A DNA stretch of 63,686 nt, the filler included, from Kipferlia bialata (lineage: Eukaryota): the NCBI GenBank assembly GCA_003568945.1. It is 6 parts of 6 records of this genome, joined end to end, with 100 filler letters (N's around TTAATTAATTAA, not from the genome) between each part and the next. Parts side by side here need not be neighbours in the genome. Positions count along the whole stretch, not along the records: positions 1 to 11,060 come from BDIP01000679.1; positions 11,161 to 26,789 come from BDIP01000680.1; positions 26,890 to 42,515 come from BDIP01000681.1; positions 42,616 to 50,599 come from BDIP01000682.1; 2 more parts are not named here. The stretch is one strand, 5' to 3'. The translations under genes and the position numbers were made by a program. This document shows positions 1 to 63,686 of the stretch, piece by piece. The notes below the pieces were generated by a model. The model ran no database searches. It was not told the origin of the DNA and worked only from the letters and a program-made list of their open reading frames with translations. Within the stretch, counting starts at the first letter, position 1; every line of letters begins with the position of its first letter.

Positions 1-55
<55 letters not shown>

Positions 56-72
56 AGATAGAGAGAGAGAGT

Positions 73-3000
73 CTTCTGGCCACAACTGTCAGGACATAGC
101 CACCGCCATACCTATTGTAAGGAAATGTATGTCTATAAAGCGAGAGCGAGAGAAAGAGAGAGAGAGAAGATGGTCAGGACATAGCCTCCACCGTACCTAA
201 GATAAGTCTTATATATATATTAAGAGAGAGAGAGGCAGAAGAAGAGATGTACGCACTCCTTCTCGCACTTCTGCTTGACTCTGAGCAACAGTACTGCAAT
301 ACTCTATATGACTGTAATACAATATACTGTAATGTACCTGATGCTATTGAGAGAGAGATGTATATAGATATACACACTCACTTCTGCTTGATCCTGAGTG
401 TGGTACCGAATGCTGCAGTGACACCGTTGGCCATGATGCAGATCTGGTCTGGAGGTGAGAAGGGTATATAGAGCAACTATACATTACTAAATACATAATA
501 TCCAATAGTAATACAGTTATGTATTATAGAGAAAGAAATGATTCAGTGACACCTTTGGCCATGATGCAGATCTGGTCTGGAGGGTGAGGTCATTCATTCA
601 ACACAACATACACATACACACACACCCATACAGTCACACTTCTACCTGCCAGGTACTCTGTCTCTGCCATGTCGTGTGTGGTATACATTCTCTCTCTCTC
701 TCTCTTTAAACACACACACATATATATATAATGGTATAAACAATATACATGGGTGTGGGTGTATCTACCTGCCAGGTACTCTGTCTCTGCCATGTCGTGT
801 GTTGTCAGCAGGATGCAGGGGGGGCTGATATACTGGGGTTAGACATAAACTTGTACATATATACACATATATACCGAGAGTGTAAGAGAGAGAGATGCGA
901 GTACCTTTCTCTTGACCACCCCTCCCTCCAGCATAACAGGGACCTTCCTCTTCTGACGGGCAGCCTGGGGGGTTAGGTGTATGTATGCATACACATACAC
1001 ATATACAAAAACACATACAAAACACAGTGTGATATAGACATATACTCTAAACATACAAACCTTCTTGATGGCACTCCAAGCAATGCGCCTGCTCTCGGGG
1101 TCGAGGCCTGGGATGAATGCATAGCATATCACTGCATATACGCTGTTACATATACATATATATATATATATAACTACCCACCTGTTGTAGGCTCGTCCAG
1201 CAGTGAGTAAGTCACATGCACAAACAGAGATATATATACATATTAACAATACATACAAAACAAATATATATATATACATGCCCATACCTGTTGTAGGCTC
1301 GTCCAGCAGTACCAGCTCGGGGTATCCCACACACATATATATATATATATATTCATTATATATAATATATATTCATCCATGAATATACATACAAAGGGCC
1401 ACACTCCTGAGGCCATCCTCAATGAGACGGGGGACCTCGAAGCTAGAGGTTAGACTAGATAGGAAAATATGCATACAAATTACTAATTAGAATTGTATAA
1501 CTATACTCCTCAGGCCATCCTCAATGAGACGGGGGACCTCGAAACTAGGATGTTAGGGGACATATATATATATAGTACTGTCACTATGTATATATTAGTA
1601 ATGTGTAACTATACTCCTAAGGCCATCCTACATCAGACGGGGGACCTCAAAGCTAGGGAAAGAGAAGGGTTATATACATGATACATACATGTAATAGACG
1701 CAATCAACAATGAACTATTATATGTGTACAATACTGACGCCGTCGTCGATCAGACGGGGGACCTCGAAGCTAGAGAGGAGTGGCACACATATGCATATAA
1801 TGTAATATATACACTATATATACTGTATATAATAAAATATTATACACCTATATATACTGTATATACTACTCTATCTCGCGTACCGTGGCACTGAGTGCAT
1901 CCTGCACACCATAGTAATATGTATGATATATTTACATATATATAGGTATACATATACACACATATATACACTATTACACTATCTCGCGTACCGTGGCACT
2001 GAGTGCATCCTGCACACCATAGTCAGGTGCTGTCTGGGTGTCATACCTGGCCAGATGGAGGTGTTGTGCTGGTTGCACACGCCTAGGGTTCAGAATGAGA
2101 GAAGAATACACATATACAATATATAGAGAGAGGGAGAGAGAGAGAGATGGACGTGTTGTGCCGGTTGCACACGCCTAAAGGGTAAATACACCTAGGATAC
2201 ATTGTATATATATGTATATTGACATCAGTATACCTAACAGCCTTCTGATGTGCCCCATGTGATGTCTCATGCTGAGCTGGTCCTTGCACAGCCAGGCCTA
2301 GAGGGTGAGGGAATACTATACACTTGTATCTAGCATTAACCACATGATATCTATGTTTCACAGTTGTATACATCAGACAAACATGCTGCTCCTTGCACAC
2401 CCAATCCTTGACAATATGTGCATAAGTGTGATATGAGAAGTAGACCAATCTCGCATATACCTGCCCAAGCTTAGTACTCTTGGCTGGGTCTGACTGGGTC
2501 ACACTCCTAACGATATAGTATACATAGTATATATTGAATATACATATAAATATATATATACTAATTAGAACGCACCTGACCAAGCTTTGTGCTCTTGGCT
2601 GGGTCACACACCCAATAGTATACTATATATATTGTGTGTATATGTATATATATATAGTATACATGTATATATACATTAGAATTTACCTGACCAAGCTTTG
2701 TGCTCTTGGCTGGGTCACACACCCAATAGTATATTATATATATTGTGTGTATATGTATATATATATAGTATACATGTATATATACATAAGAATATACCTG
2801 GCCAAGCTTTGTGCTCTTGGCTGGGTCTGACTGGGTCACACCCGTGATGCAGTTGATGGTGGTGGACTGGAGGTTAACATCAGCATCTCAGTAGACAGAG
2901 ACACATACACACACACAGAGAGAGAGAGAGAGGAGTGTACCTTGCCGGCTTCGTTGTGTCCCAGCAGACAGTAGAAATTGTAGATATACCCTGTAGCATT

Positions 3001-6000
3001 ATAGTGGGGAATGATAGGTACCTTTCCAGCTCAGTATAGTACAAGTAATACTATATAATACACTAGTATATATTATAGTATATATATTATAGTATATATA
3101 TTATAGTAATGATAGGTACCTTGCCAGCCCCGTTGTGTCCCAGCAGACAGTAGATCTGGCCACTCCTCATCCTCATGGAGACACCCCTCACGGCACGGTG
3201 CAATTGGCCGTTCTTACCCCTAGAGGTTAGACATACACACACACACATATATACATATAGAGAGAGAGAGAGAGAGAGAGACGCACGGCACGGTGCAGCT
3301 GGCCGTTCTTGCCTCTATAGGGTTAGACAAGCACTTTGGATTATACACACAGAGAGACAGAAAGAAAAGGATACATATACATATATATACGAAATATGTA
3401 TATATATATAGTAATGTATCACAGGGCTTGGTGCAGGTGGACGTGTATAGTATGTATATACCTGAATGTCTTCTCCAGGTGGTGTATGACCATCCTGGCA
3501 AAGTGTGTATATACATGGTATTGTATAATAATATAGTATATATATATATACTATATATATATACTCACCTGAATGTCTTCTCCAGGTGATGGATGACCAT
3601 CCTAGCACCTGGCTGCTGGTCTCTCCTGTGGTGAGACACATGTACACACACATATATATAGAGACACAAGTACACACATACACACACACACACTCATGTA
3701 CACACACATATATACACACGTACACACACACACACGTATATATCTATATGCGTAGTCCTGTGGGGTGAGACTCATACAGAGAAGAAAGACATCATGTGGA
3801 TACACAAGATGCATGTAACTCGTATGTCATACTAACATGGGTAATGGCGTTGTCTCCCTCTTGACTTTATATATGTATATACATACACTATCCCTCTATA
3901 TATACACTATATATACCTTAGTACCGAGGTGGTCTCTCTCTTGACATCTGCATCCTGCACACCCAGGGTGTATACTATATGTATATAGAGGGTAAGAAAG
4001 ATCTATATTTATATATATATATATATAGAAAGAGAGAGAGCCCAGGGTGGAGATGGCATCGCAGGCCTCCTAGAGTGTTAGCCGTGATAGATGTACAATA
4101 CTAGTATAGAAAGAGAGAGAGAGACAGAGGGAGAGAGTATATATATACACCCAGGGTGGAGATGGCATCGCAGGCCTCCTGGGGGGTAAGAATGATTATA
4201 TATACTGTATATACTGTATATATATACAATACTGTACAACGCCTTCAATAGCCACACTTAATACATACTTTCTCTATGTATGTACACATAGAACTTTACC
4301 TGGTGAGTCAGGCTCTTCCTCCTGTGCTTCCTGACACTGCCCTTGTTGATCTGATGGATTAAAGGGTGTAGAAGGATATTCAAAGGGTGTAGAAGGTGTA
4401 GGAAAGGGTGTAGGAAAGAGGTGTAAGGGTGTGGTAGACGCACTATATGAGTGTGGTAGAGGAGGAAACGGGAGTTAGTAATATATACCTTGGTGCTCCA
4501 GTAGCTGGGTCTGAGTAGCTGAATGGGTGTCCTACCGACAGAGCCAGCGGTGGTGAGGTACTCGCTCATGACCTGAGGTAAGAAAGAGTGATATGGATAA
4601 ATGTGTCTGAGTATGGGATATATATATATGAAAAGTACATGTATATATAGTATATAGACATACCCAAGAAGCCACTAGATAAATGACATTGGTGACCCAT
4701 CTGCAGGATGGGCCAGATGAGGGGTCCATTTATATATGTACTATATAGTAATATATACATAGCAATATGAATAATATTAATATTAATATTATATATATAT
4801 CTATATCGTACCCAAGACGCCACCAAATAGATGAGGTTTGTGACACCCATCTGCAGGATGGGCCAGATGAGGGGTCCATTCTCATAGGTGCAGTCGGCAA
4901 TGGAGGTATCCATACAGGACATATCGTCCTGGGGTCAGAATTGATATATATATATATACATATACTATCTACATCCATCTATATATATATATATATTAGA
5001 GGAGCAGTCGGCAATGGATGTGTCCATACAGGACATATCGTCCTAAGATGTCAAATAGAATCTTAACACATGCATATCTCAATTATATATAGTTATAATT
5101 GAATGTATCTACATATATATACTATAGGTGCAGTCGGCAATGGAGGTGTCCATACAGGACATGTCGTCCTGGGGTCAGAGTATATATATATGAATATACA
5201 ATATGTGGTCAAAAGATGACTTACCCCGATATGGGCCACCTCTGGGTCTAAACAGCCTCCTGAATGTATAATAATACATGATGATAATGACACATGGTAT
5301 CCAATGAATAATACATATATAAAAATCTCTACATATATTAAAGTGTGAATATATATATGTGTATATGTATATATTAGTGTACATACCCCAATGTATGCCC
5401 CATCTGGGTCATGCTGAATAGAAGTAAAGTAGTATATCTACAATAGTGTGTCTTTATACATCATTCTTACCCCGATATAGGCTCCATCTGGGTCACTGAA
5501 CAGCATGCTGAAGGTATTTGTTTCAAAATACTGTGTAGTAATATATATATATATATATATATATTAATATTATAGTCGTACCCCGATATAGGCACCATCT
5601 GGGTCGCTGAACAGCATGCTGAAGGTATATAACTCACCAGAATACATACAGAGTAGACTATATTAGTAGTATAGTACAGTATAAAGAACCATACCCCAAT
5701 ATATGCCCCGTCTGGGTCGCTGAACAGCATGCCAAAGGAGAAGTCATAGTCAGGGGCAATGAGGATGGACTCATAAGTGACCTCGTCAACGCCTAAAGGT
5801 AAGATGCATTTCACATAAATACAACAAAACTACTCTTACTACTACTAGATCAAATTGTATTGCAACACACATGATATCAACAGACAAGATCTTCCCACCT
5901 ATTGACGGCTTTGCCACCCGGAAACTATAAATAAAAAGATTGAATACAACTCAAACATACATGTATTTATACATACACATATTTCAATACTCACCTGTGG

Positions 6001-6896
6001 ATGGTTTAGCCACCTGGAATATGTTGTTGAAGCACAGGACAAAGTTGACAAAGGGGAACAGAAGCCTGGGGGTAAAAATAGAATATATATGAATACACCA
6101 TATAGACTATAGATACAGTACCATACCTCAGTGCAAATGCCTTTGCCGTTGACAGGAATGTCTCATAGAGCTGATATATACACATCCTTCTCTCTCTCTC
6201 TCTCTACATATATGTGCATATAGTACACTATATATGTACTATATACCTCAATGCAAATGCCTTAGCAGTGGACAGGAATGTCTCATCATAGAGCTGGTTG
6301 TTGGGGTTGACATACATATATATACAAATATATAATATAGTAATATTAATATACAATATAATATTAATATATAATAGAGTACCATACCTTAGTGCGAAGG
6401 CCTTTGCCGTTGACAGGAATGTCTCATCGTACAACTGGTTGGGGTTGACAGTGAGGGAGATGATGGTGTAGACAAAGGCACCGGCCACGAGGATCACTCC
6501 CATCTGTATGTTAGTATAGGGTATATATATATATATGTACAAATATTTAGCATATATAATAGAACTCATTGAAATATCATTTAGAATACAAAGCATGTAC
6601 ACACCATGATTGCGATCTTGTTGTGCATAAAGACAGTACGAATATAGTAGCGTGTAATATACCGGACGCTGTATATCTAATGAAAGAGAATATGCATACC
6701 ATGATTGCAATCTTGTTGAGCATGAAGAGTGATGCCATAATAGTATGGATATATATATATTATACACAAATACAACATCTTAGAGGATACAACACGTGTG
6801 AATACTCACCATGATTGCAATCTTGTTGTGCATGAAGAGTGATGCCATGAACAGACCCAGGGAGGTGGCAGCGGCACCAGCACTAGCAGTTAGAGT

Positions 6897-6947
<51 letters not shown>

Positions 6948-7008
6948 TGCCATGAAGAGACCCAGGGAGGTGGCAGCGGCACCGGCACTTAGGGTTAGAG
7001 TCTATAAG

Positions 7009-7044
<36 letters not shown>

Positions 7045-8499
7045 AGAGTGTTGTACACACTGTGTATTGAGATATACCATTACCTCAGGAACACTATCCA
7101 CATGACCGAGGCGTCCACCCAGGGGAAGATGTTGGTGCCTGGGATGAATATAGTAAATAATATGTATATAAATAATATATATATATAATATACATATATA
7201 TATATATATATATGTAGCAAACACCTGGAAGATGTTGGTGCCTGGGGTAAGAAGATACACGTGAGTATATATAAAGTATATATAGTATATAGGCTAGGCA
7301 TATATCTAGGATAGGTATATATATATAAATGTCAACCCATGGGAAGATGTTGGTGCCTGGGGTGAGGAGACAGAAGAATGAACTGGTTGTAACAAAAAAG
7401 AAACAGTATAGGATCAACTGTCAATTACACTTGATCATACCTACATATTACCAAATACACATGTATTATTCAACATATATGATCATACCTCCAGGCAGCA
7501 GGTACAGGCACCCCATGAATGGCACCAGGGTCACAATGTAGATGAGGTACTGGAACACCCACCTAAGGGGTAAGTGATACATAGAGTATGTATACCATGT
7601 ATGTATAATGTATGAAAATAGTGTATAGATACACAGCATGTATGGGTCACAATGTAGATGAGGTACTGGAACTCCCACCTGAGGGGTAAATATAGTTACA
7701 ATAGGTATGATGATAGAATCCGCACATAAATACAAACACTAAATCGTATGAAAATGTTTCAATGTGGATGAGGAAATAGAATACCCACCTAAGGGGTACA
7801 TGTAGTATATTTACACATTTCTACATAGTATGTACATACATCTCGATTTCATTTCTTGCATATACTGTGTATAAATACATATATGTACACAAATGAATAC
7901 CACTAGTCACACTCACCATGTGAGCCAGTAGAGCCAGTCCGTCGCACCCATCAGTCTGGAGGGTGAATAAAGGGTGTGGGGTGGGAATAAAGGGTGTAGA
8001 GGTACGGGAATGAGTTGATACAAACAAATGCAAGTATAAGCACTGGTACTATATACTATACCTCAGGGCCTGCAGTCTGCCCCCCTCCTTCTCATTAATA
8101 TACACATATCTCACTATATACATGTACATATATTATATCAATACGTACTTCAATAATGTCTACTACTAATCCTAGTATACCTAAGAGCCTGCAGTCTGCC
8201 CCCCTCCTTCTCACAATATACAATACATATATCACTAGATCTATACATAACACATATTGATAGAGTATATCTATGTAATATGTATAGGTAGGGTACCTCA
8301 GCGCCTGCAGTCTTCCCCCCTCCTTCTCACATACCTATACACGCCTCACTATACATATGATATATCCATTGAGTCTCTCGATATAGTCTTGTGCCACTAT
8401 ACCTGAGAGCCTGGAGTCTTCCCCCCTCCTTCTCACTGACCACATCGTTGAGACAGACAAGGAACTGGAGGGCAACTGGGAGTTAGTGTACACACACAC

Positions 8500-8535
<36 letters not shown>

Positions 8536-8630
8536 CGAGCTGACCACATCGTTGAGACAGACCAGGAACTGGAGGGGAACTGGAATTATATATATGGATA
8601 GAGAGAGAGAGAGAAGATTACATTTTGGGC

Positions 8631-8663
<33 letters not shown>

Positions 8664-8928
8664 GTGTATTGTAGTAACACCATCAAAATCTAGCATCTTA
8701 GTGAACATAGCGTATTATCATACCTACTAGCACCATGAATGATGTGGTGTCAAAGGACTCAGGGGCAATATCCACTATAATATTGAAATATGTACATGTA
8801 CATAGTCTATCTACACATGGACTACTAGCATCATCTAGCTATACAATAGTACTGTACCTACTAGCACCATGAATGAGGTTGTGTCGAAGGACTCGGGGGC
8901 AATGACATCCACGGAGTAGTAGCCTGGG

Positions 8929-8977
<49 letters not shown>

Positions 8978-9655
8978 TGGCAATGACTTCCATGCATACT
9001 GTAAGTGGGTATGCCCTGAATGTATTGTTCTCATATGCAGTATCGTAATAGCACAATATGAAGATATGTAGGTATTTACAACATATGTAATATCTACCAA
9101 TAGGAGAGAGAGACAGAGAGAGAAGATTATATACTGTACCTGGGTATGCCCTGAATGTTGGCTTGTACACGACATCTGCCTTGACAGACAGCACAGCACG
9201 CTCGACAAGGGCCTGTTAGGGTAAGTATTAGCTAATACATATATATATATATATATATAGTAATGCAATATGTACTTGTATATATACATATATAATGTCT
9301 GCATTGACAGACAGCACGGCACGCTCAACAAGGGCCTAGGGGGTAAGGATAGACACTCATATATATAATGATAACGTATTATGTATATTAATATACACAA
9401 TATCTGTCTGATGACTTCATTGGTATACTACTGATAGCACTAACAATAATGTACATACATACCTTTAGAGCCACTGGTCCAGCTGTCCATTGACAAAGGC
9501 ATAGAGTAGTAGTATACCATTGGTACCATATATTACATATGTACTATATAGGATATACTCATCATACCTGCAAGGCCACAGGACCAGCTGACTACACCAC
9601 CCCTCCGTTGACAAAGGAGTTGGCAAGGTCATCCATGTAGAGCTAGAGATAAGGG

Positions 9656-9705
<50 letters not shown>

Positions 9706-9710
9706 AAGGG

Positions 9711-9760
<50 letters not shown>

Positions 9761-9803
9761 CAAGGCCAAACATGGCAGCAATGAATGCAGCCATTAAGGG
9801 TGT

Positions 9804-9834
<31 letters not shown>

Positions 9835-9876
9835 CAAGGCCAAACATGGCAGCAATACAAACTGGTATAAGGGTGT

Positions 9877-9907
<31 letters not shown>

Positions 9908-10929
9908 ACCAAACATGGCAGCAATGGCAGCAATGCATCCTGAATACTAAGGGGGTAGAGAGAGAGAGAGAGAGAGAGAAACAGAGAGATTGAGAGAGAA
10001 AGAGAGTACCAATGCCAGGGCATGGCAGAAGTCCAACTTGATCAGTAACGGTAAAGAAAGGGAGTGAGAGACCTACCCCAACTGCCATAGACAAGTATCC
10101 CCGACAATCTCGCGCCAAATACAACTAATTGAACACCAATGTGTCAAACCCTGCTATATCTAGATATGAATGTGCATATATACCTGCGCCCACTCCCATG
10201 ACAAAGAACCAAGCCTGATGGAATCATATGTCCAAATACATAATGAGTGCTGACATTGTACAGTGATATATACCCTACCTGCTCCCACTCCCATGACAAA
10301 GAACCTGGACACGTCCCATGTAGTCTGGAGCTGGATGTCCCTGACACCACCAAGGGTGACCTAGGGTGAGAGACATATATACCATAGTATACGTGTATCC
10401 GATACTATATGCCCTACACATTCACTATACAAACCTTAGCCCCGTGTCCCTGCAGCATGTCGTGTCTGACCCACCTGTCAACAACCACTATCGTATATAT
10501 ATACCATGAATACTATACAGTATAGAGTACCTTAGCCCCGTGTCCCTGTAACCAGTCGTGTCTGACCCATCTGGCCAGGACAAAGGCAGAGCCCATGCCA
10601 ACGGCTGATATTAGTACATATATAGTAGAATAAAATACAATCATAATATATATATAAATATATTCATAATACATTCATATATATATAGAGAGAGACCCAT
10701 CCGGCCAAAACAAAACAGCAGCCAGTACTCAAAGGAACAGGGATGAATATGGCATATTCATCCCATTCACATAGAGTATGTATATATATGAGTATATAAA
10801 TGAATTTCAGTCACCCATCATTGCTCAGAACATTTGAATATATATAATAGACACAGAAGACATACCCATCTTGGCCCAGAACAGCAGCCAGTACTCAAAG
10901 GAACAGGGGCCCACAAGGTCACCATCCTC
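73..10929 (-). CDS. ABCA-subfamily ABC transporter (TMD + NBD), many short exons; incomplete at the window start and at the gap
   Basis: Manual splicing gives VVSEKEGGRLQALR (ABCA EKE motif, ~8403-8475), several TM exons, Walker A LLGHNGAGK|ST (3120-3150, 2860), Q-loop LGVCNQHN (~2080), Walker B/D-loop LVLLDEPTTG|LDPESRR (1288-1328, 1061-1108), H-loop ILLTTHDMAETEYLA|DQICIMANG (768-833, 382-450) and KYGGGYVL (73-112). The LSGG signature exon was not found. Confidence 0.92.
1397..1773 (-). repeat. Acceptor-side exon-echo array (FEVPRLIEDGLRS): true exon plus 3 upstream copies
   Basis: AGACGGGGGACCTC recurs at ~1426, 1527, 1635 and 1752, each with its own CTAG acceptor. Confidence 0.9.
2460..2868 (-). 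repeat. Donor-side exon-echo array (DPAKSTKLGQ|gt): true exon plus 3 downstream copies
   Basis: CCAAGCTT.GT.CTCTTGGCTGGGTC at ~2466, 2581, 2691 and 2802; period ~110 bp. Confidence 0.9.
5222..5793 (-). repeat. Donor-side exon-echo array (MLFSDPDGAYIG|gt): true exon plus 4 copies
   Basis: Copies at ~5692 (true), 5579, 5469, 5385 and 5222, progressively more degenerate. Confidence 0.9.
8062..8585 (-). repeat. Exon-echo array around VVSEKEGGRLQALR: 3 donor copies downstream, 1 acceptor copy upstream
   Basis: CCCCCTCCTTCTCA at ~8081, 8199, 8316 and 8422; acceptor copy at 8540-8585. Confidence 0.9.
9661..9980. repeat. Dense (GA)n microsatellite cluster interleaved with CCAAACATGGCAGCAAT copies; representative of the (TA)n/(GA)n/(CA)n tracts in echo-rich introns
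   Basis: Five (GA)n runs, each preceded by TAAGGG(T/G)G(C/T)AG. Confidence 0.9.
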
Positions 10930-11008
10930 CTGGGGGGTTAATATAGGGGCTATATCTGCACAAAAGGAAGTAGAAAGGAAGTAGAAAGGAAGAGTGATAT
11001 GTATTCTG

Positions 11009-11044
<36 letters not shown>

Positions 11045-11060
11045 ACACCACCCACCCACA

Positions 11061-11160
11061 NNNNNNNNNNNNNNNNNNNNNNNNNNNNNNNNNNNNNNNN
11101 NNNNTTAATTAATTAANNNNNNNNNNNNNNNNNNNNNNNNNNNNNNNNNNNNNNNNNNNN
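11061..11160. other. Artificial contig spacer (N-TTAATTAATTAA-N); same spacer at 26790-26889, 42516-42615, 50600-50699 and 60063-60162
   Basis: Identical 100-nt layout with a six-frame stop linker; usually flanked by poly-G/poly-C runs where the assembly broke. Confidence 0.97.
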
Positions 11161-11209
<49 letters not shown>

Positions 11210-11235
11210 GGGGGAGAGAGAGCATTGATACTCAC

Positions 11236-11445
11236 CAGTCGTGTCGGCCACATGCCTACGGACCGGTGCTTGGGCAACACCTGGGATATGAGATGATGAG
11301 ACAGGCAGAGACAGGCAAAGTCACGTACCCATGTGAGAGTCACGATGGACACGAGGCAGAGCACAAACGAGCAGGTCCCCCCCACCAGAGAGTTGAACTC
11401 AGCCACAGCCTGTACCCTGGGGTCATAGAGGTCAAGGGGAGACAT
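11236..11445 (-). CDS. First two exons of a membrane-protein gene (MSPLDLYDPRVQAVAEFNSLVGGTCSFVLCLVSIVTLTW|VLPKHRSVGMWPTRL); possibly the 5' end of the ABCA locus across the gap
   Basis: ATG at 11445, one hydrophobic helix, short GT-AG intron (GTACGT...CTCATATCCCAG) and a GTGAGT donor at ~11235 running into the poly-C/gap. Confidence 0.5.
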
Positions 11446-11986
11446 CTCTCACAATGACTCACTGTGTGCCAATTTGAAGGGAGTCGGTCTCGGTCTCGGT
11501 GACCTTCAGAAGTTCTGAAGACAAGGGTTTAGTATCAGCATCTTTGACATTTTTGGTATCGAGTAAGCTTTCATGTATGTGTATATGTATACAATTTGCA
11601 TTGTGCTCACTCAGCTTGTGTCCCAGAACCTGAGGAAACCTGGGAGTTCCTATAAAATTCTAGACGCCAAGCTCTTTATGAAGGGTCGTGAGTCACGACT
11701 CGTGACGCATCACAGGTTGTTTTGAATTGACTCTTACTATACCTCTATGAACATGTCCTCGCCGTATTCACCAGGCCCTGGCCACCCTCTTGTCGCATGC
11801 TGAACACAAGAGAAAGAGCCCAAAAACTACTACAAAATTCAATCTATGGAATCTCAAAGGCAACTTGCCTCGGGCAATACACTCCAGAGTAGGGATGCCG
11901 AACCTCAATCTGAAGTCAATCACCCCCAGAATAACGAGTCATCACAAACATATACACACGCACCCACTGTCAGTGCCATAGTCTCC

Positions 11987-14900
11987 TCAGTCATCGTCTG
12001 AGGAGGATGCGGAGGCCCCTGCGGCCAGCATACCAAACACACAGTACAAGGCAGCGAGGGCCAGCATGATGGCAATGATGATCATGATGATGATGAAGAG
12101 AATGTACAGCCCAATGGCTGCCAGCACGACCATAACCAGGGCCTGCAGCCTGAAGAGGAGGGTGAACTTCCTATCGTCGTTGAAGGAGAGGAGGCCAAAG
12201 TGGGTGTGGAGCATGATGAACACCTCGCACATGATGAGGAAGACAGCCACGGGCAGGACGTCTGAGGATGATACCACAAACAACACAGCCATTGAGATGA
12301 AGGGGAGGGTGAGGGTGAGCAAGGACACAGTGGCGCCCTTGACAGCATCACTGATGCCCACAAAGGGCTTCCTCTTGTTATACAGCCACTTGGTGTTGAG
12401 TTCGTTGAGGATGGGGGTGAAGAGCTCGGTGGAGGTGTGCTTGAGACAGGCCGTGGCGTCCTCCCACGTGTCCATCACATACTGCTTGAGGTGCAGAGCC
12501 TCGGGACCAGCAACGGCCACAGCGGTGAACACAAACACAGTGGCGAAGGCATAGACTACCACAAATACGCTTCTGGCTGCTCCCTCCCCTGTGATGATGT
12601 ACCATACCGCTATGTTGGTGACAATGGAAGCAAAGATCTGGGCGTGAGTGCACTATAGTCCAGCGGAGGGTTAGTGGAGAGGGATGCTATGCAATGAGCA
12701 GTTCTACACGATCCACCATCCCATACCTCCAGAGACTCATTGACAAAGTGCAGTGCTGGCCATAGGGCCGCCCTCCAGATAATGTTGTCGAACTTGTTCT
12801 GCAGGTGGTTGAGGTAGTAGTTGCCTGCAGTTGCTATGAGCATCACTATACAGCACAGCACGTAGAGCAGGGTGAAGTTCCTCTCCTTGGCGATGATGGT
12901 GTCGGTGATGTTGGCGGCAACGATGTCCAGTTCCGTGGACAGGCGGATGGCCCAGCCCAGGACGGGGTAGGTGAGCATGCGGATGGGGATGGTCACGGGG
13001 AAGAAGAAGGCGACAAAGCGAAGAATGACGAAGAAGTCTGGGAGTAAGGACCATGAAAAATGCAGAAACCTAAGTCGATATTCACAAAAGCCCTCTGGCC
13101 TACTCTAACGAATTGGTCGAATGTGATAAATACAAACTGAGTATACTACCCTACTCACCTCCTGCCAGGATGAGAATCTTGACCAGGCCCATCATTGACA
13201 CCACAATGGCGGTGGCTATCCACCGGGTCCTCTTGTCTGTGGGCTCTGCTGGGGCACCTGCTCTCACGAGGTTGTTGTACTTGTTGACCTTGTAGAAAGT
13301 GACCATGAGGCCAATGAACACTATCAGAGCCCATGCGCATATCCACTTGACGGCAGGGGTGCTCACGGTGACGGGGATGTTGAGGATGACGTCATTCGAG
13401 TTGAACAGGAAGCGTAGGTTGATGTTGAGAGGAGCAAGGTCGTTGAGACACACATCAACCTCACACTGGTTGCCGTCCAGCGTGTAGTCAAACGACCATG
13501 AGTCCACGTATGTGGTCTGGACTGATATGCCGTCTGTAGCACAGGAGACTGGGGCCCCTGCGGCATCTGTGAACTGCACTATCATGGACGTGCACTCACC
13601 CCTGTCCATCACAGCTGCAAACTCCTCGTCCATCAGCACACCGGCCACGACATCACTCACGGACTCCATTGAAGACTGCATGAGGCCCGTTCCCTCTGTG
13701 CTAGTCACGGAGGTACCCACTGATATGCTGATGATCTCACCGGCTGCTCCGAACTGCCAGTCGTCCTCTAGGGTGATGGGGTTGTTGAGGACACCCACGG
13801 TACCGTATACAGGGTCCACCATGACTGTGGCGGGGTAGGACACTTCATCGTACCCCAACTGTACCGTGATAGAGGCCCCATAGGAGGCAGCCCCATCTGG
13901 AAGGGCCACACCAGTGACACCACTGGCGGCATTGGTCACAATGGGGAGGGTGTAAGGGAGGGATGGGGCAGAAGCAACCTGGAGGCTGATGGACGCCTTG
14001 GTAATTGTCCCAAGCTTGGCATACACACTAACTGGGCCGGACAGTGATGTCGAGGCAGTGACTCTTACGGTGCAGGAGGTGATAGAGCTGTCCAGGTTGT
14101 ATAGCGTTTCCGCGGTCAGGTAACTGGAGCTGGTGTCGATGTCTAGCACAGCACATGAGGTAGGTGTGCCCCCCGAGAGCATGGGTATGTCGAGGGTCAG
14201 GTCTGTGGTCTTCCCCTTCACCACTGCCTGTCCATTCTGGGTGGAGAGGGTTGCGGAGAAAGAGGAGGAGTCGGAGGGGGTGGGGCAACTCTGCACCCAG
14301 CCGATGGCCCTATCTGCCTCCTGGTCCGTGACTGTATACACCACAGGGATCATGAGAGCCTGTCCCTCGGCCCCTGTCTGCCACTCGTAGGGTATGGCGT
14401 GGGGGGTGGATAGGGAGAGGAGGGACTCATCGCCATAGGCCTCGGCTACGCCCTCATAAGCCACCTCATCTACACCCAGCAGCACCTGTACAGCGGTACC
14501 CACAGTGACAGTAGATGGTAGTACGACACCAGTGATGCCAGAGAGGCTGTTGGCGATGACGGGCAGGGTGTAGGGAGCGGAGGGCTGGTCAACGGCCGAG
14601 AAGGGGATGGAGAGGAGGGTGGAAGAGCCCTNNNNNNNNNNNNNNNNNNNNNNNNNNNNNNNNNNNNNNNNNNNNNNNNNNNNNNNNNNNNNNNNNNNNN
14701 NNNNNNNNNNNNNNNNNNNNNNNNNNNNNNNNNNNNNNNNNNNNNNNNNNNNNNNNNNNNNNNNNNNNNNNNNNNNNNNNNNNNNNNNNNNNNNNNNNNN
14801 NNNNNNNNNNNNNNNNNNNNNNNNNNNNNNNNNNNNNNNNNNNNNNNNNNNNNNNNNNNNNNNNNNNNNNNNNNNNNNNNNNNNNNNNNNNNNNNNNNNN

Positions 14901-16484
14901 NNNNNNNNNNNNNNNNNNNNNNNNNNNNNNNNNNNNNNNNNNNNNNNNNNNNNNNNNNNNNNNNNNNNNNNNNNNNNNNNNNNNNNNNNNNNNNNNNNNN
15001 NNNNNNNNNNNNNNNNNNNNNNNNNNNNNNNNNNNNNNNNNNNNNNNNNNNNNNNNNNNNNNNNNNNNNNNNNNNNNNNNNNNNNNNNNNNNNNNNNNNN
15101 NNNNNNNNNNNNNNNNNNNNNNNNNNNNNNNNNNNNNNNNNNNNNNNNNNNNNNNNNNNNNNNNNNNNNNNNNNNNNNNNNNNNNNNNNNNNNNNNNNNN
15201 NNNNNNNNNNNNNNNNNNNNNNNNNNNNNNNNNNNNNNNNNNNNNNNNNNNNNNNNNNNNNNNNNNNNNNNNNNNNNNNNNNNNNNNNNNNNNNNNNNNN
15301 NNNNNNNNNNNNNNNNNNNNNNNNNNNNNNNNNNNNNNNNNNNNNNNNNNNNNNNNNNNNNNNNNNNNNNNNNNNNNNNNNNNNNNNNNNNNNNNNNNNN
15401 NNNNNNNNNNNNNNNNNNNNNNNNNNNNNNNNNNNNNNNNNNNNNNNNNNNCCACGGCCGAGGACACACTCACCTCTGACGCATCCTCCAGCGACACCTC
15501 CACGTCGACACACCCTCCGCGCACACACGTGTATGGGTAAGGGAGGTCCTGTATCACCTCAGCAGAGACAGGGTCCTCAGGGTCTGAGGAGAGGGTGTTG
15601 CTCTGGATGTATCCAGTCCCGGTGGAGGAGAGAGACCCAGAGGAAGAGCGCACATAGACTGGTATGGGCAGGGCCTGTGCGGTCTGCGTGTGCTGCCAGG
15701 AGGGGTCGATGGAGTAGGGGGTGGAGAGCACGGCCACTCTCTCCCCATCCACTGTCTCCTCAGAGGCTGCAACCTCGACCTCATCTGCCCCCAGCACCAC
15801 AGTCAGACTGCCGGAGTAGGTGAAGTCGGACGGTAGCTGCACCCCTGTGATGGCTGTGTCACTGTCTGCCAGATACGGTGTGGTGCAGGGCAGGGCCAGG
15901 TCATAGATGATGTAGAGGGGGATGGTGAGCAGGGAGGAGCTGTTGTATCTGAGGCTGACGGAGTAGTACCCCTGCGACACACCGTGCTGGGTGGTGCATA
16001 TGCTCACCCGGCATGTCCCGTCTGACTGGGAGGACACGGAGGTCGAGATGTAGCTGCTCCCATCATATACCGACAGATATGACGAGACATCAGCACAGGG
16101 GACATCTCCCCCGTCGCTGTCGTAGAGCTGCACATCCGGGTAGGTGCACTCTCCTGACAGAATGCCACTGGAGAAGTCAGTGGAGACGATAGAGGCTGAA
16201 GAAGGGATGTTGGATTTCACAACTGATCCAGCTAGATTGTCTGGTCCACTCGAACCCAAAACTGTCTTGGACTTGTGACCCGAAACCGCCTCAGATGCCT
16301 ATTGTGAGCAATATATCGGTCTCTGGTGCTAGAAAAACGCCATAGATGGTCAAAAGAGGGATGTGTGATGCAAAAGAACGATGTCGGATGAGTATAACTG
16401 TTTCCAACGTACATTGGCGCACGAGGCCAAGCATATGGCTATAAAAAGCACCAGAGTGGTGGCTAGAGGTCGTTGACCACCCAT
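11987..16484 (-). CDS. Large membrane protein: signal peptide, tandem ~190-aa beta-rich ectodomain repeats, C-terminal polytopic TM region
   Basis: Signal peptide MGGQRPLATTLVLFIAICLASCAN, then an intron to ...CTCACAATAG|ASEAVSG. Long open frames flank the N gap (14589-16259, 13151-14631). In-frame introns at ~13040-13158 and ~12656-12727 join ORFs 12610-12996 and 11987-12562; about 8-10 hydrophobic helices; stop at 11987. Confidence 0.8.
14632..15451. other. Sized scaffold gap (~820 N) inside a coding exon
   Basis: N run flanked by coding sequence of the same repeat protein. Confidence 0.97.
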
Positions 16485-16618
16485 CTGGTGGCTGTGGGCA
16501 CTATTATCCACTGAAAAGGAGGTATGTAAGACTTGTGTCACTTGAACCTCCTACACGCATTTGACAATTTCCATCTTGTCATGGGCCCGACTCAGACTGA
16601 CAACCCCTCTACCGACCT

Positions 16619-17948
16619 ATGTCGCAGGAGCAGGTGCAGCAGAACGGGCCTGTGCCCGACCCCCCTGTGCCTGAGCCTGTGATATATGAGATGACCAAGG
16701 AGGAGAGGCGGAAGGAGCAGTGGAAGCTGTACGGCCTCGTGATCGCAGAGCTGGCTCTTGGCAACCTCTACGTGCCCTTTGCCATGTGTGTCAGTGTCCT
16801 CGCCTTCTTCTGCCTCAAGGTCGTGCCCGTCTTCATCGCTGTCCTGGGGTTGCTCAGGGTGTTTGTGTCGCCCCTCATCAGGTTTGATACTACTTGTAGC
16901 AGTATAGAACTATCCCCCATCTGTCCTCACCTCCAGGGTATTCCCGGCCATGCTCAGAGCCACGGTGGGCGTGTACTTCAGCCCCCCTGACCTCGACATC
17001 AGGTGGAGACAGGCCAGCCACGTGCTGGTGGGAGTGGGCCTGGCAGCCGCCATCTCCCTCACTGGCTTCTCCATCGCCCCTATACCCGTGTTTGTACTGG
17101 TGTCTGTGTGCCTGATAGAGTGCTACAACATCATCAGATACCCAGGTGTGTCTATGATATTCCCCTAACACACTTACTCTCTCTATTGTGTGCACTACAC
17201 TGAACTGTCTGCCCCAATTGTCTCGTCACTCTCTCCTTGACCCCAGAGAAGTACTTCAAGAAGGAGCTGGAGGCATATGAGGGCATGCTGACCCGCATCA
17301 AGGACTCAGATGCCGCAGAGGGAGACAGGACACTGGAGCTGAACGCAACCATCAAGGTAAACCCACTCCTCCACTTGCCTCTCCAGATACCCACCCCAGA
17401 ACTCTGCCTTCCTGCTAGTCCCTATCTTCGGTCCCTTCCTTGTGATTGTGGGTGACCTCCTGCAGTCCCCCCCCCTGCACGTCCCAAGGTTCAAGACCAG
17501 CCGGCTCAACTGGTACACCAACCTGGGCAGCATAGTCTGTATGCTGTCGATGGCAGAGTTCAGGGTGCCCTTTGTCATGGACCTCTCAGCCATAGTGTTT
17601 GTGCTGCTGCAGCTGTGGGACGCCTTCAATGAGGGCCGGGTGGTGACTGAGTACGAGAGGCTGGACACGGCTGATGTCAAGGAGTTTGGAGGCTATGTCA
17701 AGGACATGGTGACGGAGAAGGTGACTGGGAATGTGCGGCCCAAGGCTAGGGTGGCAGACAATCCTGTCGCTAGGGTGCCTAGGCCCACTGGTAGCACTGC
17801 ATCCAGTGCTATATCCAATGTGGTGGCAGTGGAGCAGAGGGGAGGCGGACCTTCCCCCGGCACTGGCGCTAGTGCAGGCAGCCCCAACCCTATTATCCAC
17901 TCTCCCCCTCCAGAGAACATAGAGGGATCGGCAATAGGAATGGTGTGA
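16619..17948 (+). CDS. Hypothetical multi-pass membrane protein (about 4 exons)
   Basis: ORFs 16619, 16950, 17237 and 17442 are linked by short GT...CTCAC/TTGAC..CAG introns; hydrophobic segments; low-complexity tail; TGA at 17948. Confidence 0.7.
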
Positions 17949-18092
17949 CAGGGATGAAGGGGGTGAATACGTAGGGTGAATAGAATGTACCGCTATGATT
18001 GACTCCTGGAAAATCTATTGAAATCACCTGTACAGTAAGAAAGCACATTGGGCGCATGGTCGATACACCCTAAAACTATTCACAATCTACAT

Positions 18093-21000
18093 CTACTGGG
18101 CTGCCTTCAGCTTGGCGAGCTGTGACCTCAGCATGCCCCGGTGGGTCTCAGTGCCCTGGGGTGAGGAGGAAAGATGAGATAGAGATGTACAGTGAAGAGG
18201 ATGGGGGGTACCTTGTTCTTCTGCATCTGGTTGAGCTCTCTCTCAATGGCCGCAATCCTCTCCTGGGCCGCCTTGCTCTGCCCCTTCTTGGCGCCCTTCT
18301 TGGCCTGGGCCCTGCCCTCTGCCGCCTTGGCCTGGTCTGCCTTGGACTGCGCATCCTGCTGCTTGGCCTTCTTCCTACACGATTAGAGAGAGAGGGGGGG
18401 AAGAGAGAGATAGAGGGACTATAATAGACACACCTGTCTGCCTTAGCTCTCTTCTTGGCCTGCATGTTGGTGTTGACAATCTTTCCAACTCCGTGGCCTG
18501 TCAGGTTGTTGCCTGAGGTCAAAACATATACAATGTATATTGGCAATCTAGCCCACAACCATGCGTACCGTCTGGGAGGAGTGGCACCAGCACTGCGTCT
18601 GGGATGGCCTTCATGAGTGCCCCCTCCTGCTGTGTGAGGGGGGTGACGGCACCCCTGGAGCTCTTGACATTGGAAGACAGCAGGACGCGCTTGACAAGGT
18701 CGGCGGTGTTGCTGCGCTTGATAAGACCAGGCACAAACCGTACACACCGTACACAGTGCTGCTGGACTGCCGAGTATGGCCCCACCATCAAGTGACAGGA
18801 GGTGGCATGGTCAGCGGTGGAGTCGTCAGAGGGGCGGTACCTGGGAGTGAGGGGGGGGGGGGACGGAGTGTACATATAGAGTGACAAATGATAGCATGGA
18901 GTGGGTATCACTGTTCTATAACTACGAGATCTCTGCCCCCCATACCCTGTGATGTCTCTGATGGCCTGGCACCCACTGGTGGATGCTGCTCCCTCAGACG
19001 ATGTCTGGTCAGCACCAGTGGCACTCTTCTTGGACAGACCCAGCTCGGCACGCTCGGCACGCTCCAGCTGCTTACGCTCCTGAGGTAAGATGAGTAGTTA
19101 ACAATTAGTAGACATGCGTCTTGGACATGCCTGTCTCGTGAGCACCCTCTCCTGCTGGTCGGCTGTGCGGAGGGAGGGGGGGACACGGGCGGCCTGGGGT
19201 GGGATAGGGTGGGTGGACACAGGCATGAATGAGACTGTCCATAGATTGATGCAATTCTCACCTGCAGCTGTGTGTGGACTGCCATGTCTGGGCACTCCTT
19301 CTCGGTGTGTCCTGCCTGTCCGCAGATGGTGCACAGGCACAGGGGGGCCTCCTCCTCGGTCTCCTCTGGGGTGGTCTCACCCTGTGCAGACGCTGCATCC
19401 TTGGGAGTCTTCTTGCCCTTGTGCTTGCCCACTGTCTTGGACCGCTGCTCCTGGGGTAAGGAGGGTGGCGGTTCAGAGTGGTTGTGATATACAGGAACAC
19501 CCAACTGTAGACTACCCCACCTTCTTGTGCTCCCTGAGCCTGGCCTGTCTCTCCTGCTTCTTGAGTCTCTTCTCCTCTCTCCTCGCCTCCTTCTCCGACT
19601 GCTGCTTCGACATCTGGATCTGGGGGTCAGATACATAGGGTCGAAGGGGATATGTACTATATACACACTCATGCGAGACTGTCCCACCTGCTTGCCCTTG
19701 CCCCTTCTGGCAGTCTGTGTGAAGGCACCCTCAGCGTCTCCCACCAGCCCCTGCACCAGTTCGGAGTCTGCCTGCCCAGCCCTCTCTCTCTCTCTGTCCC
19801 CCGCCTCGCCCTCCAGGAACCCGTCATCCTCTAGGGGTGAGAAGAGACACAGTGAGATGAATAGGTATATACATAAGTATCACAAAGTCCAGTGCACCAA
19901 CCTCCCTCCTGGATCATTGGCACGGTGCCTCCGTACAGACTCCGCCACACCTCCACACGGGGGGTGCTCTCTCTCTCGCTGGGGGTCTGCCTCTCGCTGC
20001 CTGTCTCGACTGCCTCTCTCTCTCTCTGCTCCACCTCTCTCTCTGCATCCCCGCAGTCCGCCCTGCCCCACAGGATACCCACCCCCATCTCAAGGGGAGG
20101 GGCCTGGATGTTGCGACGGCGGCCCCTGCAGTGAGAAGCAGTACTTGGCCAAGTAAGTATATGAATGGGGAGATCAGTTAGAATAGAGCGTTGTACCTGA
20201 TGATGAATGACCCCACTCCCAGGTACTGCCCTGACTCGGCGGTCTTGGACACCTGGTCGGGCCTCACCCAGAAGCAGTCGGCACTGACCTGGGGTAAGGG
20301 GGGGGGGGGGGGCATCATAAAGCACACAAATACACACAAATACATACCTTCTGCTTCCAGAGCTGTGAGTGTGCCGTTGCCAGAACAGATGCCTCGATGA
20401 GTGTCCTAGAAGGAGGTACCCAGTTGGGGACAGAAGCAGCCTGGGGGGGTGCCTGGGGGTAGGTGCCACGAGTATATCCTACACGGTGTATATATACATC
20501 TAGTCACACACACCTTGACCACAGTACTGGCTGCACCGTGGGTGGATGAGTGCACGAAGATGTCGTGGGGTCCCATGATTCTCTTGACCAGCTGCTCGTT
20601 GGAGTGGGCATCGCGACCTGGGGTTGGGGGGGGGGGGAGGGTAGGAGGCTTCAGTCTAGTGACTTTACACATTGTCGATACCTGCTCCTCCCTCCCCCCC
20701 ACCCCCCACCTAGTGTTGTGTGTGTATTTATCATTCTGTACCGCCCACCCCCAGTCTGGCGCTGCCCCTCCTACTAGACAGACCCTGGTCATAGCATGTG
20801 CCAGTGCAAGGTATGCTTTGTATATATATACATATATACCCAATAGTATTCAGTCCACTAGAGCAGTTGTATCCCTAACTAGAATATCCCTATTTAGATA
20901 TGTATTGATCCCAGGGAGCCCAGGCTTGGTCGGTGGGACAGAGACACATCCATCACTGAGGTAAAGAGACATAAATAATAACTGCATATAGTAGCCATAT

Positions 21001-21270
21001 ATTCAGAGGGTAGAATGAGATGGTCACATACATCACAATCATACAGTATGTTTTCTATATCCATACAGACACTCTGTGTGACTACTATTAGACCCCTCAC
21101 CCCAGGGCGTCCATGTCTTCTCCTGGCAGTTACCCGAGGCAGCCAGACAGAACCCAAAGAGACTCAAGCAGCACGCTAGGTTCTGTTAGAAGGATTGGTG
21201 TCCCACTAGCAGGCTAGGTCCCACAATGGTCATCTGTGTATCCTCTAGTGCACGCTGCATATCCTCCATC
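18093..21270 (-). CDS. NEMF: NEMF/Rqc2 (Tae2)-like ribosome quality-control protein: NFACT-R, CCHC knuckle, NFACT-C; 5' end unresolved
   Basis: [46 protein letters not shown] and [25 protein letters not shown] resemble the NEMF NFACT-R region (GGRD..QNE..VKR...GDIYVHADLHGA; WV...QVSKTAPTGEYL..GSF). Also [14 protein letters not shown] and VGPYSAVQ...VRFVPG (NFACT-C). TAG at 18093-18095. Confidence 0.85.
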
Positions 21271-21763
21271 CTGCACAGTACGCCCCACTGTAGTACCCTC
21301 TGTGGATAGGCACTTCACGTCTCGGGCTGGTCAGATAGTACTCCGAGGGTGTTCTATCTACACTCTGGAGTAGGAGAGACAAGGAGAGGGAGGATGAGCG
21401 TGTGATTCTCGTGTGGTACACATTTATATAATTCAGCCTTTCGTGACAATAGTTTTGTCAAGGACTGACACTATCATTACCAAGTGCTGCTCTTTTGATA
21501 TGTTTTGGCGTATTTGTATTTATCTGGGAAATAGACCGCTTTCATTTGAGAACGAAGCTGCTATATTTGCCGCAGTCTTATGATAGATGGCTGGTTTATG
21601 TTGTGACGCATTATGATACTACTGGTTAGATTTAGGGGATATGTGATATATTTCATTATGCACTGAAGAAGAAGAAACGGTACTCACAAACCTCACAGGT
21701 TGAAAGAAGGAGGGGCACTGGCAGGATGAATCTCGGCAGCACTAGCCAGAGGGGCTCTACACA

Positions 21764-22388
21764 TCAACATCCCACATCAGATCCCGCCAGCCCGATTTGA
21801 ACAATGCCGGGATGCCGACGTTGATGTACTCCTCCATCCGGCCCTCAGTGAGCATTTTCATAACCATCAGCCCGACAGCCTGGAGTCAGAAGCTCACAGA
21901 ATATATCTGCCACTACCATTACACTCAGACACAATGACCTCACAGTGTCAGGCTCACACTGATACTGATATACTAGACTCACCATCTGCTCGGCGGTTGG
22001 GGTGCACTGTGCACTGCTCACTAGAGCGCTGTCGGGGGCGGCGTCGTAGGCCTCGTTGAACCTATGATTAAGGTAGCAGGACATGAGTGATATACAAAGA
22101 TCAGAACATAACGTACTTCTCACGGACTGCAGTGTCATTGTCGTACACTTCTTGGCTGTAACCGGTGCCCATGTCCTCAATTCCGTGCCACTCGTTGAGG
22201 TCACGCCTGGAGTCAAGGTAGTTCTGGCAAGAAAAGCTGGAAATAGTGGAACGATCAACGTCGTTGATTCAACGATCTATCCACACAACAAGACCCTTCA
22301 TATACACACAATGGACACCAAAATGCAGTATATACCTAGCCAGCCGCTTCCTACGGGCAGGACACTTCATCTGCTTATCCTTTGCCAT
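21764..22388 (-). CDS. Small hypothetical protein (~110 aa, 4 exons)
   Basis: MAKDKQMKCPARRKRLAR|RDLNEWHGIEDMG...|FNEAYDAAPDS...|AVGLMVMKMLTEGRMEEYINVGIP... spliced in frame with canonical introns. Confidence 0.55.
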
Positions 22389-23294
22389 CCTTTAGTGACT
22401 CTCACTCTTGAGACAAAGATAGAAAGCTAACAAAATGCCCGACGAGACCCAAATGTCCGACGAGATATCCGATGGTGTATCCGTGCTCAAATACATTGTT
22501 TATGACACAGGTTCGAGTCTAGTCACAGATGCATGAGCCTCATGCCATGACGGCCGTGCACCTTACGGGACACCCTACAGGCTCTAGTTGATCAACGACG
22601 CCATGAGAACTCAGAGGCTTCGTTGCTTGTACGTTAGTCATTTATGCTCTATGTTATGATCAATATATACTCAGCTACTGTTGTGCAAATAGGCCCAATA
22701 TCGAATAGAGCGTATCACCTCTGGTCCAGAGATGACAAGAGTTGTTCGAACTTCTCCCAGATGGGGGCTGCCTCGGGAATAATGCAAGAAGTCTAGTAGA
22801 TGATATACATGGATGTCACCCTCTGTCAGATGGTGCTGGGAGGAGCTCCTGTCCCAGAGTGGTTGGTCTGCCTGGGCCGTTTAGACAATGACGACTTAGT
22901 ATCCAAGACAAGATGAATAGTGTTCAAGAGTGCTTGGTTATGTGGGTTTTGCATGTCAAGTTAGCATTGCAAACAGAATGCTTGTGATTGGTTTTCCTGT
23001 CAATGAAGTGTTGTAGTGCAGTCACTCGTATTCCCACTGCTGCATTTGGGATAGAGAGAGGGCAACATGGTGCTACTCACAACAACTGTTCTGGGGTTAC
23101 AGAACACACCTACTCAAATTCCACCACTTGGACTCTGAGTATCATCAGAGTTGACTATCTCCTTATATTGTACATTATATCAACCAGTAATTACTTTACC
23201 CACTCTTGCTCAACCTATCTTCGACCACAACATGTATGATCCAAGGCTTGGATTCCAAGCCAGCCAAGAGTCCCCAGAAACAACCCGGGAATCT

Positions 23295-24038
23295 CTAAGC
23301 ACGGCGACGGTGCTCCAAGTACCTGACAGTTAGGTGTGGAAGAGAGTATAGATGGATGACAAACCGCCCTTGAGTTGAAAGGATGATACATACTATCATA
23401 GTATTATTAGGTAACATACATTAGCCACACTGTCCGGAAGACATGATGATACTCATCTCTAGTATTACCCGAATACACCATACTATTTGGTCCATACCGC
23501 AGCGATAAGCAAGAGGTAGAGTTTCGACAGAGAGTGCACAAGTTGTATTGATACAAAGAGAGTGAGAGGGAGATTACCTTGCCCTGTTCTCCTTCATTAG
23601 GTCCCAGTCGGCCTCCTCCTTTGCTGCCTGCTCCAGTATCTTCTTCTGCTGCTCACTTGGCAGCTCATCAAACTCCTTGTTGTGAGTGGCCACCCAGCAT
23701 ATCCAGGGGAACCTGATGTCAGTGTATCAAGCTATAACAAATGACCCAGTGTACAGTATACGGTCACTGTATCCATGACTAACTGCATATATCAGTCCAC
23801 AGGACATATCAGAATACTGTTTCAACGCCAGTGGCCATAGATGACCCGATTCGAGGGGTGTGTGTGTGCTGCTTGGTATAGAAGGAGGACACACAGCATC
23901 ACACCTTTGCTCTGCCTCTGCCATGCTCTTAATCCAGTCCTTGGTGAAGTGTTCACTCAAGACCTCAGACTTGCCCGTCAGCTTGGAAAGTGTGGTGTCT
24001 TTATCAGAAAGCTGTCGATCTCTTCTTGCGTGGCCCAT
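23295..24038 (-). CDS. Small helical hypothetical protein (~100 aa, at least 3 exons)
   Basis: MGHARRDRQ...AEAEQR|FPWICWVATHNKEFDELPSEQQKKILEQAAKEEADWDLMKENRAR|YLEHRRRA*; phase-2 introns with CTGAC/CTAAC..CAG acceptors. Confidence 0.55.
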
Positions 24039-24895
24039 GATCTGAACGTGTTTGAAAGAGGTTGTTAGAGAATGGGAAAATCGGAGAAACGGAGGCTCCT
24101 TTGGTTCTTTCCGGATTCTTGGTCTCTCAATGGGTTACGCGAAACATGGGACCACATAGCTTATGGACCATATATTAGAGTTAGGGACCCTAACTTAGGG
24201 TAGTGTGCATTAATCATCGAGACACATATACATACATTATGGGCAGTCACTGGTGTTGCCAGTGGATATTCTATATCATACGCCACCGTATTATTATTAT
24301 GTATGGCATTGCCATTGGCAATACTCACACCCTAATGGAAAATAGAGAGTTATCGAATCTACATATTCCTTCAGTATATACTATGTATATATATAGCATA
24401 AATCACTAAGTGATTCGCTCCTTAAACAAAGAGATTTGACAAGAACTCATCACATAGGATTGTCTAAGGAGTCCTTAGTAAGGAATCTAACCCAAGGTGT
24501 CAGTGTGTTGATAAGACTCTGACCAGCAGAGTCTGAAGGTAGGACAATTCTGTTGGATTAGCAATATGCAGGAGTATCCCTGCTACGCGTCCTGGCCAAA
24601 TCTGAGTGCATGAAGACTCTTCATTGAAGAGTGGAGAATGTCTTCTCAGAGTGTCGACTGGACATATTTATGCACACAGTTCCCAGATCTGGATGCTGCC
24701 TGCCTACTTATGAGCCATGATGAGTCTCATTTCCCCCCCAGGGCATTGCTATCAATACATGTATATACGTAAACAGCATACCCAACCAAATTCCAACTAG
24801 GCCTAGAAGTACTATGGGCAATTTAGAGTCACTGGCCATTAAGTGTGTTCTGGAGTGCTGGTTGCATCAGGGAATCTATTGCTCCTTCTGGGTGT

Positions 24896-26732
24896 CTAAG
24901 GGTGTGTGTCTCCAGTGACCTCTGAGGCAGTCTTGTGGCTGTCACAAGACACAGAGTCACACGGACGCTTTGCGGCTGGGCAGAGTTCTCCATCACACCC
25001 TTCCTCTGCCTCTCTCTCTCTCTTGCCCGTACCCAAGGCAAGTTGTTCTACCCCACCCTCTGCGGCGTCTGACTGGGGCACAGTCTCTGTGGCCTCTGTC
25101 ACATCTGAAGCCGGAACAAAGGCTTCTACCTCTTCTGATACAGGCTTCTCCGTCTCGGTCTCCGCCTGCACCTCAGCCTTGTCACTAGCAGTACCACTAG
25201 CAGTATCAGGCAGGACAGAGGGAGACACCATCTCGGGCAAGGGGGACGCCAGGGGGGAGGAGGGAGAGGTCACAACCAGAGCGCCAGGGAGAATAGGGCG
25301 GAGGGAAGTGATGATGCTTAGAGGCTGGACCTCTGACTGGGCTGTGGCTATGTCCTGTGTGGAACCAAGCATTTCTGCGGCCTCTGGGCACCCTGTCCCT
25401 AGACCTATTTCTATCCCTAGGGAGTCAGGGGGAGGGGGGCTGGGGAGCGGCGCATCGTCCTGATCCGCCTCCTCTCCTTCCATCTGCACATCACCCGCTC
25501 CGACAACCTCTGCCTCTGTCTCTGCCTCTGCCTGTGCCTCTGCCTCACCGCTGTCTGCCCTGTGCAGAGAGTCCAGGTGCAACAGGTACTCCTCCAAGTC
25601 AAGCAAGACACTGAGGTTCATGTCACGTGGGCTGTGTGCCGACGGGAGGCGGAGGGGCGCTGGGGTTGTGTCCAGGGGCAGCCTGGTCAGCTCCGACTGC
25701 ATCCGTCTGATGAGGGGGGGCACCATACCGCCCTCGGACAGAATGCTCTTCTCGGCCTGGGATGAGCAAGGGGTGATCATAACATATGGCAGATGAGGTA
25801 TTGAGTACAACTCCATAATAGCTTCCGTACCGCCGCCAGACAGCTGATCAGACCCAGGAAGTCAGCCTTCAGAGCGGGTGTGTCCTGGGGTGAAAGGAAG
25901 TGCATGTCCCGTGACTCCACAGTATATAACAACAGTATATAACAACAGTATATGCCAATATAAACAGTACACAACAATGTACACAACCCCCCTACCTGGA
26001 ACACCCCTCCCAATAGGACGGAGAGGGTCTTGACCGCGCCACTTCGCAAGGGCCCCAGGCCCCGCTCCACATACACCCCAAGGGCCTTGGCCACATAGAT
26101 CAGAGCCACACGGCCCAGGAACTCATCCCCCATGCGACAGGTGGCAGACACCACGTACGATATGAAGGCGCCGCACCTCAGAGCCGTGTCAGGCTGGGAG
26201 ATGACGCCCACCGCTGCAACTGCTCGGACACAGCTCAGGAGCACGTGCTCATACCCCCTGAAGGGAGACCCCCCTGCAGACCCACCGCCCCTGACCAACA
26301 CCCTGGGGAGCACGTTGCACACCAGGCCGGCAGCAGTGAGCACCTGGGACAGGGACCCGTGCGACACCACAGGCACGATGCAGTGCCTCAGGAATGCCCC
26401 TGGGTATGCCAGGAGGGCCTGTCTGTGCTGCACCATGCCGGTTGTGTCCAGGGCGTCATGGGGCACGCAGGGCAGGGGGGGAGGGGGGGAGGACCGGTGG
26501 CCGAAGAGAGGCCTCCGCCTACTGGCCTTGCGCAGGGCCTCCAGATACTCAGACTGTACCTAGGCGTCAGAGGTCCATACATGTATCGGAGCAAGAGAGA
26601 GGTGGGATATACCTTGGTAGGCTGTGGCCCCTCTCCATCTGCCTGTCTCCATACAGTGACATCTGGGGTGGCACACCAGAACATGCCGTAGAGATACCTG
26701 TTCATCCCCTGGGGGGCACAGGCCACCAGCCC
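24896..26732 (-). CDS. THOC2: THO complex subunit 2-like, C-terminal part; 5' end lost in the gap
   Basis: Ordered motif resemblance, recalled from memory: YLYGMFWCATPD (FYATFWSLT..D), AFLRHCIVP (FLQLCIFPR), DTALRCGAFI (EASRYGRFL), LRSGAVKTLSVL (IRNILIVL), followed by an acidic low-complexity tail. Confidence 0.55.
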
Positions 26733-26747
26733 CTGGGGTGAGGGCAT

Positions 26748-26784
<37 letters not shown>

Positions 26785-26939
26785 AAAAGNNNNNNNNNNN
26801 NNNNNNNNNNNNNNNNNNNNNNNNNNNNNNNNNTTAATTAATTAANNNNNNNNNNNNNNNNNNNNNNNNNNNNNNNNNNNNNNNNNNNNTGTCTTTCTCC
26901 CCCCTCCCCCCCCCCCCCCCCTCTCTCTCTGACCCCCAG

Positions 26940-27332
26940 GGTTGGTGACATTGTGGCTGTGAGACAAGATGAGGAGGTGCCAGCAGACCTGGTCCTTCTG
27001 TCAACAACAAATGCAGGTACATGTTATATATATGTGTATATATATCTATCTGTATCTATTTATATATCTATATATATGTGTGTGAGGAGGAGCCAGCTGA
27101 CCTGGTGCTCCTATCAACCACAAATGCGGGTACAATCTAGTTAAGTATATATGTATATATGTATATATAGCATTATATGTTCATACTCTTACTCCAGGTG
27201 GCATTGCCTATGCCCAGACTGCCTATATGTATGTATTTACCCATATATATATATATATATATGTGTGTGTATACATACACTAATTCCAGGTGGCATTGCC
27301 TATGCCCAGACTGCCTCTATGTATGTATATAC

Positions 27333-27369
<37 letters not shown>

Positions 27370-30300
27370 CACTAACCTTCAGGTGGCATTGCCTATGCCC
27401 AGAATGCCTATATGTATGTATATACCCATATATATATATATATGTATATGTATATATATATGTGTACATACACTAACCTTCAGGTGGCATTGCCTATGCC
27501 CAGACTGCCAACCTGGATAAGCTTTCATTTACTGATGTAATAATACAAATTTATTATTTTTGGATTATGTATCTTCACAAATACTAATATACACTAAGTC
27601 CAGGTGGCATTGCCTATGCGCAGACTGCCAACCTGGACGGAGAGACCAACCTCAAGGCAGTGTGTGCGGTGGAGACAACCTCACACTGCACAACGAGGTA
27701 GGGTATATATGTACTGTATTTATATATATATTGATGTATATATATGTGTGTGAATATGAATATACATATAGAGAGAGTATAATCAATATGTGCGCGATGG
27801 CAGCCTCTCACTGCACGAGTCAGTACGAGTACCTGTATACTTTTGTCTGTCCATGTGTTTTATAGGGAGAGAGAGGGGAAGGGAGAGAGTAGGAACAATG
27901 GATATGCTGTGGAGGCAACCTCACACTGCACGACAAAGTAAGAGTACATGTATCATCTGTTTGTTTCCATGTTTACTGCATATGTATATCATTCTCTCTC
28001 CCCCTACACCCTTAACCCCAGGGAGGACATCTCCGGTCTGCGCTGTCTCATTGTGTGCAACGTGCCCAACTCCAACCTGTCAAAGTTCAGTGGCAGGGTC
28101 AGGGTGAATACAAGCACCATACCTGAGGTATGAATTACTATAAATATGTGTGTACAATATACAATATATATCTACCTTTGTATTCTATATACATCCCTTA
28201 CCCCAGCCCCAAGACGATGGGGATGGCACCATTATATACCATATATTCCATATATATATATATATATACTATACAATATCTATATATCTATACACCCGTA
28301 CTCATTCCNNNNNNNNNNNNNNNNNNNNNNNNATCTATATATCTATACACCCGTACTCATTCCAGCCCCAGGACGATGGGGATGGCATGAGCAGCACAGC
28401 GGGGACACACGGTACGTGTGTGGGTATATATGTATACGTATATTTATTAGTATATATATGTAACTATATACATTCATATGTGATGGGGATGGCATGAGCA
28501 GCACAGCTGGAACACACGGTACGTGGATACCAAAGATACCACAATGCAGATATACGTTACATGTTGAGTAAACCATTCGTCTCTATACTGACCTATATGC
28601 ATATATCATAATCCTTACTCACCCCCCAGGCATGTCTATCATGCCCACAGACAGTCTCTCTCTCTCTCTCTCTCCATATGTATATACACTATATGCTAGT
28701 GTGCCTCACCTTAAGGCATGTCGAGCATGGCCCACAGACAGACCATCAATATCTCTCTCTCTTCCTCTATATTCATAAGTGATATATATATATGTATATA
28801 TACACTATATGATTGTATGCCTCACCTTTAGGCATGTCGAGCATGGCCCACAGACAGACCTATACTATGTATATACTATAGTGTGCACTGTATATTATGG
28901 CGTATATACTATCATTGTGTTGCCCCTACCCCCCAGGCATGTCGAGCATGGCCCACAGACAGACAATCAATATCTCTCTCTCTTCCTCAATATTCATAAG
29001 TGATATATATATATATTTATATATATACTTCTGTCTCACCTTAAGGCATGTCGAGCATGGCCCACAGACAGACCTCCTCGGTGTACACAGCTGGCAAGAC
29101 ACCTAAGCTATGTAAGTGGGGTTTCTATCCACATCTTTCTCTCTGTTTGTCTCTGTTTCTATCTCTTTCCCACTGTATATCTCTGCAAGACACCGAAGCT
29201 ATGTAAGTGGGGTATTGTACCTCTGGCTCTATCTCTGTCTATCGCTCTTTCTTTGTAACTTTCTCTTACTCCCAGCCAAGCGTAATACCTTCGATGCCCC
29301 AGAGGGGGGGCACAGGCGCATGCAGGTATATATATGAAGCTACCATTGGCATATTGTATATATCATATGAAGACTACTATTGAAGTGCATGTTTTCTACT
29401 ATTTTACTATCTCTCTCCCCCACTTACTGTCTGTCCATGCAATCTATTTAGTATTTGTAGTCCCCATCTTACACTCTCTCTCACACACACATACCCTGTC
29501 TCCCTCTCACTGTCAGTCCATGGACTTCGGTGCCAGGCCCTTCGGCGGCATGGAGGTGGGTATGAGTATTATATACTATAGCATTTTTAGTGATTCGCAT
29601 GAAGTCGCATGAAGCTGCATATCTCTTATATATATATATCCTTTATAACCCCAGGTATCCGAGGCCACTGACGATGAGCCCGAGAGGGGCAAGGCAGCCA
29701 GGCGCATCGACCTGGTGCTGCACCAGGAGCACAGGTACATTATATACACTTATATCCACACTCTCATGCATTTTTGTATAAACATATTGGTATATACACG
29801 TTAAATTACACTACACATATATATGAGAATATATATACATGCATATATATATACGCCCCTAAGCCCAGGGCCCTGTCCATCTCCAATGTGCTGCTGAGTA
29901 TATATATATATTTAAATATATATATATATATGCATATATATATATATGTCTGTGTATATGGGCTCTAACACCCGGAGCCCTGTCCATCTCTAATGTCCTA
30001 ATTTGTAATGAATAGTGCCTTCTATTATCATTCGTCTCTCTTGATATCAGGGCCCTGTCCATCTCCAATGTCCTGCTGAGGGATATAGTATTGTATATAT
30101 GTACATATATATACAATGTAGATATAGTAAATACACTATATGCATGTGCTAATACCCAGAGCCCTGTCCATCTCCAATGTCCTGCTCACGGATATATATA
30201 TATATATATATATATAAGTGTGTGTGTGTGTGTGTGTGTGTATTGTGCTATTCTTACTATTCGTATATATTTAGTAATGCAATGATATGTCCATCTCCAA

Positions 30301-31462
30301 TATGCTATTGAGGGGTGTCAAGATGTATAATACTATACCTATATATATATATATATATACATATGTGTATCTATATTATTAACCCCAGGGCCCTGTCCAT
30401 CTCCAATGTCCTGCTGAGGGGTGTCAAGATGTCCAACACAGAGGTCTCATACGGATGCGTCGTGTATGCAGGTACATTAGATGTAGTTCATTCATTGTAT
30501 AGTCTTCACATTGATTGCTACTAGATGTATATGGCGCGTCTTACATCCAGGCCACGAGACCAAGCTCTACATGAACAGCAAGCAGCCATCCTCAAAGCAC
30601 GGACAGGTAAACTATCGCGTATCATCACGCCAAGTATTAATTACGCGATGATACTCATCACAGGTTGAGACCCAGCTGAACCGCCTTGTCCTTGGCATCT
30701 TTGTCCTAGTCATAGTGTTTGACCTGCTCTACTCCTTCCTGGCCTATGCGTTTGGGTCTAGCACGGTGCCTGACCTGTGGTACCTGCAGGGAGACATTGC
30801 AGAGTCAACGGGACTCGCATTGTTCATATCCAGGTATATCTGATATTGTGTATGTATATATTCGTCATTATGTTACTGGCCCATACGACTGTATTTCGTT
30901 CTCTTTTATACCTCAGGTTTCTCGGCCACATGGCCGTCCTGGGACTCAAATATAGTATACTATTGTTTGTGTGTAATACATTATTATACAGAGTATCTTA
31001 TCCCTCTAGGTTCCTGGCCCACATGGCCGTGCTGGGCTGGGCCATCCCCATGTCTCTATTTGTGACACTCGAGATGGTGAAGCTGATTCAGGTTGGTGGT
31101 TGCATATTATATACTATGTACTATATATATATACTATATACTCTATATATACATAGTAGAATTTCGAGATGGTGATACAGGTGAATGTCAGTATTAGAAT
31201 TCAGTGTTTACATATATTTCATTGTACATACATATACTCAGTCTGGTAATCTTCCATATCACACGCTAGATGACAAGAAGTGTTATTATTCAGTGCATTA
31301 ATACATCCGTTAATCTAATCTCTAGGGCCGCCTTATGGAGTATGACGAGAACTGCAACGAGCCTGGCAAGGGTGTGCAGGGGAGACTGCAGGTGAAGAAC
31401 AGCAGCATCACAGACGAGCTAGGTATGCGTGGGTCTTGTTTACTACTTTCATATATCTTTCA

Positions 31463-31501
<39 letters not shown>

Positions 31502-34500
31502 TAGCCCCCTAATCCCCAAGGCCACATCCAGATTGTCATGAGTATGCTAATATGAGTATGAGTGTACCAGTATATACTCGGCTCTCTCTCCTATGTTTCT
31601 AATATATAGGCCACATCCAGTTTGTTGTGAGTGTGCTAGTATGTGTAGCAGTATCTATACTTCCCTCTCTCCTATGTTTCTAATATATAGGCCACATCCA
31701 GTTAGTTGTGAGTGACAAGACTGGCACTCTCTCTCTCTCTCTCTCTCTCTCCCTAGTCCCCTAATATACAGGCCACATCCAGTTTGTTGTGAGTGACAAG
31801 ACTGGCACACTGACTGAGAATGACATGGTGTTTGACTCTCTGTACTGTGGGGGGGAGGTCACCAAGTACACCAACCTCGACGATATGTTTGACAGGTAGG
31901 GTGTATCCCTCTCTCTCTCTCTCTGTTTCTCTCTCAATATATATATATATGTGTGTGTGCATGCATGTGTACGAATACCTTTGTACTTCTCCCTCCCTCC
32001 ATTCCTCTCTCTCTCTCTCTATATATATATATAATGATTTGTCACTTACCCCCCAGTGAGACCATGCTCATCTCCCCGGGTGGCATGCCACTGGACGCAC
32101 TCGACACAAGGTATATATATATACTAATATATATACCTGTCAGGGGGAAGTTTAACAACCTCAGATTCTTTCATAATATGTATTGTTGAACACTCTGGTT
32201 GCGTGTATCTCTCATTCACTTCCCCCTGTCTCACCCCAGACGCCTGTCCTCCCATGACCACACCCTGACCACATCACACGAGTATGAGGTACGCCATATA
32301 TATATATACCCATATTTGATAATTACTGTCATTTTTAGATACGTATTTATGTCTGGTCAAATCGGTCCCAATACTCCTTTGACTCATTGTATTCTTCGCG
32401 GTATTCTATAGCTCCCTGTTTCTAACTCTCAGCCCTCGGGATCCCAGGGCCGCCTTGCCTCTATGCTCGAGGACAGCAACAGACTGCCACATATCAAGGA
32501 GATACACACGGCCTCAGGTGCATACTCATATATAGTTACTACATACATATATATACATGGATAGGACATCTGTTTTGTAGATACACAGCATCAGGTACAT
32601 GTACTCCTCATATGACAGTATCCGCCCGTCTCACCCCCAGTCCAGCGCACCGTCCCCCCTATCGCCCCTGCCCCCACGCACCATGCCCACCCCCTGGTCA
32701 CCTCTAGCCATGGGGGTCTAACTGCACCCCCCTCCTCCTCCCTGGAGGGTGGGTGCCCTGTTTCGGCCTCTGTCTCCCCCCTCTCCCTCTCCAGCGACTC
32801 CTCTTCCTGTGGAACCAGCAGTGAGTACCATGTGGATGGACACCAGGAGGACAGCCACCCCCACCCCCACACACCCAGTGCGGTCAGTGAGGCCAGTCTA
32901 ACTGAGAGTGACGAGGATAAGGGTCTAGCCCCAGATGCCCTGTCCATGTGCAGTCTATCCTCAGGCGACGAGGAGTCTGACGAAAATATCAAGCAGGTGG
33001 ATAAGACACCCGACCATGACGACACACACCTCACGGAGACGGAGGAGGAGAGTGTCGAGAGCGTCGATGCCGCTAACCTACACGATAGCACAGGCCCACC
33101 ATCCAGGGTACTCTCCCCTTCCGTGACCTCCAGCCCAGATGGCTCTCCTACTGACCTGGAGGGATCCTTCAAGAACGTGGCCCTGTCGCTAGCTGTACCC
33201 TCTCCTGGTGACATCAGGTTGAAGAGAGAGAGGAGCAGAGAGGGGCCTGCTAGGGTTGCTCTCTTCCCCACCTCCCAGTCGCCCTCCCCAGACTCCATTC
33301 TACAGGCACCCACACCTCTCTCAGTCGCCATGCGCTCACCATCCACACCCAGCGAGAAAGGTATCCGTTTTCCCTTTTATGCTACTATGCTACACGATTT
33401 GTCTCTTTGTCTCTTGCTTACGCGTTAGTGAGAGAGCTCCCTCCCGGTGGTCTTGAGGTCGATGCTGCCACCATGTTCACGTGCATGGCACTGTGCAACG
33501 CGGCAATGGCCAACTCAAACCAGGTTGGGACTACTGTCTCTCTCTCTATACATATGGGTCTAACATTCATGGGTATCTCTCAATCATATATGTATATATA
33601 CATATAAATTCCTATCTTACTAACCATAGGACATACCAGTCACCTTCAACGAGGGATCAACCTCTCTCTCTCTCTCTCTCTCTCTCTACTCTCTATGTAT
33701 AATCAAGGGTATACATAACCCCAGGACATCCCCGCCACCTTCAAGGAGGGCTCCCTCAGTGGTGCCCTCTCTCTGACCTCACCCCTGGAGCTCAAGTACA
33801 CAGCACAGTCACCAGACGAAGTGGCACTGGTTAGGGGTGAGTCAAACATATATTGTATTTATTGTATATGTATACACACATATATGTATGAGTATTAGTA
33901 CACTCCACGGTCGCCAGATGAGGTGGCATTGGTCAGAGGTGAGTTGTATACATATATATGTATATATATATATATTGTAATGAGTATCACTATACCTTAT
34001 GCTGACTCTCAGGTGCCGCTGCCCAGGGCGTTGTGCTGGCTGGTGCCGACATGCACGGAGTGTACATAGTCAAGCAGGGCGTGATTAGAAGGGTCGTCAT
34101 TGAGGCCACAATCCCATTCACCAGGTACCATTGTCATTATTCTTATCCAGTTCTTGGTGGTATTTCTTCCTCACAATGCCTCTTACCCTCCAGTGACAGG
34201 AAGCGTATGACTGTGGTGGTCAGGGAGCTGCCTCCCCCCCAGTCTCTCTCTGTTGCTCTCGAGCCTCTGTTCCCCTCATCCATGTGCCCCAACTACACCC
34301 CCCTAGCCATCATGAAGGTATTGTACACACTCTCTCTCTACCTCTCTCAGTTGTGTTTGTGTTTCTACACGATCCAAGACCTTCTTCCAACAATAGGGAG
34401 CAGACTCCCACGTCCTCCCCCTCTGTGTTGGTGCTGCCGGTGCCTGTGCCCCAGCCAGTGACAAGCGTGTAGGTGACATGTTGGGCGTGTTCTCCAGGCA

Positions 34501-37407
34501 GGGTCTGCGCACCCTAGTCTTTGCCTCTGCCTGTCCCTCCCCTGAGGCACTCAGGAGACTCAAGGCCGAGGAGTACAGAGACATCGATGACAAGAGGTAT
34601 GGTTGTATAGTGAATAGTAGATAGTGTATATAGTGTATACTGTAAATATTGTTTATACTATTCTAAGACGGAGGAGTACAGAGACATCGATGATAAGAGG
34701 TATGATACCTCTTCTATGGCCAGCAAGCCAATCGCGTAGTTTCTTAATTGACTTCCAGGCTTGTCAAGGCTGCCGCTGCCGTTGAGAAGGGCCTCACCTT
34801 CCTGGGTGTCACTGCTGTGGAGGACAAGCTGCAGGAGGGGGTGCCTGATACACTGGATGCACTGAGACAGGCCGGGGTCAGGTACCTTTGCATTCTACGC
34901 GATATGCATACGGGAATAGTTTATACTGGTGTCTTAGCAGTCTGCACGGAGTTAGTATTCTGTACGATGTGTATCTGATCTTCAGGGTATGGGTTCTGAC
35001 CGGTGACAAGCTGGAGACTGCAGTCAACATTGCATACAGTAGCAGTCTGTTCCCTATGGACGCCACACTGCTAAGGTATAGTGTATATATGTATTCATTC
35101 TATGTATACGGATATATAGTATCAACTCCTATGTAATGGTGTGTATTCATTGTGTCTCTGTAACCATGTACTCTCTTGGATATGTGTGTTGTCATACTGA
35201 CCCCTCTAGGCTCGAGATTGAGCATGCCCTTGCTGAGATTAGTGTGTATTGTACATTTACACATTATCTTCCATATATACATATATCAACTGATTCTAGG
35301 CTTGAGGGTGAGCATGTCCGTGCTGAGATGAGCCGGAGGGGCTGGTCTCTCAAGCAGGCCACCCTAGCGGCACTCAACAGACTGGTCAAGAGGCAGGAGA
35401 AGACTAGGGGGCAGGTATTTTATATATAGTTACCATTATACATATGGAGTATATATATGTCTTTATATATAGTTTATGTACTGAACAGACTGGTCAAGAG
35501 GCAGGAGAAGACTAGGAGGCAGGTGTGTATTATATGTATATACAATATACCTGACATTATGTATTTGGAGTCTATGCTATTTTTAGTATATCCCACCCTC
35601 ACCCCCAGGTGTGCCTGGTCATGGATGGCAACGGCCTAGAGTGTGTGCATCTCGCAAAGGTATAAGAACATATGCTCATATGCACACATATACACAAGTG
35701 TAGAGTTGTTCTTTACTATATATTCGTACCCCTTCTTCCTACATTCCCAGGAGGACAGGCGCCTCATTGATAAGCATGTAAATAGACCTTTATATATTTA
35801 TAGAATATAATAGTGTGTTCAGATATTTTAGATATGGTCATCTCACCCTCAGGAGGACAGACTCCTCATTTGTGTATTTATAGTACATATGATATATATA
35901 TATGTACATTGTATTATATATGTAGTGTCTCACCCCCAGGAGGACAGGCGCCTCATTGAGCTCTGCTCTCTCTGCTCCAGCTGTCTGTTCTGCAGGGTGA
36001 CTCCCAAGCAGAAGGCTCAGGTACAAATATATGTATATACATACACATACATATATATACATACACATACATATACATATATATATAGCAATCGTATATT
36101 CTATATCTCAGAGTGACTCCCAAGCAGAAGGCTCAGGTTCGTTGCAGTCGTTAGTGGTGGGATTTGAACCCACGAACACTTATTTTATGTGTCCTCCCAT
36201 TCCACTCTACTCCTAACCCATAGGTCACGTCACAGGTGCAGAAGGTGCTGAAGAAGTCCTGTCTGGCAGTGGGAGACGGGGCCAATGACGTGGCTATGCT
36301 GCTGGAGGTGGGTGGAGATAGTATTACGTAGAGTGTTATACTCTCATACCCATTGATATAAATGTATATATATTTGTGTGTATAAGTATTTACTAGTATG
36401 CCCGCTAACCCCTAGGCCGATGTGGGTGTGGGCATAGCAGGCAACGAGGGCATACATGTATATCTATATACTATATATGTCTATATCTATCTATCTATAT
36501 ATATATATATATAATATCTTCTAACGCTAGGCCGATGTGGGTGTGGGCATCGCAGGCAATGAGGGCATGCAGGCCAGTCGGTGCAGTGACGTGTCAATCT
36601 CACAGTTCAGACACCTCAGGTACACACAACACTCGCAATACTCACAATTACTCTATCCTCACCTTGCCTTACCATACAGGCGCCTTATGTTTGTCCACGG
36701 TCGCTACAACAGCGTCCGTTCCACCACCCTGATCATGTACTCCATCTACAAGAGCATCCTGCTTGTGCTGCCCTCACTGCTCTTCTCATTCGTCAACTTC
36801 TTCAGCACGAGGTGGGCATACATTGTATTTTACATATCTAATATATAAATATATATGTGCATATGTATATATGAGTAGGTCCCGTCCCTGCTCTTCTCAT
36901 TCATCAACTACTTCAGCACGAGGTGGGTCGGTGTATTTGTTGTATATATGTACATATATATTATACTTGCACCACCTTCTATACACTCACCCCCAGCATG
37001 GCTGTGGATGACTATGTCATGTGCTGCAGATGTGCTATTTATCTACTGTAGTGTATACTCTACCATCTTAGTATACTATGTACACTCTATATACACTCAC
37101 ATCCCAGCATGGTTGTGGATGACTATGTCATGTTCTGCTACAACATTGTCCTCACCCTGCTCCCCGTCTTCGTATACTCCCTGTTTGAGAAGGACCTCCC
37201 CTCCCGCGAGATATCCAATGAGAGCGGGGCATACACTGCATTCATCAGAAAGGGTGCTCTCAACGATACACGGTACGACATGTATAGCTCTCTCTCTCTC
37301 TCGCTTTTCCCTGCATCACTATGTATAAGGACTAGATGATTACTTAACTCTCTCTATCTCCCTTATGCCGCCATATTCCAGTGTGTTTGTGTGGCTTATG
37401 GATACCC

Positions 37408-37442
<35 letters not shown>

Positions 37443-38540
37443 CCTCTCCCCCCTCTACCCCCTCATTCCAGTGTGTTTGTGTGGCTGATGGACACCATAG
37501 TACATGGTGGTGTCATCTACTTCTGCGGCATCGCCTTCTATGGAAGGTCATTCGACGCCATGAGTGTGTTCTTCAGCACAACGGTGTTCCTGGTGGCCCT
37601 GTTCAGGTACTTACTCTTACACTATATACTATTGCATCTCACACCTTGCTCCTCCTTGTCACACCAGGCTCTGGCTGTGCGTGCAGTCCTTCAACCTGTA
37701 CTTTGTGCTGACTAATGCACTATCCATCGTGTGCTATGTTGTGCTCCTTGTGGTCCTGGAGGTGTTTGGACTGTCTCCCGGGGCACAGGGGGCTATTATG
37801 CAGGTACAGTATAGTATAATATATACATATATATATATATTATATGGGATTGATTGTATCTGTGTTTGGCCTGTCCCCTGGGGCACAGGGGGCCATCATG
37901 CAGGTGAATCAGTGCATCAGAAAACATGGCGTGTTTGTCCCTACACTATATATCTACCGGTCCCTCACCCCCCAGCTTGGCACTGACTGGCGCTTCTACG
38001 TGTGCGTGTTCCTGACCGTGACACCCTGCATAGCATTCTCAGCGGTGGTCAACCACATCAGGTATAAATATATACATTGATAGTGTATATGGTATAGTAG
38101 TAATAATGCATTCATATATACACACACTATATATACATACATCAGAAAGAGATATATATATACATATATATCTTACTGAGACACCCTGCATAGCATTCTC
38201 AGCGGTGGTCAACCACATTAGGTATTTACACTATTAATTCTCTATTTATAATACTATATATATTCTGAATGTTGTTATCTCTATGTGTCTCTATTATCTC
38301 TCTGACTCCAGGACCCACTTCACCCCCTCCACCGTCAATGTCATGATATATATGAATTGTTTCTCTCTCTCTATATATATACATACATATATATATATAC
38401 ATATATATATATTTATATCTTTATATATACATTTGTTGACATCTGACTCCAGGACCCACTTCACCCCCTCGACTGTCAATGTGATTGCATCCAGGTCACA
38501 GACCAGAGGGTGTGTGTCCAACGATAGATGGCTGGCATAG
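26940..38540 (+). CDS. P4-type ATPase (phospholipid flippase), many exons, 5' end in the gap
   Basis: VGDIV...VPADLVLLS, QTANLDGETNLK, NVLLRG, YAGHETK, IPMSLFVTLE, phosphorylation site SDKTGTLTEN (~31790), SPDEVALV, DRKRMTVV, KGAD, GLRTL, AVEDKLQEGVP, WVLTGDKLETA, CRVTPKQKA, GDGANDVAML, GIAGNEGMQA, RRLMFVHG; TAG at 38540. Confidence 0.97.
27190..27640 (+). repeat. Acceptor-side exon-echo array (GIAYAQTA): 4 copies plus true exon
   Basis: CAGGTGGCATTGCCTATGC at ~27195, 27288, 27380, 27481 and 27601. Confidence 0.95.
28625..29075 (+). repeat. Acceptor-side exon-echo array (GMSSMAHRQT): 4 copies plus true exon
   Basis: AGGCATGTC...CCCACAGACAG at ~28628, 28714, 28830, 28935 and 29044. Confidence 0.93.
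29865..30435 (+). repeat. Acceptor-side exon-echo array (ALSISNVLLRG): 5 copies plus true exon
   Basis: TGTCCATCTC.AAT at ~29874, 29981, 30056, 30165, 30288 and 30394. Confidence 0.93.
31515..31812 (+). repeat. Acceptor-side exon-echo array before the DKTGT exon: 3 copies plus true exon
   Basis: AGGCCACATCCAG at ~31519, 31608, 31689 and 31770; copies lengthen toward the true exon. Confidence 0.93.
36149..36217 (-). pseudogene. tRNA-like fragment (intact T-arm and 3' acceptor strand) antisense within a P4-ATPase intron
   Basis: Minus strand reads CGTGGGTTCAAATCCCACCACTAAC: a perfect 5-bp T-stem with TTCAAAT loop, Leu/Ser-like 3' end. GTTAG at 36217 can pair with CTAAC. D and anticodon arms are not canonical. 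Confidence 0.45.
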
Positions 38541-38730
38541 GGAGAGAGAGAGAGAGATGCATCGTATAGGTTGCCGGAGAGTAGTAGTGACCGTGATATT
38601 AACAGTAGATCGCGACCAACAATAGAACCATTATCATCACAGTCTATTGAACTACTCCAAATCGCATTGTCGTGTGTGAACGGAGAGATCCTTAGGTATC
38701 CCTCTCATTCTCTTAGGTATCTCTCTCATT

Positions 38731-38764
<34 letters not shown>

Positions 38765-39040
38765 ATGTCTCACACCTCTGTGTGGGGCACCTCCACAACA
38801 GGTAGCACTGCCTTGCTATCAATCACTCTCTTCTTCTCCTCTCTCTCATAGGTGTCAAGGGTCTCAAGGGCGTCCTAAGAGTAAGGAGACTATATAGAGG
38901 TGTACAATACATCACTGTTTTCCAGAGAGCCTCTAGGGTCGGAATACTACAGTCAACGCTGACAGCTAGATCTGCTATAGTACTACACATCACAACTAAT
39001 GTTTTAGAGACATCGACTATAGTTGTATACATGTAGGAGT

Positions 39041-40622
39041 TACCTTTGAGTACAGCACCCTGCGGCATACCACCAGACACAGGAAGAGGCCAGAGATGAT
39101 ACATCCTACCATGCCAATGGCAGCCAGGGGGACAGGGATCAGGAAAGCCTAACGATCAGATATATATATATAGAGAGAGAGAGTACATATACACGTATAT
39201 AGAGACTCATGCCAATGGCAGCCAGAGACACAGGCACCGGGAAAGCCAAGAGTAAGAAAGAGAGTGGGACAGAATAGTATTACCAGTAGACATGATATAC
39301 ATAATACACCCACCTCATCTAGGTGGTCCTCGGGTGTGAGGCCATGATATGCGAGGTAGTCACTGCCAAACAGAACAACCTGTCAGTGAGGATATACATA
39401 TACGTCAAAATGAAATGGAACAGGAAGAGAGGGCAAGTTACATGTACCTGTGCACAAGACAGACCGGCCAGAACTAGGATGACACCTGGTGTGAGGCAGC
39501 ATTAGAAGAGTAGTAGTGTAGACAAGCATACATATACTATTACACAATATTCTCACCCATGCTGAGCACCACCGTGTGATAGGCCAAGTATATATTACAC
39601 ATATAGAACTCACATAACCAAAGGAAGGACTAGAGTGACACATATTACAAATATATATGTATGTATACAATATACATACCCATGCTGAGTACCACCGTGT
39701 GGTAGGCCATGCCGAGGGGTCTGTACACAGTCTCCCTCTCTGCCTCTCTCTCCCCTGCACCCTCCCCTGCACCCTCAGCCGGGTGGGTCTCAGCAACATC
39801 AGCCACTGCATCTCTCTCTCCCACAGTCTCTCCCTTGCCCTCCACTAGGGTGATGGCCTGGCCCTGGGGTCAGTCACGGTATAACTCTATACTGATGCTG
39901 TATGTACATATATATATGATACACCATAAAGTGAGCCTGACCTTGTATATGTACCATGTGACCCACTCTAACATGATGTTGAATGTCAATCACAGAAGAG
40001 TCACTACATATTTACGTGTATATATATACACACACACGCATATATATACATCCATGACTATAATGATTCTTGCCTTGTATATGTACCATGTGAGCCACTC
40101 TGCCAAGATGTATTAGTGATTATATGAATACATATCCATGAACACATATATATATCTATATTGAAGTTGTATAAATGCAGAGGATGTTCTACCTTGTATA
40201 TGTACCATGTGACCCATATATATATCCATGAATATAATAATCCTTACCTTGTAAATGTACCATGTGACCCACTCTGCCATGATGAAGTTGGACACGGTGG
40301 CCACCCAGGTGTCTGGATATGAGGGGGGGGGAGTACCAATGCCAACATATGATGGACTAGGTGAGTAGGAAGCTATATATACATGTGTATATACAAAGAG
40401 AATTTACCCCCCAATATCTATACAGGTATATACAGAGTAAATACTAATTCTAATATCTATGTAGGTACCTGTTGGCCAGTGTGCTGCTATCAGCCACCTG
40501 CCCACCATCATGAACAGAGTCAGTGCAGAGACACAGGCATAGGCAAGGGCAACACTCCACCTGGAGAATGGAGTCACTGAGTGCCTGAGATTAGCAATAC
40601 ACGTGTATATATTTATATACAC

Positions 40623-40659
<37 letters not shown>

Positions 40660-40722
40660 CAGGCATAGGCAAGGGTGATACTCCACCTGGGGAATGGAGT
40701 CACTGAGTGCCTGAGATTAGGA

Positions 40723-40775
<53 letters not shown>

Positions 40776-42253
40776 CAGGCATAGGCAAGGGTAACACTCC
40801 ACCTGGGGAAGGGAGTCACTGAGTGCCTGAGATTAGGGGTAGATGAATATATGGACACATTGTATGATACATATATGATACATAGAGACACATATATGTG
40901 CATATACCTCATGATGGCTGGTACCACGTAGAGACACGCTATGGCCGAGGTGTGTCCAGAGACAAAGCCGCCATGGTCAAAGGCACCCGCATAGGAGTAG
41001 GTGCCTAAGGCATTAGATCAGTCTACCAAACACAAGTATCCTAAACTCTTGTTACATAGACATGTATATGTGGATGTGGGTGTTACATGGTCAAAGGCAC
41101 CCGCATAGGAGTAGGTGCCTAAATAGTCAGCAAATGACTTGTCACACACCATCCAAAGTCTATATATATATAATAATTAATATATATAATAACACCATGG
41201 TCAAAGGCTCCGGCATAGGAGTAGGTACCTAAATAGTTAGCAAATGACTTCCAATCCAAAGTCTATATATATAATAATAATTAATATATATAATAACACC
41301 ATGGTCAAAGGCACCCGCATAGGAGTAGGTGCCTAAGGGGTGAGTAGAGGACTTGTCACACACCATCCAAAGTCTATATATATATTAATATATATACAAA
41401 TGTATATATACAATCCAGAGTGTACTCACCGTGTAGGAATGCCTCTGTGAATGTGAAGTCATCCATGTTGCGGGGTCTGGCCCTGGCAAAGAACATCTGA
41501 CGTCAGAGGTACCATATGGTAGTATACGACATATATTGAATCATCTCCATTCCTTGATATTAACATGCGCTATACAATGAGGCAGTATAGCTTTGTCCCT
41601 CTGCCCAGCCCGAGGAGAGAAAACACATACAATGAACTACACACCATTCTACCATACACTCAATGTATACTTTCATATCCTATAGATACTCTATGGCCAA
41701 TACCTTTGTCCCCCTGCCCAGTCCTAGGAGGGAGAATGCAAGGACAAGAGTCAGGACACCAAACCTAGGGGTGAGTATCAATAGACATATGTAATAGAGA
41801 ATATTTACTCCGTATACATACATACACTCATATAACTAAGGTGAGGATACTAATGTAATATGGACAATGCACACGACTATTTGTAAACATACCTCCTAGT
41901 GTTGACCTTTGATACCACCCCTCCCATCTTGGGAAAGAGGGACAGGAACTGGGGTAAAAGTATGTATAGTTAGTACAAAGAGGATACACATAATATATGG
42001 ATATTTGAATATACCTTGTACCCAAGCAGGTAACAGAGTATATATATGCGTATTAAACGATGTGTACTACGGTGACAAAGACCATACACATATATACCTT
42101 CGCCTTGACGGCAGGCACTGACCCCAGCAGATAGAGAGCCGAGATGGGGATGAGGGAGCCATAGGCAGCAATCTGGTGTAATTGAGAGAGAGAGAGAGAG
42201 ATGGGGGGATGAGGGAGCCATATGCAGCGATCTGGGATGCGACGGAGAGAGCA

Positions 42254-42288
<35 letters not shown>

Positions 42289-42477
42289 GGACCCATAGGA
42301 ACCATTATACTTGTATACTTACCAGCAGAGGCTCAGCAGTGAAGTCCCCGACCCAGGTGCCAAAGCCATCCTTCTCATAGATGGCTGGAGAGTGAGGACA
42401 CATATATTAATATACATATATTAATATACATATATTTATAGAGAGAGAGAGTGGCTGTCCTTCTCATAGAAGGCTGG
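39041..42477 (-). CDS. PAP2-family integral membrane (lipid phosphate) phosphatase; 3' end approximate
   Basis: All three PAP2 motifs appear after splicing: C1 K|MFFARARP (41704/41497), C2 FVSGHTS (~40960) and C3 GRWLIAAHWPT|D (40470-40505). Confidence 0.88.
39941..41340 (-). repeat. Three exon-echo arrays in the PAP2 gene
   Basis: Donor copies of EWVTWYIYK|gt (39941, 40072, 40191; true 40247). Acceptor copies of RHSVTPF.RWS (40658, 40774; true 40468-40585). Acceptor copies of GTYSYAGAFDH (41087, 41196, 41299; true 40973). Confidence 0.92.
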
Positions 42478-42739
42478 GGGGGGGGGGGGGGGGAAAAAAA
42501 TAAAAAAAAAAAAACNNNNNNNNNNNNNNNNNNNNNNNNNNNNNNNNNNNNNNNNNNNNTTAATTAATTAANNNNNNNNNNNNNNNNNNNNNNNNNNNNN
42601 NNNNNNNNNNNNNNNAAAGACTAGAGGGAGGGGGGGGGAGGGGGGGGGGGGGGGGGGGGGGGGGGGTACACACACTGATTGTTATACTTCCAATGCAGCT
42701 AGAGAGCTCGTGGCCCTGTATATAGAAACCTCCCTATAC

Positions 42740-43019
42740 CTGTGAGCACTGCTATCTGGGCCCTCAGCGCCTCCTCCTCCATGTCATACAGAGGCTGCTG
42801 CTTGGGTGCGCCAAAGCTACCAGAGAGACTACCGATAGGCTTGGCCAGGGAGAGCGAGTGGGACGCAGAGAGAGGAGCAGTGCTGCGGAAGTCCCTCTCC
42901 CCCACCCTGTTTGGCACCACCCCATTCTCAATGTCACGCATGACATCACGCTCCCGGTCACGCTCCCTGTCCGCCTGGGTGTAGGGGCCAGAGAGGCTCA
43001 GCGGAGAGTACGAGGACAT
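42740..43019 (-). CDS. First exon (low-complexity N-terminus), probably of the PAP2 gene across the gap
   Basis: ATG at 43019, open frame to an ACAG|GTATAG donor at ~42739; same strand as the PAP2 exons; divergent from the next gene. Confidence 0.5.
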
Positions 43020-43231
43020 GTCTCAACTTAAGATCCAGACTCTACAAGCGCTCTGCTGTGCAACTCGTCTTAAAGAAGAGAGGACACGAGTCGGTGTGTT
43101 TGTCAAAGGGTGTAGACGAAATTGTTGGTCTGAGGTGACCGTTGGAACGTCTCTCTCTCTCTATCCCTGACACTGGCGGCTGGATACTAGCTTGAGACAG
43201 CCCCCAACAGGTCTCTGTGTTCCCATTCCGG

Positions 43232-45842
43232 ATGGAGCCTCTCTGCTCGTTCGAGAGGCTCAACCCTCTGCTGCAGGTAATCGGGACAGTCCGACTCTAT
43301 CTCTACTGCATATTGGGTATATATATATATATATCATCTCTCTCCTCCATGGTATTCGTTGCGGCACGCCCATATGACCCTATTGTGTGATACTTAGCTG
43401 TATAGTTGTCTACATCTCTAGATACTTCCTCTGGGCGTTGGTATGTATCAATGATCTAATTTGGTACCGGTACCAACATATCCTATTTGTAGTCTGCTGC
43501 CAATTGTCCCTACATATCGCTGAAGCCCTTGTAATTGCACACTTATACTCCAATCCCACATATTTACTGTGTTATTTGCCCATAACGATCTCATTCGCAT
43601 AAATGGATGACATAATTGGGATCACTCTTACCCCCTTCTCTTATACCAGGGTAGCTACGTCCTTCCACTGGGCGAAGAGAAGGTTCAGAACTGGAAGACA
43701 GGTTGGTAGCAAATATATATTGAGTGTATTGTGTGAATACAGTTACTCACTATATATGTGACCTGTTTTGTGTTACTGTAGTACCCTGACCCCCTAGGTG
43801 TGCCCAGAGTGGCCTATGTACATGTGCACTCCCTGTGCTTCCAGAGTGGCGCGTCTCTATTTGGCAAGGGGCTCTCAGTGGGGGCCAAGATTGTAGACAG
43901 GTATACTCTCTCTCTCTTTCTGGACCTCAGTTTAGGTATACTTCACTGGATTTATGCAGCAATGTCACCCTGCTCCTCTCTTATACTCAGGTCACGCACT
44001 GTGCTCTCCTCTCCCTTTTGTGTGGGTTCTTCCCTCCCTGCCTCTCCCCCTCCTCTCTCCCAGGGGCCATTCCCATCAGGTATGACCTGGATGAGTATGT
44101 GATACCGTGCTGTATATATATCCCGTACAGTCAGTCTCGCCAGTCTCTCACTCTATTTAGCTATATATGGTAAATATGGTGATTGTGGCAGTGTCTGTTG
44201 CTGTACTTTGACTGACGTCCCAGCATACTCCCTCAGCCACTCCCAGGCATCGGTCCTGCCACTGCTCCCAGTGCAGGTACAGTTCCATGTATATGTTGCA
44301 TGTAGTTACATCCTCTATTTCTGCGTTTTAGAAGATAGTGGTACCCCCCCCCCCTCACCCCTCAGGCCCCTGTGTCCCTTCTGTTTGCCTTGACATACAA
44401 GCACTCACTGAGGGAGACAGCCACACCCACGCTCAGGTACCACAGTGAATACACATACTCTCTCTCTCTCTTATTGTTTCTCTCTCTCTGTGTGTGTGTG
44501 TGTATATACACTATACCTCTGACCCCAGGATCTCCATCTGCACTGTGGAGACGCATTATCTCTCTCTCTCTCTCTCTCTCTGTATTTATACACGCATTAG
44601 TATATACACTATACCTCTGACCCCAGGATCTCCATCTGCACTGTGAAGACACATTCTCTCTCTCTCTGTATATATATACGTATTAGTATATACTATACCT
44701 CTGACCCCAGGATCTCCATCTGCACTGTGAAGAAGACGAAGGTGGCAGCGGCATCAAACAGAGAGGAGAGGGAGAGAGAGAAGGAGAGAGAGAAGGAGAG
44801 GGGAAGGGAGAGAGAGACGGCAGATGATGCCCCAGACCATGTAGGGGAGAGAGAGACAGGGGCTGTGGACATTAAGGTGGGTTGTGTCCGTACCAGTCTT
44901 TCCTTCTCCGTCTCTATCCCTCTCTGACTGTCAGGGCTGCAAGAAGGCTGAGGTGCTGACGTGCAACATAGACCTGTCCTCTCTGATGAAGGGAGGCGCA
45001 CTCACCCACACCACACTCACACTCACACCGGTGGGGGGGAGCAAGGTGAGGCTCTCTCTCATACTAAAATGCCCTATGCTCTACTACTCTGTCTCCACCC
45101 CTCTTACCCCAGGGTAAGTCCCGCCTGACTGACTCTGACCCCTCGCCCTCCCTCTCCATCGGAGTGTCCCTGGCATCTCTGGCCATAGACACCCCGCTCA
45201 CAAAGGTGTGATAAACAGGGAGGCATATACGGTGGTGTTGCCTCTGTTAGTATTTACGTTGTTATTACTTCTCTCTGTACTCACCCCCAGGTCGAGTCCA
45301 TCCTGGCCCCTCAGTCCCCCTCCCCCACCGACCCCCTTCTCCCCATGCTACCCCCCTTGCATGCCCTGCTGGCAGACATATCCCCAAAGGTAGGGGGTGT
45401 ACTCTATATATATATATATATCTACCCTGTTCACCACACATCCTCACACCAGGAGACCTCCAGGTTATGCAGGTACCACCAGTACCTGGCACCATTGCTG
45501 CAGGAGGTGGCAGAGAGGGAGAGAGAGAGAGAGAGAGAGAAGAGACGCAGGGGCAAGGCCGCCAAGAGTGTGTCGGATGCCGATGCCTCCCTCGCCCTCT
45601 CCCTCTCCCACCTCTCCCTCAGTGCCTCGGACCACAAGCAGCCATTGACAGAGCTAGTCCCTCTGCCAGAACTACTGGAGAGAGAGAAGTCTGGCCACAG
45701 GGAGAGGGAGAGAGACAGAGACAGAGACAGAGACAGGGAGGGAGGCCTGTCAGAGACTGAGTCTGACGAGGGGTCCCTCTCCATGTCTTTCTGGCCCCCA
45801 TCCCAGACACACACAGACTCTGCCTACTTTGACTTCGCTTGA
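43232..45842 (+). CDS. PACS-like (furin-binding region / NT-C2-type) protein
   Basis: Spliced VPRVAYVHVHSL...LSVGAKIVDR|SRTVLSSPF...VSLLFALTYKHSLRE...LRISI...NIDLSSLMK parallels recalled PACS1 VPRLFSLTLKKL...VVIAVKLQGSKRILRSNE...LTFSLQYPHFLKR...INMAEVMQ. Confidence 0.6.
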
Positions 45843-46250
45843 CTTCCCTTTGGTTTCAACGGATCGACCTATGGTGGTTTGAGTGTCTCCGTGTCCTTTA
45901 TGTCGGAGATTTGTTATACTTTCGGTAGTGTGGTTAGGTTGTATTGTTGCTAGTGTATTTGGTGTCATTGGATCTTTAATGATCGGAGAGTTTATAGATT
46001 GGAACTCTGTATGATATTTCAGCCATGTCTTGTATTCGGACCGGGTCTTATGGTTTGGGCCAACAGGAGCCACTGTAAGATGTCTAGACCTACTCCACAC
46101 AAAAGTTTGACCCCCCCCCCCCCCCCCCCCCCCAACTCCCCCAATCCAATCACCTCTCCCATTACTACACTATTCTCACTTCACTATACCTCCTGATATC
46201 CAGGACAACTCAGCTTAACTAACCTGCAAAGACTCAGATCTAGTGCTACT

Positions 46251-47919
46251 ATGGGCGACAAGAGGATTGCATTCCAGACGCATGGCTTTGCCGTTGTGGT
46301 GTGCCGCCATCCTGTGTCAGGTATGCTCATTAAAAGTGACCCAGTCTGAGAATTACTAGTATATATATAGAATTACTAGTATACTAATATATACAATACA
46401 TCTTTTGAAGCTATACTTAGGATCCACACAACTCCATTCCTCATCATACACAAAGAATGTATATACGAAAGAAGGAATGGTCCTAATCCCATAGGCAAGT
46501 TCCTCGCTGTGTCTGAGTCCAGAGGCCGCGGCTGGTGGCTGCCTGCCGGCCATGTCGACTACGGCCAGACCTTTGTGGAGGCTGCACTGAGAGAGACACA
46601 GGAGGAGGCAGGTATCAATACCATATACATACATATATATACTATATATATGCATAAGACTGAATCAGTAGTGTAAGTATAAGTTATACTGATACTGGTA
46701 TTGCACTCAGGGAGACACAGGAGGAGGGAGGTATCATATACATACATATATACTACTGAATCAGTTGTATCAGTATATGTAATACTGATTCTGGTACTGT
46801 CCTGAGAGAGACAGGAGGAAACAGGTATGAGTGGCATATGCATATATACAAAGTATATGTGTATCCAGTAACTTCCGACACTGATACAGCCCTAAGAGAG
46901 ATACGGGAGGAGAGAGGAATCAGTGTCATGCATATATATATATATATATATATATATACGTTCTCTCTCTATATAAATATACACACTACTCATACTGATG
47001 GCAGGTGTTGATGTGACACTCAAGGGTGTACTGGCCGTGGAGCACTCCCTGACATCCCCCGAGACAGCCAGGATGAGGGTCATATTCTACGCGGAACCCA
47101 CCGACATCCACCAGGCACCTAAGAGCAAGCCAGACAGGGAGTCTGAGGGGGCAGAGTGGCTCTCCATCCCAGAGATTGAGGCTAAGAGGGGGCTGCCACT
47201 GCCACATGGCCTCAGGGGTGAGGAGCTCTTGCGGTGGGGTGTGTATGTTGCTGGAGGCGGTGTGATAGGGCCCCTGACAGTGTCTAGGAGTGGCAGGTAC
47301 GAGGGCATATTCAGGCTGAATGATCCAGGCCCGGTGTACGTAGGGACTGCCGCAGAGGCTGTTGAGAGAGGCCTCTCGTCCCCTAGCCACATGCAGCAGA
47401 GTGGCATAGATACAGCCAATCTAGACAGACATGAGGGTGCCAAGCAGTGGACCCCTCTCCACAGAGCGGTGGCAGATGGGGCGGAAGAGCGGGTTCGGTC
47501 CCTGCTGCTGGCTGGTGCCAAGCCTGATGGGAGGACACACAAGGTCAGGGTCATTGATACAGCTGAGATCTCATATATATAGAAGTACATACTCATATAT
47601 ATATCAGTAGTATACGCTCAGGATGTATAGTTCACAAACCATCCTTACCCAGGGAAGAACTGCACTTCACTTCGCGGTGAGCCGCAACAACGACGTGATA
47701 GTGAGACTCCTCCTATTGGCAGGTGCTACATATATTTACGAATATTTACCCCAATGCAACAGTATCAGTATTTGTTTGTATATTGTATGTATAGTATGAT
47801 ACTGACACTCAGGTGCTGACCCTTGTGCAGCCGATTCAGAGGGTAGAACACCGGCGGATATCGCAGACAGTGTCGGCGATGACAAGGTGCTGAGGCTCAT
47901 CCAGCTATCGAGGGAATAG
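46251..47919 (+). CDS. Nudix hydrolase (NUDT18-like) fused to ankyrin repeats
   Basis: Nudix box WWLPAGHVDYGQTFVEAALRETQEEA|GV, then MRVIFYAEP and PKSKPDRESEGAEW. Ankyrin repeats WTPLHRAV, GRTALHFAV and GRTPADIA. TAG at 47917-47919. Confidence 0.9.
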
Positions 47920-48080
47920 AGGCGCAGATTGTTACTTGCTGGACAATTGTATATCTTAATTATATCCCACTCTTCCGAATCCCACATTTCATCGAGTGAA
48001 CCCTTTTGTACTTTTTGCTTGTCAAACATCCAACATGGACTCATGACATCTCTCTTACAGTCCCATAGCATCCCACTGAT

Positions 48081-50599
48081 ATGCCACCGGAGGGAGGGCA
48101 CGAAGGGGACCGTTCTTCAGGACACCGCCGGCGCAGCACTAACGCAGAAAAGACAACAGAGGACCGGTTGAGAGTGGGAAGAGAGCCGACTAAAGGGAGT
48201 GAATGTCCGTCTGACAAGTCTAGTAACGAGACATATTTGCCACAGGTACCTGTACCACTTGAGTCTAAGCCCACAAACACTGAGATGGAGATGGATATAG
48301 ATGCAGGGACACGCCAGGTGTGTCTCTTTGACTCCACTCTTGCGTGCCACTATATACTTGTCACTCAGCTATCTACAGTTGTCAGTGACTATTTGTCAAC
48401 CCTTTAGTTGGGCCAACATTTGTCGTACTTTCTTGGTATCCTGTGGCAGTGTGACCTAACTCCCCAGACACCCGGAGATCACACTACTCCTGACCAGGGG
48501 TCTGACACCATGCCTCTAAGCCACTTGTGTGCCATGACTACCTGTGACGAGACGTTCCCTACACTAGGTAACTGGACATTGCAATACATGCCGAACCCAC
48601 GTCTGCAAACTCCCTATCTTTTTTAACCCCAGCCCTCCTCCACGCCCACTACAAAGCTGTCCACGATGACCTCCCCTACCAGTGTCCTGCCCCGGGTAAG
48701 GATGGCACAGTGTGTGGGATACGGTTCCAGACAAGAGGTACATACAGTGGGAGAGATACTCGTATACTGATATCATACTCTAGTGGTAATATCGGTACTG
48801 ATACCCACCCCAGAGTTGCTGGGTTTCCACCTCACAACACATCGAGAGGCAGACAAGTCCCATCTGGGGGTTATGCAAGGTAAAGGTCTCGGCCAACCAC
48901 GGACGTATATATATCCTCACTCACCCATACATTGCAAACAGTGGGAGTATCAATACCTATAGTACTCGTGACACTAGTAGGGACGCTATGTGTGGGGGTC
49001 ATGGCTAGTGAGTCTTCTTATAATGGCCGAAGCAACTGACCCCAGAGCGTCTGTCGCTCCAACACAGCGATACACACGAAACACTTCCCTACGATTGCCG
49101 TTCCAAGAACGGAGACGGCACTGTGTGTGGCATGAGATTCGGTACAAGAGGTATGTAAGCGACATTCTGACGTTACATCGCCCCAGCAACAGGACTCTCA
49201 CTCCATACATGCTCTTCTCGCACATAGCCAATGCACACAGCACGCGCAGGTATACCCGACGCACTAAGACCTATCCCTGCTCGATGTGTGAGGAGACGTT
49301 CAACACACACGGTGAGACACTAGTCCCTCAAACCGTCACCGTCTTCATAGTTTAGTGAGGGGCAACCGGCGGATTGGGGTGAAGTTGTGCTCTCGTATGT
49401 ATTTGCTTTCGTGCCCTTCGGTATCATAGTGGCATCACTCTAATATCCAGAGCTCTACATGGCCCATCGGAAGACCCACCGCAATGAAGTGCTTACGTGC
49501 CACCTGTGCCCCAAAGAGTACTCTTGCCACGTGAGTTACAAACTAACATTCCTTCCTACATAGCTCAGTGAAGACACAGATATTCAGTCTGAAATTTATG
49601 ATCGATATGCTCATTCTTTAGGGGAGTCTAAGATGCCATATCGTCAGTGCACATTGTGGAGTGAGATACCAGTGTCCATGCTGTAAGAGGTTAGTATGAA
49701 TGCAACATGGTTGATACAAATATGAGTCGTTCCTTCTGTGCGCCAGACTGACACCGTCAGTTAGTTGAGCTTAGGTCACCCAACTGTAGGTTCTGTTCTC
49801 TCCCAGTGTATCTATCATAGTGATACTACTAATATCGTGACTATTCTCAGTGTCAATACTTGTCCACGTTGACTCTGAGACTCAGGACCTACACTCTAAG
49901 ACATGGTGTGTCAGCGCACATGGAGAGGAATCACCCCTCTGTAGACATCAATGTAAGTCATTGGTAGAATACGCTAGATATTTCTATTGGGATGTATTAT
50001 TTCTGGATCAACTCTTCCTATCGCATGTGTTCTTCATCGCAGGAGACGCCACCCATATGTGTCAGGGTCAATGTCCACGGTGATATCGTAGGTGTACTGG
50101 ATTCAGATGCCCTCAGGACTCTCATTGGCCCACACATCGCATCAGTAGCTTCCTCTGTGTCAGGCTCGGATAAGGATCCAGAAAACAAGGTCAGTGTCTC
50201 GGAGCAAGACTCAGGGTGTGGAATAGTAGCATCGTCACTTGTGGTTGGGTATATGGTATGGTCGCCCGTGATAATTGTCAAGTATGCAAATACCCTTGCA
50301 TTTCCATGTGTTATGTGGTAAGAGTCGTTAAGAACGGGTTGTTACACACCAGTGGCATCAGGACTCGAAGCATCTCACTTCATTCCTTGATTGACGATGA
50401 AGTCATATGTATATGGTGTTGGCTCAATAGTAATGTCCCAATGTATATGTTATGTATGAATTGTTTATAGCGTGCTACTTATTACAAGGCTCCTGTTCCG
50501 AAGCCCTTTGTGTGTATCGAGTGTGACAAGTCATACGCAAGCACATATCGTCTCACTGACCATGTTGAGACAATACACAGGGGCAGGAGGTTGAAGTGC
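48081..50599 (+). CDS. Multi-C2H2 zinc-finger protein; 3' end in the gap
   Basis: YPCSMCEETFNTH|ELYMAHRKTH, LTCHLCPKEY...LRCHIVSAH, FVCIECDKSYASTYRLTDHVETIH and YQCPAP...CGIRF...FHLTTH. Confidence 0.8.
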
Positions 50600-50713
50600 N
50601 NNNNNNNNNNNNNNNNNNNNNNNNNNNNNNNNNNNNNNNNNNNTTAATTAATTAANNNNNNNNNNNNNNNNNNNNNNNNNNNNNNNNNNNNNNNNNNNNA
50701 ACCAGGGAAGTTT

Positions 50714-50750
<37 letters not shown>

Positions 50751-50810
50751 CCCGTCAATACACTCACCGAGTCCTCGATGACCCTCCTGCTCAACCCCAT
50801 CCGACCCCAG

Positions 50811-53097
50811 GTGCCCTATGCGCTGTCCCTCTATCTCATCGATACCTTCGGGGTGTCAGAGCTGCAGTACAGCTTCATTACAAGTGAGTCCATGTATATA
50901 TATTGATATATTCACCACCCGACTGTCTCTGTCCAATCCCCACCCCCAGGTACAATGGGTGTCTTTTCCATCTTCTCCCCCACCGTCCTCGGCCTCCTCT
51001 CTGCAAAGTATGGCCTAGTGGTGCTGCTCAGGGTCTGTGGGGTGGTCTTCACACTGTCTGTGTGCCTCCTAGCTGGGTCAGCCCTTCTACCCACCCCCTC
51101 CTGGACAATGCTCTGTGTGTCCAGAGCCCTTCTCGGCATGGTCGGTACGCTGCCTCGGGAGTCTACCCTTGGATATACTCTCCCATGCGATATAGTTCCC
51201 CTCTCCCATACAATGTGTTGTGTTTGTACGGAAAGTCCTGCATTCTTCTTCTTCTTCTGCTCTATACATATATGTGTATATGTGTGTGTACTCCATATCC
51301 ATGTATCCTACCCACTCCAGGTGACAGCTACATTGCCTCTCTCGAGTCCCTGGTGCTGGTGTTGTTCAAGGGACACAGCTCTGCCCTGCAGCAAGGTACA
51401 CTCATACAGCATAGTATCAGAGTGTGTAGTGAAAGGTCTCAGTGTATGTGTCTCAGCTGACTCCGAAGGGATGTGGGCGGCCTTTATTGGCATCGCAAGG
51501 CTCAGCAGTGCGGGTACATACCGCTACATGCCTACTCTGACAGACACCCTGGGTCTCATTCCCTCCCTCAACATGACAGCCCTGGCAGGGGTCCTGGGGG
51601 CACTGTTTGTAGGCATTGCCAGCAAGTGAGTTGTATGTATACACCCCCCCCAATTACCCCCTTACCCCTAGGATGTGGTCCACTGTGCAGGCCGAGACCC
51701 GGGCCAGAGAGGGAGTGGAGTCTGTGCTGGGGTCGGTGCAGTCTGTAGACGTCTCCCACCTCGATATGGTGGACGGGGACGTCATCAGCGATGGGTCCAG
51801 CAGTGATGTGCCCGTGGTGCACGACATGGTCTGCCAGCCAATGGGCACCACCCCCTCCCCCACGGCCTCTGAGGCAGAGGTGGGGTGGGCAGACCTGGAG
51901 GAGCTGGGTGCGCAGGAAGCAGAGACGGAGGACGGAGGCGCAGAATCAGAGGGAGAGGGTAGGGAGAGAGCCGGTAGGGGTGGAGGTCATGACACAATAC
52001 AGTCTGATGCGAATGTACTTGTGGGAGTGTCTGCAGCGCTAGAGGACCTAGAGAGAGCGGGGAAGGATGTGAGAAGCGAGTCAGCTGTGCCACCGACCAT
52101 CAGGGCTCGTGTATCTGCCGCCCTCTCTCCCCTACAGTCTCTCTCGTTCCAGTCCTACATGCTGTGTCTGTCGATTGCCGGCACATTCGCCGCATTCTAC
52201 ACCTTTTCCACCTTTGGGCCTCTGCTCATGGTCGAGTTCCAGGGTGCGTGAGATACTGCTATCAAATACTGCACTGTTACTCCTGCCCTTTCTTCTCCCT
52301 CACCCCTTAGGCCTTGCCGACGATGAGGCTGCCCAGGTGCTGGTGCCTGCATTCCTGGCCAATGCCGTGGGGAATGTGCTCCCCCTTATCATGCCAAGGT
52401 AGACATGGCTTCTAGGGTGCCCCCCCCCTCCCCTGCTCTCCATCTCCCTCCCACCCCAGAAGGTACCTGGTCCTGTGGGCCCTGGTCTTTAGTGTGCTGG
52501 GTGTGTTGGGGGACGCCGTGTTCTGCTTTGGAGAGACCCTCCCCCTCTGGATCATCAGGTATGAGAGATGTCTAGGTGTATGTCTATGTCTATGTCTATG
52601 TGTATGTCTATGTCTATGTGTATGTCTAGGTGTATGGCTGATTAGGAGTGTCGGATGTATTGTGGGTGCCCATCCATCAGCATATGCGTCACCCTGCCCC
52701 TCACCCCAGCATCACCCTCGTGTGCAAGGGCCTTGGGTTTGCCTCAGGGAGTCTGGCCCTCCCGCTGCTCGAGAGGTACCACCCCATCAATACATCTACC
52801 CGTACATATGTATTCGCCTCCCCTTCTGTGTATGCCTTGACGCCCAGGGTGTGCCCCCCGTCTCTCCTCCCCCTCTCCATGATGCTGGGGTACTCCGGCT
52901 TCAATCTGGCAATGACTATTAACAGTGTGGCCGGGGGCGCCCTGTTCGACTCCCACCCCACCTCTGTACCCATCATTATATGCGTAGAGTCAGGCGTGGC
53001 CCTGTGTGCCACCTATCTGGCCGTGTTTGCATGTGACAGGGAGCAAAAGAGGATATTTGGGGAGTATGAGGAAGGGGAACAGGGGGAGAGTGTGTAA
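50811..53097 (+). CDS. Major facilitator superfamily transporter (MFSD1-like); 5' end in the gap
   Basis: GLLSAKYG (motif A-like) and SRALLGMV|GDSYIA...LFKGHSSALQQ|GMWAAFIGIARLSS resemble MFSD1 GR..G.GGESL...WFKGKE......ARIGS. Two TM bundles are separated by a long acidic loop. Confidence 0.85.
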
Positions 53098-53263
53098 CAG
53101 TGTAATTATACCATACTTGTGTTGACAGTCACCGGAAACCGGTGCAATAGAATTGACAATGGCACAAATAATAGTAGTCTTTTATGATACATATTGGTTA
53201 TACTGATACATAGAAATACAATTACAACGGTTACAATGGGTCTCCACCCCCCCCTTGCGAGTC

Positions 53264-56150
53264 TTATCTCTTCTTGGTCTTGGGACTGTGGGACAGAATA
53301 CTCAGCATCGACCTCGCCAAGTGTCTTGTATGGGCCGCTGCAATATCTTCCTCCCTGGCCGTACACGCAGCCCCTATTGCCACCTCCCTAGCCGATCTGT
53401 CCTCGGCCAGCATCGCATGTCTCTCGGCCCTTGCCCTCTGTCTCTCCACTCTCGCCTCTGTCCGAGAGTACCCGCCGCCAATGCTAGGGGCGATGAAGGT
53501 GTCCACTCTTCTCCTTGCACTGCCAGGGAGACTAGGCGACAGCACCCACGCATGGGATATCAGGGGAGGGAGGTCACGCCTGGTGGGCGAGCGATCGATG
53601 CGTTTGATTGCCACCGTCACTCTCTCCACCTGCACCCTGACATCTCTAGCAGTCAAGAGCCGCTCGACATCGGAGTCGTCCCCCTCCACTGGCTCACACC
53701 CACCCCTTGTGTGCAGGGGGCGGGGGGTGAAGTGCACATCCACGACACAGTGGCCGAAGAGGGGGGTGGCATAGGCCCCAAAGCGCCGGATGCCCCACCT
53801 CAGTCGGGGCCTGGTGACAGAGCCGCGGAAGACGGCAGTCCCCTCCAGTCCCACAAACACCTCTGTCACAGCTGCCAGCAGGGCCTTACTGACACTGCCC
53901 CCACCCCACCCATGGCCAGGGACAGGCAGCATGCGTATGACGTGGTGGGTCTCGACGGAAGGGTCCAGTGCATAGCCGGGGCCCAGCCTGAGGGTGGGGA
54001 GGAGACACAATGACGGATATCAAGTGTATGCATCAAGACAACTCAAGAGGATGTATATACCCCACTTGCATACACCATACCCATACATATATATCTACCT
54101 GTAAATGGAGTCGAGTAGGCTACCGTGTCTGTCGATGGCAGGCCCAGCCACCAGCCCATCCCCACCAGCCCCAGCGGCTGTGTGAGGGGCACTGCCAGGG
54201 CCTAGGTCAGAGGGAGACAGGGTGCCACGAAGGGTGGGCAGCCTCGAAGGGTGGGCAAGAGTGATGCTGGTACGGCTACTGGTGAGACTCGGACTGACCC
54301 TGCGTCTGACACCGATGCCCTGAGGCATCCTTCGGCTGACACTCGCCCCCCCCCCTCCGGCCCCTGCACATGCACAGGTCCCCATGCCCAGGGTGAAGGT
54401 GGCAATGAGGGACACTAGCAGGGGGCGTCGCTCGAGGCAGGAGAACGCAGATGCGGCACCCAGCTGAAGAAGGGGCAGGACACACACTGACACAGCCAGA
54501 GAGCTACCAGAGCCTGGGTAGAAGAGGCAGAGAGCAGTAATGAGGCCCGTGAGGCCAGTTGCCTCTGCCATGTTGGACAGGGTCTGGGAGGCACCCCACG
54601 CCCTGTCCCACGGCAGCACCCTGACAACAGAGAATAGGGTGGAGAGGAGGGTGCTCCACCTGGTCAGATGCACACAGACTGCCAGGCGGATGGCCCCGCA
54701 GCAGCTGAGAGCCTCGAGAGACAGGGAGAGACACACATACAGCACAAGCAGGGAGGGAGGGTCAAATAGGGGGTCCCCAGAGGATACACTCCATGCAGAC
54801 ACACTCCTATACCCTACATATAGAGCCGACAGGAGCACACACACACACCCTAACCCAAGGCAGAGCCGTCTCCGCTTGTCCTGCTTCCACCAGTGGTCAG
54901 CACGTGCGTGGCTGGCAGCTATCCGGGCATCCTCCTTCTCCTCCTGTCTCCTCAGCCTCTCATCCTCCTTCGCATACCCCTTCTGTCTCCTGATCCTCCC
55001 CCTTGCGTCAGCCTGCATCCGCCGCCTGTACCTCCTGTGCATCTGTGCATCGGAGGGCGGGGCTCTCTCTCTCCTCCTGGGGGCGGGGGGGGCAGGGGGT
55101 CCGACCACCCCCAGTTGTGGCCTGCGGGTGCCCGCCCTTGCCTTCCGCCTGGCCTGGGCCTCCATATCCTGGCACAGACGCCGGCCTCTCTCCATCCGGC
55201 GCAGCCTCTCCCTCTCCCTCTCCCTCTCTCTCCCCCGTTCCCTGTCTCTCTCCAGGGTCCTCTCTATCCCTGCCACCTTGCCCACCACCATCTGGAACTG
55301 TCTCTCAGACACAGACGCGGCAAGGGTCAGCTCCTCCAGACTGGGCCAGGGCTTGCTACCCACCATCCCTCCACCTGAGTCGCTGCCTGATGTCCCACTC
55401 TCCCTCCCTCCCTCTCCCTCCTCCCTCTGCCTATCCCTTTCCCTCTGCCTCTGCACCAGGGCATCATAGGACAGGTGGCTGGGACTGCGTTGCAGACCCC
55501 AGGTAGGGGAGAGGGGGGGCTGGGCACCACTCCCATATGCTAATGGGGGGTGGGACAGGCCGAGGTCGGGGGTCATGGCTAGGATGGCACTGCTTCTGAG
55601 GCCGGGCATGTGGGTAGAGACCATGGGACGGTGGGTGGTAGGGGGGTCACACTCCACCTCACTCTCCCCATCCTCGGTGTCCTCTCCCTCGCTCTCCCCC
55701 CTCACCCTCACCACATAGCCGTCGGGACTGACCACGTCGGTGTCGGGCCCCATTCTCACCCACTCAGACTCCCTTGCCCCGGCCCCCCCTAGGGACAGCT
55801 CCATGTCAGCAGGCAGCACCTCCAGCACGGCATGGGGGGTCGAGGGCGACACAGGTGGGGTCAGACGAGGGAGGGCTGGGCTGGAGCGACGATTGAGTGT
55901 ATTCTTCCCCCTGGAGAGGTGCTGAGAGTTAGGCCGGGACGACATTGCCACCTTGCGGGGCATCCCCACAGACCGAGGCCTAGTCCCGGGAGGGGGGGTG
56001 GGCTAGGGTGGGAGGAGACAGAGTGCCAATATGGATTCACATCAACAATGAAGTAACATGGAGCAACCGATACTGCGAAGTACGACCGGTACTCAGTACC
56101 CATCTACGTCTATATCTATATATCTACACATACATTCCATATTCAGGTTC
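53264..56150 (-). CDS. Hypothetical protein: disordered/coiled-coil N-terminus, ~5-6 TM segments, C-terminal soluble domain; start approximate
   Basis: The 624-aa ORF 54095-55969 and the 248-aa ORF 53264-54010 are separated by a GTAGAT...CCCTCAG intron. Confidence 0.7.
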
Positions 56151-56629
56151 ACGACGCAGGGTCACTATAACTATCTCTATAAATTGATTGCTGACAAGTT
56201 GACTGAACTATTACCAATAGCCACTCACCACAGCATTGGTCGACTCCATGGGCCTATATGCACGATATGGTCCAGTGGGCCGCTTACCGAGGTCCTAGCG
56301 AATAAGTCGCCAGGACTTCGGTGCCCAAAGAGTATATACTCTGTTATAGAGATAGTCATGGACCCATTGAGACGCTCTCCGAGCCATAGATCTATTTCGA
56401 AAAATGTATCATATATTTCGAAAAACCATACCCAACAGGTCACGAGGTTCAAAGAACTCAAGGTGACAAGTCTTACAGAGTAAGATGTAAGTTACACCCT
56501 TACAGACACAATATTACCTAAATACAGATATAATATAACGTAGCACTACTATCAATTGCTGGACGTATTCTATGTGTGCATGGATTCATCATTCCATTCG
56601 GATGTGAGTGTACACCATGTATATGATGT

Positions 56630-59600
56630 TCAGAGCAAGGGTCCCGCGATGGTGTCCCTGTGGGCGTGGACCGACCACTGTCCCTCGGCATGTCTGACAC
56701 TGGGTGCCTGGGAGATCGGGGCGGTATCCGGCTGGTCACCCCCGCAGGATAGAGCAGCCTCTAGTATGGGGCCTGGTATCAGACGCAGCACACATCTATA
56801 CCACAATACTGTACAACACTCCTGATACACTCCAGTATAGCGACACACCTGGCATGGTAGGGGAGAGGGTGACGCCACTGGACGCCCCGCAGGCAGACCT
56901 GCACAGCAACAGACCGTGCAGGGCATTGGCAGAGAGGGGCCCCGTGCCTCTGAGGTGGGTCTCGACCAGAGACAGCATGTTGAGGTTGGCCACGGCCCTA
57001 GCAGCCTTGGCCCTTGTGACATACTCCGCACTGCCCAGGTGGAGGCACAGGCCTGGGGTGGGTGCCACATGCACAGGGAGAGGGAAGATATATACCCATA
57101 CTGCATAGGAATCACACCCCACCTGGCACGAGCTGTGTCTCTACGGTGTGCTCCACCTTGGCCGAGGTGAGGTGGTCGAGAGAGGCCAGGAAGACGAGGA
57201 CAGGGACGGTGGCCGGGGAGGGGCGGGAGAGAGACTCCAGCACAGAGGGAAGCAGAGCGGGTAGGGCCTGGTGCAGAGACCTCAGCCTGAAGGCCGGGCG
57301 CTGCTTACGCCCATGAGCCTGGATGTCAGTGCTGGTGGGTATGGGAGAAGCACAAGGAGGGTATCCTGTAGGGTGTGATGTATCACAATAGCTCACACCA
57401 TGCGGACAAAATAGTAGTGTATAGAGATGAGCAACGACTGTACACAACGAGCACCAACCCCCACCTGTAGCCTCATGACTGCTGCTGCGAGTGTTCTGTG
57501 TGACGCAGAGAGGGTGGAGAAGGGGGGGGACTGGCCGAGGATGCGAAGTGACCCACAGAGCAAGGAGAGAGAGAGGTATGGGGAGGGGAACACTTGGAAG
57601 GAGAGAGACCCTGTGACCGAGGCCAGACTAGAGGCAGAGGTCTGGGCATCTCTCTGTGCCCGTGTCAGCCCCAGGACCACAGTCTCCCCTTGCTCGTATG
57701 CCTTGGCCCCCTTGGCCGCCTTGTGTCTGTACATGGTGCCGGGCTGCACCCTCATCAGAGTCAGGGTGTACAGGGCATGCAGGGCAGACAGGGCCGTGTC
57801 CCTGGGGGTCTGGGCATCGAGGGCAAGGGTCAGCAGATCGTGGTAGGCACAGTTGGCTATGTCGGTGTGGCCAAGCTCCACAAGGGCCTGGTGGTTAGAG
57901 GGTATATATATATATGAGACTAGAGTAATACAGCGGTGACATCCGCTCACCCTAGCGACTGTCTCCCATGCGAATGGATACCCCCCACTCCGCCTAGACA
58001 CTGGCACCGTGGCGGCCCATGGCATCAGCACCCCTGTCACCAATGCCTCGCCCACCCCCCTGCCCAGCACCCTCACAGACTGGTGGACGGTGAGGGCGGC
58101 ACTCAGGTTGACAGACATGTGGGAGCAGCGGAAGAGCACCTGCGTCAGACGTGCACAGACACAGAAAAATTCGAATAAATATATATATACATATATATAT
58201 GTGTGTGTGTGTGTTTAGTCACAGAGTAGTCGGGTATGCACCTTGCGAAGTACGTATGAGGCGTGATCTGCCAGCTTCCTCTGGGGTGTGCCCTCAGCCT
58301 GTGTATCAGCCTGTATAGATGCCTCCGCCCCAGGCTGTGCCGTGTCACACATGGTCAGGAGACACTCCCTGGACAGGGCCAGCGCCTCTCTCACAGAGGC
58401 CCAGACGGCAATGGGGAACCTGGGGTGACACGGCCCGCAGACGCATACCCATGTCTACTCATGACACACATTATGATGTACTAATCACCATACAAGTGGA
58501 CCCTCTATACCTGTCTGACAGCGGGAGGTGGCTGTCTGCCCCAGGCACCGTACTGGTCACCTCCACCCCCGACCCCAGGGCCTCAGAGGCGAGAGGGGTG
58601 TCAGACGGGTCCACAAAGCTAAACACATTGGCACACCTGACATTAGGGGGACAGAGGGTGGGTCAAACAGAGATGGACACTGATAGACATCCTACGCGCA
58701 CCCCTCCACCGCACCTAGCTGCCACGGATATGGCCTCTGGGACGTATGCCTCAGCCCACTCCACCAGAGCCCCCATACCCTGGGGGGACAGGGGGAGAGC
58801 CATCATAGTCACCCCAGATGCCTCGCCCTCCTCTCTCAACGCCTTGAGGCAGAGGTGGACGGCAGACAGAGCAGTGTGGGGAAGGGGGACACGGTAGCAG
58901 CCAGGTGTACCCTCTGTCTGTGAAGGAATGTCTGGGGACCTCTTGAGAGGGGGCTCTGCGGCATCTGCGGCATCTGGAGTGTCGTCCATGAGCCTCTGTC
59001 TGTTGGCCTCGGGCCCATCGAGCAGAGAGACAGAGAGAGAGGACAGGGCCTCAGCCAGACCGGTCCCAACCACGGCCCCCTTCGCTTCACCCTCACCCTC
59101 ACCCTCACCCTCACCCAAGAGCATAGTGCCGTGCAGCTCTGGCTGTGTGTACATCATTACCATGGCAGCCCCGGTGGCACCTACCCGCTGGGTGTACGGG
59201 CACACACGCTCCCCCAGCATGTCTCTAACCTTGCCCACCAGGGACGGGGGGAGGGTAGGGAGGGGAAGGGGGTACTTGCCCAGGAGAGCCCGCACCCTGG
59301 TGACGAGTGTGAGTGTTGCCTCTGCATATGTGATGTCACTCAGTCCCAGACACGCAGAGACCAGGGACGGCACGGCCTGGGACAGACACTCGACAATGGA
59401 TAGGCACGCGGTGTCAAATGTGGCGCCACATTCCCCAACCTCCCCTGTCCTGTCCCGCAGGGTCCATCTGACGGTACAGGAGGTGATCTGGAGGGTGAAC
59501 AACGCAGGTGTGCATGGTAATAATCAAACACCATATCTACATATCAATATGTGATTAATGCTGACACATCCGACCCTCTGCAAGGCCCCACCTCTGTGAG

Positions 59601-60005
59601 TGTGAGTACGGCACACAGGGCAGCAGCAGGGGCCCCGTCTGTGAGTGTCTGCTCAGCATCAGCAGAGAGCACTGTCTGCAGGGTCTGGCCCAGACACTCC
59701 ACCCCAGCCACCAGGTGGTCAGGGCCCATGGGGGTTCTATCTGGGTGGGGGTGCCTGTGGCTGTAGAGCATCACAGCAAAGTACAGTGAGGTGTAGTCTC
59801 TGTACACATCTGCCAGTTGCCGGATGCACCTGTGGGTCAGAATAGAATACAAGCACACACACGGAATGCACCAGGTTGCCCACCTCTTGTCAAGGGATGC
59901 GACACCCAGACTGGTGAGGAATGCGGTCTGGTGGTCATCCTGCAGTACCCGAGGGCTAGTGTACAGGCCCTGGGACACCTTGTGGGCACCGGAGGGCAGG
60001 ATGGC
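56630..60005 (-). CDS. Hypothetical alpha-helical (HEAT/ARM-like) protein; 5' end in the gap
   Basis: A chain of Leu/Ala-rich ORFs (59544, 58663, 57393, 57112, 56796) separated by short canonical introns; no diagnostic motif recognised. Confidence 0.65.
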
Positions 60006-60219
60006 CTGGGGGTAGACGACAGGAATGAGGGGGGGGGGGGGGGGGGGGGGGGGAAACAAAAANNNNNNNNNNNNNNNNNNNNNNNNNNNNNNNNNNNNNN
60101 NNNNNNTTAATTAATTAANNNNNNNNNNNNNNNNNNNNNNNNNNNNNNNNNNNNNNNNNNNNCAGGTAATGCATGGGAAGTGATCATCTGATGCATGTCC
60201 CCCCCCCCCCTCACCCCAG

Positions 60220-62156
60220 TCTGGAGGCCGAGTTCCTTGAGCCCAGTAGGTTCATCAGGCGGTTCTGGTGCACTGCCCTCCTGTTTGCAGGGGGTATGGC
60301 CCTGGCCATGATGGTGAGGGAGTCTCTCTCTCTCCCACATACCTCTGTTGCTCTGTTTTTGTCTTTCTCTCCCTGACCCCAGGCTGTCTTCTCCCTCATT
60401 GGATACAGATGTTACTCCTCAGACGAGACAGGGCCATTCCCGAGGTAGATGGTACCTGGTTGGCAAGTGTGCACGCCATGTCACTATGTCCCTAGACTGA
60501 ACCCCTTCCTCACCCTAGGACCCTGTCTGCGCCCCTCCCCCTCGACCTGTCCGTGGCCCTGTCTGTCTCGGGTCTCATATCAATCACGGACGCATACTCC
60601 CTCCCGTCCATAACAGAGGGTACAGGGGTGGTGGACACACTGCACCTTGGGGACACCTCGGCCTCCATATACAGAGAGATATTCCAGGTGTGACAGGCCG
60701 TGCATGCACTCTCTCTATATATACTCTACATCCCTAACAGTACCCTGACCTTTAGGTTGGCAAGGCCGATGTGCGTGAGTGTGGGCACAACCCGGCTGAT
60801 GACGAGGACGACCAGGCCTGTAACGATGGGATAGTGTGCGCAGGTAACTACTGACACCTCTATATTTCTCCCCTTGGCTCCTTCTTCCCCTCTCCTGCTC
60901 ACCCAGACGGCAAGTGCACCACCTACGTGTCTGTCTTCGCCCCCACCTCCTTCCTCAACGTGGACTGTGACGTGGCCAACTACTACCTCTCCCCCTCTGT
61001 CCCTGCCTCTGTCTCCCACTCTCTGAGTGATGATGATACAGACACCCACTCTGTCACACTCAATGACGTCACCCTCTCTGTCCCTGTGGTGGACCTCCCG
61101 GCCTCGCTCTCCCTCGACGTGTCTCACACCGTCATGGGAGACGCCAACATATTCTCATCGGCCAGGTTTGGTTGCTGTCGTGTTGTTGTCTTCCCCCATA
61201 TACATGTACATGTGTCTCACCTTCAGCATTGGGTATGTGTCTGTGGCCAACGCCCACTTCCAGGGCCTCCTCAGCATCATCACCGCCTCGATGGTGTGTG
61301 TAGATGGGGTCACTCTGATGGGTAGGGCCACTGTGACAGGGTCCAGCACGGCAGACCACTATGTGGGTATAGATGCAACCATAGACGTGGCCCCAGACGC
61401 TGCGACCTCCGGCACCCTCAACGTGTACAACGGGGGTGACACGACTGTTGTACTGCGTGCATCCAGTGCTGAGGGGACGGGGGTGGCCGTGGAGGATGAC
61501 ACCCCTCTGCTCAAGGCGACGATAGGACCGGACCCCATGAAGGAACTGGTCGGTACGGGAGGGTGGTGTATACTCGCATGTCTGTGTATCTTCTAGTACC
61601 ACACGTTACCCCACTCATGTATACATCCCCCCCTCACCGCCAGTGTGTCTTGATCGGGTTGTCATGGAGGGCAGGTCTGTGAACGCAGAGTCAGTGTGGG
61701 ACAAGGTGCGTGTTAGTCCATAATCTCTGAGTCACACACTCACCCCTCACCCCCCAGGGTATTGTGTCACTGCATGCCTATGACCTTGTGGCCCAGACTG
61801 ATGTGCCCCTGGAGTCTGCAGCAGTGGTGTCAGACGACACCTCAGACAACGTCGGAAGGTACGGATGGAGAGAGGAGTATATTACATGACCTACTTTCAG
61901 TCACTCATTGCCATTCTCTACCACATGCACTGACCCGCCCAGGTTCTGTGTCCCCGGGAGTGGGAGTGACACGTGTGCCCAGGCCTCAGTCGACAGTGAG
62001 GGTAACACCGAGGCATCAGTGGGTATCATGAACAGGGGCCCAGTCAATATCATACTGCTGCTAGGCATGCACGAGGATGGAGCCGGGTCTGTCCCCCCTG
62101 AGTGTGTGCTAGTCCAGCCAGACCCTGACACCCTCAATGCTCTACTGGTCAGGTAG
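60220..62156 (+). CDS. Hypothetical protein with one TM helix and a beta-rich region; 5' end in the gap
   Basis: Coding-like exons (RRFWCTALLFAGGMALAMM; LNVDCDVANYYL; YVGIDATIDVA...) with CTCACCCCAG-type acceptors; TAG at 62156. Confidence 0.6.
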
Positions 62157-62363
62157 AGGTGGGGGCAGTGCCACAGACACATTTAGGCGATGCTACAATA
62201 GATTACCAGCGTGGACGGTGTCCCATATCGATTCATTGAGACATCCTGATACATAGACATACTGAATACATGTCTCCATTAAATCAATGGACCATTGATC
62301 ACAGTATATCTATTCCTATCTCTGTGTATCCCCCTAACTGTAGAACCATCACAGGCAGTGCCC

Positions 62364-63598
62364 TCACTCATCATCATCCTTCTTGAAGGCCTTGCGGATG
62401 GACCTGGGGTGAGAGGTTGAGGAGATACTTTAGTATGATAGTGGAGACACAACAGTGCAAATCTGTATCGACTGTCCCACCCACCTCGCATCTGTCTTGG
62501 GGTCGAGTAGCAGCCTCAGGATGAGAGCTGTGTTCTCAGCAGACGTGGAGGTTACCCACAGCCTAACGGTGAGGAACTGGAGATGTGTATGGTGTATCAG
62601 TGTACTGGGTATATATCAACAGACATGCACACTCCGCACCTGTTGTTGTGTCCAGCAGCTATCTGGAATGTGAGGTGCTTGGCCAAGGCTGCGAGAAGGG
62701 GCGAGGAGGGGTGCATTAACCGACGGCACAGGCCTGGGGTGAGAAGATAGAGTGAACAGCCACCACTGGCACACATCACTTCATTGACTTGGTCGTATAG
62801 TAGTACCTGATGACACGTTGGACACCATGCGGCCCCCCTTCTTGAGACCAAGGCCTAGGGGTGAGGATGGAAGAGAGTATGTAGATCAGGGTGTGTGGGT
62901 GTCAGTCCCAGTATCCCTGTACCACCCACCTGGGGCACTTGCACTGAGCATGGGTGTGGACAGACTGTCTGTGGCCTTGGGGTAGGCCTTGATGCGGCAC
63001 AGGAGAATGTCACCTGGGGCATCAGAGGGACACAAGTCATACGTATAACCATATTAACGAGGAGGTGTATTGGATAATAATAGAGTGATGATACTCAACC
63101 ATCAGGAGAGTCAGGTTGATGATGATGACCCATTTATGAGTACCGACCTGGGTTGAGCCCCCTGATAGCCTTGATGGCATCTGTGTCAAAGTCCCCGGCA
63201 GACAGCCTGCCCGCCCTCCACTCCCCAGCACCCAGGTCCACAAGGCAGAAGTCACCATATCTAGAGTGAGACCATGGAAAGAATTGAATACTTCCAAAAT
63301 AGAGCCATATGGATGTTAAGACCCCAGTGTACATATGTACCCTCCACCCCCCATACCTGTCCTTGATGGTGCCTAGCACTATGTCACCTGGCCTGGGCCT
63401 GTACTGCTTGGAGGCACCGATCAGACCCATGCGCACAACACCTAGACATAAGATATAGGAGGAGGGTGGAAAGGGGGAGAGTATGCAGGAACTGCACTAC
63501 ATTAATGTGTCAGACAAAGAAATATAGGGGGTACCTGGGGTGGGTGCTCCGAACATACCGAGGGACCCGGCCTCAGTGGCAGCAATACCAAGGGGGCC
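62364..63598 (-). CDS. RRP40: Exosome cap subunit RRP40 (EXOSC3); 5' end beyond the window
   Basis: S1 domain YRPRPGDIVLGTIKDR|YGDFCLVDLG...LSAGDF...LNPG|DILLCRI and KH region GLCRRLMHPSSPLLAALAKHLTFQIAAGHNNR...LWV (cf. E..FGMNGRIWV); ends SIRKAFKKDDDE*. Confidence 0.85.
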
Positions 63599-63686
63599 TG
63601 GGGTAAGAGGGAGTATGAAGGAGGGAGGGGGGGGGGGGGGAGAGAGAGAGAGAGCCACAAAACACGCACAGTGGGCTCAAAACGAA

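Follow-up and report, generated by a model that had tools for sequence, protein, structure and literature searches.

Partial copies of exon ends lie inside the introns of five genes in a 63,686-nucleotide stretch of the Kipferlia bialata genome (six scaffold pieces joined with filler; hereafter the window). The question raised by this locus is why such copies, here called echoes, differ from the neighbouring exons mainly at silent sites. K. bialata is an anaerobic protist with introns of about 95 nt. According to published work, the species is likely diploid (PMC5874029), its spliceosome is reduced and snRNA candidates were not found (PMC6679479), and metamonads are without canonical NHEJ and reliant on homologous recombination (PMC8516963).

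Gene models and echo search

All counts refer to five genes (ABCA, P4-ATPase, PAP2-like, PACS-like and Nudix) with 80 modelled introns and 88 exons. Every count excludes three ABCA exons, of which two are split and one contains a TAG, with their introns, and also a CT-rich stretch at about 10270-9650. Three of the genes were as follows.

383-10929, minus strand: ABCA-family ABC transporter gene, 25 exons counted; P0004 maps here; Pfam ABC_tran
26941-38528, plus strand: P4-type ATPase (flippase) gene, 36 exons; letter-for-letter match to P0001; Pfam PhoLip_ATPase_C
39040-42384, minus strand: PAP2-like phosphatase gene, 12 exons, 331-codon open frame; 12 echoes between 39208 and 42231

Pfam agreed with the names ABCA and P4-ATPase proposed in an earlier note on this DNA, but searches with single exons (two for the PAP2-like gene) did not confirm 'PAP2' and 'PACS-like'. 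We take the gene at 39040-42384 to belong to the PAP2 family by its motifs. A 20-nt microexon candidate in the PAP2-like gene (40356-40337) was rejected because its frame was broken, and no tRNA genes were found by ARAGORN.

Echoes were sought by codon-blind local nucleotide alignment of the 88 exons against their flanking introns, with a score of at least 30. Two spurious matches (one to a CT tract and one overlapping match with three gaps) were dropped from the 91 obtained, leaving 89 echoes. The comparison with reads and contigs covered positions 28340-31090 (2.75 kb of the P4-ATPase gene). No run listed for this DNA was registered as RNA; the contig of run X2 was taken as RNA because it was spliced at GT..AG.

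Census and layout of the echoes

The threshold score was reached in 57 of 160 cognate exon-intron pairs, compared with 0.5% of 6880 non-cognate pairs. The 89 echoes were spread over 46 of the 80 modelled introns (ABCA 35, P4-ATPase 37, PAP2-like 12, PACS-like 2 and Nudix 3), which bore out the earlier report of intronic exon-end copies carrying a splice site. Their occurrence was patchy: of the six scaffold pieces, three had no repeats of this kind. Representative echoes are given below.

6247-6312, minus strand: 3' echo of ABCA exon 6503-6388, with GT donor
8062-8335, minus strand: three 3' echoes of ABCA exon 8475-8403; flanks unrelated
5225-5625, minus strand: four 3' echoes of ABCA exon 5792-5695; donor flank different in each, the farthest (5256) decaying
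28630-28964, plus strand: four 5' echoes (acceptor and exon start) of P4-ATPase exon 29046-29111; skipped by RNA joint 28410>29045; DNA depth 425-437
29869-30333, plus strand: five echoes of the start of P4-ATPase exon 30389-30471; acceptor flank different in each; missing from the spliced RNA contig
33897-33936, plus strand: 3' echo of P4-ATPase exon 33725-33836; over the aligned part, six codons differ silently and two by replacement
37862-37903, plus strand: 3' echo of P4-ATPase exon 37668-37803; no relation between its donor flank and the true flank
44529-44649, plus strand: two young 5' echoes, belonging to exon 44711-44876 of the 'PACS-like' gene (43650-45840); homologous over entire units, in the manner of a classical mirage
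46702-46912, plus strand: three 3' echoes of Nudix exon 46495-46611

Polarity was strict: copies of an exon start with its acceptor always lay upstream, copies of an exon end with its donor always lay downstream, and units were confined to the intron that adjoins the exon boundary they copy. The exon end was reached by 82 of the 89 echoes (44 acceptor-side, 38 donor-side). Echo length ranged from 15 to 76 nt (median 33), and splice sites were spaced at a median of 110 nt, with 70 of 82 spacings within 81-135. Within a unit, the exon end and its single splice site were accompanied by about 75 nt of filler rich in microsatellites. Duplicated exons of the mutually exclusive or cassette type are whole exons with both splice sites, whereas none of the 91 matches was a whole-exon copy, and an acceptor lay near 5 of 38 donor-side echoes against a background of 17%. 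Recursive re-splicing through an exon-end AG was not indicated either, since the AG ending was rarer in exons with donor-side echoes (20/28 vs 48/52).

Silent differences in echoes

The comparison of echoes with their exons gave a pS of 0.22, a pN of 0.029 and a dN/dS of 0.11 after trimming (0.13 untrimmed). Differences at codon positions 1, 2 and 3 numbered 36, 24 and 133, and the same comparison in the two wrong frames gave a ratio of 2.7. Because a codon-blind search produced these values, the hand examples of the earlier note were not cherry-picked within the window. The 35 ABCA echoes between 537 and 10742 had a pS of 0.295 and a pN of 0.020; the 37 P4-ATPase echoes between 27083 and 38344 had 0.185 and 0.030.

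All three of those examples were reproduced: compared with exon 6388-6503, the echo at 6247-6312 has silent changes in 8 of the 16 codons quoted and no replacement, a 3-nt insertion lying further out, and 37862-37903 differs from 37762-37803 at 5 of 14 codons, all silently. The SPDEVALVR echo was silently changed at five of the eight whole codons of SPDEVALV, the sixth change being in the R codon at the donor, but two replacements lay just outside the peptide. ABCA exon 8475-8403 and its three echoes formed four distinct silent haplotypes, and over the 10 codons left after trimming none of the differences replaced an amino acid. The description of the echoes as peptide-identical was too strong: differences were mostly silent, but 57 distinct replacements were counted, and 10 of 13 gaps broke the frame (3 kept it). 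The replacement changes were no more conservative than random.

Silent changes made up 67% of distinct echo-exon differences, where 23-34% is expected under neutral decay and 37-50% if the exon alone is protected (P<=5e-6 against the latter). With one echo per array, 86 silent and 41 replacement differences were counted. Per-echo pS was continuous from 0 to 0.7, with some echoes at 0.5-0.7. Among 40 non-independent echo-echo pairs with unrelated flanks, 47 of 221 silent sites differed compared with 22 of 754 replacement sites, and 12 of those 22 replacements traced to one decayed echo. Seven pairs with related flanks, which are young homogeneous units, differed at 0 of 33 silent and 1 of 111 replacement sites. 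These patterns support the view that the echoes were, to judge from sequence, recently under coding constraint, as the earlier note had proposed; the proposal held even against the stricter null in which only the exon is protected.

Flanks and splice signals

Identity was about 0.9 over the exon part of the echoes and dropped to 0.3-0.45 past donor position +5. In 64 of 82 echoes, the flank did not resemble the true flank (not above the 95th percentile for unrelated introns), and the 33 3' echoes with unrelated flanks had a pS of 0.31 and a pN of 0.018. Flank identity was not correlated with pS or pN (rho -0.08 and 0.14; n = 72). GT was intact in 35 of 38 donor-side echoes and AG in 42 of 44 acceptor-side echoes, and their loss fitted decay at the pN rate, about 3% per site. 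The 27 echo acceptors unlike their own true site scored 4.24, compared with 4.51 for true sites and -7.5 for random AG; the 19 such donors scored 1.47, compared with 1.44 and -0.51.

RNA and DNA over part of the P4-ATPase gene

Eight P4-ATPase exons were confirmed by the spliced RNA contig. Over 28340-31090, this contig skipped 12 of 12 echoes and used the true exons with no differing letter, at a contig level to which minor isoforms are invisible. The mRNA took the first donor and the last acceptor. DNA contig depth was 425-437 over the echoes and 433 over unique DNA, so that the under-representation expected of eliminated DNA was not seen on these 2.75 kb. Separately assembled DNA contigs ran unbroken through exon, intron and echo at 28358-28642 and 29046-29811, with no differing letter. 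The suggestion that echoes serve in mRNA or in programmed DNA deletion therefore found no support on 28340-31090.

No second allele was seen: neither run contained a differing letter over 28340-31090, where contigs drop variants and DNA cover is partial. For P0001 and P0004, no close second allele, paralogue, shorter relative or version from another strain appeared among the best 120 matches, below which short fragments could fall. Each formed a cluster of one, and a metagenome scan found no relatives among 29 pattern matches.

Origin of the echoes

We consider it slightly better than an even bet (probability about 0.5) that the echoes were, until recently, functional exon ends in other alleles, and that exchange between homologous chromosomes carried them into the introns of a species that is probably highly polymorphic. 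Since the second allele is unseen, we infer this origin. Repair copying from the homologue would begin in the exon, pass the splice site and rejoin at TA/CT filler; alternatively, a tandem duplication straddling the exon boundary could give the first unit. The products tolerated would be those carrying one splice site only. Mispairing of exon and echo between homologues would later add, replace and remove units; each unit would therefore have been a working boundary in some haplotype not long ago, and the silent differences would thus be allelic, built up under purifying selection. The few replacement changes, frameshifts and lost GT or AG (about 3% per site) would represent neutral decay after capture.

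In a haploid two-unit toy simulation (N 200-300, whole-tract exchange), exchange between chromosomes at theta 0.2 and 40 times the mutation rate gave a pS of 0.18-0.21, a pN of 0.03 and a ratio of 0.15. Exchange within one chromosome under selection gave a pN/pS of 0.56-0.65 in 4/4 settings, even at theta 0.5, and 0.38-0.81 in 12/12 noisier settings. The toy matched the data only with inter-chromosome exchange. Among the three mechanisms raised earlier, capture of diverged alleles fitted best, and live conversion templates would fit only as a component of inter-chromosome exchange. Capture of other alleles needs an assumed silent diversity near 0.15-0.2 in K. bialata, and flanks more diverged than silent sites require fast intron turnover or old flank lineages. 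Echoes with a pS of 0.5-0.7 count against it, and it does not account for the tight spacing of about 110 nt or the three echo-free scaffold pieces.

Present selection might instead keep the echoes coding-clean, if echoes are frequently promoted to working exons through single-strand annealing or conversion and a damaged echo is a liability. Splice signals beside unrelated flanks remain consensus-like, as promotion would maintain, and direct repeats 110 nt apart over microsatellite DNA are natural substrates where NHEJ is lacking (PMC8516963). We nevertheless regard this as unlikely: one-chromosome simulations stayed at 0.56-0.65, echo-to-exon transfer did not lower the inter-chromosome ratio (0.15 with exon-to-echo transfer alone and 0.15 with both), and frameshifts and lost splice dinucleotides occurred at neutral-looking rates. 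Such selection would therefore work only as one face of the capture of alleles. Somewhat less likely again are scars of hybridisation or polyploidy, in which diverged homeologous copies were resolved by one-sided recombination and no high diversity exists today. These would explain a pS of up to 0.5-0.7 without replacement change, the unalignable flanks and the second allele not being seen now. However, pS was continuous from 0 to 0.7 and arrays held four or five distinct silent haplotypes and flanks, so several donors or repeated events would be needed, and the low pN points to recent capture.

Use of the echoes themselves bears on two ABCA exons present in the window only as pieces.

3917-4178, minus strand: split exon with two 5' pieces (4178-4147 and 4069-4041) and one 3' piece (3970-3917); 5' and 3' pieces share a 12-nt overlap, and an intact copy is absent from the window
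1182-1765, minus strand: second split exon, with four 5' and two 3' pieces only; the inner two lie 57 nt apart with TA-rich filler between

We take the second to carry the Walker B region. RNA or DNA rejoining at direct repeats, or stage-specific splicing, could build some mRNAs, with selection acting on the protein; in one form, Kipferlia would rejoin exon pieces at short direct repeats without GT-AG splicing (at the RNA level, or in the DNA of certain cells or stages), so that echoes are sometimes translated and both split exons are rebuilt. We hold the general idea to be improbable, and this specific form equally so. The overlapping pieces favour it, as does the reduced spliceosome without snRNA candidates reported in PMC6679479. 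Against it stand the RNA contig with true exons and all 12 echoes skipped, the equal DNA depth of echoes and unique DNA, the 3' echoes without their own acceptor, the absence of whole-exon copies, the frame-breaking gaps, and an in-frame TAG in the ABCA copy of the window, a copy that may therefore be a null allele or misassembled. Dead tandem duplicates beside a protected exon, whose silent changes add to the neutral decay of the copy, would explain the polarity as well as the young homogeneous units (0/33 silent, 1/111 replacement). This is very improbable: the silent share would be 37-50% instead of 67%, and substitutions would have to accumulate about six times as fast at exon silent sites as in the intron alongside, whereas it is the flanks in the intron that have diverged further. 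Least credible is the stitching of diverged haplotypes in tandem by the assembler. The assembly is a short-read draft of a likely diploid, the spacing is near a read length, and the contig check spans only 2.75 kb, with run X1 possibly derived from the same sample as the window. But the separate contigs were unbroken and letter-identical at unique-DNA depth, and the echoes are partial and strictly polar.

Significance and comparison with known systems

If the capture of other alleles is correct, one genome would store a sample of the alleles of its species and would document sex and hidden diversity. A single assembly would then suffice to measure silent diversity near 0.2 and inter-chromosome exchange, and sex and population size in free-living fornicates would become directly testable. 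Faced with as many as five good donors or six good acceptors, spaced 110 nt apart, the reduced spliceosome of this species, whose introns measure about 95 nt, chooses the first donor and the last acceptor. Echoes may offer a route to intron growth and sequence turnover in a lineage without canonical end joining, and they mislead gene prediction in the K. bialata genome.

Silent cassettes of the vls type carry replacement-rich, diversifying differences from the expressed copy, whereas the echoes had a dN/dS of 0.11. Like the gene-conversion donors of Borrelia vls, MHC and chicken Ig, the echoes are unexpressed, partial, coding-like copies able to exchange with an expressed copy; such cassettes are kept to diversify antigens or receptors (PMC3924837), while the Kipferlia copies are 15-76 nt intronic pieces of housekeeping genes with silent differences. 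Intron gain by internal tandem duplication in the Rogers model, as outlined in PMC3087553, also duplicates exon sequence beside splice signals, but here the RNA contig splices no echo and no new intron arises. The 37-bp VNTR in human F7 intron 7 likewise repeats donors beyond the true donor, and the first alone is used; it is one locus of near-identical units with donors only, which are silent 5' pseudo-sites (PMC1557585). Unlike it, Kipferlia also has arrays of acceptors, of which the last serves in splicing, and its units have diverged at silent sites.

The closest likeness is to the 'mirages' of amphioxus, described in PMC3087553 and PMC3902484 for the globins BflGb6/BflGb9, Adh3, troponin C and PGBD5. 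There, too, tandem copies cross the exon-intron boundary with AG/GT kept, both 5' and 3' boundaries are copied (44 acceptor-side and 38 donor-side here), and the main mRNA is undisturbed, as with the 12 of 12 echoes skipped over 28340-31090. Mirages are minisatellites of few loci, with whole units 81-100% alike under concerted evolution, in contrast to 46 of 80 introns and a dN/dS of 0.11 in Kipferlia. Whole-unit homology is found here in a minority, such as 44529/44627 and 2716/2605, and 64 of 82 flanks are unrelated. The word 'synonymous' appears 0 times in PMC3087553, and the mostly open-access literature searched contained neither a description of silent-biased mirages nor one of such copies from Kipferlia. 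The earlier belief that this architecture was undescribed was only partly right: tandem copies of exon boundaries are already known from mirages and F7 (PMC3087553, PMC1557585), from which the Kipferlia units differ in their divergence at silent sites, their mostly unrelated flanks and their spread over many introns.

Gene Models of the Window

P0001, a Kipferlia bialata protein whose annotation reads type IV P-type ATPase, was placed letter for letter on the 36 GT-AG exons of the P4-ATPase gene (26941-38537), where exon 34760-34879 (40 codons) showed 100% identity to it. P0004, likewise from K. bialata, matched an ABCA exon and was placed on the ABCA gene (10602-381, minus strand), passing over several exons; we added three exons to this mapping and set three doubtful ones aside. 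The PAP2-like, 'PACS-like' and Nudix-ankyrin models were built by hand and gave open frames. Pfam supported the ATPase, ABC, Nudix and ankyrin labels, the ankyrin matches lying under the curated cut-off, and gene 46251-47915 appeared as a Nudix hydrolase with these ankyrin repeats fused C-terminally. Single exons of the PAP2-like and 'PACS-like' genes gave no Pfam match. ABCA exon 9642-9568 (minus strand) has good splice sites and an in-frame TAG, and is omitted from the public gene model. The modelled introns carry a branch-point-like A 7-9 nt from the intron end, then a C-rich run and YAG, which resembles the fused branch/acceptor of Giardia introns. The six scaffold pieces are separated by pads; the scaffolds on either side are unrelated, so genes adjoining across a pad are not true neighbours.

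11061-11160: 100-base pad with stop-codon linker
26790-26889: 100-base pad with stop-codon linker
42516-42615: 100-base pad with stop-codon linker
50600-50699: 100-base pad with stop-codon linker
60063-60162: 100-base pad with stop-codon linker

Census of Exon-End Echoes

Each of 88 exons was aligned with its own flanking introns by codon-blind local alignment. A score of at least 30 was reached in 57 of 160 cognate exon-intron pairs versus 0.5% of 6880 non-cognate pairs. The 91 matches comprised 45 exon starts upstream, 38 exon ends downstream and 8 internal copies, with no opposite polarity and no whole-exon copy among them; two were removed as spurious. The three exon-echo pairs compared by hand in the earlier note were all borne out on re-comparison, and the echoes are real. 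They occupied 46 of 80 modelled introns, and donor echoes preceded acceptor echoes in all 10 introns holding both kinds. Echo splice sites were spaced at a median of 110 nt. Intron length divided by the number of echoes plus one was 75 to 140 in all 46 echo introns, and the median of echo-free introns (96) was near this per-unit length.

In a model-free scan, the three pieces rich in microsatellites (11%, 9% and 4% of their DNA) yielded 50, 53 and 4 repeat pairs, and the three with about 1% yielded none. The ABCA and P4-ATPase pieces, with 9-11% microsatellite and about 50 repeat pairs each, and the echo-free pieces (11161-26789, 50700-60062 and 60163-63686), with intron-rich genes and about 1% microsatellite DNA, represent two distinct types of region in this genome.

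Contig Evidence

Contigs were compared within 28340-31090, part of which had no cover from the DNA run X1. Over 28358-28642 and 29046-29811, X1 contigs crossed exon, filler and echo unbroken with no differing letter; X1 is perhaps the sample behind the window, so these contigs test the assembly, not the sample. X1 depth was 425-437 across echo arrays, the same as the 433 across unique DNA. In X2, taken as RNA, one 4556-nt contig ran across eight true exons joined at GT..AG, showed no differing letter and passed over 12 of 12 echoes; rare variants are lost from contigs, so minor echo use or heterozygosity could be missed. At 28411-29046 and 29734-30389, five or six consensus-like acceptors follow one another at intervals of about 100 nt, and this contig takes the final one; for a species whose introns are very short and whose spliceosome is reduced, this choice points to exon definition. 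The published genome is a short-read draft, likely diploid, with 124,912 introns, and the portion of the paper available to us does not mention exon copies (PMC5874029).

Silent Bias and Splice Flanks

After trimming of filler-side ends, 877 codons were left. Silent differences between echo and exon numbered 134 at 599 sites (pS 0.224) and replacement differences 59 at 2032 sites (pN 0.029), giving a dN/dS of 0.11 (0.10-0.13 across four trimmings). Codon positions 1/2/3 held 36/24/133 differences, and the two wrong frames gave a ratio of 2.7. With distinct variants counted once, 116 were silent and 57 replacement (67% silent), versus the 23-34% expected under neutral decay. A stricter null lets the copy decay while the exon takes silent changes only; it expects 37-50% over transition biases of 1 to 1000 and was rejected (P<=5e-6). 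Fourfold sites, with 25 transitions against 40 transversions, place the expectation at the low end of this range. One echo per array (52 arrays) gave 86 silent versus 41 replacement changes, a result that held over thresholds 24-50. Silent changes were near balance (46 to AT, 38 to GC). Echoes compared with each other differed at 47 of 221 silent and 22 of 754 replacement sites (40 non-independent pairs), and certain arrays held four or five haplotypes at silent sites. Of the differences seen in a single echo only, 27 were silent and 20 replacement, so decay is clearly present.

Identity to the true boundary was about 0.9 in the exon part and 0.95 at GT or AG, and dropped to 0.3-0.45 past donor +5 or acceptor -11. 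In 64 of 82 cases the flank was no nearer the true flank than unrelated introns are (0.57-0.58 versus 0.54-0.55), even at echoes with an identical exon part. The 33 donor-side echoes with unrelated flanks had pS 0.31 and pN 0.018. Echo splice sites unlike their own true site scored as true sites do, far over random GT/AG. A terminal AG was rarer in exons with a donor-side echo (20 of 28) than in the others (48 of 52; Fisher P 0.02, uncorrected, one of several tests). The echo-donor flank 36137-36180 resembles a tRNA T-arm in reverse complement, and ARAGORN called no tRNA.

Origin of the Echoes

A simple duplicate, aged enough to lose its flanks, would not retain 98% of replacement sites, nor would a good yet different branch-acceptor motif be expected. 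The units resemble boundaries that were in working use until recently, each in another sequence context. Present protein-level use is counted against by the replacement changes, which showed no conservative bias beyond random, and by the gaps, 3 of 13 of which kept the frame. We consider functional use of the echoes unlikely; what weight it keeps comes from two ABCA exons that have no intact copy in the window:

4178-3917, minus strand: split ABCA exon, 5' and 3' pieces only, 12 nt overlap, TA-rich filler between
1765-1182, minus strand: split ABCA exon, 5' and 3' pieces only, 3 nt overlap, TA-rich filler between

The filler of one has a branch-site-like motif that is cut just ahead of its AG. 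A null allele, misassembly and non-canonical rejoining are candidate readings of both.

Exchange was simulated in a toy Wright-Fisher model with one exon end, one echo and selection on the exon alone (10 replicates each). Exchange within one chromosome gave pN/pS of 0.56-0.65 at every diversity tried, whereas exchange with other chromosomes (diversity theta 0.2, exchange 40x mutation) gave pS 0.18-0.21, pN 0.03 and a ratio of 0.15, for which exon-to-echo transfer by itself was enough. A further set with 2 replicates followed the same trend. Since only other-chromosome donors give the low ratio, the echoes may be alleles captured and shuffled between homologous chromosomes, a reading to which we give a probability of about 0.52. 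Products with one splice site would be the only survivors and the exon would be read as the shortest acceptor-donor span, which together would yield the echo polarity. One-sided invasion with illegitimate rejoining is known from plant and mammalian repair work. Metamonads have neither Ku nor DNA-PKcs and depend on homologous recombination (PMC8516963), and among eukaryotes it is the protists whose median effective size is largest (PMC12895298); these features make allele capture plausible without demonstrating it. What counts most against it is the failure to find a second allele in this sample's contigs or the protein collection, together with echo spacing and patchiness, which it does not explain.

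Comparison with Known Systems

In the open-access literature searched, we found neither silent-biased boundary copies with independent flanks nor such density. As far as the accessible parts of the reports describe them, amphioxus mirages (PMC3087553, PMC3902484) and the human F7 VNTR (PMC1557585) share their layout with the K. bialata echoes, but both consist of homogeneous whole units, whereas the echoes do not.
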